In this document: piece after piece, positions 1 through 51,556 of the stretch
Layout: every line of letters begins with the position of its first letter
How positions within the stretch are numbered: the stretch's first letter is position 1
Source of the DNA: a virus
Taxonomy: Duplodnaviria > Caudoviricetes
Direction: 5' to 3' (one strand)
IMG/VR virus record: IMGVR_UViG_3300048778_000586
Location: 1-51,556 of that record
Length of the DNA stretch: 51,556 nucleotides
Program-made: the position numbers and the translations under genes
Notes under the pieces: generated by a model
The model's input: the letters and a program-made list of their open reading frames with translations, nothing else
Database searches by the model: none
What the model was told of the DNA's origin: nothing

Positions 1-114
1 GAAACTGCCGAAGCTATCGGCGCTCACAAAGCCATCAAGCACCGGAAAGAAGAAACGCCCGGCGCAGATATATCAATACAGGCAACAGGCTCGAAGGAAG
101 TGCCTAACAGGTAA
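1..114 (+). CDS. 3' end of an ORF truncated by the window edge (probable integrase-proximal cassette gene)
   Basis: Open frame from base 1 (ETAEAIGAHK...EVPNR) to TAA 112-114; contains GCCTAAC at 102-108. Confidence 0.5.
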   Translation, partial: ETAEAIGAHKAIKHRKEETPGADISIQATGSKEVPNR

Positions 115-141
115 TTCAACCAACCTAGTTGGCATAATCAC
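102..141 (-). other. putative attI-like recombination site
   Basis: GCCTAAC at 102-108 reads GTTAGGC (GTTRRRY core) on the minus strand, 33 bp upstream of the integrase ATG, the usual attI position. Confidence 0.5.
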
Positions 142-1110
142 ATGACACTTACCCAAAGATTTGAGGATGCGATGATCGAGCAGAGTTGCCTGCCTAATAC
201 CCGCGCCACTTACCATCTTTGGGTAAAACATTTTTATCGTTTTTTTAAAAAGCCAGCTTCGTCATGGATGCCTCAGGATGTTCGCCAATGGATGTTGTAT
301 CTCCATGCTCAAAAGTATTCACCCACATCCCGAAAGCAGGCGCTCTGCGCCGTTAAATTCGTCTTTGACCATGTTCTAAAATTGAATCTTGGCCAGCTTG
401 AGCTGCCGCCAATGCCGCGTGTGCGTCAAACTCTGCGCACTATTCCAACCATCGAGGAAATTGGGCGCATTTTTTCAGGGATGCGTGGGCTTTCAAAAAC
501 AATGGCACAGGTGATGTTCGGTTCGGGATTGCGCGTCAATGAATGTTGCCATTTGCGTGTGCAGGATATTGATTTTGCGGCACTCACGGTCCGTGTTCAT
601 TGCGGTAAGGGATTCAAGTCGAGACTCACTGTATTGCCGGTGTCTCTAGTCCCAGTATTGCAACGGCATTTGGCATTACGAAAGGCATTACATGATTGCG
701 ACCTGGCCGCAGGTTATGGTTTGGTGGAATTACCAGGGCGACTTGCCGTGAAATATAAAAACTCCAGCCGTGAATTTAGATGGCAGTGGCTTTTTCCTTC
801 TACACAAATCCGGGGTCAATATCGCTGGCACGCCACGGATGAATGTGTGGCCAAGGCAATGCGCAAAGCTGTGGCCGCCGCAGGAATAATAAAGCGCATC
901 ACACCTCATACGCTGCGTCATGCCTTTGTTACCTACGGTCTGCGCTGCGGCAATGACATCAAGACGATGATGGACATGGTTGGCCATGAAGACGCGAATA
1001 CAACGATGATTTACGATCATTGTGATGCTGCTCAGGGTGTCAGCCCAATGGATTGTGTTTCTACACCACGATTATTGCCGTCTATTCAAACTCAAAATCT
1101 GATTACATGA
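142..1110 (+). CDS. intI: integron-type tyrosine recombinase (IntI family)
   Basis: N-terminal SAM-like domain (NTRATYHLWVKHF...SPTSRKQAL); catalytic residues in GSGLR, GKG.KSR, HTLRH, GHED and TTMIY; IntI-specific insertion DLAAGYGLVELPGRLAVKYKNSSREFRWQWLFPS. Confidence 0.9.
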   Translation: MTLTQRFEDAMIEQSCLPNTRATYHLWVKHFYRFFKKPASSWMPQDVRQWMLYLHAQKYSPTSRKQALCAVKFVFDHVLKLNLGQLELPPMPRVRQTLRTIPTIEEIGRIFSGMRGLSKTMAQVMFGSGLRVNECCHLRVQDIDFAALTVRVHCGKGFKSRLTVLPVSLVPVLQRHLALRKALHDCDLAAGYGLVELPGRLAVKYKNSSREFRWQWLFPSTQIRGQYRWHATDECVAKAMRKAVAAAGIIKRITPHTLRHAFVTYGLRCGNDIKTMMDMVGHEDANTTMIYDHCDAAQGVSPMDCVSTPRLLPSIQTQNLIT

Positions 1111-1177
1111 ATCTTGATAAGCATGAATTGAAGCTGCTGGCGGCTGTGCCAAAGAACCTGCCGACACCAATCTAAAA

Positions 1178-1750
1178 ATGGTCATAAAACAAACACGCGC
1201 GTTGGGCGACACGGCTTTTGCCGATGGCGATTTGCAGCCGGTCACGGACCGCCGCGGTTCGCTGGCCGCTGATTCGGCTGATACCTCCGCCCTGGTCGGC
1301 GATAGTTCATTCTCGGAACTCGTCGGGCGGATGCGCCGCGAGTTCGATGATCTGTCCGTGCCGCTGTGCGAGGAAGTCCTTGACTGGCTCAAGGGTGAAG
1401 GGTTGCTCGCCATCGGCGCCCATGCACACCATTCGATGCGACCGGCAAAATGGAAGGTGGGTGTCCTCATGGTTTTGGAATACGTTTTCAAACACCCGGC
1501 CATGACGGACATCTTCGCCGCGCTCTATATCTGGGATGAACCGTTGCTGGACGATATCCTCGGACACCTGAACCCCGCCCAGTTCGCCGCCAGGATCGGG
1601 GTGACGCGCGAGGCGGTCAATAAAGCGGTCCTACGCGCGCAATTGTATTTCAAACTGCCGCCGCGAAGGGGTCAGAGGCATCCGCAGGCGCGAGCTAATA
1701 TGAAACAGGCGAGGATGAAACAGTTGAAACGGTTGAAAGTTGAGGGTTGA
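1178..1750 (+). CDS. HTH DNA-binding protein (sigma region-4-like), candidate late regulator
   Basis: C-terminal PAQFAARIGVTREAVNKAV helix-turn-helix and basic tail. Confidence 0.55.
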   Translation: MVIKQTRALGDTAFADGDLQPVTDRRGSLAADSADTSALVGDSSFSELVGRMRREFDDLSVPLCEEVLDWLKGEGLLAIGAHAHHSMRPAKWKVGVLMVLEYVFKHPAMTDIFAALYIWDEPLLDDILGHLNPAQFAARIGVTREAVNKAVLRAQLYFKLPPRRGQRHPQARANMKQARMKQLKRLKVEG

Positions 1751-1794
1751 AAGTTAAAAAAAAAGGCAATTAAAAAACAAAGAACACAAAGTTT

Positions 1795-2541
1795 ATGACA
1801 AAAAAAATCAAGAAATCAAATCATGGAACCGGACATCCCACATTGGTCGAATCCGGCGGAAGCCGGAATACGCGCAACCTTAAGGTTGCGGCTACAGTTG
1901 CTTTCACCGGCGCTCGCGCGGAGTTCCTGGCCGGCAATCCCAAGGCGAAGAAGCTCCAAAAGGCGCATCTCCACGAAATCACCACCCGCATCGGCCGCTA
2001 TCGCCATGATATCCTGAGCTGGGCCACCCATGGCGTCAAACTCGCCAATGAAGCGCGCGAGATCGGCCTGCTCATCGTATCATACCTCGACACTTTGCCA
2101 GGCAAACAGATGACGCTCGACCTCTGGATGCAGTTGCAAAACCTGTTCATTGACCAGTACGGCAACCGCATCACCCAGGAAACGCTCAAGTGGTTCGTCA
2201 AAATCGCCAAGGCCAACCCGGACCCGTTTGACAGCATCCTCGACGTGCTGCAATGGCGCCAGCCGCTATTGCTCGCCAGCGGCGATGAGACGTTCCAGTT
2301 GACCGGCGAACGCCCGCAACAAGTCTTGCATGCCCCCGCCAATCCCATGAGCTTGCTCAAGGATTATTTCAACCCTGACCTGGAGGCCATCGTGACCGAG
2401 CTGCGCGCCAATATAAATTATTGCCCGGATGGCGAGCATTTCCGGCCCGACCTGTGCGAAACGCTGCGCGTGGAAATGGAACCCAAACTCAAACGCTATG
2501 ATAGCGCCCGGCTGTGGCTCCGGGGGGAGTTGGGAATTTGA
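1795..2541 (+). CDS. hypothetical phage protein with an in-frame REP-like insert (RNLKVAAT)
   Basis: 248-aa ORF with an A-rich leader. Confidence 0.6.
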   Translation: MTKKIKKSNHGTGHPTLVESGGSRNTRNLKVAATVAFTGARAEFLAGNPKAKKLQKAHLHEITTRIGRYRHDILSWATHGVKLANEAREIGLLIVSYLDTLPGKQMTLDLWMQLQNLFIDQYGNRITQETLKWFVKIAKANPDPFDSILDVLQWRQPLLLASGDETFQLTGERPQQVLHAPANPMSLLKDYFNPDLEAIVTELRANINYCPDGEHFRPDLCETLRVEMEPKLKRYDSARLWLRGELGI

Positions 2542-2613
2542 AAATGGTTGAAGGTTGATCCCTGCGTCGCCGTGGGCTATGCAGGACAAGGGGTTGAAAG
2601 TTGAGGGTTAAAA

Positions 2614-2931
2614 ATGAAATTGAAACGGATACAGCTTAGGCGCACGCGCGGATGGCGGATGCCGGCTAATACGGTGAAGGTGGACCGCACCACGCCGTTC
2701 GGCAATCCGTTCAAGACGGGCGAGAAGTTTTTTGATTATGTCATCGGTTCCGTCCAGGTCGTCAGGAACAACCGCCACGCCGTCGCCCTTTTTCGACAGC
2801 ATCTGATTATGTTTCCCAATCTCCGCGCGCGGATCAAACGCGAGTTGCGCGGGAAAAATCTGGCGTGCTGGTGCGAACCCGGCGCACCATGCCATGCGGA
2901 TGTGCTGATGAAAGTTGCGAATCAAGAATGA
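2614..2931 (+). CDS. DUF4326-family phage protein
   Basis: Signature KRIQLRRTRGWRMP...VDR...FGNPF...ELRGKNLACWC...CHADVL. Confidence 0.8.
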   Translation: MKLKRIQLRRTRGWRMPANTVKVDRTTPFGNPFKTGEKFFDYVIGSVQVVRNNRHAVALFRQHLIMFPNLRARIKRELRGKNLACWCEPGAPCHADVLMKVANQE

Positions 2932-2973
2932 AGAAACTTTATCCGCAGATTGCGCGGATTAACGCAGATTATT

Positions 2974-4026
2974 GTGGCGAAACCTTCAACCCTCAACCTT
3001 CAACCTGCAACCCGCTTTTGCCGGAATGCCCAAGCGGTCGCCCGGGCGTGGGGTGTGCGCATCCTGAAACAGCGCCAGCGCCGCAAAGCTCAGCTCGAGG
3101 CCGTCCGCACCGCCATGGAGCACCCGGATTTCCCCAAGAAACAACGCCAGGGCTGGCCCGCCGCAGAAATCGTCCTGTGGGGAAAATGTTATGTGGAGTT
3201 GAATAAGAAAGGGAATGAGTTTGAAGTCAATACGGTATCTGCCCATGCTAAAACGCAACCTGAAGGTTGCGGCTACAATGGTGATTCACAGCAGTTTTCC
3301 CTGGAGGTTGATCCGAAGGAGGCGGCTGAGAATCGCAAACGGGCCATCTGGGTGCGGTTTCAAAAGGGCGAGCGCGTCTCGAACGAGGATAAACGGTTCG
3401 CCGGCATCCCGAGTTATGAGGCCGCCGAGGACGATGGACGCGATGAGATAGCCGGGCAGGAGGGCGTGGCCAATCATATCCGGCGCCATTACAATTATCC
3501 CTGCACGAAGATGGACATCAGCCGGTGGCTGCGCGGCCGGAACCTGCCGCCCAATTGCGCGGAGCATTTTCCGCAATCGTTTTTGTCCGGGCGCTGGCGT
3601 AAATCAATGGTGGATGCGTGGGCGAAAAAATACATGGTCAAGTGGTCTGGCACACCGGATTTGGTACAGATGGATTCCCGCAGCAAACTGGAAACGGTGA
3701 CTTTTGAGCGGGCAAATCTGGAATTCGAGCTTTTCAAGAAGGCGCATGATGGTCAATACATCCTGAAGACCGAGCATGAGAATGCAATGCGCAGCGCGGG
3801 CGCCATTGTTTGGGCGCGGTTATGCCGGTGCATCGAAACGGAACTCATCAAGGGGCTGGAGGAATTCCTAAAAATCCAGAAGCCAGAAGTCAGGAGCCAG
3901 AAGCCAGAAGATAAATGGCAGAAGACAGCGCAGTCCATTCTGGATGATGCGCGGGCGCGGCATCGTGCGGCGGTGGATGCCATGCAGAAGGAATTTGCGG
4001 GACAAATGGCGACAGTTGAGAGTTGA
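2974..4026 (+). CDS. putative terminase small subunit (Nu1-like); start uncertain
   Basis: HTH-like segments and coiled-coil ERANLEFELFKKAHDGQYILK; lies upstream of the gpA-type terminase. GTG 2974 chosen because the upstream sequence is repeat-derived. Confidence 0.5.
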   Translation: MAKPSTLNLQPATRFCRNAQAVARAWGVRILKQRQRRKAQLEAVRTAMEHPDFPKKQRQGWPAAEIVLWGKCYVELNKKGNEFEVNTVSAHAKTQPEGCGYNGDSQQFSLEVDPKEAAENRKRAIWVRFQKGERVSNEDKRFAGIPSYEAAEDDGRDEIAGQEGVANHIRRHYNYPCTKMDISRWLRGRNLPPNCAEHFPQSFLSGRWRKSMVDAWAKKYMVKWSGTPDLVQMDSRSKLETVTFERANLEFELFKKAHDGQYILKTEHENAMRSAGAIVWARLCRCIETELIKGLEEFLKIQKPEVRSQKPEDKWQKTAQSILDDARARHRAAVDAMQKEFAGQMATVES

Positions 4027-4087
4027 GAAATGGTTGAGAGTTGAAGGTTGGGAAGTTTTTAATTTTTAATTTTGAGTTTTGAATTAT

Positions 4088-4451
4088 ATGAGTGTCAGTA
4101 AACTTGAATTTGAACGGATGAGAGATCGGGTTTCCGGCATAAAAACTGACCAGCCGGTGTTGCGAGAGTCCGATCTTCACACCGATATTCGTGAGTATTG
4201 CGACAAGCAATGGCCGCGCTGGAAATTCATCGAGGCCAGATTCGGTCAGCGTTCAACTATTGCCATTGGCTTTCAGGATTTCACCATATTCCTTCCAAAC
4301 GGCAAAGTCTTGTGCGTGGAGTGCAAACGTAAAGGCCAAAAAGCCAGACAAAGACCAGCAATCATGGCACTTCGAGATGGGCAGGCTCGGTCATAAGGTG
4401 TTAGTGGTTCACAACATTTCAGAATTTATCGCTGAAACAAAACTACTCTGA
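4088..4451 (+). pseudogene. VRR-NUC nuclease split by a one-base frameshift
   Basis: GFQDFTIFLPNGKVLCVECKRKG in one frame; the family C-terminus KPDKDQQSWHFEMGRLGHKVLVV is in the +1 frame, switching at GGCCAAAAAG (~4334-4343). Confidence 0.7.
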
Positions 4452-4454
4452 AAT

Positions 4455-6527
4455 ATGACCAGCACTGAAATCAAAGCAAACTCAGGCCACCTCACCCCGA
4501 CCCTCTCCCCCAAGGGTGGAGAGGAGGACAAGTTGCAGAGGCCGTTTTTTGAGGCGTTCATGCCGCGATACCGCGGCACGGTCTGGGAAAATGCCCGGCG
4601 CTTCCGGCTCATTGGTAAAGCCTATGAATCCATGCCGCCCGAACAGAACGGCTATTTCAATATCGCCACCTGCCGCCATCTGACCGGTCCGCTAACTGCC
4701 TGGCAACATCCCGATATCCGAAAAATTCTCGTCCGCAAAGCCATCCAGTCGCAAGGGTCGCTCGTCATTGATCTGGTCATTCCCTACATCATCGAGCATG
4801 ACCCGCGCAATACCTTGCTGCTGTTCGAGACTGACCCCAAGGCGATGGATTATTGCAGCATCCGGCTCATGGACACGCTCAAACAGCATCCGGTCATCGG
4901 CAACATGATCCTGGACGTGCAAAAGGTTGATCGTAATAACGTGACCACGACGTTCATCAAGTTCCCCGCCATGACGCTCTTGGTGGGCGGCTTAAACGAC
5001 AGCAACACGGCGTCGCTGGCGTGGCCGAACGTGCTCATAAGCGAGGCGTGGTTCCACAAGGCCGACGGGTTGCTGTTCAAGGCGTTTGGACGCACGGCGC
5101 AGTTCGAGCATACCTGCAAGATTCTGGTTGAATCCCAGGCGGGAATGGAGGGAGAGGATTTCGCGCGCGAATGCGACCTGGCCGTGCGCGTGCCGCTGAC
5201 CTGGGCGTGCCCGCATTGCGGCGGTCGGCAGGAATGGGAGTTCTCACAAAAAAGGGCGGAAGAGTTCAAATGCAGAATGCAGAATGCAGAATGCAGAATG
5301 CAGAATGAGAAACCAAAACCCGGCACCTATGCGGGCATGATCATACCGCACTCGACCCGGATGGCGGATGGCGCGGAAATCGAGGTCAGCGCGGATGAAC
5401 GGGCACTCGGCGCCGAGTGGGAATGTTATTGGTGCGGAGCGCGGCTTGCCGACACGCCACCATTACGCCGGCAGTTGATGGACAGTTATCAGCAGATCAT
5501 CCCATCACCGGCGCCGCGCGCGGTTGTGTTCGACTGGCCTGAAGAGGCGAGCCTTGGTATATCCTTTGCCGAGAGCGTCCGGCATTTTCTCACCGCCGAT
5601 GCCGCGCAAAAGGCCGGTAACATCATCCCGAAACAGGATTGGTATATGCAACGGCGCGCACGGACATGGAACCCAGCCCTGACAAGGCCGCAGATTGATA
5701 TTGCGCCCGGCAGTTATGATCCGAACCAGATCGTCCCCGATGAGCATTCGCGTAACATGGCCGTGGATTGCCAGCAGGATCAGGTGGTCATGGACAAGAC
5801 AGGCAAATCCGTCACCGGCTGGTTCTGGTACATCGTCCGGGTGGTGGACAAGTTCGGCAATAGCAAACAACTGGCGCGCGGCTATGTAAAATCGTGGGAG
5901 GAATGGATCGCCGTCCAGAAAAAGTGGAAGGTGCCGAATGACCGTGTGGTGATTGATATAGGGCAATGGCCAGGGCAGATTACCCAGCGCGCGGCGGATG
6001 AACGCGAAACCGTGGCCGTCAACAAGATGACGATGCTCGGCTTTATGAAGGACCGAACGGTGACGTGGTATTTGCTGGCCGCGGAACTAATGCGCCGCCA
6101 GTTCAAACATCGGGACGGCCAGATACGGCCGTGGTCGCCGCCGCAACCCATCCCCGCCACAGTGTTCGACAATGACGGGCGCCGGCAGGTGATTCATCTC
6201 AAGAAAATACGGTGGGACAACATGACGTTCAGGCTACAAGTGGACGCCCTGCGCAGCGGCGCACCGGGTATGCCGAAGATGGAAGTGCTGGGCAGGGAAT
6301 TCCTGGACGCGCAGACACAGGCCATGGAGCGCGGCGACCTGACTTATGAGCGGCAGATGGACGCGCAGTATTACATCCCGGAGAAAAGACAGTTCAAAGA
6401 ATTGCGACCGAATGACCATTACATGGCGTGCGAGGCGATGCTGCTGGTGCGGCAGGCCATGGACGGCATGATGGGGCATTTGGCCATTGCAGAAGATAGT
6501 AGTCAGGAGTCAGTAGTCAGGAGTTAA
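4455..6527 (+). CDS. terminase large subunit, lambda gpA-like
   Basis: ATPase region (KILVRKAIQSQGS, VLISEAW, LVESQ), CPHCG and CYWC zinc motifs, nuclease motifs MAVDCQ, VVIDIG and NDHY; lies upstream of the portal. Confidence 0.85.
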   Translation: MTSTEIKANSGHLTPTLSPKGGEEDKLQRPFFEAFMPRYRGTVWENARRFRLIGKAYESMPPEQNGYFNIATCRHLTGPLTAWQHPDIRKILVRKAIQSQGSLVIDLVIPYIIEHDPRNTLLLFETDPKAMDYCSIRLMDTLKQHPVIGNMILDVQKVDRNNVTTTFIKFPAMTLLVGGLNDSNTASLAWPNVLISEAWFHKADGLLFKAFGRTAQFEHTCKILVESQAGMEGEDFARECDLAVRVPLTWACPHCGGRQEWEFSQKRAEEFKCRMQNAECRMQNEKPKPGTYAGMIIPHSTRMADGAEIEVSADERALGAEWECYWCGARLADTPPLRRQLMDSYQQIIPSPAPRAVVFDWPEEASLGISFAESVRHFLTADAAQKAGNIIPKQDWYMQRRARTWNPALTRPQIDIAPGSYDPNQIVPDEHSRNMAVDCQQDQVVMDKTGKSVTGWFWYIVRVVDKFGNSKQLARGYVKSWEEWIAVQKKWKVPNDRVVIDIGQWPGQITQRAADERETVAVNKMTMLGFMKDRTVTWYLLAAELMRRQFKHRDGQIRPWSPPQPIPATVFDNDGRRQVIHLKKIRWDNMTFRLQVDALRSGAPGMPKMEVLGREFLDAQTQAMERGDLTYERQMDAQYYIPEKRQFKELRPNDHYMACEAMLLVRQAMDGMMGHLAIAEDSSQESVVRS

Positions 6528-6555
6528 AACAGGAGTTAAAAAAAATCACAAAATT

Positions 6556-7116
6556 ATGAAAACCCCAAAATTCCAATTCGGTGACATGGTTCGCATCGCC
6601 AAAGACCTTGGTTCGACAATGAGTCATTTTGAGGCAGACCAAGATGCCATCGTCATTGAAAACAACTTTTACGAGGGATATGGAAATAATGAGCGTGAAT
6701 CCAGCTATTCGTTACTGCTTTGCAAGGATGGTAATCAATGCTCATGGTATAACGAACATCAATTAACTTTTTTGCGCCGATCCAGCCTGGAAGAAATCCA
6801 GAAAATAAAATCCGATGCGGAAGCGCGCCATGTCCTCGAATCCGATATCCATTATATTCTTAAGAACTGGAAAAAACTCCGCTTTGGAGTTCCGGGTGCA
6901 ACAATGGGAAGACTCATGGAACTTATCGGCATCACGAATCCTTGGGGAGACCATGGCGAAGCATATCACTATTATGTGAACGCATTGGCAACAGCCAGAT
7001 TGCTTGATGCTGCACTCTTGACCGGCGATATTGTGAAGTTGAATAAAAGACTCAAACAATTAGGAAGACCGGAGGTGGCGGGGGAAGTGGTTGGGGGGGT
7101 GAGGAAAAAGTTTTAA
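6556..7116 (+). CDS. hypothetical protein (moron-like, more AT-rich)
   Basis: 186-aa ORF with KFQFGDMVRI N-terminus, flanked by family G repeats. Confidence 0.65.
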   Translation: MKTPKFQFGDMVRIAKDLGSTMSHFEADQDAIVIENNFYEGYGNNERESSYSLLLCKDGNQCSWYNEHQLTFLRRSSLEEIQKIKSDAEARHVLESDIHYILKNWKKLRFGVPGATMGRLMELIGITNPWGDHGEAYHYYVNALATARLLDAALLTGDIVKLNKRLKQLGRPEVAGEVVGGVRKKF

Positions 7117-7184
7117 TTTTGAATTTTGAATTTTAAGTTATCCATTACAAAAGAAGGGCTGGGTGACTTTATGGTGTTTCTGTA

Positions 7185-7769
7185 ATGCCGGACATACAGC
7201 ATCGTGAGCCAATCGTCATCGCCGCAGGGGATTCTCTGATTTTCAGGCGCCGGCTCCCCGAGTTCCCCGCCGCCGCCGGTTGGTCGCTCACTTACTCGCT
7301 GTTCGCCAGCAACGGCCAAGCCACCGATGTTTCCATTGACAGCACACCCGTCACCGGCACCGTCTATGATTATTTGATGACAGAGAACAATTTCGCCGCC
7401 ACACTGCCCGCCGGCATTTATGTCCTCGTTGGCTATGCCGAAAATAACAACGGCGAAAAACACCAGATTTATCGCGCGAACCTGACCTTGACGGAAAATC
7501 TTTCAGCCGGCAAACCCGTCAAGAATCTGCTCTGGTTCGAGCAGCAAATGGTGAACGATTTGCAGGAGAGCCTGCGCCGCAGTGTCAGGAATGAATTGCA
7601 GGAAACGGATGTGCAGCGCGTCCGTATTTTGCGCAAGCGAACAGTCGAAATCCGAACGGAACTGGCGTTCTGGGAGGAACGGCTGCATCATCGCCAGCAA
7701 ATGGAGCAGATGCGCAATACCGGGCGCAACCCGAATAGCATCGGGATGCTGCTGGGCGGGGGATGGTAA
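7185..7769 (+). CDS. putative head-tail joining protein (gpW position)
   Basis: IAAGDSLIFRRRLPEFPAAAGWSLTY motif; lies between terminase and portal. Confidence 0.55.
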   Translation: MPDIQHREPIVIAAGDSLIFRRRLPEFPAAAGWSLTYSLFASNGQATDVSIDSTPVTGTVYDYLMTENNFAATLPAGIYVLVGYAENNNGEKHQIYRANLTLTENLSAGKPVKNLLWFEQQMVNDLQESLRRSVRNELQETDVQRVRILRKRTVEIRTELAFWEERLHHRQQMEQMRNTGRNPNSIGMLLGGGW

Positions 7770-7773
7770 ATAA

Positions 7774-7880
7774 ATGGTTGAGAGTTGGAAAATGGTTGAG
7801 AGTTGGAAAATGGTTGAGAGTTGGAAAATGGTTGAGAGTTGGAAAATGGTTGAGAGTTGAAAGTTGAAGGTTGAAAGTTA
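7774..7880 (+). repeat. tandem repeat, 5 x 18 bp (ATGGTTGAGAGTTGGAAA), running into family A heptamers
   Basis: Units start at 7774, 7792, 7810, 7828, 7846. Confidence 0.95.
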
Positions 7881-7902
7881 AACACGAAGACACGAATAAT
7901 TT

Positions 7903-8067
7903 ATGAAAATCACTTGCACGACATCAAAAGAAGTCCAGGGCGTGAAAACCGATAAAACCGCCTCGGTCGAGTTGCCCGATAATGCCTTTGAAAAACCCAA
8001 GGACGCAACCGAGGAACAAATTACGGTCACGGATTTCATCAAGTCGGTTTTTGACGGATTGAAATGA
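7903..8067 (+). CDS. small hypothetical protein (54 aa, absent from the ORF track)
   Basis: ATG 7903, MKITCTTSKEVQG...FDGLK, TGA 8065-8067. Confidence 0.5.
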   Translation: MKITCTTSKEVQGVKTDKTASVELPDNAFEKPKDATEEQITVTDFIKSVFDGLK

Positions 8068-8148
8068 TGAAATGGTTTAGGGATGAAGGTAGGCGCAACC
8101 TTAAGGTTGCGGTTACGGGTTGAGAGTTGAATATGGATAAAATTTGAA

Positions 8149-10818
8149 ATGAAGCTTTTACTGCATAACGGCGCTCGAGCGGTTGCGCGGCCTGATACTG
8201 GACGGCTCGGCGAGTCGTCCCTACCTATTGAATGGCAGGGCGCATTGCGGCCGGATGTGACACAGGGCGAGATCGAACGCGCTAATAATCAGATTCAGCG
8301 TTTCGCGCGGCTCCATGAGCAGATGCGCACGTTATTCGATTCCAATGACCGGATGCAGCGCAGTTACGACAGCTCGACCACCACCCAGTTCAATGCGGAC
8401 ATGAGGGGTACGTTCGGCAGCGCCAATGCCGAAATAATGACGAGCGATTATTCGACGCGCGCGCGCTCCCGCACCATCGCCAAGGACACACCCCAGGGCA
8501 AAGCCGTCATCCGCACGTTCCAAAACAATGTCGTGGGCGATGACCCGTTCAAGCTCGACATGCGGTTCGGCACTTGGACGAAGAAAAAAAATGCCGTGAG
8601 CGGCCAGTCCGAACGCCAGTTCGTCGAGGACGAAGAGGTCAATGCCGCCATCGAGGCTGAATGGGAAATTGCCGGCCAGCCGGAAAATTTCACGGTTAAA
8701 ATGAACATGAGCCGGATGGAGGCGGAACGCATCATGGAGGCCAGTGCTGTGCGCGATGGATTCATTTTAATGCGCCATCAGCGCGGCTTCCCACGCAATC
8801 CCTTCAGGTACGCCGTGGAACTACTCGAGTGCGACCGTCTTCAGAGCGCTTTCATGGGAAAATCCGATACCGGAAATCCCATCCGGTTCAGCATCGAGTA
8901 TGACAAACAATGGAATTATCCGGTGGCTTACTGGATTTTGACGCGGCACCCGGGCGACATCTTCGGACAGTCCACCATGGCCGGCTCGGTCGCCGGCGGC
9001 AATGGCTATGGCGGATCAGACAGCCAGGGACAATTGTTCCGAGAGCGCATTGACGCCGGGGACATCGTGATGTTCAATAATCTCCGCGACCGGGCGGAAC
9101 AAGATATCGGATTTACCGAACTCGACGCCAGTGTGCAATCGCTCTGGCGGCTGTTCCAATACGAAAAGGCGCTCACCTACGCGGCCATTGCGAGTTGCAT
9201 GAAGCCGTTCTGGATCAAAAAGAATTTCCCGACCGGGATGCAGTTTACCACGGAGGAGATTGAAACCTTCCTCAAGAACGCCAATGTGGGCACCGAAGGC
9301 GGCGCGGGCGCGGCGGCGGACGGCGCGCCGGGCAACAGCGGGGCGACCTCGCGCCAGCAACGCATCGCCCAGCGCGTCAGCGCGGATGTGCCGGGATCCA
9401 CCCTCGACCTACCTTGGGGTCTGGAATTGATGCAGACCGACCCGAAGTTCCCCATCGAAGCGGCCCACGAATTTCGGCAGGATAATCAGCGCGACATCGC
9501 CGTGGCCACCGGCACGTCGTATCAGGACGTTTCCGGCGATTTCCAGAACCTCGGCTTTGCCGCGGCGCTCATGTGCCAGACGCCCAAGCAGGATTATTGC
9601 AAAATACGGCAGCGGAATTTCATTGATTGCGCCGTGCGCCCCGTGTTCAGAGAATGGCTGCGCGCAACGATTTTATCCGGCCGGTTCGATGAAAAATATC
9701 CCGATATCGTCGTCTCCATCACGAAGATCGAGGATTATGTGCAGGCGGCCAAGTTCAAAGGCAAACGCTGGGCTTTCGTCAATCCGCTCGTGCAGGCGCA
9801 GACGCTCATCATTATGATGGAGGCCGAAATCCTCTCGCCGCAACAGGTGCAGGATCAGTTGCCCGATGGCGTCAGCATCGAGACTCTTTACACGCTCATC
9901 GCCGAGGCCAAGGCCGAACACACAAAACACGGATTGGATGTCGAGGATGCTTCAAACATGGACGTGACACGACCCACCATCAGCAAGGGCGAACCAGGCG
10001 AAATCAGGCCCGCCCCGAAGGAATTAGGCGCTGGCGGTGCTGCGCAACCCATTCCCGCACGCCGACCGGCCAATCCTGTCAGAAGCCAATTGGGCCGCAA
10101 CCTGGACACCTCGGATTCCGTGCTCTATCTCGTCCGGCACGGTGAGACTCAGTTGAATGCGGACGGCATGACTCGCGGCTGGGCCAACCCGCCTCTGAAT
10201 GATGCCGGCCGGAAAGAGGCGGCCGATGCCGCCGACGAACTGGCGAACCGCGGCATCACCCTTATCGTCACATCCGACCTGACGCGCGCGGTTGAAACCG
10301 CCACCATTATCGGCGAGAAAATAAACGCGCAGGTCGTCGTTGATCCCGGATTGCGGCCGTGGGGATTCGGGCCGGAGATTGAAGGCAAAAATTCCGTTGA
10401 GGTCGCCCCGCAGATCGAGCATTACGCACGCAACCCCGATGAACGCCCCGCCGGCAGTTATCCCGATGGGCAATTGCCCGAGACATTCAATCAATACCGT
10501 AAGCGGATTTTCACGGCCATTGAGAAAATCCAGAACACATATCCGTCCGGTGCCACTGCCATCGTCACCCATTACCGCACGTTCAAGGCGCTGGAATCAC
10601 GCACGGAAGGCCATGATGTGGACGTGGACACGTTCATCGCGCGCGCACCGGACAATCCCGGGTCGGTCTATGTGCTCGAAAATGGGGAGCTGTCGGAGAA
10701 GCTACCTGAGAAATCCAGCCCCGAAAGCGTTCGGGGTTCAAGCCGGAAAAGAAAACCGCGTGGCATCTCGAAACAGACGATGGCGCTGATACAAGGGCAA
10801 GGGGATGGGAAATCGTAG
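8149..10818 (+). CDS. lambda-family portal protein fused to a C-terminal histidine phosphatase domain
   Basis: Portal motifs (RARSRTIAKD, VELLECDRL, PVAYWI, YQDVSGDFQNLGFAA, RWAFVNP) followed by LYLVRHGET...PLN..GR...TSDLTRAVET...IVTH. Confidence 0.9.
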   Translation: MKLLLHNGARAVARPDTGRLGESSLPIEWQGALRPDVTQGEIERANNQIQRFARLHEQMRTLFDSNDRMQRSYDSSTTTQFNADMRGTFGSANAEIMTSDYSTRARSRTIAKDTPQGKAVIRTFQNNVVGDDPFKLDMRFGTWTKKKNAVSGQSERQFVEDEEVNAAIEAEWEIAGQPENFTVKMNMSRMEAERIMEASAVRDGFILMRHQRGFPRNPFRYAVELLECDRLQSAFMGKSDTGNPIRFSIEYDKQWNYPVAYWILTRHPGDIFGQSTMAGSVAGGNGYGGSDSQGQLFRERIDAGDIVMFNNLRDRAEQDIGFTELDASVQSLWRLFQYEKALTYAAIASCMKPFWIKKNFPTGMQFTTEEIETFLKNANVGTEGGAGAAADGAPGNSGATSRQQRIAQRVSADVPGSTLDLPWGLELMQTDPKFPIEAAHEFRQDNQRDIAVATGTSYQDVSGDFQNLGFAAALMCQTPKQDYCKIRQRNFIDCAVRPVFREWLRATILSGRFDEKYPDIVVSITKIEDYVQAAKFKGKRWAFVNPLVQAQTLIIMMEAEILSPQQVQDQLPDGVSIETLYTLIAEAKAEHTKHGLDVEDASNMDVTRPTISKGEPGEIRPAPKELGAGGAAQPIPARRPANPVRSQLGRNLDTSDSVLYLVRHGETQLNADGMTRGWANPPLNDAGRKEAADAADELANRGITLIVTSDLTRAVETATIIGEKINAQVVVDPGLRPWGFGPEIEGKNSVEVAPQIEHYARNPDERPAGSYPDGQLPETFNQYRKRIFTAIEKIQNTYPSGATAIVTHYRTFKALESRTEGHDVDVDTFIARAPDNPGSVYVLENGELSEKLPEKSSPESVRGSSRKRKPRGISKQTMALIQGQGDGKS

Positions 10819-10878
10819 TTTTTAGTTTTTAATTTTTAATTTTAAGTTTAACCACAAAGACACGAAGAACACGAAGTT

Positions 10879-11379
10879 ATGAAAGATCACATTGCCAAAA
10901 CCATTGCCGACCTGAAATCCGAACGTGCCAAGCTGGACGAAATCATCGCCACGCTTGAACGGTATGGCGCCGCCACAAGTGATGCGCCGGAAGTAGCCGT
11001 TCCCGCCGAACGGCTCGGCGAGCCGTTCTTATCTAAAACAAGAAAATACACCCGCCGCGCGGTAAGGCCGATTTCTACAACAGCCACACGCAACCTGAAG
11101 GTTGCGGCTACAAAAGTTACGGGTATGGATTTGGACAAGCCGACCACGGTTGGCGGGGCAATGAAGTTGATCTGCAAGGCGTACGTCAAAAAATCCTTTA
11201 CGATGCAGGATGTGATCGCGGCACTCGAAGCGGACAAGGATTACAATAAATTCTATCAGGAATCAAGCGGTGTCTCGACGGTCTATGCGAATCTGGCTTA
11301 TTGGAGCAAGACCGGAAAATTGGAAAAGATCGGCGAAGGCGCGGATGCGACCTATAAGGTTTTGGATTTGGATTTTTAA
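10879..11379 (+). CDS. hypothetical protein (coiled-coil plus winged-helix-like C-terminus)
   Basis: IADLKSERAKLDEIIATLE N-terminus; in-frame family B insert. Confidence 0.6.
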   Translation: MKDHIAKTIADLKSERAKLDEIIATLERYGAATSDAPEVAVPAERLGEPFLSKTRKYTRRAVRPISTTATRNLKVAATKVTGMDLDKPTTVGGAMKLICKAYVKKSFTMQDVIAALEADKDYNKFYQESSGVSTVYANLAYWSKTGKLEKIGEGADATYKVLDLDF

Positions 11380-11417
11380 GAATTTACCGCAATATCGCGG
11401 TGAAAAAAAAAGGAAAT

Positions 11418-11588
11418 ATGGTAAAAAATACAACACAAAAAACCACGGTCACGAAAACCCCCGCCGCAACGACCGGCACCGAACACATCGTTGCGCCCGC
11501 CAAGTCGGTGGTCGGTGAACAAACGATAACTCACCCGGTCAGCAAGCCGATCCCGGGCGCTACGAAAACCGTAGCCGAGACGAAGTAA
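11418..11588 (+). CDS. small Thr/Lys-rich hypothetical protein
   Basis: ATG 11418 after a purine-rich leader. Confidence 0.4.
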   Translation: MVKNTTQKTTVTKTPAATTGTEHIVAPAKSVVGEQTITHPVSKPIPGATKTVAETK

Positions 11589-11846
11589 TCTCTCACGGAC
11601 TCACAGCCACACAGCAAGTTGCTGTGTGGCCTAACACGGATGAATTTGGCGGGGGCGTGCATGTCAGGCGCGGAATACTTTTTCCAGCCCCAAGTGTGCG
11701 CCCTACGCCGCTTCTGAAGGAGTTGAAGGTTGAAAGTTGAGGGTTGAGAGAAGGAAAATGCCACCTCACCCCTTCCCTCTCCCCCCAAGGCGGAGAGGGA
11801 GAAGATGGTAAAGTTGAAGGGCTGGGTGACTTCATGGCGTTTTCGT

Positions 11847-14360
11847 ATGCCAGTGAAACATTCCCGCGCCGCTTCCCACGCCGTCCATCTCTATCGTTAC
11901 GCCAAGGTGGATCCCACCAGCGGCGATGAAAAGGAACGCACGTTCCAAGTCGCTTTCTCTTCCGAACATCCCGTCCCGCGCAAGGCCAATGACTTGGATG
12001 TCGAACTCGGCGCCTGTTCACGGAAGGGTGAGAAATACCTGGAAGTCTTGAGCCATGCCGCCGGTGATTATGATATCTCGCCCATGAACAATTCCGGCGC
12101 CCTGCTCGACGAGCACCAGGAACAATTCCATTTGGGCAACATCAAACACGCCGAAGTCTCCACCGACTTGTTGGGTCGCGCCATGATCTGGTATGACGGT
12201 ATCACCGACCTTTCCAAAACCCGCGCCGAACAGATGCGCTCCGGGTCGCGGCCGCATGTCTCTTTTGGCTATTTCCATACCCGCTTTTTGGGCGACATGA
12301 AGTTGCCCGATGGCCGCTCCGCAAAACGGTTCGCGTGGCTCGGAGATGAAATTTCCAGCGTGTCCAGTCCCGCCGATCCCAAAGCCGGCAAACACCGCAG
12401 CGCCGGCGATCTGCCGCATTGCCTTCATTGCGGCCAGGAATTTGATGATGACGATCTGGACAAGGACGGCCGCTGCGCCGATTGCGGGCCGGTCGCGCGC
12501 GCGCTCAAAGACCGCATTATCCGCGCCGCTGACAAGGACGTTTCCGCCAATGACCTCGGAACCAAAGTGGCCACTGCCGCGGAGCAGGATGATCGCTTCA
12601 CCGGCAGGGACGACAAAGGCACACGCACCGGCTGGGTGCAAGTCCAGGACTTGACCCATGACGGCACGAACTGGTCGGCCACTCTTAATTGCTCCAAGGA
12701 CGGTAAAAAATACGAGGTGCCCGTCGCCGTTGCCGATGATGGCGCGGTCAAACTCGGCGCCGAAAAACGCAGCGAAGTTGACTTGAATAAATTTGTATCC
12801 GAACCCGGACCAGAAAAGAAAAACAATTTACGAACCAAGCCTATGGAACTCGACGAAAAATCAATTCGTGCCAACGAACGCGCTACCGCCGTGGCTGAAC
12901 TCACTCCCGAGATTCAAAAAACCACGCGCGCCACTGTCGTTGCGGAATTCCAAACTCAAAGCGCCGCCCAGAAAACCAAGCGCACCACCCTTCGTAACGA
13001 GCTTCATCCGCTGGCGGATGCCTTTATCAAGGACCACGGCACCAAATGGGTTGGCGACACCGGCAATGTCCAGGTCTTGGGTGAGCGCATCCGCGCTCTC
13101 GAGCAGGAAGCCTATGACGCGCCGGAAGATCATACCCTCCCGGAAATCCGCACCGATTTCAAAGTCAAGGTTCAAGACCTCATCTCCCGGTCCCGTGCTC
13201 CCAAAAAACAGGAGGAAGCCGCCATGCTGCCGGATAAATTGGCCAGCCGTTGCTCGCTGGGTAATGTTTTCAGAGCGGCCAGTGAAGCCTCTCAAAAAGG
13301 AAATCGCAGCTCTTGTTTCATACCCACAAGTGGTGCTGAAAAAGAGGCGAATGATGAACTTCGTCGCGCTGCCGCCGACTTCCCGGGCGGTTTGAACATT
13401 TTCGGCGAAGGCGGACTGCATTTGCCCATGAACATGCCGTCCGGCCTGTTCCGCAAGGACGGCCGCAGCGGACGCATGACCCGCGATGCCCTGGCCACTG
13501 ATTTCCCGACCGCCGGCGCCTTGATTACACCCCAGTTTATCTGGCCCATGATTGATTTGCTCCGCAACATGCCCGCGCTTTCCCGTCTTGGCATGGTCTG
13601 GTTGAGTGGTGTGGTTGGCAATCTCGTTCTACCCCGACAGGAAGCTGCCACCATCGCACAATGGCTTCCTGAAGGTGCACAATTGACAGCTTACGACCAG
13701 GTGCTCGGCCAGATCAAGATGTCACCGCACCGCGTCGGCAGCCGCCAGAATTATTCACGGCTTGCACTCATTCAAACCACCCCCGATTTCGAGGCCATGG
13801 TCATACGCGACCACATGGCCGTCATCGCCCTCGCCATTGATGAAGCGGGAATCAACGGCCAAGGCGCCGCCGACCAGCCGCTGGGCATCCTGAACCAGCC
13901 CGGCATCGGTTCGGTTGCCTTTGGCGGCGCGGCTGCCACTGCTTATGCCCGAATGGTGGCCATGGAAACCGCCATCCGTAAATCCAACATTTACGATCCG
14001 GTTTCGTTCCTCTCCACCAGTGTCGTGCGCGGCACGTTGCGCGTCACGCCCGCCACTCTCACCGGTTCAACCGTTGTCAGCGGCTCAACCAACTCCGTCT
14101 GGACGACCGAGAACGGCGAGGAAAATGTCATCGGCCGGCCCGCCGTGGACAGCCAACAAGTGCCCGGCGATATTATGATCGCCATTGCCGCCAATCATCT
14201 CATTGGTGCACAATGGGGCGGACTGGCCGTGGTGCTCGATACTTTGTCACGCGCGGATTTCGACGAATATAAACTGTCCATCAACACTTATGTGGACTTT
14301 GCACTGCGCCACCCGCAGGCCGTCTGCCGCAGCGCGGATTCTCTGGCTGTACTCACTTAA
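11847..14360 (+). CDS. prohead protease / scaffold / HK97-fold major capsid polyprotein
   Basis: Protease motifs VAFSSEHPV, LLDEH, VSFGY, EISSVSSPAD; capsid motifs GALIT.Q...IDLLRN, GNLVLPRQ, QPLGILN, VDFALRHP. ATG 11847 follows the TGACT motif. Confidence 0.9.
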   Translation: MPVKHSRAASHAVHLYRYAKVDPTSGDEKERTFQVAFSSEHPVPRKANDLDVELGACSRKGEKYLEVLSHAAGDYDISPMNNSGALLDEHQEQFHLGNIKHAEVSTDLLGRAMIWYDGITDLSKTRAEQMRSGSRPHVSFGYFHTRFLGDMKLPDGRSAKRFAWLGDEISSVSSPADPKAGKHRSAGDLPHCLHCGQEFDDDDLDKDGRCADCGPVARALKDRIIRAADKDVSANDLGTKVATAAEQDDRFTGRDDKGTRTGWVQVQDLTHDGTNWSATLNCSKDGKKYEVPVAVADDGAVKLGAEKRSEVDLNKFVSEPGPEKKNNLRTKPMELDEKSIRANERATAVAELTPEIQKTTRATVVAEFQTQSAAQKTKRTTLRNELHPLADAFIKDHGTKWVGDTGNVQVLGERIRALEQEAYDAPEDHTLPEIRTDFKVKVQDLISRSRAPKKQEEAAMLPDKLASRCSLGNVFRAASEASQKGNRSSCFIPTSGAEKEANDELRRAAADFPGGLNIFGEGGLHLPMNMPSGLFRKDGRSGRMTRDALATDFPTAGALITPQFIWPMIDLLRNMPALSRLGMVWLSGVVGNLVLPRQEAATIAQWLPEGAQLTAYDQVLGQIKMSPHRVGSRQNYSRLALIQTTPDFEAMVIRDHMAVIALAIDEAGINGQGAADQPLGILNQPGIGSVAFGGAAATAYARMVAMETAIRKSNIYDPVSFLSTSVVRGTLRVTPATLTGSTVVSGSTNSVWTTENGEENVIGRPAVDSQQVPGDIMIAIAANHLIGAQWGGLAVVLDTLSRADFDEYKLSINTYVDFALRHPQAVCRSADSLAVLT

Positions 14361-14428
14361 ACAATTTGACGAATACGCAACCTCAAGGTTGCGGTTACAT
14401 AAATACGAATTTTAACGAACAAAAAACT

Positions 14429-15052
14429 ATGAAATTCAACAAATGGTTTGTCGGACTCGCAACCTCCGCCGCAGTCATGTTGGCCTGCTCCGCGCGCGCC
14501 GTAATCGGTTTTGATGCGTTCGCCAATACGCGCACCGCCGTTCTGGTTGCCCCCACCAACTTCGCCGCCGGCACCGCTTTCTCGAACGCCCCCATTGACC
14601 ATATCGGTTTGATTGGCCGCGGTGTTGTGACCATCTTTTCCGGCAAAGGCGCGGCCAATCCCACCGGCACGCTCACCGCACAAGTGGTGACATCGCCCGA
14701 TATGACGAATTGGTTCGTTCTCACCAATTTCGCCCTCATCACCACCCCCACCGCCTTTCCTATTACCAACGGCTTTTATGGCGGAACAAATCTGGCCACG
14801 ACCAACAATATCCTTCTGCCCGGCACCGTCACCACACCCGTTGGCAGCACTGCGGGTTGGGTCACTCCTTATCTGGCTCCCTTGGCATTCACCAATGGTG
14901 GTCCCGTTACCATCACCACGCCCGGAGTTTATCAATTGGCGTTCAACTTGGACGACCAGTATCGCTATATTGGCATCCAGTTCGTCCCGTCTGCCACCAG
15001 CGGCACGAACTTTGTCGGGAGCGCCACTTTGACCGCGCCGAACATTTATTGA
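14429..15052 (+). CDS. putative capsid decoration protein with a Sec signal peptide
   Basis: Directly after the capsid gene; MKFNKWFVGLATSAAVMLACSARA signal; beta-rich and T/N-rich; paralogous to 15596..16564. Confidence 0.6.
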   Translation: MKFNKWFVGLATSAAVMLACSARAVIGFDAFANTRTAVLVAPTNFAAGTAFSNAPIDHIGLIGRGVVTIFSGKGAANPTGTLTAQVVTSPDMTNWFVLTNFALITTPTAFPITNGFYGGTNLATTNNILLPGTVTTPVGSTAGWVTPYLAPLAFTNGGPVTITTPGVYQLAFNLDDQYRYIGIQFVPSATSGTNFVGSATLTAPNIY

Positions 15053-15091
15053 CCCATTTCAAACCAAACACCACAACCGTTTACAAAAACT

Positions 15092-15508
15092 ATGAAACTC
15101 GTCGCTTGCAAAAATTTCGCCAATGTTCCCTCATTGGGCTTGAAAGTGAATCCCGAAGACGTTGGCTTCGTGCACCCACTCCATGTCCATAAGGGCTATC
15201 GCTTTGATATCGGCACCGGCAAGATTTACGGCGATTCCAAGACCCAAACCGATCTGACCCAGCCCGAACGCACCCTCATCGCCCAACTAATCGTCTCGAA
15301 GAGCGCCGTCATTGATGACGGCTCTTCCGAGAGCAAGGCCGTCATCGCCCGGATTGATGCCGAAGTGGCTGTGGAACGCAAAGCTGATGCCGCCGCCGCC
15401 AAGGTCCTCAGCCAGCCTGAAATGATTGCGGCCGCCGTCGCCAGTGCCCTGACTCCCTATTTCAAGGGCGGTAAATTGAAGCCCGCGGCGGATGCTGAAA
15501 TCAGTTGA
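15092..15508 (+). CDS. hypothetical head-module protein
   Basis: 138-aa ORF with an A/C-rich leader, followed by a terminator. Confidence 0.65.
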   Translation: MKLVACKNFANVPSLGLKVNPEDVGFVHPLHVHKGYRFDIGTGKIYGDSKTQTDLTQPERTLIAQLIVSKSAVIDDGSSESKAVIARIDAEVAVERKADAAAAKVLSQPEMIAAAVASALTPYFKGGKLKPAADAEIS

Positions 15509-15530
15509 TCGCAGATTTGATTTTCTCAAC

Positions 15531-15563
15531 CCAGCTCCTGTTCGCAGGGGCTGGTTTTTTTTT
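15531..15563 (+). terminator. intrinsic terminator of the capsid operon
   Basis: CCAGCTCCTG-TTCG-CAGGGGCTGG stem-loop followed by T9. Confidence 0.85.
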
Positions 15564-15595
15564 GACTCAGGAAACTTAATGAGAACCTTGACCTT

Positions 15596-16564
15596 ATGAA
15601 ACGAACCATTCCAGCACTCGCCCTGTTGATCGGGATTTTTTTCCTGACACTTCCCGCCACCGCCCAATTCGGTTTGGATCAGTTTGCCGTGCCGCGTCCC
15701 ATTGTCCTGGCATCGCCGCAATCTCTGACGACCGCATTGACCACCAACGGGCCGATTGATACCCATGGTTATATCGGCGTGGGCACCGTGTTATTGACCA
15801 GCTCCACCAATCCTTATCCCGCCGCCGTCACCAACCTGTCCGGCCTGTTGCCTCTGACGACCATCGGCATCACCAATCTACCCGCCACAGGCAATACCCT
15901 CACCATCACTCTGGATGCCACCAACCAGGTCTTTATCTGGACGAATAATACTACGGTAGGCCCCGTAATGGTCCGCATCGGCGCCAGCACCGCCGTTTCC
16001 GCCACGAACCTTAACACCGTCCTTACCACCGGTGGTTATACCGTCGCCCAAGCCAGCCCGACCGTTCTTTTACTCACCGGCTCGACCAATGACACGTTGC
16101 TGACCGCCATCAATTCGCTCGGCTGGGGCACCAACCAGAATACCACGATTTATTCCGTCACCAATGTTGTGACCGCAGGCGCCGGCACACTCACAGCGAC
16201 TCTTGAAGTTTCAAGCAATACCACGGATTGGACCGCCCTCAATAATTACGCCGAGGGTGTTCCGACAATTCTTGTGCGCACTAATCTTTCATCCGGCTCC
16301 GCAGTCCTGGCGACCAACCTATCCCTTGTGCCCGGCGTTCTGACGGTGCCCAATGCCGCCCTCTACGGTTATGCCACGCCGGTTCTGGCGCCGGCGTTGT
16401 TCAATAATTCCGGCGCAATCACCATGGGCGGCTTGAATGTCACGGAAATTGCCTATCAAGTGTCGCCAACACTCGGTTATCTGCACGTCATCTGGACGGC
16501 CACCGGTCCCCTCACCACCAATGCCGCCGTTTCTGCCACGTTCAACGGAGTCAAAAGCCAGTAA
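15596..16564 (+). CDS. putative decoration protein paralogue with a Sec signal peptide
   Basis: MKRTIPALALLIGIFFLTLPATAQ signal; shares GxDxFA..R, PIDxxGxIGxG and GTLTA...T[DN]W with 14429..15052. Confidence 0.6.
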   Translation: MKRTIPALALLIGIFFLTLPATAQFGLDQFAVPRPIVLASPQSLTTALTTNGPIDTHGYIGVGTVLLTSSTNPYPAAVTNLSGLLPLTTIGITNLPATGNTLTITLDATNQVFIWTNNTTVGPVMVRIGASTAVSATNLNTVLTTGGYTVAQASPTVLLLTGSTNDTLLTAINSLGWGTNQNTTIYSVTNVVTAGAGTLTATLEVSSNTTDWTALNNYAEGVPTILVRTNLSSGSAVLATNLSLVPGVLTVPNAALYGYATPVLAPALFNNSGAITMGGLNVTEIAYQVSPTLGYLHVIWTATGPLTTNAAVSATFNGVKSQ

Positions 16565-16565
16565 T

Positions 16566-17060
16566 ATGATTCGACTCTCCGCCATCCTGTTATGCTTTAC
16601 AGCGTCCCTCTATGCCGCTGATCCCATCCTGCCCGACCCGAAATTAACCCCCGGCGATGTGCTCACGAACGTCACCGTCGAGCAAATCACACAGAAAGGC
16701 TACGCCAATGTCATCAATGGCGGCGACCGGGATGTGCCGGAAAGTGAGAAACGCCAAGTCTTCATCGAATACTTCAGTGCCGTTCCCACCAACCATGGCC
16801 AATACGAGGTTGACCACCTGATTTCACTCGAGCTGGGCGGCAGCAATGATCCTAAAAATCTCTGGCCGCAGAGTTATGTCACCCTGCCGTTCAATGCCCA
16901 CGTCAAGGACAAGCTCGAGGACAGGATGGCCGCTCTGGTCCGGCAAGACCTCGCCAATAACGGACATGATTCGGCTACTGCGCTGCTCAAACAGTTCCAG
17001 ACAGAGATCGCCACCAACTGGATCGTGGCCTATCATAAATACGTCTCAACCAATCCGTGA
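16566..17060 (+). CDS. secreted HNH-type nuclease
   Basis: MIRLSAILLCFTASLYAAD signal; YEVDHLISLELGGSNDPKNLWPQ...KDKLE HNH core. Confidence 0.75.
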   Translation: MIRLSAILLCFTASLYAADPILPDPKLTPGDVLTNVTVEQITQKGYANVINGGDRDVPESEKRQVFIEYFSAVPTNHGQYEVDHLISLELGGSNDPKNLWPQSYVTLPFNAHVKDKLEDRMAALVRQDLANNGHDSATALLKQFQTEIATNWIVAYHKYVSTNP

Positions 17061-17425
17061 ACCCCTTTGACGCCCATGCCGAATCGCTCGCCCAGCTCCA
17101 GGAAGAACTGGGCACGCCCATCAATGGCAAGGCCGGCGGACAGATCATTTATCCCGCGCCCGGCGGCAAGGTGCTCGCCGCCATCGTCGGCGTGTTCGAG
17201 GCGCAGCAACGGTTGCGACCCGATGGCACCGGCTTTTCACCCTTCGTGAGCGGCACCGTATGGCTCCTGAAATCCTTGTGCGATCCGAACTGGACGTTCA
17301 AGAGCGGACAGTTTATGACCGTGACCGCCCCTGGCGGCGCCGCGCGCAACTGCAAAATCTTCACCGTCGAGGATAAATTCACCTTCTGGCAGATCGCCGT
17401 GGATGACCAAAGCCAGGCGGCGTGA
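17057..17425 (+). CDS. putative head-tail adaptor/closure protein
   Basis: 122-aa beta-rich protein at the end of the head module; synteny only. Confidence 0.45.
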   Translation: MNPFDAHAESLAQLQEELGTPINGKAGGQIIYPAPGGKVLAAIVGVFEAQQRLRPDGTGFSPFVSGTVWLLKSLCDPNWTFKSGQFMTVTAPGGAARNCKIFTVEDKFTFWQIAVDDQSQAA

Positions 17426-17580
17426 CGAAATGGTTGAGAGTTGAGGGTTGAATGTTGAGAGCCTGAATTTTCCCACCAGGTAGGTACGCATCGGCGATGC
17501 GTACGAATTCCCCACCAACTTTTCCCACCAAATCGCGCCGTTCAACCTTCAACTTTCAACTCTCAACCTTCAACCGTTTA

Positions 17581-17793
17581 TCACGCCTTTCCCGCCGCCC
17601 GCCGCTTCCGCATCAACGCCGCCTGCTGCGGCCGGATCACATCCCGGCACCCCTCACAATGACCATACGGCTTGCCTGTGCGCTTGTTGAAATCGCGCGG
17701 ATCCCCACAGATGGGGCAGTTTCCCACCTCACGCTGCCGCGCCGCCCAATTCGCCTGCGGCGACCTCTTCTCGACTTGTTTTCTTTTTTTCAT
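17581..17793 (-). CDS. small basic zinc-finger protein
   Basis: CPIC...CEGC, Arg/Lys-rich. Confidence 0.55.
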   Translation of the reverse strand: MKKRKQVEKRSPQANWAARQREVGNCPICGDPRDFNKRTGKPYGHCEGCRDVIRPQQAALMRKRRAAGKA

Positions 17794-17865
17794 TTAATAG
17801 TTGAATGTTGAATGTTGAATGTTGAGCGTTTTAGGTCTTTCAACCCTCAACCCCTCAACCCTCAT

Positions 17866-18693
17866 CTAATACTTCACCAGCCAGCTTGTCGCCGTGTCCC
17901 GACACACCCTCGGCTCCCTGATTTTCCCACCCGCCGTCAACCCGAACCCCTCCACCTTGATGATCGAACCCACCCGCACACGGTCGCATTTCCCACCGAG
18001 CAACGGCACCGACCCGCAATCACTGACGTGAATGTCAGGCCCTATTTTCCCACTCGGCGCGTAATCATGCAAAATCCCAATTTTTACCGATTGCGTCCCG
18101 CCGTTGAATCCCGTCACCACGCAATAAAACGTCTGCAACCGCTTGCAGGCCCACATTGGCGCGCCCCACGGCGCATCCCACGCCTTTGCCACCACCCCTT
18201 CGCCGCCGTCCGCCAGAACCGCCTCCAGGAATTCACCGCCATTTCCCATTTCCGCCAATATAATGGTAGGGCGCGATGTCCCTATCGCGCCGTCAGTCCC
18301 TCCAAAACACGCGCTCAACGCGCACAGTTGCGCCCAGCGCTCGCGCAACGGCCTCTCCCGCATGTCCACGCCACCCAGCGCCAATAAGTCAAAGGCGGCA
18401 TCGAAGCACGATTTCCCACCAGGTAGGGACGCATCGCCGATGCGGCCGAGCATTTTCAAGTCCCTTGGCGTAAAACTTCCCCCCGATTTCCAGCGCATCC
18501 GCTCAACCGCCAGCACCGCTGAAATTCCCACCACCGGCGCGAACTCACGCACCGCAAACTCGCCATCATACTTGCGCGTGAATTGGAAATTCCCACCACC
18601 GCGCCAGGCCAATCCCTCCGCCAGCGACACCATGATCTTCGGAGGCTTCTGGATTCTGACTTCTGGATTCTGACTTCTGGATTCAGTTTTCAT
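17866..18693 (-). CDS. minimal ATP-dependent DNA ligase
   Basis: Nucleotidyltransferase motifs I (RKYDGE), IIIa (AFDLL), IV (EGVVAK), V (WACKR) and an OB-fold ending GKIREPR; carries in-frame repeat inserts. Confidence 0.75.
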   Translation of the reverse strand: MKTESRSQNPEVRIQKPPKIMVSLAEGLAWRGGGNFQFTRKYDGEFAVREFAPVVGISAVLAVERMRWKSGGSFTPRDLKMLGRIGDASLPGGKSCFDAAFDLLALGGVDMRERPLRERWAQLCALSACFGGTDGAIGTSRPTIILAEMGNGGEFLEAVLADGGEGVVAKAWDAPWGAPMWACKRLQTFYCVVTGFNGGTQSVKIGILHDYAPSGKIGPDIHVSDCGSVPLLGGKCDRVRVGSIIKVEGFGLTAGGKIREPRVCRDTATSWLVKY

Positions 18694-18806
18694 AATTTTC
18701 CCACCACCATTTAACCATTTAACCATTTAACAATTCACGAACCCATTTTCCCACCGTCAATATATTAGGCGACTATCCCCTGACGGCAAGTAGCCGCCAA
18801 ACAATC

Positions 18807-18896
18807 CTAACCCATCCGCGCCCGAAAGATGAAGTCCAGACAGGCCGCGTCGTCAGGGAATTGAGCGTCAAAATCCTTGAAATTATACGCGCTCAT
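18807..18896 (-). pseudogene. N-terminal remnant of an IS1595-family transposase
   Basis: MSAYNFKDFDAQFPDDAACLDFIFRAR matches the F...FPDD.AC..L...R start of IS1595 transposases, then stops; GGCGACTAT at 18768 resembles a terminal repeat. Confidence 0.5.
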
Positions 18897-19098
18897 TTTG
18901 ACCTTTCGGCGGGTAGCTTGATGATTTGTCACACTCTTGCTGCATCCACTCCGCGAGCGTCTGATTGTGGAGTCGCGCCGTGCGGACATACCAGCCTTTG
19001 CGAGCCAGCGTTACCCGCAAGTGAATGTGGCCAGTGGCCGCCACGCCGTCTGTCAGGGGGCGGCCAACTGGATTGGTCGTTTTGGGCAAGTCGCTCAT
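18883..19098 (-). CDS. small ribbon-helix-helix-like DNA-binding protein
   Basis: GRP...HIHLRVT...K...A......LAEW pattern. Confidence 0.55.
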   Translation of the reverse strand: MSDLPKTTNPVGRPLTDGVAATGHIHLRVTLARKGWYVRTARLHNQTLAEWMQQECDKSSSYPPKGQNERV

Positions 19099-19099
19099 G

Positions 19100-19297
19100 T
19101 TATTCGATTTCCTTGTATGATTTCACGTCGGACATCTTCATGCCCAATTTCCCCACGGCCTGCTCGATTGTTTTGCCCTCGGAAAAGTCCGTGAAATTTT
19201 GGTTGAACTCAATCCAAAATGTCATGGTGTCTCGGTCTTGGTTGAGTGCGCGGCAACAGGCCGTTCCTACCCGGTGGATTTGGTTTTCGATTGACAT
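19100..19297 (-). CDS. hypothetical protein (65 aa)
   Basis: MSIENQIHRVG... packed tightly between neighbouring minus-strand genes. Confidence 0.5.
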   Translation of the reverse strand: MSIENQIHRVGTACCRALNQDRDTMTFWIEFNQNFTDFSEGKTIEQAVGKLGMKMSDVKSYKEIE

Positions 19298-19301
19298 AAA
19301 T

Positions 19302-19997
19302 TTACTCCATTTCGGCGAGCAATTGAGAGGCCAAGCACATCGTGGACGGGTCGTCACCGTGATCGGTCTCAAGGCTCCGAGCGTTTCGGAGCGCCTCAAC
19401 ACATGCCGCGAGGTCTCCATCCGCTGCCGCCATGGAAGCCTCCTCAAGCACCTCGTCAATCTCGTCCATGTCGCGGCGGATACGCCTAGCCAAGGCCACC
19501 AGCCCCTCGCATTCATCCCACGACAGCTTGCCCTCGCCGTGCAGCATCAGGATGGCGTAATCATCGGTTTTTTCCGCGCAATGATTGATTTCCCTAACCT
19601 GCTCAAGGATGGACTCGATTTCGTCGGCCAAGGCGTCGCTCATGTCTTGCAGCCCCTCTTTTGAATCATCCTCGCTGCGCAGATAATCTATCCACGCCTG
19701 TATGTCCTCCTCGTCGCCTCGCGCCAGCGCGTCTGCGAGATCGTTAGGCTTGTCGTCGCAGCCGCCGAAATCGCCTTCGGACGGTCTATCCAGCGCGGCA
19801 AGCTGCTCTGTGCGCCATGTGCCAGAGTCGTTGCCGGCGTCCATCCAATCATAGTCCACGGCCTGCACGCAGATGTCGCCGTGCTCCTCGGTGCTGATGT
19901 GCGCGCCATAGCAGCTATACATTTCCGCCCCATCATCATGCGACACGTTGGGATTTTCGTGGAGTTTGAGCGTTTTGGAATCAAGGTCAATTTTCAT
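19302..19997 (-). CDS. highly acidic early protein (231 aa)
   Basis: ATG at 19997 directly follows the repeated leader; about 60 Asp+Glu by hand count. Confidence 0.7.
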   Translation of the reverse strand: MKIDLDSKTLKLHENPNVSHDDGAEMYSCYGAHISTEEHGDICVQAVDYDWMDAGNDSGTWRTEQLAALDRPSEGDFGGCDDKPNDLADALARGDEEDIQAWIDYLRSEDDSKEGLQDMSDALADEIESILEQVREINHCAEKTDDYAILMLHGEGKLSWDECEGLVALARRIRRDMDEIDEVLEEASMAAADGDLAACVEALRNARSLETDHGDDPSTMCLASQLLAEME

Positions 19998-20153
19998 AAT
20001 TTTGCCTGTGTTATTTTCACTTCCCGGTTTCGCCGGGGCGATTGTCACTCTCTTGTGACTATGGACACGATACCCGATGGACTTGATTTTGTCAATCCTA
20101 ACACAGTATATTTATTTAACAAAAAGCATCAGCAAAATTGAACCATGGCACGC
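19995..20153 (-). promoter_or_regulatory. early promoter-leader module, copy 1
   Basis: AT-rich upstream element, TTGACA (20090-20095), 17 bp, TATCGT (20067-20072), CCCGG-CGAAA-CCGGG hairpin, then ATG. Confidence 0.8.
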
Positions 20154-20188
20154 TCTATGCTTTGGGCAATGGACACCCCATTTCTTAT

Positions 20189-20449
20189 TTAGTCTTGCGG
20201 ATATGGGTCGAGTCCCGCTTCAATTGCTTCGGCTTCGGCGTTGGCTGCGGCGAGCGAAAGGGTGCCGGTCTGCTGGTAGTGACTGACGCCATCCGCAGCA
20301 TAGCCGGCACAATACCATCCGCCACCGTGCCAATATACGCCGACTTTTGCGCCTCGGAACGGTTTCTCATTTTTCGCGGTCGCCGGGGTTTGCGGTTTAA
20401 TTCCAAGCGGTGTCATTCCCGCCATTGCTTCAATTTGTGGTGTTTTCAT
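20189..20449 (-). CDS. hypothetical early protein
   Basis: 86-aa ORF co-oriented between promoter modules. Confidence 0.5.
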   Translation of the reverse strand: MKTPQIEAMAGMTPLGIKPQTPATAKNEKPFRGAKVGVYWHGGGWYCAGYAADGVSHYQQTGTLSLAAANAEAEAIEAGLDPYPQD

Positions 20450-20476
20450 ATTTTTTGGTTGTTGAATTTTGCGGGG

Positions 20477-20803
20477 TCAGTAATCGTGCTGGCATTGGGC
20501 ACAATCACTGGAGCGCGGATGCCCCTCAATGCTACCGCAGGAGCAGCCAGTCCATCCAGTGCGGCGCATCCGCTCATTGGTGCGCTGGCCAATAGTCGCA
20601 TAGCTGCCATATCGGCTCGCGCCGCCGGAGTATGCTTGTTTCGGGCCTGCTCCCGCTACGATTTTGCGGGCTTCATCGGCTTTTTCGGGGGCAACCATCC
20701 ATGCTTTTTCGTCGCCATTCCAGCGCGCTCCAATGGCTTTGAGCTGCTCTTTTACGGGGTAGGTATTTCCGGTGATTGCTACCAGATTTTCTGTCGTTGT
20801 CAT
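20477..20803 (-). CDS. early protein with a DUF5710-like N-terminus and Cys-rich tail
   Basis: GNTYPVKEQLKAIGARWNGDEKAW; CSC...CAQC; ATG follows the repeated leader. Confidence 0.7.
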   Translation of the reverse strand: MTTTENLVAITGNTYPVKEQLKAIGARWNGDEKAWMVAPEKADEARKIVAGAGPKQAYSGGASRYGSYATIGQRTNERMRRTGWTGCSCGSIEGHPRSSDCAQCQHDY

Positions 20804-21066
20804 AATTTTGCCTGTGTTATTTTCACTTCCCGGTTTCGCCGGGGCGATGTCAACGTCTCATTGACTATGGACACGATACCCGATGGATGGATTTTGTCAA
20901 TCCTAACACAGTATATTTATTTAACAAAAAGCATCAGCAAAATTGAACCATGGCACGCGCAATGCTTCAATCCTAACCCATCCACGCCCTTTGTCAATCC
21001 TAACACAGTATATTTATTTAACAAAAAGCATCAGCAAAATTGAACCATGGCACGCGCAATGCTTCA
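20801..21066 (-). promoter_or_regulatory. early promoter-leader module, copy 2, plus a third upstream promoter copy
   Basis: TTGACA (20895-20900), 16 bp, TATCGT (20873-20878) with the same leader; the upstream block repeats again at about 20992-21066 (TTGACA-16-TAGGAT). Confidence 0.8.
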
Positions 21067-21366
21067 ATAAGGATTCTTTTTGCCAAAATCGTCCCGAAGG
21101 TAGTTACCGAACACCTACAATCAGGCGTGAATGCAGTGCGAAAAGCGTGTTACACAATTTTTAGGGTGATGAAAAACCAATAAAATCAACGGTTTAATGA
21201 TTGCTTTTCACTAAATTTGGATACGAACAGAAAAATAAGTGTGGTTTTGTTCAATGTTTACAATGGGTTTGTGATGGTTCGGTGAAATTAAAAGCGTGAA
21301 ACATGGTGATGATTTTGAGCAAAATTCGATTTGAAAAAAAGCAGTGCGATTTATTGAAAAAGGTTG

Positions 21367-21394
21367 TTGACTGGAAAATAAGTTTGTGTAGAAT
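21367..21394 (+). promoter_or_regulatory. sigma70-type promoter
   Basis: TTGACT-16 bp-TAGAAT in an AT-rich gap, upstream of the replication genes. Confidence 0.55.
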
Positions 21395-21397
21395 GGC

Positions 21398-21555
21398 TGC
21401 GCCGATTGGAAACCGGCACAAGTAGCGATGAACCAAAATCATCCAATCAACCGAAATCTCAGTGCGTCTGCGGCTGCTCCGATGGGTTCACTTCACGTCC
21501 GTAAGGATGGCGTCGCTACGCCCGTTTCCACGGCCGCCGGCGCACTGAGATTTTG
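21398..21555 (+). ncRNA. putative C4-like antisense / structured leader RNA
   Basis: 13-bp perfect stem 21454-21466/21541-21553; internal CGCTAC (21514) and GTTTCCA (21524) are complementary to upstream GTAGCG (21422) and TGGAAAC (21407). Confidence 0.45.
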
Positions 21556-21584
21556 GAACGGCTTATCGTGAATAAAAATTGAAT

Positions 21585-21863
21585 ATGGGATGGATATCAC
21601 AAAGAGCAAGAGTGAGGGGAACATCTCTCTATGACGAAGGCCCAAAGCGCAAAGGGCCGCTCCGTAAAATCGTTGAGCGCGTTTTTGTCGGCACAACTGA
21701 TTTTTTCGGGAATGATGTGGGATGGCTTGAATGCGGACACTTTTGCGAACGGATGTATGGAAACCAAAGAGCAATCTGCACGAAATGTAAGTTAGGTGCT
21801 CCAAAAGATGCGCGCGGCAAGGATGGATGGCCGAAATCCACCAAACGGCGCGTGAAGAAATAG
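21585..21863 (+). CDS. hypothetical protein with Cys/His motif
   Basis: LECGH...CTKC. Confidence 0.55.
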   Translation: MGWISQRARVRGTSLYDEGPKRKGPLRKIVERVFVGTTDFFGNDVGWLECGHFCERMYGNQRAICTKCKLGAPKDARGKDGWPKSTKRRVKK

Positions 21864-21875
21864 GTTCTCAAATTT

Positions 21876-22418
21876 ATGGCGACATTCAAATTGTGCGACG
21901 GATCGGTGCAGAAGATGGCCAATTCCATCCTCTGCGAGTTTGAACCTCACAAGCCCCTGCTCCAACACCGGGTCAAAATCGAATTCATTTTCGCCTACGC
22001 CTCGGTCAACGAGAAGAGTGCCAAGATCAGCAACGCCATCACCCGTAACGGTGTCCGGTGCCTGGGCATCTCCAGGATCATTCCGACGAAGGACCGGATC
22101 GCCGGGCGCGGCGATGCCGAGGTGACGTTGGACGGCGATTGGTGGAAAGACGCCAATAACCAAAAGCGTCGCGCGTTGCTGGACCATGAACTTCATCATG
22201 TGGCCATACAGCTCAAGGGCGGATTGCCCGTGACCGATGACGCGGGCCGTCCCAAGCTGACCATGCGGAGACATGATTACGATTTCGGCTGGTTCACGAT
22301 CATCGCCCAGCGTCATGGGAATTTCAGCATCGAGGTGGAACAGGCCAATAGAATTCTCATGGAACAGGGTGAATTTTATTTTCCGAAATTAAACCGGAAG
22401 CAATCCAACAAAGGTTGA
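21876..22418 (+). CDS. phage putative metallopeptidase
   Basis: RRALLDHELHH (HExxH) and HD..F...I..RHG motifs. Confidence 0.75.
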   Translation: MATFKLCDGSVQKMANSILCEFEPHKPLLQHRVKIEFIFAYASVNEKSAKISNAITRNGVRCLGISRIIPTKDRIAGRGDAEVTLDGDWWKDANNQKRRALLDHELHHVAIQLKGGLPVTDDAGRPKLTMRRHDYDFGWFTIIAQRHGNFSIEVEQANRILMEQGEFYFPKLNRKQSNKG

Positions 22419-22435
22419 ACCGTTAAGACGATAGG

Positions 22436-22678
22436 ATGAATGAGAATGTTCCATCGCTGGAGAGTAGCAATACCATCTCTTCAGGAGTTGCGGCCGGATG
22501 TGAGGCAGAACCCGTTCAAGTTCATCCAGCGATGGTCACATGCCTTGATTGTGGCGTTGAACATCAGGCGGACAAGGAATGTTGGATTTGTGGGCCGGTG
22601 TCCCGAGCGTTTGTCAACTTCCGTAAAAATAAACGCGAATATGCCATGACAATGTCGGCAAGCCGCGAAGAAGGATAA
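22436..22678 (+). CDS. small zinc-ribbon hypothetical protein
   Basis: CLDC...CWIC; abuts the next gene. Confidence 0.45.
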   Translation: MNENVPSLESSNTISSGVAAGCEAEPVQVHPAMVTCLDCGVEHQADKECWICGPVSRAFVNFRKNKREYAMTMSASREEG

Positions 22679-23275
22679 ATGCCAAACCCATTTTTAATGC
22701 GGGATTGGACGGACAGCATACCGGTCAACGATCTGGATGCCCTGGCCGAGCGATTTTTTTGCAGGTTGATGATGAAGGCTGATGATTACGGAAGATTCCA
22801 TGCGGAACCGCGTTTGCTGAAGTCCGCCCTCTTCCCTCTGTTGGCTCAAATACGCGACACCGACATACCCCGCTGGATCGCTGCGTGCGAGAAGGCCGGA
22901 TTGGTTCGTTGTTACGTTGCGGCCAATGGCCGGAAATTCATTGAGGTGCTGAGGTTCGGGCAGCGGCGAAAGTGGATGAAGTCCGAGCATCCACCTCCTG
23001 AAGAACAACAAATTCTCCTGCTCCAAAAATCTGATGAAAATAAATATAGAAGTAGAAGAGGGGTAGAAGAGAAGGCGAAGCAGGACGCTTCGCCCCCCCT
23101 TTCCATAATGATAAGAGCAGAAAAGGCATTAGACCGCGTGGAGTCCAGGATGAAACAAATCCGGGTGTTGAAACCTGCCAATGGATGGGAGGCTGGCAGC
23201 GGTTTGCTTGCTGAATTGAAACTGCTCAAGGCGGAGCGAATAAAACTTTTGGATAAACTGGGGTTTCCAGCGTGA
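22679..23275 (+). CDS. phage replication initiator-like protein (N-terminal domain)
   Basis: L..LAERFFCRLMMKADDYGRF.AEP.LLKS.LFPL motif of phage replication proteins. Confidence 0.65.
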   Translation: MPNPFLMRDWTDSIPVNDLDALAERFFCRLMMKADDYGRFHAEPRLLKSALFPLLAQIRDTDIPRWIAACEKAGLVRCYVAANGRKFIEVLRFGQRRKWMKSEHPPPEEQQILLLQKSDENKYRSRRGVEEKAKQDASPPLSIMIRAEKALDRVESRMKQIRVLKPANGWEAGSGLLAELKLLKAERIKLLDKLGFPA

Positions 23276-23281
23276 AAACGG

Positions 23282-23470
23282 ATGAATAAACCACATGTAT
23301 TTGGTAGAATATCGTCCGGGGCCACGCCATTTGAGCGCGTGGCGGCTGGCGCCGGCAGTGCTGCGGACTGGGAACTTGTCGAGCAACAAAATCGGCAGCA
23401 TCAGCAATGGCTCAAATCAAAGGCTGGCAAGAGATGGTTAAAATCTCAACGGCGGGAATTAAAGGCGTGA
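23282..23470 (+). CDS. small hypothetical protein
   Basis: 62-aa ORF in operon context. Confidence 0.45.
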   Translation: MNKPHVFGRISSGATPFERVAAGAGSAADWELVEQQNRQHQQWLKSKAGKRWLKSQRRELKA

Positions 23471-23538
23471 ACAACAGCCACCTTTGACTGAGGGGAGTTT
23501 TTGCCCATGCTTCGTTCTGAACTACGCAGGGTAAATTT

Positions 23539-24363
23539 ATGATTTCAGGGCTTTCAGTGACGATTGATGCGAGCGGACTTAATGCCGCCATCGCCGCGGC
23601 CCAGGTCTATTCCAAACGCACGCCGGCTGTCGCCGTCAACACCGCCGCCTACGTTGTTGCCAAGTTCGCATGGTCGAAAATGCCGGTGACGAACATCGGA
23701 CGGATTGATTCAGAGTTGGGAGTGATCGTTACGCCAATTGTTCCGACTATGGGAGTGCGCAAGGGGTCAACAAATATCACCATGTCATGGGGAATTCGCG
23801 GCGAGAGTTCACCAAGATCACTGGCCATGATGATTGCGATTGCACGGATGCACCCTGGTTCAAAATATAGCCAGCTTACGGGAAATTACTGGCCTGTGGA
23901 GAAACCAGCTACAAAAGGCGTGATTGCTTTTTTGAATTTCATGGAGCAGGTAGCCGAACGTATGGTGAAGGCGAGGCATAGTTCGACGCATTTCATACAA
24001 TCGTGCTGGATCCCGGCCATCCGCGACATGGAGCCGTTTGCGGACCGCAGCGCGGTGCGTGGGCGTGCGGCGGCGGCGGGACCGCGCGGCAGTGATAAAT
24101 TCGTTCCTGATTCTGGGTCGGGTGTGCCGGCGACCGAGGGCGCGATTTATGCCGTGGCCGAAATCACGAATGCGGCCGGCGTTAAGGGTCACAACGATGT
24201 GTTGGACCGGAAGCATAACGAGGCGTTGTGGCTTTATGGCGGTCCGGCGTTGCAGGAGGCCATGGATGATGAGGCCCGCAACGTGATGGAGTATGTGAAT
24301 GACCATGAGTTTGAAAGGGCGTTTGGGCCGTTGAGGGCGAAAGGGTTTGTGGTGAGTGTTTAA
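23539..24363 (+). CDS. putative neck/tail-completion protein
   Basis: 274-aa protein at the start of the tail module; preceded by the TGACT motif. Confidence 0.5.
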   Translation: MISGLSVTIDASGLNAAIAAAQVYSKRTPAVAVNTAAYVVAKFAWSKMPVTNIGRIDSELGVIVTPIVPTMGVRKGSTNITMSWGIRGESSPRSLAMMIAIARMHPGSKYSQLTGNYWPVEKPATKGVIAFLNFMEQVAERMVKARHSSTHFIQSCWIPAIRDMEPFADRSAVRGRAAAAGPRGSDKFVPDSGSGVPATEGAIYAVAEITNAAGVKGHNDVLDRKHNEALWLYGGPALQEAMDDEARNVMEYVNDHEFERAFGPLRAKGFVVSV

Positions 24364-24425
24364 CCACGAAGGCGCAACCTAAAGGTTTCGGTTACAAGGA
24401 AGATTTGACTGAAGGATGTTTCTGA

Positions 24426-25046
24426 ATGGCGAATGTCATACCGAATGTCGGCTCGCAGATTGATCGCGCACTACGCGCGTTGTTCATCAAAAATGGCGCG
24501 GCACCCCAATCTACCAAAGGAAATGGCGGCATTTTCCTGACACTGGACGGCGGGGACCGGTCTAATCCGCTGCGCACGGTTTTTGCGCATGACGGCCAGG
24601 AGAGCGTCAAGTTCACCGGCAGCGAGGAATTCACGGTCTTGATCACCGATCAGTTCGACGCGGTGAACCAGCCGAGCCAGACCAACCTTGGATTCAATCG
24701 CGTGGCCATTGACGCACAGGTCGGCGCCATGATGTGGCTTATGATGCAATCGTCCAATGGTGTTGATTTGGACCAGACGGTCAAGGACATCACCGATGCC
24801 GGGCGCGCGCTGGCGGTTTTGAAGTCGGCCGGAGGCTTGGCGCCGGATGCGCAGTTCGCCGCCAATAATGCCGACATGGCGGATTTCACCTGCCTGTTTG
24901 TGGAGCCGGCCGGCCAGAAACGCGGGCATCCGGTCAACGATGAGCATGGCGGTATCGAGCGGACGTTCTGGGTGGAAGCGAGGTCGTTCAGGATCACGGC
25001 GGCGCCGAGTGCGATTGTTGGTTACTCGAATGATCCGAACCAGTAG
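24426..25046 (+). CDS. putative tail terminator-like protein
   Basis: Synteny; preceded by the TGACT motif. Confidence 0.45.
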   Translation: MANVIPNVGSQIDRALRALFIKNGAAPQSTKGNGGIFLTLDGGDRSNPLRTVFAHDGQESVKFTGSEEFTVLITDQFDAVNQPSQTNLGFNRVAIDAQVGAMMWLMMQSSNGVDLDQTVKDITDAGRALAVLKSAGGLAPDAQFAANNADMADFTCLFVEPAGQKRGHPVNDEHGGIERTFWVEARSFRITAAPSAIVGYSNDPNQ

Positions 25047-25081
25047 CATCCGCAGATTACGCAGATTAACGCAGATTTTTT

Positions 25082-25405
25082 ATGGAACTTAAAACAGCAA
25101 GACAAATGAACGCGCAGCTTACTGGAGAATCTGAATCTTTTCCAAGAGTTCCGGCTGGACGATCATTGCCTAACATCAGAGGAATAAACGTGGTTTATGG
25201 GATTCGAGAGCCGAAGCTGATTGTGGGCGCACCTGAAGGCCGACAGCGATTACGGATGCGAAATAATTCTCCCGCGAAGTTGTTTGTGCGGACCGCCGAT
25301 GGAATACGGCAATTCGTTTTGCAGGATTTGGGTGACAGATGGTTTTGTTATTGTGAACAAGGACGCAACCTGAAGTTTGCGGTTACGGCTACAATGTCCA
25401 CCTGA
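25082..25405 (+). CDS. hypothetical protein
   Basis: 107-aa ORF flanked by family F and B repeats. Confidence 0.45.
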   Translation: MELKTARQMNAQLTGESESFPRVPAGRSLPNIRGINVVYGIREPKLIVGAPEGRQRLRMRNNSPAKLFVRTADGIRQFVLQDLGDRWFCYCEQGRNLKFAVTATMST

Positions 25406-25411
25406 GAATTT

Positions 25412-25744
25412 ATGAGTGAAATTGGTAAAAAGACAGAGACGGTAAAAACACAAAACGGACGCCCCGGCGGTGCGCCCTCGTCCGTTCGGACGGCTGGGCC
25501 AGCCGTCCCTACCTTACCTGCTTTGAATAAGAACTGGAACCTGCGGGATTTGCACCTGGCGCGCGCGGAGGCGATTGAGGCTGTCGCCGGGGCACAATCC
25601 ACGCCGGATGAGGCCAAAGCCATCCTCAAGGCCATGGTGAACGCGCTGGATGCCAGCGTGACGCTGGTGCGTCTGGATGCCCATGGGTTTATGTCTCAAA
25701 AGGGGGATTTGATCAGTTTGCATTTGACGGTGGGGAAGTTGTAA
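25412..25744 (+). CDS. hypothetical protein
   Basis: 110-aa ORF with an in-frame C-like hairpin insert. Confidence 0.55.
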   Translation: MSEIGKKTETVKTQNGRPGGAPSSVRTAGPAVPTLPALNKNWNLRDLHLARAEAIEAVAGAQSTPDEAKAILKAMVNALDASVTLVRLDAHGFMSQKGDLISLHLTVGKL

Positions 25745-25804
25745 AACAGAAGTCAGAAGCCAGAAGTCAGAATTTGAATGGTTGACTTGTGTGGATTTTT
25801 AGCT

Positions 25805-26368
25805 ATGGCTGACGATAAAAAACCTGTTTCCACTGATTCTGTCCCGGAAAAAGATAATCGCGCTCCGCATGTTGCGGCCTGGCATGATGCCAAGAATGAT
25901 GATGAACGCCGGGCGGCTGTGAAGAAGCACCCAAAGCTGGCCGATATTTATTCCGAGGCCGGAAAATTCCTGGCAGTTGTCATTTGCATTTTGGCCTTGG
26001 GTTTTGGATTTCAGGCGCAGGCGCAGGTCCAGTTGTTTGGGAATCTCTCGACCATCACCGGTACGGCCGCCTCTCCATTCACAACCAATAGCGCGGTTTG
26101 CGATACCAATACCGCCCGGGTTTCCATTGGGACCATTCAGCTTACCACCGGCGGATTGACGACAATTGGTTCGCTTGCAGGTTATGAGCAGATTTCACTG
26201 GATGGAACGAATTTTATCAATGTGGGTACTTATAATCCGACGAACACCTCCGCCGGGACCGTCACGATTCAACAAACGACCACCAACATTACCATCTATA
26301 TCCGGTTACAGGCGGTCGTGACCAATGCTGTCAATATCGGCGCTAATTATACTCCTTACAAACCTTAA
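25805..26368 (+). CDS. T/N-rich beta protein with an internal signal-like segment
   Basis: KFLAVVICILALGFGFQAQAQ after a ~55-aa charged N-terminus; QISLDGTNF motif. Confidence 0.6.
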   Translation: MADDKKPVSTDSVPEKDNRAPHVAAWHDAKNDDERRAAVKKHPKLADIYSEAGKFLAVVICILALGFGFQAQAQVQLFGNLSTITGTAASPFTTNSAVCDTNTARVSIGTIQLTTGGLTTIGSLAGYEQISLDGTNFINVGTYNPTNTSAGTVTIQQTTTNITIYIRLQAVVTNAVNIGANYTPYKP

Positions 26369-26373
26369 AAATT

Positions 26374-26796
26374 ATGGCTACTCAAACCAAACGCGGCGTG
26401 GCACAGGTAACGGGTTGCCCGATCAGCTTTGATGTCATTGTTTATCCCTATCCGCAAAGCGTCAAGGCGTCGCACGAATTCGAGCTGGAGAAAGTCGCCG
26501 ATGTCCAAGGCCAGGAGTGCGGTTGGTGGACACGGAATGAATCCATCAACGGCGACATCGCCATGAAGCTCGTGGGCGACACTTCGGCTCATGCGCAGGC
26601 TGCCGCGGCTTTTCTGGCGCCGCTCGCCGTGGTGACAATTAGTGCCTGCCAAGTTTCTTTATGGAACACGACTTGGGTGCTCGTCAACGGGAGCGACATT
26701 GATATTGCCAACACGAAGGTCGGGGACATGACGTTCAAGTTCAAACGGTTTGTGGATCCGACGCAGAACGCGCTGTTTGCGACGACGCCGGCTTGA
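26374..26796 (+). CDS. putative major tail tube protein
   Basis: 140-aa beta-rich protein two genes upstream of the tape measure. Confidence 0.5.
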   Translation: MATQTKRGVAQVTGCPISFDVIVYPYPQSVKASHEFELEKVADVQGQECGWWTRNESINGDIAMKLVGDTSAHAQAAAAFLAPLAVVTISACQVSLWNTTWVLVNGSDIDIANTKVGDMTFKFKRFVDPTQNALFATTPA

Positions 26797-26963
26797 TGGT
26801 TGAGGGTTAGGGTTTGACCCGTGCTTCGCTGACAGCTTCGCAGGGCAGGAAGTTGAAGGCTGTCCGCAGATTGGTGCAGATTTTTTAACCACGAAGATAC
26901 AAAGCGGCGCGATAGGGACATCGCGCCCTACCTTTTTTGTAGATTTGACTTACAACGGTTTTT

Positions 26964-27758
26964 GTGCATGAAATTTCCTTTTCCGATGCGGTATGTCCAA
27001 CGCCGGTCGTGGTTTTGAAACTTCCGCTCCGGCCTTATTCACTTGGACATGAGGCTCTTCTGTGGCGTTTGCATAATCCTCTCCTGACGCTTACCTGGTC
27101 GCAGTTCAACGCACTTTCGTTGCAGCAGCAAATTCATGCCGTGCTTGATGCGGTCTGGATTTGTGCGAACACATGGAAACAAAACCAGGGTGAACCGTTC
27201 AGGCGATTGAAACTTAAAATCTGGCGCTGGCGGCTTGAGGGCGATAATTTTCCGCTGGGGATCGCCGAGTTTAGGAATTATCTCATCGCCGGACGGAAAC
27301 TTCCCAATGGTCCCACTGAACACGCGCTCAACGTGCTTTATCCCAAAGACGAGGTTCGCGGGCGCGCGCCCGGGTCGGCATTGCTGGCGCAGTTTTATAG
27401 TTTTGCGTGTTCGCCGGCGATGGAGACACAGAGGGAGGAATTTGGAATCCACCTCTCCCCGTCCCTCTCCCCCAAAAATCGGCGGAGAGGGAGAATAAGC
27501 GTTTGGGACATGCCGTATTCAATGGTTGGGCACTTGTATTTCACGGCTATGGAGATGGAGGGGAACGCGCGCATCGAGAATGACCAGGAACACGAGGAAC
27601 AGGCGGAGTTGGACAGGATTGAGAGGGAAATTGCGGAGGAAAAGAAAACCAAACACGGCGCGAAAGGGACTTCGCGCCCTACCAATTTAGCGACGCAAAT
27701 ACCAGAAGAACTTTTGAAAGATGGCGCGAAAGGGACTTCGCGCCCTACCACTGAATAA
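26964..27758 (+). CDS. putative tail assembly chaperone
   Basis: VLKLPLRPYSLGH N-terminus; directly upstream of the tape measure; three in-frame repeat inserts. Confidence 0.55.
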   Translation: MHEISFSDAVCPTPVVVLKLPLRPYSLGHEALLWRLHNPLLTLTWSQFNALSLQQQIHAVLDAVWICANTWKQNQGEPFRRLKLKIWRWRLEGDNFPLGIAEFRNYLIAGRKLPNGPTEHALNVLYPKDEVRGRAPGSALLAQFYSFACSPAMETQREEFGIHLSPSLSPKNRRRGRISVWDMPYSMVGHLYFTAMEMEGNARIENDQEHEEQAELDRIEREIAEEKKTKHGAKGTSRPTNLATQIPEELLKDGAKGTSRPTTE

Positions 27759-27760
27759 AT

Positions 27761-29776
27761 ATGCCAGCTTTGACGGCCATCATCGGTGCGAACGCCACGC
27801 AGTATAAAGCTGTGATGGGCGAGGTGGCGGCCATCTCTGAACGCTCGGCGGCGGCCACTCTTGCGGCGTTCAAGACGGTTGAAACCCAGTTGAAGGCGCA
27901 GATGCTCACGGTGGACACAGCCACCACCCAATGGGAGATGTATGCGTCGTCGCTGGCGTCCGTGCAGGCGGCCATGACGCGGACGAGCGTGGCATTGACC
28001 ATGGGTGGCACGTTACCGGATCTTTCCACGGTTTTTGCGGCGGCTCCAAACTTGTCGGCGGAGGAAAAATACATCGGAGAATATAAACGGTTGCTGGAGG
28101 AAAAGGACGCGGCCATAAAAGCATCTCGGGTGGCGAATATAGCCACGGCGTTAAGTGTGGCATCAATGGGCGGCATGGCATCGTCCTTTGGGGCTGGCGG
28201 CGGGCCGGGTGGCGGGTTGAGCGGTATCATGCGTGAAGTTTTTGTGATTGGCCGTGAATTCCTGAAGGGGAATTGGTCGCGCATCCCAGGTTCTGTCGTT
28301 TTGCTGGCGCAATACATGGGTGTATTGGGCGTGATGATCAAAAGCACGGCGCAAGCTGCTATTTTCCATGCCGCGGCGGAAAATAAACTCTCGGCGAGCA
28401 TGGCCAATACATTTTTAGCCGCCAATGCAAAGGCGCAGGCTTCAATGACCGCAGCGGAGGCAGAAAATTTTGACAATGCGGCGGCAAATGCTCTGGCAGA
28501 AGCCAATGAACGGGAGGCGGCAACGGCAGAAATGGCGATGCTGGCTCAGAATGAAAAGGCTCTGGCTGCGACCAATGCCGCCAAAGTAGAGTCGGCAGGT
28601 GCGATTACCAGCATTGGGCTATGGGGTTATGTGGCGGCGGCGGTGATTATGGTCGGCGTTGCAGCGTATTTAACGTGGCGACATTTCCGGGCGCTTGCTG
28701 TTGAGGCTAGGAACCTGGCTAATTTAATGAATCCGCTCAAGACAAGTATGAAATCGGCGACGGACGCTGAATTGGAAGCCGCCAAGGCGCATCAGGAATA
28801 CCTGGACAAGATGAAAAAGATTTCATCGGAAACAGAATCATTCATCGAAATTATTGACAAGGAAATCAAGGCATTTAGCGCATTGTCGAAGGCACAGCAG
28901 GAATTGGCACGGGCGCGCGGGGCAAGCGGGGTTGAAATTGAACGGATGGAAGAGGCGGAACTGGCGGCCGAACTTGAGATGTTAAAAGCCGCCAAAGCGA
29001 ATGCCGAGGTAAAAAGGGATGAAGCGAAGGCATCGGCGGATGCCGCACAGGCTGCGGTGGATCAATTTGACGTGGTGGATATGACTCAGAAAAAAGGCGT
29101 GGCCGAGAATGCAGGGCAAGTGTTGGAGGCCGTTCAACTAGCTGCGCAAACCGGCAATACGGGAGTTTGGCTGGATTTCTTCAAAAAAATTCAAACAGAA
29201 GGCGGCGGTGACAAGCCTATATCCACATTGGCACCAGCATTTAAGAATGCAGATTTTTTCAAAGGTATTGGATTAACAGGTACAGAGACTGTCAATCAAG
29301 CAGTTCAGAACTTCCCCATTTCCGGTGCAAAGGTTGGAGGTCAAGAACTACCAACGATGACTATTGGCGCAGCAGAGGCGGCTTACAAATCCGCCGAGAC
29401 GGAGGCGATCAATTTGGAACGCCAATACAAAGGGTTGGGCGATGCGACGAGTGAAGCTGTTGATGTCTATAAAAAAGCCAATGGTGAAGTCCTAAAGTTT
29501 GGAGATCAAGTGGATGAAACAGCACAGGAACTTGGCATCAAACAGAAATATGGCAGGGAGATTGCCGCGCTGCAAAAGGGCGGTGGCGGCGGACGCACTG
29601 AGGCGACGGCGCGCGAGCGGGTGGGCGTGGGCGCACCTCAGGTTGCGCTGCTGAACGTGGCGCAGCAGCAGTTGAGCGCCACGCGCGAGACGAACAGGAT
29701 TTTGCAGATCCACGCGCTGACCAGGGAAACCGCTGTCCATCGAGGAGAATCTGTGCGTGGTGAGGTGATTTTTTAA
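27761..29776 (+). CDS. tail tape measure protein (short, 671 aa)
   Basis: Ala-rich helical protein, LTAIIGANATQY start, hydrophobic segment and coiled coils. Confidence 0.75.
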   Translation: MPALTAIIGANATQYKAVMGEVAAISERSAAATLAAFKTVETQLKAQMLTVDTATTQWEMYASSLASVQAAMTRTSVALTMGGTLPDLSTVFAAAPNLSAEEKYIGEYKRLLEEKDAAIKASRVANIATALSVASMGGMASSFGAGGGPGGGLSGIMREVFVIGREFLKGNWSRIPGSVVLLAQYMGVLGVMIKSTAQAAIFHAAAENKLSASMANTFLAANAKAQASMTAAEAENFDNAAANALAEANEREAATAEMAMLAQNEKALAATNAAKVESAGAITSIGLWGYVAAAVIMVGVAAYLTWRHFRALAVEARNLANLMNPLKTSMKSATDAELEAAKAHQEYLDKMKKISSETESFIEIIDKEIKAFSALSKAQQELARARGASGVEIERMEEAELAAELEMLKAAKANAEVKRDEAKASADAAQAAVDQFDVVDMTQKKGVAENAGQVLEAVQLAAQTGNTGVWLDFFKKIQTEGGGDKPISTLAPAFKNADFFKGIGLTGTETVNQAVQNFPISGAKVGGQELPTMTIGAAEAAYKSAETEAINLERQYKGLGDATSEAVDVYKKANGEVLKFGDQVDETAQELGIKQKYGREIAALQKGGGGGRTEATARERVGVGAPQVALLNVAQQQLSATRETNRILQIHALTRETAVHRGESVRGEVIF

Positions 29777-29937
29777 TTATGACCCCAATTTTTCATCCGC
29801 AGATTACGCAGATTAACGCAGATTTTTGATAAGGAAAACAGGAAGATATGAAAAAAAATGAATAGTGCGGCGCGCAGCGGAGTGCGCGCCCTACCGCGGA
29901 CGCATGAGCCATGCGTCCCTACCTATAAAATTTGATT

Positions 29938-30870
29938 ATGCCGAGCCAAGTTTATCGCGGTCTCAGTGTGCCGGTCCTGAAATCCCAAGACTGGGATTGG
30001 GATCAGTCCAGCGGTTATACGATGGACCAACAGTATGATGGTTTCGATGTCAGTGCCATGGTGCGGCTGGCAAACTGGTATAATTCCTACGGTGTCACCA
30101 GCCACTTACACCTTGAAGGCGGTCGCGCAACACTGATCACCAAGGACGCCACCGGGAATTACACAATTGACAAGTGGGAGATGGCCGTGGATCAGAGCCA
30201 GCCGAGCATCTTTGAAAATACCTTATTCAACACGCTCATCAGCGATGGAACCGGCACCGCCGCAGCGACCGTCACGGACAAAAGCAAGGTGATCACCATG
30301 CTACGGATTGCCCTGGAAAACAGCAACCCCACCAATAGCGCAAGCGCGTGGAATGGGTTGACCCAAAATCCCCTGATTACTTACGAAACCGATGGTGATG
30401 GGAATGTCACAACGTCTTCAGCCGGAAATACCGAGGCCGCTGAATTTCTTGCGGCGCTGGGCGCGGATTTTACCGGCAATACCGCCAAGATGAAGCAGTT
30501 GAAACAGTATTTTGACGATTACAATCTCGGCGTGACCAACTTCATCAGCGGCCGTTATACGCTGCGCCATACGACGAATGCTCCTAACCGGTGGTCTGCG
30601 AATGTAGCGGATTTTAATGTGGAAAAGGTTTATACCATCGCTCAATTATTGAGCGAGGTGCAAAACGCCAATCTCTGGGTTTTGCCGCTGCCGGGGTATC
30701 TGGCCTATAAAATCGCCAATTATTTCATCCCGAACCTGCGCGGGAAGAATTACGTATGGGGCGCACTCAAGGAACGGAGCAGCGCGGTCACAGCGGCCAA
30801 TAACCGCATCGAGATCACCACGGAATACCTGATTGACCAGATCAATACGAATCTTTATCCGATGATTTAA
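29938..30870 (+). CDS. putative distal tail / hub protein
   Basis: Follows the tape measure; synteny only. Confidence 0.45.
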   Translation: MPSQVYRGLSVPVLKSQDWDWDQSSGYTMDQQYDGFDVSAMVRLANWYNSYGVTSHLHLEGGRATLITKDATGNYTIDKWEMAVDQSQPSIFENTLFNTLISDGTGTAAATVTDKSKVITMLRIALENSNPTNSASAWNGLTQNPLITYETDGDGNVTTSSAGNTEAAEFLAALGADFTGNTAKMKQLKQYFDDYNLGVTNFISGRYTLRHTTNAPNRWSANVADFNVEKVYTIAQLLSEVQNANLWVLPLPGYLAYKIANYFIPNLRGKNYVWGALKERSSAVTAANNRIEITTEYLIDQINTNLYPMI

Positions 30871-30974
30871 GCCACAGATGAATATAGATTTTACGAACAC
30901 CTCACCCCGACCCTCTCCCCGCATGGCGTGGAGAGGGAGAAGCGGCGCGATAGGGACATCGCGCCCTACCTAAA

Positions 30975-31367
30975 ATGGGTGGTTATATTCCAAGAAAACC
31001 ATCGGGCAGGAACATCAACAGTGCGGCGGTGATGTTCATGCGCGCGGTTTGGGATTATTTGTGGGGTGGAAAATTCCCGTTCATTGACACGGACACGGTG
31101 AAATGGGACAGGTCGAGCAGAGGATATGCCGCCCATGCCAAGCAAGGTCGCGGCGGCGGCACTTCCTCGCCGGCGACATTGGACATCACCGGGGAATGGG
31201 ACCCGACACGGACGTATAGCTTGAACCAGATCGCTGTCATCAGCATGGGCAGCAATGCCGGCACTTATGTCTATATCAATGCCACAGCTTCAAGCGGCCA
31301 TGCGCCCTACGCCGGCGGCGGCTGGTGGATGCAGTTGCCCATGGGGCAGTTGGGGACGTGGATGTAA
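30975..31367 (+). CDS. tail protein with a CBM5/12-like C-terminal module
   Basis: GEWDPTRTYSLNQIAV...P...GGWW. Confidence 0.5.
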   Translation: MGGYIPRKPSGRNINSAAVMFMRAVWDYLWGGKFPFIDTDTVKWDRSSRGYAAHAKQGRGGGTSSPATLDITGEWDPTRTYSLNQIAVISMGSNAGTYVYINATASSGHAPYAGGGWWMQLPMGQLGTWM

Positions 31368-31480
31368 ATGGTTGAGGGTTGAAGGTTGAGAGTTGAGAAA
31401 TGGTTGAGGGTTGAAGGTTGAAGGTTGATAGAATAAAAAATAAAGTCTCAACCTAAAGGTTGAGGTTACAAGGAAAAAAT

Positions 31481-31756
31481 ATGAGCGATGTTGTAACTCA
31501 AAAATGCGCGGTGTGCGGGGTGCTTAAAACGCCCGATAATTGCACCGATGCCATGCCATGGACACGGATTTTCGGGGCGACCACCGGAAATTCGGCACAG
31601 CCCATTCAGGTGTTTCGTCCGCAGGTTCCGGGTCAGCCGGCCCGACCTGGAAATTTGAACAGCCAAGCGCTTGATTTTTGTTTTGTGTGCGGCCCGAAGA
31701 CGACGGTGGATCAATTGCCGGGATTAGTTGGAAAGTCAGTAGAAAGTAGTCAGTAG
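31481..31756 (+). CDS. small zinc-finger protein
   Basis: CAVC...DFCFVC. Confidence 0.5.
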   Translation: MSDVVTQKCAVCGVLKTPDNCTDAMPWTRIFGATTGNSAQPIQVFRPQVPGQPARPGNLNSQALDFCFVCGPKTTVDQLPGLVGKSVESSQ

Positions 31757-31785
31757 AAAGTAGTCAGCAGCAAACAATATAAATC

Positions 31786-34431
31786 GTGCCAACAAGAAGT
31801 GCGAAAATAATACAGGCCGACATGGACGCACTGGCCACGCTGGCCAACACGAATCTTCTGCCTCTAGTCAATGCGAGCGTGGCGGCGTCAACGTGGCCTG
31901 CTCATGCTTACAGTGTTTATTCTTCTGGAGTTTACCCAACAGGCACACTCGCCAATCCACAACCGCCTTATGATTTCAGCGGTTCATCGGCAAACTGGTT
32001 GAGCACGTTGAACCGGATTCGAGGGGATTATTGGAATCTGGTCTTTGGGACATCAGGTTCTCCACCGACGCCAATCAATGCCGATTTATATTTGAGTCCA
32101 GACAACATCGTAAGCGGGCCATGGGTGGTGGGCGTGAATGACCCTGATATTTTTCCTCCTAATCCAATCGGCATAGCGCTTGATTATATTAGTGGTGAAT
32201 CCAATTTTGTTGGTGTGTTCATTCGTTCTTCGTTACAAGGGGTTTTATTTGGATTTAAAACAGCAGACACATACGGAACAGGCGGTCTTTTTACATTTCA
32301 AGCAATGCCCGCTTTTAAGAATGTAAAATTTTACTTTGCGGATACCGATGTTAATTCTAGTTTTTCAGTTCAAACAGGGCGGCGCATAGGCCTTGTAATA
32401 GCAAATGGAACCAGCAGCGACGCCGAAGGATTCACAATTCCCTTTACAGCCAATGTCGCCGGTCACCTTAATGCCACATTGCAAACATCATTCAGCGGTA
32501 GTACAACTCCTCCCAATGTCTCGGATTTTACTTTTACCGATACATCGTCGGTGGCAATTACTTGGTCGGTCGTGAACGGAACAAGTCCGGGGAATTATTT
32601 TCTATTCGGTGTCATCAATGAGGACGTTCCGACAGGGGATGGCACAATCAATTTTTCAGTAACCGCGCCGGGCGGATTTTCATTTCCCGGCGCACCAGGA
32701 GAGGAGCCGACTTTCAATCTTATTACAATTGCGGCTGAAATTATCTTTTCCGCCGTGAGCGCATCGTCTGACGCTACCGTAATCCATCCAACAAAGTCCG
32801 GAAAATCCATTGCAGCAAATGACATGCCAGTTAATTCAGATTTCTTAGTAAATGGAATTTATTCCATCTCAATCTGGAAAATATCAGACCCGACCGTCCA
32901 CGGAGTATGGGTGGCCAACACACTGCCGGTGCCGGGGAACAATGTGTTCATTGACCAGGACATCCCGCCGTATGTTGGCGAATACGGTGAATCGGAAGAT
33001 TCAAGTCCCATCGCGGTTTCCGGCAGCATTGTTGGAGGTGAGGGTGGCGGTCCTGGTGGATTAGCCATGTATTTCCTTGATAATCCGCCCATCGGACAGT
33101 TGGATAACACAGGACCAACCCTGGCGAGTTCGATGCGGCAACAGGCGTTGCTGCGGCATGGCGATAAGATGCAGTATGAATGGATCCTCCTTGATCTCGG
33201 CCCGAAATATAATCTCATCGGCCAGTCCGTCCAGTGCCAGCCCGCTCAATGGGCGGTGAAACGGAACATGGATTTCGTGCCGTTCAATTACGGGTTTAAT
33301 AATTCGTCCGAGAACACTTGGACAGATCAGGTTGCGACCAAGGACGGTTCGCTGAATTATTACAACATTTATTTGGGCGGTGGCGGTGCGGCCGCAATCA
33401 AAATCCGGCTGGTCGCCGCCGGCAGCACGAATGTCGGCTGGACAAACGGCGTCATCGGTTACGGCGATGTGCCGCCGGACGGGTTGAAGATTGTTGTCAC
33501 GAAAAGCCCCAATTATCCCAGCGCGTCTGTCTATGATTTTGAGAAGGACGATAACAGCGTCACGATTTTGTTGAACAGCCGGCTATCCGATGGCGGGATG
33601 GCGTATCTGGCGGCGGCCATTGCGGACGGTGGCATCAATTTTGCCGTTCTGAACACAAACCCGGATGCGGATGCGGAGTATGACCTGTTCATCGAGATTG
33701 ATTTTGAGCCGAACCTGCAACGGCGATATTTTCCGTCGCCGGGCACGAAGGAATGTTTCAGCCATTGCATTGACGGGACACCGCCGGGCAACTTGGATTC
33801 CTTTGCGGTCAACAAACCCATCCCACAGAACGGTTATTGCATTTTCAAGGTGCGCGCGACGCGGATGCCGGTGGCGAATAGCGCAGGCAAGATGATCACG
33901 CCGTCGAGCGGCGATGAAATCAATATCGTGCTCGGCCAAAATAAATTGCAGCCGGATGGGACGCTGAAGTTCGCGCCATTCCTGACCGGCCAGCAGGACA
34001 TCGGAGCTGGCGATGCCGGCACCGGTGCCGGAGACGGCGGCGCGGGTGCGGGCGGCGCGGCCGGGCTTTCGACCATCACCATACCCGCCGATGCGCGTGA
34101 TAGCGGCGATGTGGAGGTGTTCATCCCCGTGCTGGGCGGCAACGAACTTGTCTGGCAGTGCGATGAGATGGTGATCGTGGAGGCATGGGCGAACTGGCAA
34201 CCGGTGTTTTTTGCGCCGATTTATGGGTATTACGAGAATGAGGATACCAGCTTGGCGTCTTTTGATGCCACGGCGTTTCAGTATTGCTCCGCATTCTCGA
34301 ATTGGTTCGTGACCTGGCTGTCAAATAACACGGGGTACGGTGGATACGGAGGGTTGCCGGCTACGCGCACGCAGTTTCCGATGGGGGTGGAGATTTTCAA
34401 TGACCTTGAAGCATGTTTAAACCTGATTTGA
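31786..34431 (+). CDS. large tail tip / structural protein
   Basis: 881-aa beta-rich ORF in the tail module. Confidence 0.6.
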   Translation: MPTRSAKIIQADMDALATLANTNLLPLVNASVAASTWPAHAYSVYSSGVYPTGTLANPQPPYDFSGSSANWLSTLNRIRGDYWNLVFGTSGSPPTPINADLYLSPDNIVSGPWVVGVNDPDIFPPNPIGIALDYISGESNFVGVFIRSSLQGVLFGFKTADTYGTGGLFTFQAMPAFKNVKFYFADTDVNSSFSVQTGRRIGLVIANGTSSDAEGFTIPFTANVAGHLNATLQTSFSGSTTPPNVSDFTFTDTSSVAITWSVVNGTSPGNYFLFGVINEDVPTGDGTINFSVTAPGGFSFPGAPGEEPTFNLITIAAEIIFSAVSASSDATVIHPTKSGKSIAANDMPVNSDFLVNGIYSISIWKISDPTVHGVWVANTLPVPGNNVFIDQDIPPYVGEYGESEDSSPIAVSGSIVGGEGGGPGGLAMYFLDNPPIGQLDNTGPTLASSMRQQALLRHGDKMQYEWILLDLGPKYNLIGQSVQCQPAQWAVKRNMDFVPFNYGFNNSSENTWTDQVATKDGSLNYYNIYLGGGGAAAIKIRLVAAGSTNVGWTNGVIGYGDVPPDGLKIVVTKSPNYPSASVYDFEKDDNSVTILLNSRLSDGGMAYLAAAIADGGINFAVLNTNPDADAEYDLFIEIDFEPNLQRRYFPSPGTKECFSHCIDGTPPGNLDSFAVNKPIPQNGYCIFKVRATRMPVANSAGKMITPSSGDEINIVLGQNKLQPDGTLKFAPFLTGQQDIGAGDAGTGAGDGGAGAGGAAGLSTITIPADARDSGDVEVFIPVLGGNELVWQCDEMVIVEAWANWQPVFFAPIYGYYENEDTSLASFDATAFQYCSAFSNWFVTWLSNNTGYGGYGGLPATRTQFPMGVEIFNDLEACLNLI

Positions 34432-34751
34432 ATAGTTGAAAGTTGAGGGTTGCAGGTTGAGGGTTAATAGAAGGAAACGGCCACCTCACCCCGGCCCTCT
34501 CCCCCATGGGTGGAGAGGGAGAAGTCAGCAGGGTGTTGAGGGTTGAAAGTTGAGGGATAAATAAGAAAAAAGGCCACCTCACCCCCGCCCTCTCCCCGCC
34601 GGGCGCGGAGAGGGAGAAAATTTTAACCACGGATGGACACGGATATACACGAAGCGGCGCGATAGGGACATCGCGCCCTACCTACCTTTGACTTTAGAGC
34701 GTTTCTGACCCATGCTTCGTCCCGCATTGCGGGACTACGCAGGGCAAGACT

Positions 34752-35363
34752 ATGGCTGCCACACAAATCACTCTCGTTATTGACCGCCAAAATCGCGTGC
34801 TGGTCCAGTCCGGCGCCAGCGTAGCGCAGTTGCCCGCACTCTCCCAACGCGATGCCGTGGCGTTGCTCATCCAGATCGCCGACCCGGCCACCGGCGTCGG
34901 CAGCGCCGTCAACATCCTCGCCACTGATGATATCAGCACGGGCAGCCTGCGCGTGACGGTATCGCAAAAGGCCACAGGAACCGCCGGTGACGAAAATGAA
35001 TGGCTGCTCGCCAAGTTGCGCGAGGCGGATTTTACCTGGGACGCCGCACAATCCGGTTTCACCGCTGTCTTGAACCTGAACACGGTGCAAATGCAGAATT
35101 ATATCGCCGCGGCGGAATCGTGCCAGGCCGAGTTCGAGGTGCGCTATTCCAAGGGCGGTGCTTTATCCACGCTCCTTCCCGGGCCGAAAAACAAGGTCAC
35201 GATCTGGGCGAATGACGATGAAGGCGCGGACGTGGCCGTGGACATCTTACTGGGCGTGCCGACGTTCACGCTGCCAGTGCAGTTCCGGGATCCGGCCAGC
35301 GGCGAACTTTACGCGCTCACTCGGACGGCGCCGGGCATGGTGGCGTTTGATTTGGTGCCGTGA
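34752..35363 (+). CDS. tail adaptor (BppU-like) protein, paralogue of 41775..42497
   Basis: Shared LVIDRQ...LP.L.Q...L.[IF].D...SQ..TG..NE...LA...E.DFTWDA....FT..L.LNT..M. Confidence 0.55.
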   Translation: MAATQITLVIDRQNRVLVQSGASVAQLPALSQRDAVALLIQIADPATGVGSAVNILATDDISTGSLRVTVSQKATGTAGDENEWLLAKLREADFTWDAAQSGFTAVLNLNTVQMQNYIAAAESCQAEFEVRYSKGGALSTLLPGPKNKVTIWANDDEGADVAVDILLGVPTFTLPVQFRDPASGELYALTRTAPGMVAFDLVP

Positions 35364-35373
35364 AATGGTTGAG

Positions 35374-35618
35374 AGTTGAAGGTTGAGGGTTGAGAGTTGA
35401 AGAAGGGAAAGGCCACCTCACCCCGGCCCTCTCCCCCAGAGGTGGAGAGGGAGTTGAAGGTTGAGGGTTGAGAGTTGAAGAAGGGAAAGGCCACCTCACC
35501 CCGGCCCTCTCCCCCAAAGGTGGAGAGGGAGTTGAAGGTTGAGGGTTGAGAGTTGAAGAAGGGAAAGTCCACCTCACCCCGGCCCTCTCCCCCAGAGGTG
35601 GAGAGGGAGTTGAAGGTT
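35374..35618 (+). repeat. 3 x 78-bp tandem composite of family A and family D
   Basis: G[GT]CCACCTCACCCC recurs at 35411, 35489, 35567. Confidence 0.95.
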
Positions 35619-35792
35619 GGTAAATGGTTGAATGTTGAATGTTGAAAGTTCGGCGCGATAGGGACATCGCGCCCTACCTTGAATGGTTGAAGGAAGAAAC
35701 TTAATCCGCAGATTACACAGATTAACGCAGATTTTGAATAAGGAAAGCAGACTCAGCCTAAAGGCTGAGGCTACAAGGATACACACGAATTT

Positions 35793-36668
35793 ATGAAAAG
35801 ATTATTTTTGACGCTGGGTTTGGGGGTCGGACTTTCAATCCTCAATTCTCAATTCTCGACCGCTTTTGCCATCGGCACGAACCAGACGGTTTCGGCGACC
35901 ATCACCATAACCAACCCACCGACCGGTATGCTCGGGGAATGGATTTCTATTCAGGGAAATGTTTATACATGGACGAATGCCGCTCCCACTTACGGCCAGA
36001 TTCAAAGCGTTTCCAACGTATTGAGTTGCAGCATTTCACCCACGAATTCCTGGTTACTCACCAACGCGCCCATTGGCAATACCAACCTCAACGGTTGGTG
36101 GAACCTCTGGTTCACCAATTCCAACGGCGATATTTATCTAACGAATAAACTGCACACGACCACTAATTTTTTGTATTTGGTTAATTATATTAACATCGGA
36201 ATCCCTGAAAGTGAATGGATTATTGATCCTATCACGAACGATGTGCCTGATTATTTTCAAAGTCTATTTTACGCATCCCCCGTAAATTATCTTTGCAATT
36301 CAGATATAACCAATTGGTTTGACAATAATACTGAAAATCGAGTGCCGATTGTCCTTAAAAATTTCCGGTCATCCATAAATTCCGCAGTAATCCCCAGCAC
36401 CGTCAACCTATTTAATCAATTGACCAATGACTGGTCCACGAGTCTGCGATTTGCTTACACAAGCGGCACGAGCTTTACGATTTCCACGTTTGTCAATAAA
36501 TCCCTGAGCATCAGTAATTCACCCGGATGGATGACGCTGACGCTGACGAATAATATCATCACCGGCGGCAATACTCCGGCTACGATGACCGTTTCCAATT
36601 TGTCGGTGCATTCGCTCACGTTGCTGGATAATACCAACGGGCCGAATACGATCACGAGTTGGCCGTAA
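35793..36668 (+). CDS. secreted T/N-rich tail-module protein
   Basis: Signal MKRLFLTLGLGVGLSILNSQFSTAFA; shares a domain and C-terminus with the next gene. Confidence 0.7.
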   Translation: MKRLFLTLGLGVGLSILNSQFSTAFAIGTNQTVSATITITNPPTGMLGEWISIQGNVYTWTNAAPTYGQIQSVSNVLSCSISPTNSWLLTNAPIGNTNLNGWWNLWFTNSNGDIYLTNKLHTTTNFLYLVNYINIGIPESEWIIDPITNDVPDYFQSLFYASPVNYLCNSDITNWFDNNTENRVPIVLKNFRSSINSAVIPSTVNLFNQLTNDWSTSLRFAYTSGTSFTISTFVNKSLSISNSPGWMTLTLTNNIITGGNTPATMTVSNLSVHSLTLLDNTNGPNTITSWP

Positions 36669-36732
36669 AATGGTTGAGAGTTGAAGGTTGAATGTTGAGA
36701 GATTTACCACAAAGACACGAAGACACAAAGAC

Positions 36733-38988
36733 ATGAGTCATTTTAACGCAGAAGGCGTAGAGAAGCGCAGATTAAAGAAACGCAGCCTAAAGGCTGCGAC
36801 TACAATTTCGGTTACTTTGTGCCTTTGTGTCTTGGTGGTTAATTCCGCTTTTGCCCAAAGCGGGCGCCAGATGTTGCACGGTCATGTGCCAAAGGCCATC
36901 GCGCGATTGCATCTGCAATCCGTCGGGCTGCTCACCAATACCGCGCGCCTGAACCTCGCCATCAGCCTGCCGTTGCGCAACCCGGCCGCCCTTGATGATT
37001 TGCTCCGCCAAATCCAAGACCCGACGAGCACGAATTATCATCGGTACCTGACCCCGGGGCAGTTCGCAGCGCAGTTCGGACCGTCGGAACAGGATTATCA
37101 GGCGGTCATCGCCTGGGCGCGCACAAATGGGTTTGCGGTGAACGCAAGGCACGGCAGCCGGCTTGTCGTGGACGTGAATGGCGCGGTACCGGACATCAAC
37201 AGAACGTTTGGAGTGACACTGCGGACGTATCAGCATCCGATCGAGCACAGGACGTTTTATGCGCCGGATACCGATCCGTCCGCGAACCTGCCGGTTTCCA
37301 TTTTGCACATCGGCGGGTTGGATAATTACTCAAGAATGCGGGCGAATTTAACAATTCAGCCGATTACGAATGGAATTACAACACCTCTCCCCAGCCCTCT
37401 CCCCGCGGGGCGCGGAGAGGGAGAAGACGGACGGCTTTCGGCTGGGACAGTAATGCGCAACCTCAAGGTTGCGGCTACAACGAATAATGCGATTCCGAAT
37501 GCAGGGTCGGGACCGGGCGGGACGTATCGCGGCACGGATTTCCGCGCGGCATACGCCCCGAATGTCACACTGACCGGGTTAGGCCAGAAGATTGGGCTGC
37601 TCGAGTATGACGGTTATTACGTTAATGACATCACAAATTACGAAGGTCAGGCCGGGTTGCCGGCCGTTACGTTGATCAACGTGGCCGTGAACGGCGGCGT
37701 GAGCAGTCCGGGCGTCAACAATATGGAGGTTGCACTGGACATCGAGATGGCGATTTCCATGGCGCCGGGCGCGTCACAAATCATCGTCTATGAAGCGCCC
37801 AATGGCAGCACGTCCTGGGAAACCATCCTCTCCCAAATGGCCGATGATGATCTAGCTGCACAATTGAGCTGTTCGTGGTTCGATATGTCCCTGGGCGCAC
37901 CAGACCTGTCGTCCGAGGCGATTTTCAAACAGATGGCCGCGCAGGGACAATCGTTCTTTTGTTCGTCCGGCGACAGCGATGCGTTTATCAATGGGATCCC
38001 GTTTCCCGAGGAAAGCACCAATGTCACTCAAGTCGGCGGCACGGCCTTGACGACCACCGGTGCCGGCGGAACGTATGTTTCGGAAACGGTCTGGAACGCC
38101 GGTGGCGGCGAGGGCAGCAGCGGCGGCACGAGCACTAATTTTTCCATCCCTATCTGGCAACGGACGATTTCCATGACCACCAATCATGGCTCGACTACGA
38201 TGCGGAACACGCCTGACGTGGCACTGACCGCGAGTAACATTTATGTCGTCTATAACAACGGCAGCAGCGGCAACGCCTCCGGGACGAGCGCGAGTGCGCC
38301 GTTGTGGGCGGGGTTCATGGCGTTGGTGAATGAACAGGCGGCCATTGGCGGGCATCCGGCCATTGGATTTGCCAACCCGGCCATCTACGCGATCTGCACC
38401 AACGGGAATTATAGCGCCGATTTCCATGACATCATCACCGGCAGCAATACCTGGAGTGCCAGCCTGACGAATTATCAGGCCGTGCCGGGTTACGATCTCT
38501 GCACGGGCTGGGGCACGCCCGCCGGCCAAAGCTTGATTGATGACCTGGCGGGGCCTCTGCTTGAATCGGTCAGCAGCGTCACCAACCCTAATTCGGCCAC
38601 TATCATCATTATTGTGCCGCCCACAGGCACCAATGGCGAGTGGATTGCCGTTCAGGGCAGCACTTATACATGGACGACCTCGCCGACCGGCGCGGGCCAG
38701 ATTCAAAGCACGAACAGCGCGGCACAGAGCGCCACGAACTTGTTTACCGCGCTGACCAATGATTTTCCGAGCAGTCTGCGGTTCAAGTTCAATGGCAGCA
38801 CGAATTTCACGATTTCAACTTATTTACGGGGCGTGTTGAGCGTCAGTAATTCTCCGGGCTGGATGCGCGTGGCCATCAATACAAATGTCGTGGCGGGCGG
38901 CAATCTGACTGTATCGAATTTTATGGCGCAGACGATCACGTTGCTGGATAATACCAACGGGCCGAATACGCGCACCAACTGGTGGTGA
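36733..38988 (+). CDS. sedolisin/kumamolisin (S53) peptidase with pro-domain and a C-terminal phage-shared domain
   Basis: Pro-kumamolisin region (DPTSTNYHRYLTPGQFAAQFGP), EVALDIE, SSGDS, GTSASAP, GYDLCTGWGTP. Confidence 0.9.
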   Translation: MSHFNAEGVEKRRLKKRSLKAATTISVTLCLCVLVVNSAFAQSGRQMLHGHVPKAIARLHLQSVGLLTNTARLNLAISLPLRNPAALDDLLRQIQDPTSTNYHRYLTPGQFAAQFGPSEQDYQAVIAWARTNGFAVNARHGSRLVVDVNGAVPDINRTFGVTLRTYQHPIEHRTFYAPDTDPSANLPVSILHIGGLDNYSRMRANLTIQPITNGITTPLPSPLPAGRGEGEDGRLSAGTVMRNLKVAATTNNAIPNAGSGPGGTYRGTDFRAAYAPNVTLTGLGQKIGLLEYDGYYVNDITNYEGQAGLPAVTLINVAVNGGVSSPGVNNMEVALDIEMAISMAPGASQIIVYEAPNGSTSWETILSQMADDDLAAQLSCSWFDMSLGAPDLSSEAIFKQMAAQGQSFFCSSGDSDAFINGIPFPEESTNVTQVGGTALTTTGAGGTYVSETVWNAGGGEGSSGGTSTNFSIPIWQRTISMTTNHGSTTMRNTPDVALTASNIYVVYNNGSSGNASGTSASAPLWAGFMALVNEQAAIGGHPAIGFANPAIYAICTNGNYSADFHDIITGSNTWSASLTNYQAVPGYDLCTGWGTPAGQSLIDDLAGPLLESVSSVTNPNSATIIIIVPPTGTNGEWIAVQGSTYTWTTSPTGAGQIQSTNSAAQSATNLFTALTNDFPSSLRFKFNGSTNFTISTYLRGVLSVSNSPGWMRVAINTNVVAGGNLTVSNFMAQTITLLDNTNGPNTRTNWW

Positions 38989-39060
38989 AAAAAATAGTTG
39001 AAGGTTGAAAGTTGAAGGTTGAAGGGAAAAACAACCACAAAGAAACTCAAGTCGAATTTT

Positions 39061-41013
39061 ATGAGATGGATTTTCAAATTACTTTTGATGGCGGTTGTGC
39101 TCTCAACTCTCAACTCTCAACTCTCAACTACTTGCCATGCCCAATTGTCTTATGTGGACACGACCACGCCGTCCGCCAATAACCCGACGAATTGGGGAAC
39201 CATCACCATCCCCGGCGTGGCGACCAATGCACCGTTTTCGACGGTCAATACGAGTGTCTTCGTCATCGGCACTCCGACTCCCACGGCGTTCAACATGATC
39301 AATGGGAATTTTTTGTGGATTTACGATTATCTGATGACAAATAGTTTTTTCAACGGGGGGTATGGGACATCCACAAATCTTGCCGGTGGCGCGCTCGATC
39401 AGGTCACGAACATCGCTGAAAATGTCAGCGGGAATGGCACAGACACCAACGCCGTCAGAATCATGTCCGGGAGCGCATTCAACCTGACTGCCACCAATCC
39501 GGTCACGCTCTACAACCCGACGCCGTATTACACCAGCACGAGCTTTAACCCTACGAATTTTCCGCCAGACACCAACGGCATTGTCTGGTGCGATGGAACG
39601 CTCATCACCAACGCCATCACCGGCACGAACATGGCTGGGCCGTATTATTTCGACTCCACATTGTGCGCGGGCGCGATGACGAATGGCAGTGATTACATGA
39701 TTGTGAGCTTGTTTCCGCCAGCGAACACAAATTCAGCCGGGCCGTTCAATGCGAACACGAATTATCCGATTTCTGTGTTGACGAACGCCAGCGGTTTCAC
39801 GGTTTTATCGGGTTACACGGGGACGAATTATCTGGATGGGTATTACCCGGACGCCGCTTTGGGGCCGGGTGTTTATACCAATGACAACTGGTTTGTGGTG
39901 TTCACGACCGGCATTTGCCCGAACCAGAACGGGCCATATTACATCGCCCCGGCGTATGGCGCGGGTGCGATGACGAACAGTTGCGGGGAGATTACTTATG
40001 TCTATTCGAGCACCCCATCCAGTAATCAGATTTACGGGGTCACTTCCATTGACGTGACGAATGCCCCGGCGCAGCACTATACAAATCTGGACGCGGCGAA
40101 TCTGATTTTTGCGGAAAATTATACGCATCCCGGCATCACAACTAATCTTCTTGTATTCGGGTCTTCTCAAGATGGAATTTATTTCGTTTCTCCTCCTTAT
40201 GATTGGTTTAACCAAGCAGGACAAAACATCAACGTAGCAAGTGGTTCTCCTACTTATTGGGATTTGTCGGTGGCTGGTGGTTACTTCTACGCTCCCAACC
40301 CACCAATCCCTCCGTCATCTTATACAATTTACCCTGGCGGAACCGCTCTGTTTAGAACAAATAATCCGACGTGCTGGTCTCTCTACCAATCAAACGCATG
40401 GCGGTTTTACATGGCCACGAATGTTGCGCTCGCGCCATTCCCGTTCGAGACGATTACCACGACCGGCCTCGTCAGCCAGATGTTTTATGTCACGAATGTG
40501 TCGGTGTTCCCGAACTCGAACACGGTCTATACCGCCAGTGACGGCAGTTCGGTGGTTTTCAATGAAGCTCCGGTTGGTTTTACAACCATTCTTGGCGTGA
40601 CTTGGAATCAGATTCCTGCGCCAACAAACATAATATACGTCGTTACACCTCCCATGTCGGCACCACCAACCCCACCAACGACGCCGACGCCATCGCCAAT
40701 AGGAGGGGGGAATCATTATGTCATGGCCCAAGTAAGCGGTGTTTGGAAGTATCTCCCTGAAGGTAATGAATATATTACCCAAGTTGGGAATATGAATTTG
40801 GACCAGGGCAGATTATCCATTCCTCCAAAATATCCCCTGTCATATTTGCTCATTGATAGTGGAGGAAATGCCTCTTTAATCATTAAAGGTAGAACCTCAG
40901 CTTACCTTTCGTGGTTAGATTGGAATCCACAGATTCCATCAGATGCGTTTTACCCTTATGTGAACTCTGCACCATCAATCAATACCGGAGTACGTGGTCT
41001 TTATTCTAATTAA
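39061..41013 (+). CDS. secreted T/N-rich tail-fibre-like protein
   Basis: Signal ...VVLSTLNSQLSTTCHAQ; internal repeat GPYY......GAMTN; Pro/Thr linker. Confidence 0.65.
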   Translation: MRWIFKLLLMAVVLSTLNSQLSTTCHAQLSYVDTTTPSANNPTNWGTITIPGVATNAPFSTVNTSVFVIGTPTPTAFNMINGNFLWIYDYLMTNSFFNGGYGTSTNLAGGALDQVTNIAENVSGNGTDTNAVRIMSGSAFNLTATNPVTLYNPTPYYTSTSFNPTNFPPDTNGIVWCDGTLITNAITGTNMAGPYYFDSTLCAGAMTNGSDYMIVSLFPPANTNSAGPFNANTNYPISVLTNASGFTVLSGYTGTNYLDGYYPDAALGPGVYTNDNWFVVFTTGICPNQNGPYYIAPAYGAGAMTNSCGEITYVYSSTPSSNQIYGVTSIDVTNAPAQHYTNLDAANLIFAENYTHPGITTNLLVFGSSQDGIYFVSPPYDWFNQAGQNINVASGSPTYWDLSVAGGYFYAPNPPIPPSSYTIYPGGTALFRTNNPTCWSLYQSNAWRFYMATNVALAPFPFETITTTGLVSQMFYVTNVSVFPNSNTVYTASDGSSVVFNEAPVGFTTILGVTWNQIPAPTNIIYVVTPPMSAPPTPPTTPTPSPIGGGNHYVMAQVSGVWKYLPEGNEYITQVGNMNLDQGRLSIPPKYPLSYLLIDSGGNASLIIKGRTSAYLSWLDWNPQIPSDAFYPYVNSAPSINTGVRGLYSN

Positions 41014-41017
41014 CGAC

Positions 41018-41668
41018 ATGAAAATGCGACACGGATTTACACAGACGCAGCGCAACCTGAAGGTTGCGGCTACGGTTGCGGCTACGGTTTTTGGCTTGGG
41101 ACTCTCATCTCTCGTCTTCCAACCTCTAACCGCTTTTTGCCAAGGCACCACGGTGGCAACCAATTATCCTGTGACCGTTCTGACTGCGGGCAGCGATTCG
41201 CAATTGAACGCCAATGGGCAGGAGTTCGACCCGGCGGGCGCGGCGTTCTACGTCTGGTCAAACCTCGGCAACGGCGGCGTGGCAACCATGCTGAATCCGG
41301 CCAATACATTTTATGGTGGGTTTAATGGCAATTTCACCGGTAGCTTTGCCAGCAACGCCGCGCCTTATACCGTCACGGCCAACCAAATCACGTTGAACGT
41401 TCCGTTCACGAACTCCTACGGCTCGCGCTTAGCTGTTTGGGTGGATTGTTATCTAACAAATGGCGTGACCGGCGACGCAAGCGTGGAGATGACGAACCTA
41501 ACCACGGTGTATCCGGCGCATTTCGCCGACCTGCCAAACGGTCTGGCCTCTGCCAATGGCATCGTGACGCTGTTTGATATGATTTCGACAAACGACGTTC
41601 TGATCGTCACCAACATCAGCACTAGCGGCGGGACTGTGAGAATAACAAGCTCGGTGAAACAGGAATGA
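41018..41668 (+). CDS. secreted T/N-rich protein
   Basis: Repeat-derived N-terminus, then VFGLGLSSLVFQPLTAFCQ. Confidence 0.6.
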   Translation: MKMRHGFTQTQRNLKVAATVAATVFGLGLSSLVFQPLTAFCQGTTVATNYPVTVLTAGSDSQLNANGQEFDPAGAAFYVWSNLGNGGVATMLNPANTFYGGFNGNFTGSFASNAAPYTVTANQITLNVPFTNSYGSRLAVWVDCYLTNGVTGDASVEMTNLTTVYPAHFADLPNGLASANGIVTLFDMISTNDVLIVTNISTSGGTVRITSSVKQE

Positions 41669-41774
41669 ATAAATGGTTGAGGGTTGAAAGTTGAGGGTTG
41701 AGGATTTACGGAGAATTTGACTTGGGTAGATTTTTGATTGCGGAGCGATAGGGACATCGCTCCCTACCTGATTT

Positions 41775-42497
41775 ATGTTGTATTTGGTCATTGATCGCCA
41801 GACTGGCGCGCTCGTTTCGTTTAACGGCAGCGCCACGAAGTTGCCCACCCTTTTTCAAACCAATTCCGTTGAGCTTCAGCTCCAGTTCGTGGATGTGGAT
41901 CCGTCCTCAGGCACAAACAGCATCACGGTGGCCGATGTCCATGCCCAGGCACCCGCCGTAACCATCGCGTCGCAATTGACCGGCGTGGAGGCCAATGAAG
42001 CCACCTACACTCTCGCCCAGGCCGTTGAAGGTGATTTTACATGGGACGCCGAGAATCTGTGGTTCACCGGCACACTCGAGCTGAACACGACCGCCATGGC
42101 CGCGTGGATAGGCGCCAATTCGTCCGCGACGGGCACGCTCGAGATTGATCTGATGACCGGCGGCTCGGACCCGGTAACGCTGTTCCAAGGCGCTGTGACC
42201 GTGAATGCCAATGCGTTCTTCGCCGGCACGCAGTTGAATGTGCTCGGCACCGGCGGCACGCTGCCGCTCGTGAACGGCGCCGGCGTGGCCATAGCCGGAA
42301 ATACGGTGACTGTGACGGGTCTGAATTGGGCGACGGCGCCAAGCCAGGTGATTGTGCTCGTCAATGTGCCGGCGGGCGCGGGGCTGATCCAGGGGAATTA
42401 TGTCATCGGCAGCGCGACGGCGGCCGGATTCCAGTTCGCGTTGAGCGGGTTGCCGGATAACGCGGGTTATACGTTCACTTACATTCCCATACTTTAA
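41775..42497 (+). CDS. tail adaptor (BppU-like) protein, paralogue of 34752..35363
   Basis: Shared N-terminal domain as described for 34752..35363. Confidence 0.55.
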   Translation: MLYLVIDRQTGALVSFNGSATKLPTLFQTNSVELQLQFVDVDPSSGTNSITVADVHAQAPAVTIASQLTGVEANEATYTLAQAVEGDFTWDAENLWFTGTLELNTTAMAAWIGANSSATGTLEIDLMTGGSDPVTLFQGAVTVNANAFFAGTQLNVLGTGGTLPLVNGAGVAIAGNTVTVTGLNWATAPSQVIVLVNVPAGAGLIQGNYVIGSATAAGFQFALSGLPDNAGYTFTYIPIL

Positions 42498-42584
42498 CCA
42501 CAGATGAACACGGATGAACCAATTCACCGCAGAGGCGCAGAGGCGCAGAGATTTTTCTTATTATGAAATCAGGAAAATAGGAAT

Positions 42585-44900
42585 ATGAAAAATAAAAAAC
42601 AGTTTATCCGCATCCGCCGTCGCCAAGGCTATGGCGGACAAGGATTACGCCGATTAACGCAGATTTGTGCGATAGGATTGGGACTCTCAACTCTCATCTC
42701 TCAATTCTCAACTACTTGTCAGGCTCAACAGAACATTTATCACGGGAAATTGCAGGGCGATCTGAATGGAGGCGGCAATAGCATCACGAATGCGGGAACT
42801 GTGAGCGCCACCAATCTTGTTGGTAATTTGAGCGGCACGAACCTCATCCCCGGCACGGTCAGCAGCAATGCGTTTGATGCGCCAACCAAGGCGATGCTGG
42901 GCGGTGGCGGTGGCAATCCAGCGGCGGCTGTCACCAACCAGTTCAATGAGTTCACCGGGCCGAGTAATAAATTTGACGGGCCGATCTACGGTTCGCTCAT
43001 CGGGAATTCGTCCAGCGCAACCCACCTTGCCAGCGGCGACACGGTAACAAACTTGACCGTCACCAACTTGACCGCGACTGGCGCGAACTTGACGGGTAAC
43101 ATCAATCCGACTAACAAGGTTTCAGCAGCAACCAACGCTGACAACGCGACCACGGCGGGGATGGCAACCACGGCATCAAACTTGATTGGAGGAGGCTCGG
43201 TCATTCAACCGTTGAACTTCACGAATTTTACCACAACGACGAATTGGGATATGCAGGGCTGGCTAAATTCTCTGCCGACAGTCGCGAATGACGCATCTGG
43301 TGTTGGTGGCGGCACAATAAAGTTACCGGCGGGAATTTTCTTAATCAGCACAAATTCACTCTTTGTAAGCGCACCGTTTCATCTTGAAGTGGATGGAGCG
43401 GGTAGAGGGTTGACGTGGCTTGTCGTAACTAACATGAACGGAACTACGCCGGGCATGAGTTACGGCAGCACAAGCGGAAATTTCATGTCGGCCACATTTA
43501 AGGACTTTAACGTCGTCAGCATGAATGACGTGACGAACAGTATTTTATTTCTTTACCAATTATCGGACGGCCAACTGGATAACGTGTTCTTTAGTTATTG
43601 GCAATACGCCACGAACGCGCATGGTGAGTTTGGAGGTGGTTACGGAATGAACGCAACCAACCTTGTCGGATTCAACATCCGGTCAATAGCCGGACAGATA
43701 GGAGCAAACTTGCACAATGTTGCAGTCGGTGGATTGCTCGATGGCGGCGAGTTCGCGGCTGACCATGTGCGGATTGACGGCTATTTCGGGATTGAAGATT
43801 GCGGCATGAACAGCACGTTTTCTGGCGGCACTTCTTCTGGATGGGGGACAAACATTGAAAGTTTGGGGGGCGGTTTGCTTTTTAATAACAGTGACCCCCT
43901 TAACATACCGATTGGCGACATCTTGATACACGGGATGCACTCCTACCATTGTGCGCTACCCATAATCAGGAATTGCCCGGATAATCCCGGCACGTTCGGA
44001 CAATTCACTGTCGAGGCCGGAGATTTTGGTGAAGGCGGCGGAGCGAGAAGTGCAACGGTCTATACCAACTCATTCGCAATGGTGTTTAATTTCAACAACC
44101 AATGTCAATCTAGTGTATTCAATGGCTTTCCAGAACGTGACCAGACTTTAATTTTTACTGGCAGCGCATGGAATCTATTAACGAATCCACCGCCCAATGT
44201 GGTAGAGGAAAGAATGGGAACAAACAACGCAATCATATTCAGCATAGCGGACGTGGACACGTTGATTGTGTCCAACAAAGCCGTGATTGCCCTTGCACCT
44301 GTGATTGCGCCGAGTTTTGCAGTGGGGGGAACGAATCTGACATTGATTCTCACTAATTACCAATCCCTGTCAATCGCCGCGCCGAACACGAACCTCTATT
44401 ACTTCACCACCACAGGCGGCACGCAATTGTTTGGAACTACCAACGGAAATCTGGGTGGTTTTGCTTATGATAGTCTCATTAACCAATACACGAATGGCTA
44501 CATCTATATCTATCTGGATACGGGTCTGGGTTACATTGTGGCGACAAACTCGTTTTATCCAGTTAATACTTCGCCTTTGGCTAATTGTAGTGTCACAGGC
44601 GCGTCTAATAAGACGAACTGGCTTTCAACAGCTTGGAGAAACTCTTCCTCCATAACTGTGTTGGGTGTATCACCAACTTGGGGCACTAACACAGTTCCCA
44701 AAATCTTTTCAACCAATAATCTACCGGGTGGTTTGGCTCAGGTTTCCATCGGTAACAGCGGTAGTCAGACAAACATCTTTCACACAAACACCGCTCCTAC
44801 TACCGTAACGATTGGTGTAACCGCGCCAGATTTATGGGAAAATGCCTATGACATAAACGGCAACCCGGTTGGTTGGATGCCAGTCTGGACGAATCATTGA
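42585..44900 (+). CDS. tailspike-like beta-helix protein with a signal peptide
   Basis: GGGTIKLPAGIFLIS...VDGAGRGLTWL (pectate-lyase-3-like start); GLGLSTLISQFSTTCQAQ signal. Confidence 0.7.
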   Translation: MKNKKQFIRIRRRQGYGGQGLRRLTQICAIGLGLSTLISQFSTTCQAQQNIYHGKLQGDLNGGGNSITNAGTVSATNLVGNLSGTNLIPGTVSSNAFDAPTKAMLGGGGGNPAAAVTNQFNEFTGPSNKFDGPIYGSLIGNSSSATHLASGDTVTNLTVTNLTATGANLTGNINPTNKVSAATNADNATTAGMATTASNLIGGGSVIQPLNFTNFTTTTNWDMQGWLNSLPTVANDASGVGGGTIKLPAGIFLISTNSLFVSAPFHLEVDGAGRGLTWLVVTNMNGTTPGMSYGSTSGNFMSATFKDFNVVSMNDVTNSILFLYQLSDGQLDNVFFSYWQYATNAHGEFGGGYGMNATNLVGFNIRSIAGQIGANLHNVAVGGLLDGGEFAADHVRIDGYFGIEDCGMNSTFSGGTSSGWGTNIESLGGGLLFNNSDPLNIPIGDILIHGMHSYHCALPIIRNCPDNPGTFGQFTVEAGDFGEGGGARSATVYTNSFAMVFNFNNQCQSSVFNGFPERDQTLIFTGSAWNLLTNPPPNVVEERMGTNNAIIFSIADVDTLIVSNKAVIALAPVIAPSFAVGGTNLTLILTNYQSLSIAAPNTNLYYFTTTGGTQLFGTTNGNLGGFAYDSLINQYTNGYIYIYLDTGLGYIVATNSFYPVNTSPLANCSVTGASNKTNWLSTAWRNSSSITVLGVSPTWGTNTVPKIFSTNNLPGGLAQVSIGNSGSQTNIFHTNTAPTTVTIGVTAPDLWENAYDINGNPVGWMPVWTNH

Positions 44901-44943
44901 CCAATGACCACCACACAAAACCATAACGAAAAGGGGTAGTCCT

Positions 44944-45117
44944 ATGAAACAACAGAAATACATTCACCAATACGGAGCAGAGAAATTCTCAACAGAAGTT
45001 AACCGTTTGATGGCAGAGGGTTGGTCAATGGTCGCGGGCACAGAGAACCACGACTATCATTTATACGACCATTGCGGCCTATTCTCGTGCGTATTGGAGA
45101 AAACATTAGGGGGTTAA
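44944..45117 (+). CDS. small DUF1737-like protein (57 aa, absent from the ORF track)
   Basis: EKFSTEVNRLMAEGWSMVAG. Confidence 0.45.
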   Translation: MKQQKYIHQYGAEKFSTEVNRLMAEGWSMVAGTENHDYHLYDHCGLFSCVLEKTLGG

Positions 45118-45134
45118 GAGGGAGATAAATTGAA

Positions 45135-45350
45135 ATGAACGAACTTAATAAATGCCGTTGCGGACAAACTCCTGTGGTGAACGAAAAACAGACTCCACTT
45201 GGCCTCGGTCAGCGTTTAACGCTATGGGAAATTGAGTGCAATGTCTGTGGCGTGAAGGTATGCGCCAGAGAGCGAGAGAAAGCAGTTGAGCTTTGGAACA
45301 TGGCTAACCATAACGAAAGGGTAAGGGCGGTGGGAATAGTTGAAGGTTGA
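45135..45350 (+). CDS. Lar-like zinc-ribbon protein
   Basis: ELNKCRCG...IECNVCG...AVELWN. Confidence 0.6.
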   Translation: MNELNKCRCGQTPVVNEKQTPLGLGQRLTLWEIECNVCGVKVCAREREKAVELWNMANHNERVRAVGIVEG

Positions 45351-45380
45351 AGGTTGAAGGTTGGGAAAAAGAAAAGCGAT

Positions 45381-45731
45381 ATGAGCGAAACTACTTTGCT
45401 TTACATTTTCAGCGCGATTGCAATTTGCATTGCCGCCGCTACTGGCCTTGCAATCAATATTGCACAACGCCTTACACGAATTGAGACTTGGATGGAAATT
45501 ATTGGAATGAAGACGGCGAAGATTCTGCATAGTGATGGGGATGTTCTTGGGATAGACGCTTATCTTGATAAATACTTGAAGCAGAGTCAGAAATTATCTT
45601 ACAAAGATTGGACTTCGCTCAAGATAGCCTGCGAGAAGGTGGAATCTAATCCAAAAGTTCACGAGGGTAAAAGGCTGATGGCAGGATTTGTTGCCGCAGT
45701 AGCAATCCACAACATGCAAAAGTTATTATGA
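45381..45731 (+). CDS. single-TM membrane protein (lysis-module position)
   Basis: N-terminal TM followed by QRLTRIETWME. Confidence 0.55.
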   Translation: MSETTLLYIFSAIAICIAAATGLAINIAQRLTRIETWMEIIGMKTAKILHSDGDVLGIDAYLDKYLKQSQKLSYKDWTSLKIACEKVESNPKVHEGKRLMAGFVAAVAIHNMQKLL

Positions 45732-46123
45732 CCAACGCAATTCCAGTCTTGGTTACGACGGACACGGTTGACGGCCTGACAAATTGGCTACTGTCTCTCG
45801 GCGCAGTGCCGACCACAATGTTTGCCGTTATCATCTTCGGTTACGTTCTACGCGCCATGCCAATCTTCCCGATGAAGTGGATGTTCTTCGCGTGTGCCAT
45901 CGCTGGCGCGGCAATCTTCCCATTTGTGGCTCACTATCACATCAGCGCGGAATCATGGGCTTACATTGGCAAGACGATATTCGCCGGGGCAGCAATTGGG
46001 ATGGGTGCATGGGCATCGCACGATCAGTTCTTGAACAAATTCGAGGACAAGATTCCGATTCTGAAAAATATCGTGGTGGGGATTGATGCAATTCGCAGTT
46101 CAACACCAACGAAACAAAACTGA
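45728..46123 (+). CDS. putative holin (about 3 TM)
   Basis: Three hydrophobic helices and a charged C-tail; follows the tail module. Confidence 0.55.
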   Translation: MTNAIPVLVTTDTVDGLTNWLLSLGAVPTTMFAVIIFGYVLRAMPIFPMKWMFFACAIAGAAIFPFVAHYHISAESWAYIGKTIFAGAAIGMGAWASHDQFLNKFEDKIPILKNIVVGIDAIRSSTPTKQN

Positions 46124-46298
46124 ATAAATAGTTGAAAGTTGAAGGTTGAGGATTGTCCACAGATTGCGCAGATTAACGCAGATTTTTTAACATGAGCAGG
46201 TCGCTCCGGCGGGATAAAAGGATTTAGAGTCGAGGGTTGAGAGAAGCGATTGACACGAATCGGTTTATGAAGCTAAACAACAATCAAAAATCATAATT

Positions 46299-46949
46299 AT
46301 GAAAACAAGAATTACAGGAATTGGCCTCGCGGCACTGATCATGCTCGCGGGGATAACGGTACAGGCGCAAACCACTACTACCACGGTAACAAATGTCGTC
46401 AACGGAACAAACGTCACAATCACCACCACGACCACGCAAATTCAACAGATGGTGAATCAGGCGATTCAATTGCCCGCTGGCGTTAATCTGCCAGCCATGA
46501 GCAGCACAGGGTTGTGTTTCACCAACGTCACCTACAAAGTCGCAACAGGTCTGGAATATGAATCATCCGGTGGCACGATGTCTTATATTCAAGGCGATGC
46601 CGACCTTTACAAAACAAGCCTCGTTGACCTCGGTGCTGGCGCGGAGATGACATTAAACGGCACAGGCGCGGGTCTTTACAGCGCGGCGGCGGATGTCGAG
46701 TTCATCAAGAACTTGTCCAACTTCCAAGTCGTCGGGAAAGTGGGGGCTGGTGGTGTATTTGAAGGTAAGCACGGCGCATTCTTTGAGGTCGGCGGGGACA
46801 TCAACTATAATCTTGCACAGGGGACAGGCTCAACCTTCCTCGGTGGCCAGAGTTGGTTCACTTACGTCTTTGGCGGAATAGACCTTCGGTTTCATAACGC
46901 CGGGGTGATTGAGAAATTATTCCGGGTTGGTGCTGGTGTTGCGTTCTAA
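46299..46949 (+). CDS. outer-membrane beta-barrel-like protein
   Basis: Signal peptide (...TVQAQ), amphipathic strands, C-terminal VGAGVAF. Confidence 0.65.
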   Translation: MKTRITGIGLAALIMLAGITVQAQTTTTTVTNVVNGTNVTITTTTTQIQQMVNQAIQLPAGVNLPAMSSTGLCFTNVTYKVATGLEYESSGGTMSYIQGDADLYKTSLVDLGAGAEMTLNGTGAGLYSAAADVEFIKNLSNFQVVGKVGAGGVFEGKHGAFFEVGGDINYNLAQGTGSTFLGGQSWFTYVFGGIDLRFHNAGVIEKLFRVGAGVAF

Positions 46950-46957
46950 TTATTGAC

Positions 46958-47005
46958 ACCGCGCCGGTTTTAATCCTAATAAGTCGAGGACGAGACCGGC
47001 GCGGT
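46958..47005. other. stem-loop after the OMP gene (possible terminator or processing site)
   Basis: ACCGCGCCGGT (46958-46968) pairs with ACCGGCGCGGT (46995-47005). Confidence 0.4.
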
Positions 47006-47057
47006 TGTCGGCGCAACCTGAAGGTTGCGCTTACGGTTGCGGCGCGCAAGGTACAGA

Positions 47058-47672
47058 ATGAAGCGCAGGATTTATATTTTTGTCAACGGCATCCAGGACT
47101 GGCCGGGCAATAGCCGGCTCTGGAATAAACGGGCCGTCACTTGGATTCATCTGCACACCGATAGCCGCGCCCAAACGGATGAGTATTTCACCACGGCTCT
47201 CACGGTCTGGATCCATGAACGCGACCGGGCAAGGGAGATGGCCGATTTACTGCGGCGTTTCACAGGTTGGGAAATCATCATCGTGGCGCACAGCAACGGC
47301 GCGCGCGTGTCGCTCGGAGCCTTAAAAATCTGCGAGGTGCGGATCGAGGCACTGCACCTCGTCAGCGGCGCTTGTGACGCGGATTTCAACCGTAATGGCC
47401 TCAATTCCGCGCTCAGATCATACCGGGTTGGCCGTGTGTTTGTGTATGTGGCGGAAAAGGACTGGGCGATGGGGTTTGAGGACACGCTTGCCGGCAAGGC
47501 GTTGTTCGGCCTGTATGCCAGCGATCAGCCACTTGGATTGAGTGGTCCCAGGAATGTGGAGTCCCGCATGTATAGCCGCATCAAACAAGTGAATGAACGG
47601 CATTACGGACATTCAAGTTGGTGGGCGCCGGTAAATTTTGAGCGGACCATGCGCGGGTTTGTTTTGATTTAA
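47058..47672 (+). CDS. alpha/beta hydrolase
   Basis: IFVNGI, IIVAHSNG nucleophile elbow, LVSGA, C-terminal GHS. Confidence 0.75.
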   Translation: MKRRIYIFVNGIQDWPGNSRLWNKRAVTWIHLHTDSRAQTDEYFTTALTVWIHERDRAREMADLLRRFTGWEIIIVAHSNGARVSLGALKICEVRIEALHLVSGACDADFNRNGLNSALRSYRVGRVFVYVAEKDWAMGFEDTLAGKALFGLYASDQPLGLSGPRNVESRMYSRIKQVNERHYGHSSWWAPVNFERTMRGFVLI

Positions 47673-47723
47673 GACGCAACCTGAAGCGCAGCCTAAAGGC
47701 TGCGGCTACAATTACGGTTACAA

Positions 47724-47981
47724 ATGAAAACCATTCATTGCGAAATCTTCACGCTCGATTCACAAGGCCGGCGACAGAACATCATCACGCCGATGGTCGC
47801 GCCGCTGCCGGACAAGATGACGGAGAATGAGGCTGCGCGGTTCATCCTGGTGGCAGCAGCGGAACAGGTGGGAAGCCGGAGATCGGAAGCCAGAATCCAT
47901 CTGCCTACGCATAAAGCTACGGCAAGACTTCGGAATCCAGAAGCCAAAAAGGAAAAGGGCATCCGCAGATTACGCCGATGA
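47724..47981 (+). CDS. hypothetical protein with a repeat-derived C-terminus
   Basis: C-terminal half reads through family G/E/F repeats. Confidence 0.4.
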   Translation: MKTIHCEIFTLDSQGRRQNIITPMVAPLPDKMTENEAARFILVAAAEQVGSRRSEARIHLPTHKATARLRNPEAKKEKGIRRLRR

Positions 47982-48129
47982 ACGCAGATTTTTAATAAGG
48001 AAATCAGGAAATCTGGAAGGCACAAAAAGGGTTAAAAGTTGAATTTGACCACCTCAACCCGACCCTCTCCCCCACCCATGCTTCGCCCAAGGGCTACGCA
48101 GGGCAGGCTGATGGAGAGGGAGAAAAAGA

Positions 48130-48573
48130 TTATTTTGGAAGGGACTGCCATGCACCGTTCTTCTGAAGTTCGTTGTTGACGGTGGCAACCGCGGCGTCAA
48201 CGGCGTCATCGTAGGATTTCCACGGATTGGCCCGCCCTTCTCCGACTCCCGCCGTGGCTCCCAGCCGTATCGCCGATTGTATGCAGCGCTGATCGGCAGC
48301 ATGAAGATCGTCCTTGGCCACCGCCAGGTCTTGCAGGCTGTGGACCGCCTCGCCGAATTTACCGACCAGCTCCTGATAACTGCCCACCACTTTTGTCCTT
48401 AACTCCGCATCCGCCACCGCATTGGATTCCAGCACGGAAATTTGAATCTTTTGATCGGCGATCAGTTTGTTTTTGAAACCTATAATATGCGCCTGCTGCC
48501 ACACGCAAAGACATGACAGACAGAGTGCGAGCAATACGCCAATCAGAACCAACAGACTAATTTTAGATTTCAT
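48130..48573 (-). CDS. membrane-anchored hypothetical protein (possible superinfection exclusion)
   Basis: N-terminal TM helix; has its own promoter; function is inference only. Confidence 0.55.
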   Translation of the reverse strand: MKSKISLLVLIGVLLALCLSCLCVWQQAHIIGFKNKLIADQKIQISVLESNAVADAELRTKVVGSYQELVGKFGEAVHSLQDLAVAKDDLHAADQRCIQSAIRLGATAGVGEGRANPWKSYDDAVDAAVATVNNELQKNGAWQSLPK

Positions 48574-48595
48574 AGATTTTCCTTTGTTTTACCTG

Positions 48596-48669
48596 AATTT
48601 ACAGGGTTTTTGTGCAATGTCAAGTTTTTTGCAAATAAATGTTGACTCTTACTGGAAAATCTGTAAATT
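48596..48669. promoter_or_regulatory. back-to-back divergent sigma70 promoters
   Basis: Minus: TTGACA (48618-48623)-16-TAAATT (48596-48601). Plus: TTGACT (48642-48647)-16-TAAATT (48664-48669). Confidence 0.7.
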
Positions 48670-48723
48670 TAACCACAGATGGACACGAGCCACAGATTGC
48701 ACAGATAAAACACAGATAAGAAT

Positions 48724-48921
48724 ATGCCGAAGAAAAGCAAAAACAGTGAACCGGTAAAAACGCTGCAAATCCGGTCAAACGATTTAGTAGGCCAGGTTGA
48801 AGGCATTGCCGAGAAAAGCGGATTGAGCAGCGCGGCGGTTTTCAAACTTGTGGTGCAGCACGGATTGCCCATTGTGGCAAATAAACTGACAGTGTTGGCG
48901 GTTGATATGGATAAAAAATGA
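48724..48921 (+). CDS. ribbon-helix-helix (Arc/CopG-like) regulator
   Basis: KTLQIR...VEGIAEKSGLSSAAV...GL; first gene after the promoter. Confidence 0.6.
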   Translation: MPKKSKNSEPVKTLQIRSNDLVGQVEGIAEKSGLSSAAVFKLVVQHGLPIVANKLTVLAVDMDKK

Positions 48922-49133
48922 ATGCAGATGAATTCATCGAGCAAGTGCACGCGGCGTGGACGCCGACTGAGGTCCACAGGCTGATGAGTTGTCATTTCCA
49001 GTTCGTGACCGGAACTCCCAAGCAGTTGGAGGCGTGCATCAATGCCGCCGATGCCAAACTTGAACGGCTGTGTGAGAATGGCATGGAACTCGGGACGCGG
49101 GGAGGAAGAGCCATGGAGGAAATGACGGCGTGA
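48918..49133 (+). CDS. hypothetical protein
   Basis: ATGA overlap with the previous gene. Confidence 0.5.
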   Translation: MNADEFIEQVHAAWTPTEVHRLMSCHFQFVTGTPKQLEACINAADAKLERLCENGMELGTRGGRAMEEMTA

Positions 49134-49256
49134 ACTTTTGTCTCGCGAAGAACGTGAAGGATGTTTGACGCGAATTGCGCGAATGAACACTAATTTTTGG
49201 GAATAAAAATAGAAATCAATTGGCGGAAATTAGCAAAATTAGCGTAAAAATGTTTT

Positions 49257-49517
49257 ATGAATGCGATTGAAAAGGCAAAACAGTTTCACGAAGAGTTAAG
49301 CGGCTTGATTAACCGATCACTCAAGGACGGGGCACCTCTGCCGAGCATGGTCTTTGCCATGAGCGAGGAATATCTTGACCTGCAATTGTTAATGCGCGAC
49401 ATACGCATGGAACGCGCACAGCGGGAATTGGCGGGCAAGATCGTGGCCGCCCATGCCATTCCTCCAATCAATCTCATCGGGCCACACCAGAAACCGCTAA
49501 AACCACCGGGAACGTAA
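49257..49517 (+). CDS. hypothetical protein
   Basis: 86-aa ORF in the early operon. Confidence 0.55.
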   Translation: MNAIEKAKQFHEELSGLINRSLKDGAPLPSMVFAMSEEYLDLQLLMRDIRMERAQRELAGKIVAAHAIPPINLIGPHQKPLKPPGT

Positions 49518-49521
49518 TAGA

Positions 49522-50049
49522 ATGACGAATTCAAAATTCACCGGTCTTCGCCAGGCTTCTACCCGGCAAGGAATTCAGAATAGCGGCGCGAAAGGGATCC
49601 CGCGTCGCCAAGGCTATGCAGGACAAGCTGCGCGTCCTACCACGGATGGCGTGCGTCCCCACCAGACGGAGTTGTTTGAGCCGACCATTGCGCAGCAGTT
49701 TGAGGCGTGGAAGGCCACGCCCGGCGGCGCCCAGGTCATGCGCATCGCTTACGCCGTTGCCGCCCGCTACGGCCGCCGTTATATCGAACGCGGCCGGCGC
49801 GTGAGCGTGCGCCTCATCTGGGAGATGTTGCGCGATAATATCACGTTCATCCGCGCCCGGATGAAGGCCAAGGGCATCATGCTCGAGAAGCTGGACGGGT
49901 TCGCGTTGAACGATCATTTCCACGCGCATGTGGCACGGCATATCATGGGGCACCGACCGGAATGGCAGGGGATGTTTGAATTGCGCGAGCTGGGCGCGGC
50001 CAGAAATAAACGGAAGGTAACGATCATTAAAATTGACCAGCCGGTTTAA
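49522..50049 (+). CDS. phage hypothetical protein with a repeat-derived N-terminus
   Basis: RLIWE.LR...LND.F.A.VAR......PE..GMFELR; first ~40 aa derive from nested repeats. Confidence 0.6.
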   Translation: MTNSKFTGLRQASTRQGIQNSGAKGIPRRQGYAGQAARPTTDGVRPHQTELFEPTIAQQFEAWKATPGGAQVMRIAYAVAARYGRRYIERGRRVSVRLIWEMLRDNITFIRARMKAKGIMLEKLDGFALNDHFHAHVARHIMGHRPEWQGMFELRELGAARNKRKVTIIKIDQPV

Positions 50050-50112
50050 CCGCAGAGGCGCAGAGGCGCAGAAGAATAAGAAAACCAATAAGGAAAGCAG
50101 GAAATCAGGAAG

Positions 50113-50523
50113 ATGAAGGATAGAATTGTTATTTTGGGAATTATTGGGGTGCTTTGCGCCTTGACGGTTAATTCCTCGGCGATGGACCGGTGGGAGGCAT
50201 TGTCTCAAATCGAGTCCGGCGATTGCGATACTTGCATTGGCCCGTCGGGTGAAGTATCTCGATATCAGATTTTGCCCTGCGTCTGGCGGGAATATACGAA
50301 ACTGCCGTTGAGCGCGGCTACCAACCCATTCACCGCTCGGAATGTCGCGGAGACAATCATGGCGGCGCGCATTCGTTATTTTTATCAAATCGGCGCGCAA
50401 GGGACCTCGCGCCCTACCGATCAGGAATTGTATCTGCTCTGGCACCGGCCGGCGCGGGTGCTGCGTCCTAAACCCGCCGAACGCGAACGCGCGGAACGAT
50501 TTGAGAATTTGTGCAGGAAATGA
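50113..50523 (+). CDS. secreted lysozyme-like / transglycosylase protein
   Basis: Signal peptide; ALSQIESG...G..GEVSRYQI catalytic Glu-Ser motif. Confidence 0.7.
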   Translation: MKDRIVILGIIGVLCALTVNSSAMDRWEALSQIESGDCDTCIGPSGEVSRYQILPCVWREYTKLPLSAATNPFTARNVAETIMAARIRYFYQIGAQGTSRPTDQELYLLWHRPARVLRPKPAERERAERFENLCRK

Positions 50524-50579
50524 TGAAAGGCGCAATCTACGGCGCGACATAAATGTCGCGGCTACATGGATGAATATAA

Positions 50580-50822
50580 ATGAGCAGGACGTTTCATAAA
50601 GAACATGAGACTGTGGATCGTCAAACGCCGCGGCGCCGGCGGTTTTATTGTGGCGTTGCGCGCAAGATGATTTTTCCGTCGCATGACGCGGCCATTCAGG
50701 CCGTCGCCGGCTTTGAGCCTTCGGTGCGGACGGCCATGGAGTATAGGGCGTATCATTGCAAGTTTTGCGGCGGGTGGCATCTGACAAGCCAACCGTGGAA
50801 ACCGAAAATAGTTGAAGGTTGA
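50580..50822 (+). CDS. small zinc-binding protein
   Basis: RAYHCKFCGGWHLTS. Confidence 0.6.
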   Translation: MSRTFHKEHETVDRQTPRRRRFYCGVARKMIFPSHDAAIQAVAGFEPSVRTAMEYRAYHCKFCGGWHLTSQPWKPKIVEG

Positions 50823-50846
50823 AGGTTGAAGGTAAAAAACACGAAG

Positions 50847-50963
50847 ATGAAACTTTGTTTCCCAACTGAAATTTTGAAGCAGCACCTGGTCGTGCTCGGC
50901 AAGACCGACGCTGGCAATAAAACACTTTTACGCGAATTACACGAATTGCCGCTAATTATTTAA
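50847..50963 (+). pseudogene. N-terminal remnant of a HerA/DUF87-like P-loop ATPase
   Basis: PTEILKQHLVVLGKTDAGNK, a decayed H..vLGKTGAGKS motif, runs into a family F repeat. Confidence 0.5.
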
Positions 50964-50974
50964 CCAGAAACCGA

Positions 50975-51190
50975 ATGAACAAGGCGAATGACATTCTGGA
51001 AATGGTCAAGATGGGAGTCTGTGGCGCACAAGCCAGCCTCGTCGTCGCGGAAGAATTGTCGGCGCCGGAACGCCGGCTGTCCCTGCAACATACCATTGAT
51101 CAGTTGATGCCGTTGCGCGGATTGCTATTAACGGCAGCGGGAGAAATCAATCTAGAACTTTACGTAGAGCCAAGCAACAGCCGCGAATGA
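50975..51190 (+). CDS. hypothetical protein
   Basis: ATGA overlap with the next gene. Confidence 0.5.
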   Translation: MNKANDILEMVKMGVCGAQASLVVAEELSAPERRLSLQHTIDQLMPLRGLLLTAAGEINLELYVEPSNSRE

Positions 51191-51432
51191 AAACAACGCT
51201 TGACCAATCTGCCGCGTTCAACGAAGTCAGCGACTCCCGAAAACTGGAAGCGCAAGGGCTGTTGGCTGCGACGGCTTGTTATGCCACAGGCCAGCACGTC
51301 GCTAACCTCACAATGCCGTATGTGTTCTGGCGATTTCAATACTGGCTCAAGGTGAAGGACATGACATACACCCAAATTGATGAAGCCGTGAATCGAGGAA
51401 AACTCGTCCCATGTGACTGCATGGTGGCATAA
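51187..51432 (+). CDS. hypothetical protein in an integron-like cassette
   Basis: Contains GTTATGCCAC (51278-51287); its exact complement GTGGCATAAC (51424-51433) overlaps the stop codon. Confidence 0.6.
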   Translation: MKTTLDQSAAFNEVSDSRKLEAQGLLAATACYATGQHVANLTMPYVFWRFQYWLKVKDMTYTQIDEAVNRGKLVPCDCMVA

Positions 51433-51556
51433 CGGCATAGTTGAGCAGCCCCGCACCAAAGACAAAACATGAAAACATTTTTAATAATCGGAGTTCAAAC
51501 GATATGGGCAATCGGAATATGGGAATTGCTATTTCGCCGTTTTGTCTTTGGTAAGG
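51427..51556. mobile_element. attC-like hairpin (truncated by the window end) enclosing the next gene's start
   Basis: GCATAAC core; perfect 14-bp inverted repeat ACCAAAGACAAAAC (51455-51468) / GTTTTGTCTTTGGT (51539-51552); ATG at 51469. Confidence 0.65.
51469..51556 (+). CDS. 5' end of the next cassette gene (truncated)
   Basis: MKTFLIIGVQTIWAIGIWELLFRRFVFGK, open to the window end. Confidence 0.5.
   Translation, partial: MKTFLIIGVQTIWAIGIWELLFRRFVFGK

What the first reader, a model, noticed from the sequence alone, without database searches (positions are those of the whole stretch)
102..1110. A tailed phage encodes an integron integrase, with the upstream gene reading toward it
Seen: the recombinase carries the IntI-specific insertion and a full catalytic set. 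A GTTAGGC core lies on the minus strand 33 bp upstream of its ATG, overlapping the end of a plus-strand gene. Established: IntI recombines attI with folded single-stranded attC, and canonical cassettes are transcribed away from intI. Inference: this is a phage-borne integron whose cassette genes are inverted, so they are transcribed with the early operon and into intI. It is also the only recombinase in the window, so it may integrate the phage at host att sites.
Basis: partly seen in the sequence, partly recalled or inferred. Interest (0 to 1): 0.85.

Follow-up and report, generated by a model that had tools for sequence, protein, structure and literature searches.

The report
Phage-resident integron with inverted cassettes
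This phage carries a genuine integron, a gene-shuffling device normally found in bacteria, built so that the swappable genes read towards the integrase as part of the phage's own operon, and many related peat and freshwater phages carry the same device.

Summary
ORF 142-1110 is an IntI-type tyrosine recombinase. GCCTAAC at 102-108 starts a ~40-bp site conserved directly 5' of int in 50 related loci.

The motif alone is at chance level (5 copies, 3.65 expected). Its role as the crossover point (AA|C, 107/108) rests on two results. Near-identical int regions are joined to unrelated left flanks from exactly that base. Contigs from four other metagenomes also branch at 102-108.

Relatives carry arrays of 1-6 cassettes upstream of int, each with an attC hairpin:
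- A covariance model found 106 sites, 103 on the int-sense strand.
- The L-box helix is 98% paired and all 8 of its pairs covary.
- In 68 of 78 sites the 3' box is the exact reverse complement of the next boundary box.
- The same model finds class 1 attCs with the same polarity.
- Cassette ORFs lie on the opposite strand to class 1: 58 of 69 read towards int.

The flanks are phage genes, with Mu-like transposase upstream and head genes downstream.

In the window, the contig ends fall inside the array. There is one weak attC (51216-51284), one whole cassette and two cut ones.

Integration of the phage by this enzyme is untested.

The parts
1..107 (+). 3' end of the int-proximal cassette, cut by the contig start. 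It ends ...GCCTAA. Plus-strand frames stop at 105-107 or 112-114.
   Evidence: No similarity to any related locus lies left of about 97-102. In four runs a contig covers 1-107/108, runs over base 1 by 117-265 letters, and then continues differently after 107/108 in X4 and X16.
102..108 (+). R box GCCTAAC (GTTAGGC on the minus strand). The inferred crossover is AA|C, between 107 and 108.
   Evidence: Breakpoints fall at relative position 0 to -12 in near-identical pairs. Int-side contigs start at 104 or 106, and alternative left partners join at 102 or 106. The box obeys the boundary-box rule in relatives.
102..141 (+). attI-like site: GCCTAAC AG GTAATTC AACC AAC CTA GTT GGCATAA TCAC. AACAG (106-110), AAC (122-124) and GTT (128-130) are invariant. 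CCAAC-CTA-GTTGG (120-132) is a palindrome.
   Evidence: Alignment A2 of 11 loci. The regex AACAG.{9,13}AAC.{3}GTT gave 52 matches in 861,714 bases, 51 of them directly 5' of int on the int strand and 1 elsewhere, in L082. No second copy occurs in any locus.
142..1110 (+). intI: integron-type tyrosine recombinase, 322 aa.
   Evidence: It is 37% identical to IntI1.
51216..51284 (+). attC-like site, weak. 5' box GTTCAAC (51216-51222), L arm TCAGCGA, 3' box GTTATGC (51278-51284).
   Evidence: Model R1 with filters off gave 19.7 bits, E 0.0034. The next best hit in the window scored 11.9 bits, E 0.42. The site folds poorly on its own, z +1.55.
51222..51432 (+). One complete cassette, 211 nt. It ends GCATAA. 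The stop TAA (51430-51432) of ORF 51187..51432 lies inside the box GCATAAC (51427-51433).
   Evidence: GCATAAC at 51427 is the exact reverse complement of the 3' box GTTATGC. ORF.
51433..51556 (+). Start of a further cassette, cut by the contig end. It holds the 5' arm of an attC (AACGGCATAGTTGAGCAG...), an ORF start at 51469 and a 13-bp inverted repeat (about 51456-51468 with about 51538-51550).
   Evidence: Sequence. Fold -20.3 kcal/mol, z -2.64. The expected 3' box GTTAGGC does not occur near the right end.
48724..51215 (+). Small plus-strand genes upstream of the array, an early-type region. It follows minus-strand ORFs at 47738-49190 and reads towards the cassettes.
   Evidence: ORF list. 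50113..50523 has a relative upstream of the array in L001 and L030.
4455..14360 (+). Phage packaging and head module downstream of int, on the same strand: terminase large subunit 4455-6527, portal 8149-10818, major head protein 11805-14360.
   Evidence: PHROGs phrog_15, phrog_21 and phrog_617.

Best explanation
The gene is the integrase of an integron that is resident in the phage genome.

Layout. The integron lies between the phage's early or accessory genes and its packaging genes. It consists of an array of small cassettes, an attI-like site (102-141) and intI (142-1110), all on one strand.

Cassette structure. Each cassette begins with an attC hairpin and ends NNNNAA. [quoted passage not shown] Crossover is at AA|C on the int-sense strand, which corresponds to the recombinogenic bottom strand of canonical attC sites.

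What differs from the canonical design. In class 1 and chromosomal integrons the cassette ORFs lie on the other strand. Here they lie on the bottom strand. Their start codon sits inside their own attC, and they stop a few codons past the next boundary, often with ATGA overlaps.

Shown: the IntI-type protein; the conserved site; junctions at AA|C; attC covariation; the boundary-box pattern; replacement of cassettes between near-identical backbones; the strand of the ORFs; and phage genes on both sides.

Inferred: IntI catalyses attC x attI and attC x attC exchange between co-resident phage genomes. Cassettes are expressed by read-through from an upstream phage promoter, and translation of one ORF opens the next hairpin. 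The cargo includes orphan DNA methyltransferases and serves the phage, for example against restriction.

In this window the contig ends fall within the array, so only its two edges are seen.
For: Protein.

attI-like site: 51 of 52 regex matches lie directly 5' of int.

Sharp junctions:
- L028 vs L029: 99.83% over 3619 bp starting at relative position 0, with unrelated left flanks.
- L015 vs L057: 99.85% from -12.
- L006 vs L072 and L046: identity starts at 0.

Cassette replacement: the backbone becomes homologous again beyond a variable segment of 734 vs 782 bp (L015 vs L057) and 2389 vs 2102 bp (L006 vs L072).

attC sites:
- 12 predicted pairs, 9 with compensatory changes, in 20 seed sites.
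- R1 found 106 hits in 787,327 bases, 103 on the int-sense strand.
- 91 hits lie upstream of the site and 1 downstream.
- 94.1% of cells are paired against 69.4% in shuffles. The covariation score is 0.571 against 0.121, reached by 0 of 500 shuffles. The L helix is 98.1% paired, and 8 of 8 of its pairs have changes on both sides.

Boundary boxes: the 3' box is the exact complement of the next boundary box in 68 of 78 sites, and of the site's own 5' box in 4 of 78. This includes a covarying GAT/ATC pair in L072.

Prevalence: 27 of 34 non-duplicate loci with at least 400 nt upstream have at least one attC, and 18 have two or more. This holds for 8 of 9 distinct IMG/VR contigs.

Polarity control: R1 finds class 1 attCs on the intI1-sense strand (29.3, 28.4 and 18.6 bits), where the cassette genes are annotated on the other strand. 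The unpaired bases lie opposite the AAC arm, as passages of PMC5027507 describe for the bottom strand.

ORFs: 58 of 69 cassettes have their longest ORF on the int strand, covering a median 92% of the cassette.

Phage context:
- phrog_310 transposase 8, phrog_296 DNA transposition protein 8 and Mu Gam-like 4, of 115 upstream ORFs.
- Head protease, major head, neck and tape-measure families among 57 downstream ORFs.
- 7 of 10 large upstream ORFs hit phrog_310.
- In the window, terminase, portal and head genes lie on the same strand.

The window's own sequence: contigs of four runs break at 102-108. There are two other left partners. In X4 an attC-type 5' arm (GAAAAGCTGAGCC...) follows the window's cassette.
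Against: - TIGR02249 scores 244.8, below its curated cut-off of 265. The intI_Cterm profile used by IntegronFinder was not available.
- In the window only one attC reaches significance, and it is the weakest of the 106 hits. It folds no better than shuffles.
- Its 5' boundary falls inside ORF 51187..51432, so the reading of that cassette's gene is unsettled.
- The partner box GTTAGGC, expected for the cassette that ends at 102-108, is nowhere near the right end. The join of the two contig ends is therefore inferred, not seen.
- 11 of 69 cassettes have their longest ORF on the other strand.
- 7 of 34 loci with enough upstream sequence gave no attC hit.
- Alignment A4 was fitted to the model, which favours pairing counts.
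- The laid runs are contigs, not reads.
- No recombination activity was tested.
Confidence: 0.8

Rival explanations
1. The enzyme is simply the phage's lysogeny integrase. On this view 102-141 is attP, and the varying left flanks are host DNA at different integration sites or attP versus attL forms.
For: It is the only recombinase of three families found in the record. A divergent gene arrangement at about 47.7-49.2 kb looks like a lysogeny switch. In L001 host-like genes follow two small genes downstream of int. A sharp junction beside int is also what an attP/attL comparison would show.
Against: The left partners are not host genes. They are short ORF units, each preceded by an attC hairpin and chained by the boundary-box rule. 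The backbone becomes homologous again beyond the variable segment. Phage genes lie on both sides. Seven relatives carry a Mu-type transposase and so have another route to integration. No tRNA gene lies near int in 13 loci.
Confidence: 0.06
2. The integron is passenger DNA. On this view a piece of a host chromosomal integron was picked up by imprecise prophage excision, as described for Vibrio anguillarum phages, and it has no role in the phage.
For: Qi et al. 2023 (PMC9892861, results part 1 and methods 2.1 read) found exactly such captures. Verrucomicrobia are reported to have integrons (PMC4889954, passage).
Against: The same module sits in the same place and orientation in many different phage backbones, with int only 52-80% identical. 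That points to long residence. ORFs are co-oriented with the phage operon, unlike the bacterial design. Cargo includes phage-typical orphan DNA methyltransferases (7 of 59 ORFs), DUF4326 and a crAss001_48 relative. Among 50,697 deposited phage records only 9 match, all under 38% identity.
Confidence: 0.07
3. In this particular window the integron is a decaying remnant. The integrase may be intact, but the cassettes at the right end are fossils and the single attC hit is chance.
For: The attC at 51216-51284 scores only 19.7 bits and does not fold better than shuffles. Its boundary lies inside an ORF. No other attC is found in 51.5 kb.
Against: Its 3' box has an exact 7-base partner 143 nt downstream, which contains the ORF's stop codon and is followed by a consensus attC 5' arm. 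The int-side junction is polymorphic in four metagenomes, with at least three left partners, which indicates ongoing exchange in this population. The catalytic residues are intact.
Confidence: 0.08

Closest known systems
Class 1 integron (IntI1, attI1, attC cassettes)
   Same: IntI-type recombinase, 37% identical. The site is adjacent to the 5' end of intI. Cassettes are bounded at AA|C, and each 3' box complements the next boundary box. The attC polarity relative to intI is the same, and the model built here finds class 1 attCs.
   Different: Cassette ORFs lie on the opposite strand and read towards intI, 58 of 69, against genes annotated on the other strand in L105. Start codons lie inside the attC. 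The attI-like site has a different layout: R box, then 11 nt, then AAC-N3-GTT. The element resides in phage genomes, and no resistance genes were seen among the cassette ORFs scanned.
VchIntIA (IntI4) of the Vibrio cholerae chromosomal integron, PDB 2a3v
   Same: It is the best solved relative, at 167.8 bits. The alignment is continuous through the IntI-specific insertion. The Trp aligned to W219 of the chain is invariant in the family as W214. The role of W219 in holding an unpaired base is recalled and comes from no call.
   Different: The position aligned to W157 of the chain is His here and varies in the family. The setting is a phage, not a sedentary chromosomal array.
Integrons and attC clusters reported in phage genomes (Qi et al. 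2023, PMC9892861)
   Same: IntI, attC and cassettes occur on phage DNA. DNA methyltransferase genes occur among phage-borne cassettes.
   Different: Those cases were 3 complete integrons and 1 In0 in 10,705 genomes, described as captured pieces of host or class 1 integrons. Their integrases are at most 37% identical to this one. Here a whole lineage sits in a fixed position in phages, with inverted ORFs. The supplementary tables of that paper could not be seen.
Inverted integron-integrase group (Treponema and others)
   Same: intI and the cassette genes point the same way.
   Different: In that group intI is on the same strand as the attC sites (passages of PMC4889954 and PMC13323075). Here intI and attC keep the regular relation, and it is the ORFs that are flipped relative to attC. 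Two minus-strand hits downstream of int in L082 may be of the Treponema type.
Semi-essential early region of Mu-like transposable phages
   Same: A run of small accessory genes lies between transposase/Gam and the late genes, on the early strand.
   Different: Here that region is organised as integron cassettes with an integrase. The comparison with the layout of Mu itself is recalled and was not tested.

Membership tests
Integron | IntI-type tyrosine recombinase with the additional IntI-specific domain | tested here: met
   The alignment to 2a3v and to TIGR02249 is continuous through the insertion, 3-313 of 315 positions in one stretch. The intI_Cterm HMM itself was not available.
Integron | Score above the curated cut-off of NCBIfam TIGR02249 (integron integrase) | tested here: not met
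   244.8 bits against a cut-off of 265.
Integron | Catalytic R-K-H-R-H-Y set | tested here: met
   R131, K156, H256, R259, H282 and Y291 are invariant in 22 sequences.
Integron | attC sites: imperfect hairpins with R and L boxes, unpaired bases on the arm opposite 5'-AAC-3', and a variable loop | tested here: met
   In relatives: with the feature list from PMC5027507 passages. In the window there is one weak site at 19.7 bits.
Integron | Cassette topology: each cassette's 3' box pairs with the box formed at its own far end | tested here: met
   68 of 78 are exact with the next boundary box, against 4 of 78 with the site's own 5' box. In the window, GTTATGC pairs with GCATAAC. The same holds in the class 1 control.
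Integron | attI next to the 5' end of intI, with crossover in the AAC/GTT triplet | tested here: met
Integron | Cassette ORFs on the top strand, expressed away from intI from Pc | tested here: not met
   58 of 69 cassettes have their long ORF on the bottom (int-sense) strand. The class 1 control has them on the other strand. No promoter was mapped.
Integron | IntI-dependent attI x attC recombination | not testable with these tools
   This needs a recombination assay. Natural variation is indirect evidence.
Phage lysogeny integrase | attP beside int that matches a host attB, with prophage ends attL and attR | tested here: inconclusive
   No second copy of the site or of its halves occurs in any locus. 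No host junction was found at the site. Host genomes could not be scanned further.

The most novel reading that the evidence does not exclude
These are phage-native integrons, not captured bacterial ones. A widespread lineage of peat and freshwater phages, many of them Mu-like and probably infecting Verrucomicrobiota, uses IntI to swap its own accessory genes between co-infecting or resident phage genomes. The cargo includes orphan DNA methyltransferases.

The cassettes are flipped, so the phage early transcript expresses them and runs on into intI. The recombinogenic strand is therefore the non-template strand. Each start codon is locked in an attC hairpin, which the upstream ribosome opens. 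This arrangement would couple expression, translation and recombination.
Probability: 0.55. Interest if true: 0.92.

Novelty: new variant of a known kind. Interest (0 to 1): 0.86.

Why it matters
Integrons are regarded as bacterial devices. Phages have been reported to carry them only as rare captured fragments (PMC9892861, results part 1 read).

A lineage of integrons built into phage genomes would add a new mechanism of phage mosaicism and accessory-gene exchange. Its gene orientation is opposite to every textbook integron. It would also give a natural test of how strand choice, transcription and hairpin folding interact in attC recombination. The cargo could be a reservoir of phage genes selected for rapid exchange, possibly counter-defence genes.

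It also bears on surveys that count integron and phage recombinases as separate classes, for example the peat study PMC13323075 (passages seen). There, 97.4% of contigs with integron-type recombinases were not called complete integrons.

Tried and rejected
- Terminal repeats: none of 10 bases or more, so there is no simple circular closure.
- Direct join of the last and first bases: a script translated across it. One frame stays open, but the expected 3' box GTTAGGC is absent from the right end, so a direct join is not supported.
- tRNA genes as integration targets: none in the window or in 13 loci.
- Single-protein scan of viral contigs: nothing found. The scan with alignment A1 worked.
- Shared neighbours: window ORFs against all loci gave only 4 shared genes, so synteny could not extend the contig.
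- First attC heuristic, with a strict stem and no bulges: it missed known sites, giving 21 hits against 1 in shuffles. The anchored-arm score did better but left many weak hits. The covariance model replaced both.
- A first candidate 5' box at 51172-51178 (AAGCAAC) was dropped in favour of 51216-51222, on the model's alignment.
- Window hits 5394-5529 and 50044-50173 from the heuristic were treated as chance. They have no model support and no partner box.
- Pfam on ten large upstream ORFs: no family at 1e-5. PHROGs named seven of them as transposase.
- Pfam and PHROGs gave nothing for most window proteins, including the putative tail genes. 'Tailed' therefore rests on terminase, portal and head protein only.
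- LexA-box and dif-like readings of the 120-137 palindrome were considered from memory and dropped, because nothing was available to test them.
- Not done: a tree of IntI against Xer outgroups, a structure prediction, and a complex prediction.
- Parts of the laid stretch without contig cover (X3 751-800, X4 151-200) are not used as evidence.
- Literature searches that found no report of a phage-native integron lineage or of inverted cassette ORFs. Those of PMC9892861 and PMC4889954 may bear on this claim.
Full report
What the record is. The window is a whole IMG/VR virus record: one linear contig of 51,556 bases, which CheckV estimates to be 91% complete. It has no terminal repeat of 10 bases or more. 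Nearly all long ORFs lie on the plus strand. They include a terminase large subunit (4455-6527), a portal (8149-10818) and a major head protein (11805-14360). Tail proteins could not be named, so 'tailed phage' is inferred from the head and packaging module.

The recombinase. ORF 142-1110 (322 aa) has the two Pfam integrase domains. Its best NCBIfam model is TIGR02249, 'integron integrase': 244.8 bits in a single full-length stretch. That is below the curated cut-off of 265 but far above XerC and XerD, at about 110 and 107 bits. The best solved relative is VchIntIA (2a3v, 167.8 bits), and the alignment is unbroken through the IntI-specific insertion. The catalytic residues are invariant in 22 relatives. 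IntI1 is 37% identical. No other tyrosine recombinase, rve-type transposase or resolvase is found in the record.

A large family. A search of the protein collection gave 2364 hits. The best 120 are all at least 60% identical, and several sit on contigs of 39-51 kb. Three collections supplied 104 related loci. Apart from int, the window shares almost no genes with them, so int travels among different backbones.

The site. GCCTAAC at 102-108 is, as a bare motif, at chance level. It is, however, the left edge of a block of about 40 bp that is conserved directly 5' of int. The regex AACAG.{9,13}AAC.{3}GTT matched 52 times in 861,714 bases. Fifty-one of these matches (50 loci and the window) lie immediately upstream of int on its strand, and one lies elsewhere, in L082. 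Neither half of the site recurs elsewhere above chance.

The site is a recombination junction. Pairs of loci with near-identical int regions lose all similarity exactly at the first A of AACAG:
- L028 vs L029: 99.83% over 3619 bp from relative position 0.
- L015 vs L057: 99.85% over 2000 bp from -12.
- L006 vs L072: 96.8% from 0.

Further upstream the backbones become homologous again. L015 and L057 do so after 734 vs 782 bp, and L006 and L072 after 2389 vs 2102 bp. A bounded segment has therefore been replaced, which is the behaviour of a cassette.

attC sites. At the far edge of the replaced segment, the shared sequence in L015 and L057 ends ...GGCCAAC. About 100 nt later each of the two unrelated inserts carries GTTGGCC at the foot of an imperfect hairpin.

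Twenty such sites were aligned. RNAalifold predicted 12 pairs, 9 of them with compensatory changes. It also showed a bulged base and an invariant extra T on the 3' arm.

A covariance model built from these sites (R1) found 106 hits at E of 0.1 or less in 787,327 bases, 103 of them on the int-sense strand. In loci that have the site, 91 hits lie upstream of it and 1 lies downstream. On the 88 distinct rows, 94.1% of cells pair against 69.4% in shuffles. The covariation score is 0.571 against 0.121, reached by 0 of 500 shuffles, and it is at most 0.068 when partners are slid. The L helix is 98.1% paired, with changes on both sides in 8 of 8 pairs. That alignment was fitted to the model, which favours pairing, but the seed alignment from MAFFT shows the same pattern.

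Cassette topology. In an integron array the last four variable bases of a cassette's 3' box should complement the box at that cassette's own far end, not the box at the start of the same attC. Of 78 sites, the 3' box is the exact complement of the next boundary box in 68, matches 3 of 4 positions in 7, and fewer in 3. It is the exact complement of its own 5' box in only 4.

Three caveats apply to that table. Rows from L001 and L030, which share part of their arrays, were both kept. Five near-duplicate loci were dropped. The window's row was compared with the attI box across the contig break and scored 3 of 4, but its true neighbour on the contig is an exact match.

One pair even covaries in the 'invariant' triplet: GAT... 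with ...ATC in L072. Arrays hold up to 6 cassettes of 215-1503 bp. Of 34 non-duplicate loci with at least 400 nt upstream, 27 have at least one hit and 18 have two or more. Eight of 9 distinct IMG/VR contigs have at least one.

Polarity and the inversion. Passages of PMC5027507 state that recombination occurs in the 5'-AAC-3' of the bottom strand. They also state that the unpaired bases lie on the arm opposite that triplet, with a conserved T and a 6-bp stem between the first and last unpaired base. The phage sites show this on the int-sense strand.

As a direct control I oriented a class 1 integron with intI1 on the plus strand (L105). Its cassette genes are annotated on the minus strand. R1 finds its attCs on the plus strand (29.3, 28.4 and 18.6 bits), and they obey the same boundary-box rule. 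The geometry of intI, attI and attC is therefore the regular one.

The ORFs differ. In 58 of 69 cassettes the longest ORF is on the int-sense strand and covers a median 92% of the cassette, against 50% for the other strand. The remaining 11 have the longer ORF on the other strand. These ORFs start 8-65 nt into their own attC in most cases and usually stop 6-40 nt past the next boundary. Upstream ORFs end in one fixed frame inside the attI-like site in most loci.

Cargo and context. Of 59 cassette ORFs scanned against Pfam, 3 match Dam, 2 match C5 DNA methylase and 2 match N6_N4 methylase. One each matches DUF4326 and crAss001_48, and most match nothing.

Of 115 ORFs upstream of the arrays in 16 loci, 8 hit phrog_310 (transposase), 8 hit phrog_296 (DNA transposition protein) and 4 hit Mu Gam-like. 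Many others are anti-repressors, plus DnaB and ParB. Seven of ten large upstream ORFs were individually confirmed as phrog_310: L001, L004, L009, L010, L015, L034 and L043. Pfam named none of them at 1e-5.

Among 57 downstream ORFs there are head protease, major head, neck, tape-measure, DNA polymerase and primase families. The integron therefore lies inside phage genomes, between early and late genes. Many of these phages have a transposase for their own integration.

The window itself. R1 with filters off finds one site, 51216-51284 (19.7 bits, E 0.0034). The next hit scores 11.9 bits. It is the weakest of all 106 hits, and its fold is no better than shuffles. Its 3' box GTTATGC has an exact partner, GCATAAC, at 51427-51433. 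That box contains the stop codon of ORF 51187..51432 and is followed by a consensus attC 5' arm and an ORF start at 51469. The contig ends 87 bases later.

At the other end, bases 1-107 are the tail of a cassette that ends GCCTAA. The partner box it would need, GTTAGGC, is not near the right end. At least part of an attC is therefore missing between the two ends.

The first 1200 bases occur nearly unchanged in 20 public runs of 14 studies, from peat and freshwater metagenomes. Contigs of four of these runs, from four studies, were laid on 1-1500:
- They break at 102-108 in every run.
- Int-side contigs begin at 104 or 106.
- Two other sequences are joined to the same attI-int, at 102 and at 106.
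- The window's cassette runs over base 1 by 117-265 letters.
- It is followed in X4 by GAAAAGCTGAGCC..., an attC-type 5' arm, and in X16 by yet another sequence.

These are contigs, not reads, so they show presence and not frequency.

Reading. The simplest account of all this is a working, or recently working, integron that belongs to the phage. What is shown and what is inferred is set out under Best explanation.

The rival in which the enzyme only integrates the phage does not explain the hairpins, the boundary-box rule or the return of backbone homology. A second, integrative function remains open for this window, which has no other recombinase.

Recent capture from a host integron does not explain the fixed position across many backbones or the flipped ORFs.

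Known work. In the library searched, the only report of integrons in phages is PMC9892861. It found 3 complete integrons and 1 In0 in 10,705 genomes and described them as captured host or class 1 elements. Those same records are the only phage hits to this protein, at 37% identity or less.

The 'inverted integron-integrase' type has intI on the same strand as attC. That is a different inversion from the one seen here.

Six searches found no description of cassette ORFs flipped relative to attC, or of a phage-native lineage.

Noticed in passing
window, about 20 intergenic places, e.g. 1730-1760, 7773-7880, 31365-31435, 35365-35650, 50807-50840: Arrays of the heptamer GTTGARR sit on the plus strand at the ends of genes, and several ORFs end ...VEG*. 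There are 71 matches to GTTGAGGGTTGAA with up to 2 mismatches, against 1.3 expected. A period of 7 puts a TGA in every frame. A similar heptamer palindrome lies in the host-like flank of L001 (13730-13825). Their function is unknown.
   Followed up: partly
window, e.g. 1869-1901, 24369-24401, 26905-26943, 34460-34506, 29794-29844: Four more dispersed repeat families were found: a GCGCAACCTnAAGGTTGCGGCTACA hairpin (13 copies), CGGCGCGATAGGGACATCGCGCCCTACC (9 copies), CACCTCACCCC..CCCTCTCCCC..GGAGAGGGAG (10 copies) and ATCCGCAGATTACGCAGATTAACGCAGATTTT (8 copies).
   Followed up: no
window 20088-20166, 20893-20971, 20990-21068: Three copies of a 79-nt AT-rich repeat, 92-100% alike, lie where GC skew changes sign. 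This may be an origin or a promoter set.
   Followed up: no
window 36688-38988: A 766-aa protein with a pro-kumamolisin activation domain and a subtilase/sedolisin domain lies among the presumed tail genes.
   Followed up: no
L003 2560-3114; L103 506-799: These int genes are cut short: residues 2-157 in L003, and about the first 90 residues in L103. The intact attI-like site is still in front of each.
   Followed up: no
L033 about 9960-9996: An attI-like site whose left box reads ...CATAGCAG instead of ...NAACAG. This may be a junction formed at a secondary site.
   Followed up: no
L082 5320-5377 and 5728-5785 (minus strand); L013 8024-9018; L077 8831-9751: More distant IntI relatives (31-42% identical) also have attC hits. 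In L082 they lie downstream of int on the other strand, perhaps the Treponema-type arrangement. In L013 and L077 the cassette ORFs again lie on the int strand: 284 vs 94 aa, and 234 vs 69 aa.
   Followed up: partly
L001 12220-15847: Host-like genes follow int after two small genes in a 57-kb contig that also has a Mu-type transposase. They include a membrane glycosyltransferase-like ORF and a 670-aa protein on the minus strand. This may be the edge of a prophage.
   Followed up: no
L008 9619-9981 and window 2614-2931: The DUF4326 gene is a cassette next to int in L008. In the window it lies downstream of int among backbone genes.
   Followed up: no

Follow-up and report, generated by a model that had tools for sequence, protein, structure and literature searches.

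REP-like hairpins and heptamer arrays have long been known from bacterial chromosomes without having been explained. GTAG REPs have been described in the verrucomicrobium Opitutus terrae, and REPs lying inside genes have been reported as well (Di Nocera et al. 2013, PMC3733652). In the current model, as far as the accessible text of its source goes, REPINs are vertically inherited residents that duplicate very rarely and very slowly, RAYTs are absent from mobile agents and mobile elements are free of REPINs (bioRxiv 10.1101/2021.07.10.451892). Likewise, the consulted part of a study of Pseudomonas fluorescens Pf-5 gives its predicted phage regions as devoid of REPs (PMC7416659). Among heptamers, TAACTGA repeats are mostly forward, provide stops in three frames and have been proposed to be regulatory (MacGregor 2015, PMC4679880); the word phage has 0 occurrences in the available text of that article. 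The situation described here is unusual in that such repeats were thought to be confined to bacterial chromosomes, and two unrelated phages are saturated with several families of them.

The window, that is the whole stretch of 51,556 nucleotides (51.6 kb) that was analysed, is a whole temperate tailed phage, roughly 91% complete. Its source habitat is peat. The phage is marked as temperate by the following gene:

142..1110, + strand: tyrosine integrase (PF00589, 6.8e-26; phrog_1)

As to the ends of the record, neither end repeats nor att-like direct repeats nor tRNA came to light. Close relatives were not found in the 'phages' collection (9.9 kb, near mode; 1.4 kb, distant mode), and a scan of viral_contigs with the capsid peptide gave no match. 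The capsid matched 10 of 401 sampled genomes of the phylum considered below, all at 37% identity or less. An initial annotation of the window had seen none of the genes that neighbour similar repeats in bacteria, in agreement with the absence from the phage, at E<=1, of PF05635, PF01797, PF13366, PF04480 and PF01541.

A regular-expression census over the gene list counted 91 small repeat elements in nine pattern classes, none being expected by chance: A (29 +, 4 -), B (14 +), C (9 +, 1 -), D (10 +), E (4 +), F (6 +), F2 (3 +, 1 -), F3 (2 +) and G (8 +). All the families named in the initial annotation were found where it had placed them, and the strand bias that it described amounts to 85 elements on the + strand against 6 on the - strand. 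The elements are of two kinds. The first comprises GTAG/CTAC-tagged REP-like hairpins (B, C and E) and the CCCTCTCC hairpin (D); the second comprises short-period arrays, with units of 7 nt in A and G and of 8-10 nt in F. Family B, GCGCAACCTNAAGGTTGCGGCTAC, has 14 copies, all + (17 pattern matches, 3 of which are palindromic echoes), family C, GGCGCGATAGGGACATCGCGCCCTACC, has 10 (9 +, 1 - at 18265) and family D, CCCTCTCCCC..GGAGAGG, has 10, all +, with 0 expected for each of the three. TRF returned 82 rows of short-period arrays, and the heptamer pattern NGTTGAR was found in 45 windows (38 +, 7 -) versus 0 in 100 shuffles.

The description of B and C as GTAG-type palindromes with compensatory stem substitutions was borne out, and E proved to be tagged likewise. 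In B, 4 of 7 stem pairs carry changes in both partners, with pairing in 98% of stem cells; in C, the figures are 3 of 8 pairs and 92%. Predicted folds reach -12.3 kcal/mol (z -2.95) for B and -15.4 kcal/mol (z -2.6) for C. TAC is invariant at columns 22-24 of B (15/15 rows), a CCCTACC tail is present in 10 of 11 rows of C, and the CTAC/TTAC tails adjoin the hairpins. No Rfam family matched the repeats (1 chance match, E 0.14). B, C and E thus resemble GTAG REPs and REPINs (Di Nocera et al. 2013; Bertels and Rainey) in being imperfect palindromes of 24-40 nt present in many copies, with CTAC conserved at one of the ends (read as GTAG on the opposite strand) and compensatory stem changes, and B occurs in inverted doublets in metagenome contigs. 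In contrast, B and C in the phage are singletons, nearly all in one orientation, with no inverted doublets; moreover the carrier is a phage, the density exceeds that of a sampled host and the phage has no RAYT.

The repeats are not an assembly artefact, a possibility raised at the outset, as far as independent Logan contigs (run X3) show: these match long stretches of the window with 0 to 4 differences, including the D+B insert inside a gene described below. The contigs are broken at repeats, as expected of true repeats, and many of their joints correspond to cross-mapping among repeat copies. No polymorphism for presence or absence of elements was clearly visible in the contigs of this run.

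Representative junctions are the following:

1731..1751, + strand: family A array giving the stop codon of ORF 1178-1750
7772..7882, + strand: perfect 18-nt tandem of A units (x4.9) plus a following A array, immediately downstream of the stop codon at 7769
34433..34750, + strand: chained junction A-D-A-D-(CACGGAT array)-C-E
35367..35790, + strand: chained junction with a 78-nt A-D module repeated x3.2 as assembled (98% identical), then A, C, F and B

At least one element occupies 32 of the 51 co-directional junctions, which supports the clustering at gene junctions noticed initially, but many other copies lie inside ORFs instead; the chain at 34433-34750 was confirmed unit by unit. There are 34 spacers of at least 28 nt, and 28 of them hold elements. 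Among the 54 + genes, 18 have their stop inside a sense heptamer array or at most 12 nt before it, the array beginning 2-8 nt past the stop or containing it. The order is recurrent, A lying beside the stop and F-type arrays beside the next start. Each unit of the A arrays carries a TGA and the frame shifts by one per unit, so that these forward 7-nt tandems give stops in all three frames. TAACTGA repeats and cyanobacterial STRR are alike in their 7-nt units, short intergenic tandems, mostly forward orientation and three-frame stops, in overlapping upstream ORF ends and in tolerating reverse copies within ORFs (PMC4679880, available text). They differ in the unit (NGTTGAR and others in the phage), in the phylum, in the carrier and in placement: phage arrays mostly adjoin the stop upstream of them, TAACTGA sets mostly the start downstream.

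This placement bears on a reading that we hold possible without finding it probable, namely that the elements are kept, and possibly recruited, as RNA signals punctuating the long phage operons and mimicking host signals. The sense heptamer arrays would set TGA, TAA or TAG in three frames after each gene, and the elements would serve as processing, stability or protein-binding sites for host factors such as four-helix-bundle proteins or RNases. The stops lying within or 2-8 nt before an array in 18 of 54 + genes, the A-then-F grammar and the published parallel of the TAACTGA heptamers, proposed to be regulatory (PMC4679880), all argue for it. However, six spacers of at least 28 nt are empty, the hairpins are not intrinsic terminators and no Rfam family matches. 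In addition, the changes in the B stem are all from Watson-Crick to Watson-Crick pairs with 0 G-U intermediates, which suits a need for pairing on either strand of DNA more than within a single RNA. Intrinsic (Rho-independent) termination was itself rejected: terminator-like sites in 26000-45999 number 25 versus 23.6 +/- 6 in shuffles, and the 10-nt sense tails, with a mean T count of 2.7 for B and 3.2 for C, are not U-rich.

At least 14 elements lie inside ORFs, in frame, where a 3'-end signal would be senseless. Elements within genes include:

11088..11111, + strand: B hairpin in frame (TRNLKVAAT) inside ORF 10879-11379
18265..18291, - strand: the sole minus-strand C, in frame (GAIGTSRPT), in the minus-strand ligase-like ORF 17866-18726
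18646..18684, - strand: heptamer array of G type, TCAGAAT/CCAGAAG when read on the minus strand, at the 5' end of the same minus-strand ORF
27450..27749, + strand: in-frame D (27450-27495) and C (two copies, 27657 and 27723) within ORF 26964-27758
36704..36840, + strand: inverted 8-mer arms (CACAAAGA x3, CTTTGTG x3) around a B hairpin, in the part of the S53 peptidase gene coding for the signal peptide (duplex z -5.6)
37382..37478, + strand: in-frame D and B separating the pro-domain of the S53 peptidase 36688-38988 from its catalytic domain
50392..50418, + strand: C copy in frame (GAQGTSRPT) in ORF 50113-50523

The five intragenic C copies identified all translate as GA[KQI]GTSRPT, and the three families found inside genes (B, C and D) are each translated with a preferred reading frame. 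In the S53 peptidase, D+B forms an insert of 36 amino acids which 11 of 11 homologues do not have; for at least this one gene the sequence is thereby shown to have been inserted and not to have arisen de novo, the other intragenic copies having been checked for an open frame alone. Rickettsia palindromic elements (RPEs) are a close parallel, being palindromic repeats translated in frame in working genes, at linker or loop positions (PMC3733652), as the peptidase insert is in frame here and lacking in the homologues. Unlike RPEs as described in that source, the phage repeats comprise three such families in one genome and also fill the intergenic junctions.

Seven pairs of inverted arms were found in the phage, with duplex z from -3.8 to -6.6, and three of them were folded whole. 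Besides the pair in the peptidase gene, they include:

2585..3015, + strand: inverted A arms (2585-2615, 2980-3015) around the DUF4326 gene 2614-2931 and an F array
17428..17578, + strand: two inverted A arrays (A+ 17432-17459, A- 17541-17575) that enclose a GTAC-type hairpin; folding at -57.4 kcal/mol (z -6.3)
17796..17866, + strand: inverted A pair (A+ 17799-17826, A- 17840-17864) at a convergent junction (fold z -3.95)
38992..39132, + strand: two inverted A arrays (A+ 38996-39023, A- 39102-39129) lying after a stop codon and ahead of the following start; folding at -44.1 kcal/mol (z -5.2)

These pairs modify another early claim, according to which the repeats flip strand in or beside minus-strand genes. 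It holds for C at 18265 and G at 18646, both minus-oriented within a minus-strand gene, but each of the minus A arrays at 17541 and 17840 forms the right arm of an inverted pair whose A(+) partner lies 75 or 9 nt upstream, respectively, and both were rejected as flips tracking minus-strand genes. Two arm pairs enclose a gene. In the first (duplex -28.6 kcal/mol, z -4.2) the cargo is the DUF4326 gene (PF14216), a family not found in 5 candidate host genomes. The second pair, with arms at 41670 and 42716, encloses an unnamed ORF of 240 aa, which was dropped as evidence of cassette cargo: it has no family match above the cut-off, and a protein-atlas look-up gave only weak phage-protein leads, all scoring under 0.9. 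Most phage arrays are solo sense arms.

The same families occur in bacteria. The exact C pattern was found in 52 stretches of genome_contigs, nearly all labelled as Verrucomicrobiota MAGs, and the A, D, F, C and E parts of a 321-nt phage chain were matched in 5 of 5 Verrucomicrobiota MAGs. Pieces of C, F and A were matched in 85 of 201 sampled genomes of one Verrucomicrobiota order, and B was found in 18 of 301 genomes of that order, with up to 81 copies per genome. B was also present in more than 119 metagenome stretches, mostly as the right half of an inverted doublet, and a C doublet with a variant partner was seen in G001. The sharing of the families with bacterial genomes, anticipated by the initial annotation, predicts the phylum and order of the host, and Verrucomicrobiota are likely the hosts of the phage. 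Genomes G001, G003, G004 and G005 have C and lack B, while G556 and G504 have B, D and F and gave no C match. None of the sampled genomes holds all families, and the density comparison of 91 elements in 51.6 kb of phage versus 17 in the first 400 kb of G001 contig 4 may involve a genome other than the actual host's. With this reservation, a density far above the candidate host's also speaks for RNA signals.

PF05635 genes (23S rRNA IVS protein / Avd-like) are present in 4 of the 5 candidate host genomes. The association of such repeats with four-helix-bundle genes, mentioned at first for bacteria in general, holds there: inverted period-7 arms flank PF05635 at 9 of 9 loci inspected and, where both automatic criteria are required, at 7 of 14. 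In the bacteria the short-period arrays also make up the inverted arms of hairpin elements. The GTTGAGG unit of the phage is used in the arms of two of these loci (L098 and L101), which links the phage junction repeats, with their seven arm pairs, to heptamer-armed four-helix-bundle cassettes. The phage differs in having neither a PF05635 nor a PF13366 gene and in its arrays being mostly solo sense arms. We found no published description of such cassettes in a limited literature search; ORF-bearing 23S rRNA intervening sequences were compared together with them. Y1 transposases (PF01797) are also present in 4 of the 5 candidate genomes. Six copies of RAYT-like genes inspected in these candidate genomes are flanked by other, GTCCCGCAAGGGAC-like hairpins.

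The orientation of the repeats recurs in a second phage. L110 is a phage fragment with an SU10-type capsid protein, a T4-type terminase and DnaB; the repeats (A2, B4, C3, D3) are the sole sequence it shares with the window, the two phages being unrelated, and 12 of 12 lie on the gene strand. In rough tests the candidate hosts lack such polarity: C copies at tandem junctions are 5 sense and 11 antisense, C copies divide into 22 and 24 relative to GC skew (a weak proxy), and arrays are 20 sense and 24 antisense. Flank contexts of B in metagenome contigs and 8 host loci were mostly ambiguous by a crude flank test. A route of colonisation coupled to transcription, as first suggested, or to the replication strand predicts polarity in hosts too, and none was seen; these unpolarised copies speak against a simple transcription-coupled insertion route. 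The polarity would rather originate in the phage itself. Being shared by the unrelated L110 and missing in hosts, it resembles a filter acting in phages, a point in favour of RNA signals.

It seems quite improbable that the polarity has a mechanical cause, with single-stranded copies placed in only one strand of the phage by an IS200/IS605-like (RAYT-type) enzyme or else through a homing-type process. The target would be the lagging-strand template or the displaced strand in phage or prophage replication, which would coincidentally be the coding one. For IS608 and ISDra2, insertion that is strand-specific and coupled to replication is established, the CTAC/TTAC tails lie beside the hairpins, and orientation is uniform per phage across families (85 to 6 in the window, 12/12 in L110, and 2/2 in L109, an AT-rich phage fragment). 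However, host C copies do not track local GC skew (22 vs 24, by the weak proxy above), B at 14375 is + despite lying in a stretch of negative skew, and C 18265 and G 18646, flipped in a minus-strand gene, would call for one more inversion or for a module gained separately. The duplication rates published for REPINs are also extremely low (bioRxiv 10.1101/2021.07.10.451892).

On balance we lean towards colonisation of phages, by insertion in trans, by repeats of a host lineage, one Verrucomicrobiota order, followed by enrichment there. Since the phage lacks any candidate enzyme, insertion must act in trans, and host enzymes would be what moves the repeats. Elements would survive at the least damaging places, either the handful of bases that separate stop from start codons or flexible protein loops read in one tolerated frame. 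In the end phages carry them far more densely than the sampled candidate hosts and almost all on the coding strand. The polarity might come from selection on long sense transcripts and translated frames, or from a strand asymmetry of phage replication exposing one strand as a single-stranded target. Several observations count against colonisation. Enrichment and uniform polarity in two phages fit a selected function at least as well, and no enzyme is tied to B, C or D, the host RAYT-like genes having other hairpins at their flanks. Both B copies of L109 are antisense to genes, and intergenic GTTGAR arrays of other IMG/VR contigs show no sense bias (13 with both flanks antisense, 5 with both sense). 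These other arrays, 37 of 89 of which are spanned by an antisense ORF, are a mixed set and were dropped as a clean replicate.

A bolder extension of colonisation appears rather unlikely as a whole: phage genomes would be preferred substrates, hence vehicles, for the repeat-spreading machinery of these Verrucomicrobiota. Copies made into single-stranded phage replication intermediates would reach many times the chromosomal density and be carried by the phage from one species of the order to another. Some would be exapted, be it as pads of stops in three frames, as linkers in proteins or as the core of a signal peptide. If so, REP/REPIN repeats would no longer be strictly vertical chromosomal passengers, and repeat content would be a host-prediction signal for uncultured phages. 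The phage is in any case a natural system that requires insertion in trans and in which fast-evolving phage genes can serve to date it, and a test bed for mechanism versus selection as the cause of orientation. In practice, the repeats alone pointed to one Verrucomicrobiota order for a phage without relatives in the databases searched.

The record is a single contig of 51,556 bp with no N, entirely covered by the window, classified as linear in IMG/VR with a CheckV completeness of 91%. The following genes were identified:

142-1110: tyrosine integrase
4455-6527: large terminase, gpA-type
8149-10818: lambda-type portal fused to a histidine-phosphatase domain
11805-14360: long capsid protein

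The combination of integrase, terminase, portal and capsid genes indicates a temperate tailed phage. The portal carries its His_Phos_1 domain at the C-terminus (residues 659-824, E 6.8e-37). No tRNA genes, terminal repeats or att-like repeats were found in the window. Neither the phage collection nor a scan of IMG/VR with a capsid peptide yielded a relative. Twenty public runs contain this phage or DNA nearly identical to it, and in 14 of these at least half of the sampled words were recovered; the runs are mostly peat metagenomes and come from 16 studies. A codon-usage scan of the window placed nearly all genes on the plus strand, limited minus-strand coding to 17866-18726, 19302-20048, ~20185-20803 and 48130-48573, and identified the long minus ORF at 49531-50925 as spurious.

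The repeats comprise heptamer arrays (families A and G), 8-10-nt arrays (F), GTAG/CTAC-tagged hairpins (B, C and E) and another hairpin (D). All the families named from the sequence are present, and the shuffle counts indicate that none is expected by chance.

Table. Repeat families counted by pattern in the window
Family; pattern; occurrences; count in 100 shuffles
A; three-unit NGTTGAR pattern; 45 windows (38 plus, 7 minus); 0
B; GCGCAACCTNAAGGTTGCGGCTAC; 14 copies, all plus; 0
C; GGCGCGATAGGGACATCGCGCCCTACC; 9 plus, 1 minus; 0
D; CCCTCTCCCC..GGAGAGG; 10 copies, all plus; 0

A regex census over the gene list yielded 91 elements, 85 on the plus strand and 6 on the minus strand. The initial annotation had placed them at most gene junctions. 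Elements do occupy 32 of the 51 co-directional junctions, and 28 of the 34 spacers of at least 28 nt counted from the census table; at least 14, however, lie well inside ORFs. Eighteen of the 54 plus-strand genes end inside a sense heptamer array or at most 12 nt before one, and several genes take their stop codon from the array. With TGA inside a unit of 7 nt, three units give a stop in each frame. The compensatory stem changes described earlier were also recovered, pairing being kept through double changes in 4 of 7 B pairs and 3 of 8 C pairs. Two arrangements have the look of recent local amplification: a perfect 18-nt tandem (x4.9) of a repeat module at 7772-7859, and a 78-nt A-D module (x3.2, 98% identity) at 35373-35619.

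Assembly artefact was considered as a source of the repeats. Logan contigs of a public sequencing run that is not flagged among the record's possible sources match 26904-29823, 30943-34471, 36621-37765 and other stretches with 0 to 4 differences. These contigs break at repeats; their agreement with the window argues against an artefact, the copy numbers within the longest arrays not being confirmable from them.

The intragenic elements, at least 14 in number, are in frame with their ORFs. In four ORFs family B is read as (T/M/Q)RNLKVAAT, in one more as GRNLKFAVT and in another two as TQP(E/Q)GCGY; every C copy in an ORF (5 copies) gives GA[K/Q/I]GTSRPT, and D gives a Pro/Ser/Gly-rich stretch. 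In an S53 (sedolisin-type) peptidase gene at 36688-38988, D and B together encode 36 residues between the pro-domain and the catalytic domain, a segment that none of the 11 aligned homologues (53-63% identical) has. In the signal peptide of the same protein, the hydrophobic core TLCLCVLVV is encoded by an antisense 8-mer array (CTTTGTG x3, within 36704-36840), which pairs with CACAAAGA x3 located 75 nt upstream. Repeat DNA has apparently been exapted here as a signal peptide. Within the large terminase gene, the heptamer AATGCAG (x6.3, 5269-5311) is in frame and encodes CRMQNAE twice.

The families were then sought in bacteria. When one genome of each species was scanned for exact C matches, 52 stretches were obtained, almost all of them in Verrucomicrobiota-type MAGs (titled Verrucomicrobiota, Verrucomicrobiae, Chthoniobacter, Terrimicrobiaceae or Kiritimatiellae). 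The A, D, F, C and E segments of the 321-nt chain at 34430-34750 match separately in 5 of 5 such genomes, and C, F or A pieces of 35600-35790 match 85 of 201 sampled genomes from the order of G001, a Verrucomicrobiota MAG taken as a candidate host. Family B is absent from the five candidate genomes checked; it occurs in 18 of 301 sampled genomes of that order, at up to 81 copies per genome with the strands about equal. It was also found in more than 119 metagenome stretches, usually as the right-hand member of two inverted copies, GTAGCCGCAGGC...GCCTGCG - spacer - CGCAACCT.AAGGTTGCGGCTAC; REPINs are built in this way. As no sampled genome has all the families, the host is predicted only to the order of G001. 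No Rfam family matches. In the candidate genomes the F-type 8-10-nt arrays form inverted pairs around 20-150 nt. A G001 locus of this Verrucomicrobiae MAG (contig 4, 422000-436000) clusters 15 C-type hairpins in ~6 kb, many of them head to head with the variant GGCTCGTTGGGGACAACGAGCCCTACC.

The initial annotation had stated that similar repeats flank four-helix-bundle genes in bacteria, and the candidate hosts bear this out. G001, G004, G005 and G002 each carry 6 to 11 genes of PF05635 (23S-rRNA-IVS / four-helix-bundle), the family to which Avd of diversity-generating retroelements presumably belongs. These genes lie between inverted arrays in 9 of 9 loci inspected and in 7 of 14 by both automatic criteria, each copy with its own unit. 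Two such loci (L098 and L101) use the GTTGAGG/GTTGAAT unit of the phage, including the AAATGGTTGAG leader of its junctions. Our literature search found no paper describing heptamer-armed four-helix-bundle cassettes. RAYT-like Y1 transposases occur in 4 of the 5 candidate genomes; the six genes inspected are flanked by GTCCCGCAAGGGAC-type hairpins, which resemble the inner stem of family E most closely and differ from both B and C. As anticipated from the sequence, candidate cognate genes are absent from the window: PF05635, PF01797, PF13366, PF04480 and PF01541 gave no match in the phage at E<=1. The phage repeats are host-type elements, inserted in at least one gene, and none of these candidate cognate genes accompanies them in the phage. 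The cassettes at L094 and L101, from different MAGs, are both immediately preceded by a tRNA gene and followed by a homologous gene; at this same site their arm heptamers differ (AGTCGAG versus GTTGAGG). In the phage, a DUF4326 gene (2614-2931) sits within inverted A arms (2585-3015), the design that flanks the four-helix-bundle genes; DUF4326 was not found in the 5 candidate host genomes.

The strong orientation bias in the phage is confounded because almost all genes lie on one strand. Four strand flips in or beside minus-strand genes had been put forward. The C copy at 18265 and the G array at 18646 hold, both lying inside a minus-strand ligase-like ORF where C is in its usual frame; the two A arrays are instead hairpin arms. 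Each minus-oriented heptamer array has a plus-oriented pairing partner upstream, giving seven pairs with duplex z of -3.8 to -6.6 (-3.95, -5.2 and -6.3 for the three folded whole). An inverted pair reads its G-rich arm first on either strand and therefore carries no polarity information.

A second phage fragment offers a comparison. L110 covers 12.8 kb of a 19.7-kb IMG/VR contig and encodes an SU10-type capsid protein, a T4-type terminase, DnaB and a Pol-beta-like protein, with every one of these genes on the minus strand; it has only repeats in common with the window. Its elements (two A, four B, three C and three D) are all 12 on the minus strand, that is, sense. In L109, an AT-rich phage fragment, two B copies are antisense to its genes, and no sense bias is seen among the GTTGAR arrays of other IMG/VR contigs. 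With one script, the period-7-10 arrays of the phage were 26 sense and 5 antisense (3 of the 5 being T-rich, with orientation misread by the purine rule) versus 20 and 24, on crude gene calls, in 400 kb of G001. For C in candidate hosts, co-directional junctions gave 5 sense and 11 antisense copies, and orientation relative to local GC skew 22 against 24, both from small numbers and crude calls.

A transcription- or ssDNA-coupled insertion route, proposed initially, is not favoured by these unpolarised host copies: if insertion followed transcription or the replication strand, polarity would be expected in the hosts as well. The data therefore lean towards a cause acting in the phage. Polarity could then reflect selection, acting on the long sense transcripts and on the frames that are translated, or else strand asymmetry of phage replication. 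Open-frame arithmetic was rejected as the cause of the bias, since B and C are open in both orientations, yet all five C copies in ORFs share the sense frame. Intrinsic termination by the hairpins was ruled out in either direction by terminator-site and tail checks.

The 91 phage elements in 51.6 kb compare with 17 of the same pattern classes in the first 400 kb of G001 contig 4, a genome that also has local C clusters. Similarly, B has 14 copies in the phage against 81 in the 3.9 Mb of the richest sampled genome. Phages are thus enriched, not merely sprinkled, unless the true host is far richer. This contrasts with two published accounts. In one, REPs are missing from the predicted phage regions of Pseudomonas fluorescens Pf-5 (PMC7416659); in the other, horizontally mobile agents are described as lacking RAYTs, and REPINs as duplicating extremely rarely (bioRxiv 10.1101/2021.07.10.451892). 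The kinds of component are already known, namely GTAG REPs, heptamer direct repeats and RPE-like in-frame insertions. As far as our searches reach, the combination is new: several families saturating two unrelated phages of one host order, polarised and partly translated.

Some regions of the window stand apart. The stretch at 14.4-17.4 kb is almost devoid of repeat elements, and GC skew is negative at 12000-20000 despite the plus-strand genes at 12-17.4 kb. A 97-nt tandem repeat (x1.8, identical) lies at 20893-21068, with a third copy (92%) at 20088-20166; it adjoins ~1 kb of non-coding DNA at the switch from minus-strand to plus-strand genes, and may mark an origin or immunity region.

What the first reader, a model, noticed from the sequence alone, without database searches (positions are those of the whole stretch)
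51175..51556. attC-like sites that contain the gene's start codon and N-terminus
Seen: gene 51187..51432 has GTTATGCCAC about 30 codons in and the exact complement GTGGCATAAC at its stop. A residual stem CAACAGCC (51175-51182) / GGCTGTTG (51257-51264) brackets its ATG. Straight after the stop a new hairpin opens, with a perfect 14-bp arm pair (51455-51468 / 51539-51552) around the next ATG (51469), so the right arm is protein-coding. Established: complementary core sites at cassette ends are the integron hallmark, but canonical attC sites lie 3' of the ORF. Inference: a compact inverted cassette design in which the recombination hairpin doubles as translation-initiation region and N-terminal coding sequence. 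With the IntI at 142, this suggests a phage system for shuffling early accessory genes. Only about 1.5 units are visible here.
Basis: partly seen in the sequence, partly recalled or inferred. Interest (0 to 1): 0.9.

Follow-up and report, generated by a model that had tools for sequence, protein, structure and literature searches.

The report
Integron cassette array in a phage
The repeats at the end of this phage genome are the edges of small mobile gene cassettes that sit beside an integron-type integrase, built so that each recombination hairpin also holds the start of the gene that follows it.

Summary
All three inverted repeats are at the stated coordinates. Taken alone, the 8- and 10-bp pairs are at chance level. 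Only the 14-bp pair is unusual (0.02 expected).

The window is a tailed-phage record. Its integrase (142-1110) is integron-type. A 36-nt block upstream of int (106-141) is conserved in 23 related loci, and homology starts at its AAC.

In relatives, a covariance model finds 50 hairpins, all on the int strand. They lie in arrays of up to six.
- In 43 of 44 cassettes the GTTnnnn box matches the nnnnAAC box at the cassette's int-proximal end. The window's GTTATGC/GCATAAC pair is one of these.
- A model built without window sequence hits the window once, at 51157-51284 (E 0.009). It also finds attC sites of classical chromosomal integrons, with the same polarity.
- Assemblies from other samples branch at 51430-51434.

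Cassette genes lie on the int strand and usually start inside their own attC (41 of 48). Six of ten tested encode DNA methyltransferases.

Unresolved: the second hairpin is cut by the window end, so the predicted GTT core could not be checked. No recombination was observed directly.

The parts
142..1110 (+). Integron-type tyrosine recombinase (IntI-like), 322 aa
   Evidence: - Best NCBIfam model is TIGR02249 'integron integrase': 244.8 bits, one stretch covering profile positions 3-313 of 315. This is below the curated cut-off of 265. XerC scores 109.8 bits, in two stretches.
- 35% identity over the full length to Aliivibrio fischeri IntI, ungapped across the IntI-specific segment LPGRLAVKYKNSSREFRWQWLFPS.
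- It is the only recombinase domain among the 55 ORFs scanned with Pfam.
106..141 (+). attI-like site: a conserved block AACAGGTAATTCAACCAACCTAGTTGGCATAATCAC directly upstream of int. The crossover is predicted between A107 and C108.
   Evidence: - Present in the window and in all 23 related loci printed. Nothing upstream of it is conserved.
- Pairwise nucleotide homology between loci starts at AACAG or within 7 nt of it. For example, L030 and L031 are 88% identical over 1480 nt from that base on, with no similarity upstream.
- The crossover position is inferred by analogy with classical integrons.
1..107 (+). int-proximal end of cassette 1, ending in the box GCCTAAC (102-108)
   Evidence: - GCCTAAC matches RYYYAAC and abuts the attI-like block.
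- Its expected partner GTTAGGC is not among the window's GTT...AAC pairs with arms of 8 nt or more.
- Frame 1 (1-111) is open, has the best codon score of the three frames (+0.042 per codon), and stops at the conserved TAA 112-114.
- That frame has no relatives in the protein library.
   Evidence: - The only hit of model R1 in the whole window on either strand: 18.9 bits, E 0.0088. It is the second weakest of the 50 hits.
- Its 3' part, TTGGCTGCGACGGCTTGTTATGC, fits the family consensus.
- The left box is ambiguous: ACTTTAC at 51157-63 by the model, or CTAGAAC at 51152-58 by eye.
51187..51432 (+). ORF81, the gene of cassette 2. It starts in the attC2 loop, and its stop TAA lies inside the next box, GCATAAC.
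   Evidence: - Codon score +0.063 per codon, against -0.181 for the 101-aa ORF on the opposite strand.
- No Pfam family.
- Only one relative, P0122, which shares residues 1-29 at 90% identity and nothing after them.
51278..51433 (+). Cassette-end complementarity of cassette 2: GTTATGCCAC ... GTGGCATAAC. The boundary between cassettes 2 and 1 lies at 51432|51433.
   Evidence: - It is the same signature that 43 of 44 cassettes carry.
- Contigs of runs X17 and X4 end at 51434 or begin at 51430/51431, with different sequence on the other side.
51427..51556 (+). attC1, 5' part only (cut by the window end). It comprises box GCATAAC, then GGCATAGTTGAGCAGC, then the 14-bp stem 51455-68 / 51539-52. The ATG at 51469 lies 42 nt into the site.
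   Evidence: - The 14-bp perfect repeat is expected 0.02 times per genome.
- The first 23 nt resemble the family's 5' consensus AACG...AG.U.AGC. The model match is 7 bits at E 8.3, which is not significant.
- Model R1 does not detect it.
- The ATG offset of 42 nt lies within the range seen in relatives.
- Assignment is by position and analogy.
50975..51190 (+). ORF71, the upstream gene. Its TGA overlaps the ATG of ORF81 (ATGA) inside attC2.
   Evidence: - ORF listing; codon score +0.093 per codon.
- In relatives, upstream ORFs commonly end 6-60 nt past the cassette boundary, inside the next attC.
- No attC was found upstream of ORF71.

Best explanation
The end of the window (about 51157-51556) and its start (1-1110) are the two sides of one integron carried by a tailed phage.

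Parts of the system:
- an IntI-type recombinase (142-1110)
- an attI-like site directly upstream of it (106-141)
- at least two small gene cassettes upstream of that, each bounded by nnnnAA|C crossover boxes

Each cassette begins with its own attC hairpin. The strand that carries int has the same layout as the int-sense strand of the classical Aliivibrio integron used as a control here. The box with the predicted cleavage (AA|C) comes first, and the single-base bulges sit on the 3' arm.

The design departs from the classical one in the placement of the cassette gene.
- The gene lies on the same strand as int.
- Its start codon sits in the 5' arm or loop of its own attC.
- It reads through the GTTnnnn box into the cassette body.
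- It stops in or just past the next boundary, often as an overlapping ATGA.
- The array therefore reads as a translationally coupled operon running towards int. It is presumably transcribed from upstream phage promoters, not from a promoter near attI.

What is shown:
- the anatomy
- covariation in the hairpins
- the complementarity signature, which indicates each cassette was once closed on itself at these boxes
- the shared polarity with classical integrons
- population-level breakpoints at a cassette boundary

What is inferred:
- that this integrase excises and inserts the cassettes through folded single strands
- that the cargo serves the phage. In relatives the cargo includes orphan DNA methyltransferases, HTH proteins and zinc-ribbon proteins. 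In the window it is ORFans.
For: 1. Integrase. Best model is TIGR02249, matched over its full length. It is 35% identical to Aliivibrio fischeri IntI, including the IntI-specific segment.

2. attI-like block. It is conserved in the window and the 23 loci shown, and homology begins at AACAG or within 7 nt of it.

3. Repeats anchored at that AAC. In 14 of 21 loci the 8-15 nt ending at that AAC have a perfect inverted partner (T)GTTnnnn within 500 nt upstream. Random anchors give 7.5% (n = 6219). Ten of 21 have arms of 10 nt or more, against 0.8%. Chains of up to 6 such units occur, 77-120 nt apart.

4. Structure of the gaps between units. In 13 aligned gap sequences, 82.3% of cells pair, against 67.8% when shuffled and 27-49% when slid. 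Helix 2 pairs in 98.1% of cells, and 7 of 8 pairs show compensatory changes. Small bulges fall 27 times on the 3' arm and 9 times on the 5' arm. The Aliivibrio control shows the same pattern.

5. Model R1.
- 50 hits in 24 sources, all 50 on the int strand. 37 were not in the training set, and 47 lie upstream of int.
- One hit in the window, 51157-51284, at E 0.0088.
- 50 hits in 70 loci of classical integrases. 45 are on the int strand upstream of intI. The other 5 are all in one locus, L133, with the opposite arrangement.

6. Cassette signature in 43 of 44 cassettes, including the window's.

7. Population evidence. Contigs of X17 and X4 break at 51430-51434, with different neighbours on each side. 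P0122 shares only the attC-encoded residues 1-29 of ORF81.

8. Gene orientation.
- 41 of 48 attCs hold the start of an int-strand ORF, and 28 of 48 such ORFs run to the next boundary.
- 6 of 10 such ORFs have DNA-methyltransferase domains.
- Codon scores in the window favour the + strand.
- In the classical control the ORFs lie on the other strand: 5871 nt against 1065 nt.

9. Phage context.
- The window encodes a terminase, a portal protein and a major head protein.
- Related loci carry head genes, Mu B-like and Mu Gam-like genes.
Against: - The window shows only one complete attC. It scores 18.9 bits, near the bottom of the family range, and its left box reads TAC in the model's alignment.
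- The second site is truncated and neither model detects it.
- The partner GTTAGGC expected for cassette 1 is not in the window.
- Joining the window's end directly to its start gives no better hairpin than 29% of random segments, and supplies no GTT box.
- The integrase is below the curated TIGR02249 cut-off: 244.8 against 265.
- No excised circle or reordered array was seen. The runs laid are assembled contigs, which cannot show rare forms.
- ORF81 and the other window cassette genes have no known family.
- No further attC lies upstream of 51157, so the window's array may be short or partly decayed.
Confidence: 0.85

Rival explanations
1. This is an ordinary temperate-phage int-attP module, and the inverted repeats near the window end are chance or generic regulatory repeats. 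This was my own first reading.
For: - 8-bp and 10-bp inverted repeats of this spacing are expected about 106 and 10.5 times in the genome.
- int lies next to a conserved non-coding block that could be an attP core.
- int is the only recombinase found among the 55 ORFs scanned.
Against: - Repeats anchored at the AAC occur in 14 of 21 relatives, against 7.5% at random anchors.
- The cassette signature holds in 43 of 44 cassettes.
- All 50 hairpin hits are on one strand.
- The same model finds classical attC sites.
- Pfam finds only the SAM-like and catalytic domains in the integrase. That arm-type attP binding needs an extra N-terminal domain is recalled knowledge, not from a call.
Confidence: 0.03
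2. The hairpins are RNA-level elements, such as translational-coupling or mRNA-stability structures between small genes. They are not recombination sites.
For: - Start codons and ATGA overlaps sit inside them.
- They lie on the transcribed sense strand.
- Covariation would also fit a structured RNA.
Against: - An RNA structure does not explain why GTTnnnn is complementary to a box 100-800 nt away, at the int-proximal end of the cassette, rather than to the box of its own hairpin: 3.98 against 1.85 of 4.
- It does not explain why homology between loci and between proteins stops at the boxes.
- It does not explain why the model recovers attC sites of classical integrons upstream of intI.
Confidence: 0.04
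3. The integron is real, but it is a piece of a bacterial chromosomal integron picked up by, or mis-assembled with, the phage. It is not a phage-native system.
For: - int and the cassette genes have weaker phage-like codon usage than the core genes: int -0.045 per codon and ORF81 +0.063, against 0.19 for held-out core genes.
- Published phage integrons were mostly captured from hosts (PMC9892861, passages read).
- int and the cassettes lie at opposite ends of the contig, so their adjacency rests on an unseen join.
Against: - Integrases 46-65% identical to this one lie on 13 IMG/VR viral contigs.
- Phage genes lie near the array in several of these loci.
- Among one genome each of 185,579 species, only one close relative was found, on a 2.4-kb contig of a Chthoniobacter MAG. 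All other kept hits are 32-39% identical.
- Cassette genes run in the direction of the phage's own genes, opposite to those of the classical control.
- The last 5 kb of the window recurs in runs of 14 studies.
Confidence: 0.08
4. The window's own array is a decaying remnant. The family is or was active, but here the sites no longer recombine.
For: - attC2 is the second-weakest family hit, and its left box is degenerate.
- No attC lies upstream of ORF71, although ORF71 ends inside attC2 like a cassette gene.
- A possible older unit (50642-50 / 50915-23) has no detectable hairpin.
Against: - Different sequences are joined exactly at 51430-51434 in two samples.
- A second protein carries the same attC-encoded N-terminus on another body.
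- The 10-bp cassette-end complementarity is still perfect.
- The int reading frame is intact.
Confidence: 0.2

Closest known systems
Classical chromosomal integrons. The control here was the Aliivibrio fischeri array in locus L155. Others were found in Marinobacter, Microbulbifer, Photobacterium and Halomonas loci.
   Same: - intI with its 5' end next to the recombination site and transcribed away from it.
- attC layout of nnnnAAC box, short internal loop, stem with single-base bulges on the 3' arm, variable loop, then GTTnnnn box.
- The GTTnnnn box is complementary to the box at the int-proximal end of its cassette.
- The same strand relation between attC and intI.
- The phage-derived model finds attCs in 25 of the 70 classical loci searched, though not in L155 itself.
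   Different: - Cassette genes lie on the int strand rather than the opposite one: 41 of 48 attCs hold an int-strand start here, while the control has 5871 nt of ORFs on the other strand against 1065 nt.
- Each attC therefore lies at the 5' end of its gene and contains the start codon, and the array is read towards int.
- The integrase is only 32-39% identical to classical IntIs and is below the TIGR02249 cut-off.
- The carrier is a phage.
Integrons and attC clusters reported in phage genomes (Qi et al. 2023, PMC9892861; outline and passages read)
   Same: Integron integrases, attC sites and cassettes occur in phage genomes. DNA methyltransferase genes lie in one such cluster (Polaribacter phage P12002L).
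   Different: - That screen of 10,705 NCBI phage genomes found 3 complete integrons, 1 In0 and 17 clusters without an integrase. The complete ones were subsets of host arrays or class 1 fragments.
- Here the integrase belongs to a large clade of its own: 1241 proteins at E <= 1e-20, many on contigs of 40-50 kb.
- The cassettes are inverted.
- The passages I read do not mention start codons inside attC. I did not read the whole text, and supplements were closed.
Treponema-type 'inverted integrase' integrons (PMC3607928, passages; Cury et al. 2016 preprint 10.1101/030866, passages)
   Same: int and the cassette genes are on the same strand.
   Different: [quoted passage not shown] The integrase is what is turned around.
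- Here int is transcribed away from the site, the attC polarity relative to int is classical, and the genes inside the cassettes are what is turned around.
I take this, untested, to be the Treponema-type layout.
Lambda-type phage attP-int modules
   Same: A tyrosine recombinase gene with a conserved site beside it in a phage genome.
   Different: - No arm-binding domain was found in the integrase.
- The conserved site is only about 36 nt, and conservation stops at one base.
- The flanking DNA consists of cassettes with attC sites, not attP arms.

Membership tests
Integron (intI + attI + attC-bounded cassettes) | Tyrosine recombinase of the IntI clade carrying the IntI-specific extra segment | tested here: met
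   - TIGR02249 is the best model, matched in one stretch over profile positions 3-313 of 315.
- The alignment to Aliivibrio fischeri IntI is ungapped through LPGRLAVKYKNSSREFRWQWLFPS / LPNAIAKKYPHRAKSYGWQYLFPS.
Integron (intI + attI + attC-bounded cassettes) | Integrase reaches the curated score of the integron-integrase model | tested here: not met
   244.8 bits against a cut-off of 265. It is a divergent member or a sister clade.
Integron (intI + attI + attC-bounded cassettes) | attC: an imperfect hairpin with RYYYAAC / GTTRRRY-type boxes, an unpaired spacer, bulged bases on one arm and a variable loop | tested here: met
   - Family level: covariation, bulge asymmetry 27 to 9, and the same layout as the classical control.
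- Window: one site, 51157-51284, found by a model built without window sequence, E 0.0088.
- The same model finds classical attCs.
- The consensus RYYYAAC/GTTRRRY is recalled, not taken from a call. Many boxes here read GTTC..., which departs from it.
Integron (intI + attI + attC-bounded cassettes) | Each cassette's inner box is complementary to the box at its other end (the trace of a circular intermediate) | tested here: met
   43 of 44 cassettes have all four variable bases complementary, against 2 of 41 for the box of the same hairpin. The window pair GTTATGC / GCATAAC is included.
Integron (intI + attI + attC-bounded cassettes) | attI next to the 5' end of intI, with the first cassette joined at a fixed base | tested here: met
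   - A 36-nt block is conserved in the window and 23 loci.
- Homology begins at its AAC or within 7 nt of it.
- Repeats anchored at that AAC occur in 14 of 21 loci.
Integron (intI + attI + attC-bounded cassettes) | Cassette genes oriented away from attI, so that a promoter near attI expresses them | tested here: not met
   - Genes lie on the int strand and run towards attI: 41 of 48 attCs hold such a start.
- 6 of 10 such ORFs have Pfam methyltransferase domains.
- Codon scores in the window favour the + strand.
- The classical rationale is stated in PMC13108822 (passage read).
Integron (intI + attI + attC-bounded cassettes) | Integrase-dependent excision and insertion of cassettes | not testable with these tools
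   Only indirect evidence: graph branches at 51430-51434 and the chimeric relative P0122.
Treponema-type inverted-integrase integron | intI transcribed towards attI | tested here: not met
   int starts 1 nt after the conserved site (ATG at 142) and reads away from it.
Lambda-type attP-int module | Integrase with an arm-binding N-terminal domain, and arm sites flanking a core shared with a host attB | tested here: not met
   - Pfam finds only the SAM-like and catalytic domains.
- The four CCAAAGA copies around int are not conserved in relatives.
- No attB could be sought, because only one short bacterial contig carries a close relative.

The most novel reading that the evidence does not exclude
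This is a phage-native lineage of integrons whose cassettes are built inside-out.
- The gene lies on the recombinogenic strand of its own attC and starts inside the hairpin, so different cassettes can share an attC-encoded N-terminal peptide.
- The whole array is a translationally coupled operon ending in int.
- Transcription of the array would then expose the recombinogenic strand as the free non-template strand, linking expression to recombination.
- The phages would use this to swap anti-restriction methyltransferases and other accessory genes.
- Because int is the only recombinase found in this phage, it might also insert the whole phage into host attC or attI sites, as a giant cassette.
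Probability: 0.35. Interest if true: 0.9.

Novelty: new variant of a known kind. Interest (0 to 1): 0.78.

Why it matters
Integrons are known as bacterial gene-capture systems, and their few reported phage copies looked like captured host fragments. This case points to a distinct, apparently large clade of integron integrases on phage contigs from peat and freshwater, each with its own attI-like site and arrays of up to six cassettes.

The cassette design is the reverse of the textbook one. The attC lies at the 5' end of the gene and encodes its start, and the array is read towards the integrase.

If the system is active, three things follow.
- Phages would have a site-specific way to shuffle accessory and anti-restriction genes. 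This mirrors recent reports of anti-phage defence cassettes in bacterial integrons (preprint 10.1101/2024.07.02.601686; abstract seen in the listing).
- attC structure and protein coding can overlap over tens of codons.
- It offers a new angle on an open question: how genes and attC sites become joined into cassettes.

The strand arrangement also allows a simple test of whether transcription drives attC folding.

Tried and rejected
1. Chance reading. I first judged the 8-bp and 10-bp repeats to be chance and the conserved block upstream of int to be an attP core. Searches overturned this.

2. Four CCAAAGA copies around int as arm-type or operator sites. The repeat inside int (149-160 / 215-226) is not kept across 20 relatives: 52.5% of cells pair, no better than the slid controls. 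Dropped.

3. Direct circular join of 51556 to 1.
- There is no terminal direct repeat of 10 nt or more.
- The ORF from 51469 would stay open to the TAA at 105-107. However, codon scores favour frame 1 in 1-111.
- Appending the first 20 nt adds no unusual stability: 29% of random segments do as well.
- No GTT box follows.
- I conclude that a piece is missing between the two ends, but this is not shown.

4. Extending past 51556.
- Exact-pattern scans found nothing: viral contigs, metagenome contigs.
- The phage GenBank collection gave no match.
- A 37-aa translation of 1-111 found no protein.
- Contigs of four runs run 161-1052 nt past the end, but the tool does not print what they run into, and its cap is one call.

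5. Neighbour synteny. None of the window's end-region proteins occur next to int in relatives. Of the 16 further window proteins tested (7 of them just downstream of int), only two, both just downstream of int, have relatives in the loci.

6. Choosing the left box of each attC by lowest constrained energy. This picked over-long sequences and was not used.

7. MAFFT alignment of all 19 gap sequences. It misplaced five 5' ends, so I used 13 of the 19 for model R1. later recovered all six left out.

8. Model R2 contains the window's own site, so its E-value for 51157-51284 is not independent and is not used as evidence.

9. Further cassettes upstream in the window. The pairs 50642-50 / 50915-23 and 49899-907 / 50480-88 have no model hit. 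They are left open.

10. Coverage gaps at 50420-50821 in X3 and 50394-50732 in X4, and the joint 50415 to 50810 in X8. These were noted, but they rest on contigs and short flanks.

11. Supplements of papers were closed and were not seen. Tables of attC sites in PMC9892861 might bear on whether start codons inside attC were noticed before.
Full report
**What the window is.** The window is the whole held record: one contig of 51,556 nt, which the tools treat as a virus record. Almost all long ORFs are on the + strand. PHROGs identifies a large terminase (4455-6527), a portal protein (8149-10818) and a major head protein (11805-14360). The last 5 kb recurs in public peat and freshwater metagenome runs: 20 runs from 14 studies, of which two may be the source.

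**The observation.** Dinucleotide-preserving shuffles of the window expect about 106 8-mer inverted-repeat seeds (loop <=100), 10.5 10-mer seeds (loop <=150) and 0.02 14-mer seeds. By themselves, then, the 8-bp and 10-bp pairs mean nothing. Only the 14-bp pair stands out. My first reading was therefore sceptical: an ordinary int-attP module plus chance repeats.

**The integrase and its site.**
- The 322-aa product of 142-1110 matches the integron-integrase model TIGR02249 over its whole length. The score is 244.8 bits, under the curated cut-off of 265. XerC scores 109.8 bits in two stretches.
- It aligns at 35% identity with Aliivibrio fischeri IntI, without gaps through the IntI-specific segment.
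- It has 1241 relatives at E <= 1e-20, many on contigs of 40-50 kb.
- Relatives at 46-72% identity were fetched from IMG/VR (13 loci) and from metagenome contigs. One genome each of 185,579 species gave a single close relative (57%), on a 2.4-kb contig of a Chthoniobacter MAG. All other kept genome hits are classical integron integrases at 32-39% identity.
- In the window and all 23 loci printed, one block of about 36 nt directly upstream of the start codon is conserved, and nothing further upstream is. In the window this is 106-141, AACAG...CAC.
- Pairwise homology between loci starts at the AACAG or within 7 nt of it. L030 and L031, for example, are 88% identical for 1480 nt from there on and unrelated upstream of it.

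**The cassette signature.**
- In 14 of 21 loci, the 8-15 nt that end at that AAC have a perfect inverted partner, (T)GTTnnnn, within 500 nt upstream. Random anchor positions give 7.5%. For arms of 10 nt or more the figures are 10 of 21 against 0.8%.
- With a wider search, these GTT...AAC units form chains of up to six in a row (L003), separated by gaps of 77-120 nt.
- This is the same kind of pair as the window's GTTATGCCAC / GTGGCATAAC.

**The gaps are attC-like hairpins.**
- The gap sequences were delimited only by the GTT...AAC units. In minimum-energy folds of the 19 gaps, the nnnnAAC and GTTnnnn boxes pair in 7 of 19, and 8 of 19 fold with z below -2. Short bulges lie mostly on the 3' arm: 27 against 9.
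- In an alignment of 13 of the 19, the proposed structure pairs 82.3% of cells. Shuffled columns give 67.8% and slid partners give 27-49%. The main helix pairs in 98.1% of cells, with compensatory changes in 7 of 8 pairs.
- Model R1 was built from these 13 and holds no window sequence. It finds 50 sites at E <= 0.1 in 24 sources. All 50 are on the int strand, 37 were not in the training set, and 47 lie upstream of int.
- R1 also finds 50 sites at E <= 1 in 70 loci of classical integrases. 45 are on the int strand upstream of intI. The other 5 are all in one locus (L133), downstream of int on the other strand.
- As a control, the Aliivibrio fischeri array was folded in the same orientation. It shows the same layout: an AAC box first, a 2x2 internal loop, then two single-base bulges on the 3' arm. 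There too, the GTTnnnn box of one site is complementary to the nnnnAAC box of the next site towards intI.

**The decisive count.** For 44 cassettes delimited by model hits, the four variable bases of GTTnnnn are fully complementary to the box at the int-proximal end of the same cassette in 43 cases (mean 3.98 of 4). Against the box of the same hairpin, only 2 of 41 are fully complementary (mean 1.85). This is the trace expected if each cassette was once closed on itself and opened at AA|C.

**Back to the window.**
- R1 hits the window once on either strand, at 51157-51284 (18.9 bits, E 0.0088).
- The partner box GCATAAC (51427-51433) marks the boundary between cassettes 2 and 1 at 51432|51433.
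- Independent samples agree. In X17 a 6766-nt contig ends at 51434 and another begins at 51430. In X4, contigs join two different sequences before 51430/51431 and a different sequence after 51434.
- ORF81 has a single relative, P0122 (128 aa). It shares residues 1-29 at 90% identity and nothing afterwards. The break falls 4 nt before the GTT box. So the same attC-encoded N-terminus sits on a different cassette body.
- From 51427 a further site begins: the box GCATAAC, then AG-TTGAGCAGC resembling the family's 5' consensus, then the 14-bp stem, with the ATG at 51469 lying 42 nt into the site. The window ends 4 nt after the right arm, and neither model detects this half-site.
- At the other end of the record, 1-107 ends in GCCTAAC and abuts the attI-like block. 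It therefore looks like the end of cassette 1.

**Gene orientation.**
- Of 48 attC sites with a following boundary, 41 hold the start of an int-strand ORF that runs past the site. 28 of these end within -15 to +60 nt of the next boundary, often as ATGA overlaps.
- Six of 10 of the longer such ORFs have DNA-methyltransferase domains: C5, N6/N4, Dam and Methyltransf_11.
- In the window, codon scores favour the + strand. ORF81 scores +0.063 per codon and the opposite-strand ORF scores -0.181. Both are below core genes at 0.19.
- In the classical control, the ORFs lie on the other strand: 5871 nt against 1065 nt.

So the attC polarity relative to int is classical, but the genes inside the cassettes are turned round.

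**How it most likely works.**
- Shown: the anatomy, the covariation, the cassette-end complementarity, the polarity shared with classical integrons, and population breakpoints at a boundary.
- Inferred:
  - The integrase folds the + strand of attC and exchanges at AA|C with the 106-141 site or with another attC. This excises and inserts cassettes.
  - The array is transcribed from upstream together with the phage genes and translated by coupling.
  - The cargo benefits the phage.
- Phage setting: related loci carry phage head genes, Mu B-like and Mu Gam-like genes. In the window, int is the only recombinase found among the 55 ORFs scanned.

**What stays open.**
- A direct join of the two ends does not complete the hairpin, and GTTAGGC is absent. 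A piece is probably missing between the ends.
- attC2 is a weak family member.
- No attC lies further upstream.
- No excision product was seen.

**Comparison with what is known.**
- Integrons and attC clusters in phages have been reported: 3 complete integrons, 1 In0 and 17 clusters in 10,705 genomes (PMC9892861, passages read).
- Integrons with the integrase turned towards attI are known in Treponema (PMC3607928; Cury et al. preprint).
- Bottom-strand recombination is said to fix cassette orientation for expression from the promoter near attI (PMC13108822).
- My three literature searches turned up no description of a clade with classical attC polarity but inverted cassette genes that start inside attC. 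This is not proof that none exists, and supplements were closed.
- I file this as a new variant of a known kind.

Noticed in passing
window, e.g. 1732-1752, 7849-7876, 11722-11749, 31371-31423, 35368-35558, 38997-39024, 41676-41703, 45339-45359, 50811-50831: At least 20 tandem arrays of a heptamer GTTGARR lie on the + strand and only 4 on the - strand. They appear to lie between ORFs, and many come right after 'aaATG'. Contigs of other samples break or join at them, for example the joint 50072 to 50806 in X17 and X8. Function unknown. They could be regulatory sites or hot spots for homologous exchange.
   Followed up: partly
window 50045-50072: An octamer, CGCAGAGG, is repeated three times just after ORF 49522-50049. 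The 30-nt stretch 50043-50072 occurs in other contigs with different flanks.
   Followed up: no
window 149-160 / 215-226: A perfect 12-bp inverted repeat lies inside the 5' end of int and shares ACC(C)AAAGA with the 14-bp arms at 51455/51539. It is kept in the closest relatives (L023, L024) but not across 20 loci. The shared motif remains unexplained.
   Followed up: yes
L013 11365-12117: Three more attC-like hits and two GTTAGGCATA...TATGCCTAAC units lie 5-6 kb downstream of int in this locus. They form a second cluster away from the integrase.
   Followed up: no
L133 11771-17448: In this bacterial genome locus, five attC hits lie downstream of intI on the opposite strand. I take this to be the Treponema-type inverted-integrase layout, seen here for contrast; its attI and genes were not examined.
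   Followed up: no
L001 1086-2234; L007 887-2020: Loci that carry this integron family also encode a Mu B-like transposition protein and a Mu Gam-like protein. Some carriers may therefore be transposable phages that would not need an integrase for lysogeny.
   Followed up: no
window 2614-2931 and L005 5676-5975: A 105-aa ORF just downstream of int in the window is 41% identical to the ORF of the cassette next to attI in L005. The same gene thus appears inside and outside arrays.
   Followed up: no
window 50915-50957: CAATAAAAC (50915-23) pairs with GTTTTATTG (50642-50) like a cassette end. An X8 contig starts at 50917, and the next 32 nt (50926-57) recur in other contigs of X17 and X8. The model finds no attC here. 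This may be a decayed or different kind of site.
   Followed up: partly
window 51110-51138: This stretch of about 29 nt contains TAACGGCA, the same 8-mer as at the cassette boundary 51430-37. It is the overlap between two X8 contigs that end and begin there. It could be another exchange point inside ORF71.
   Followed up: no
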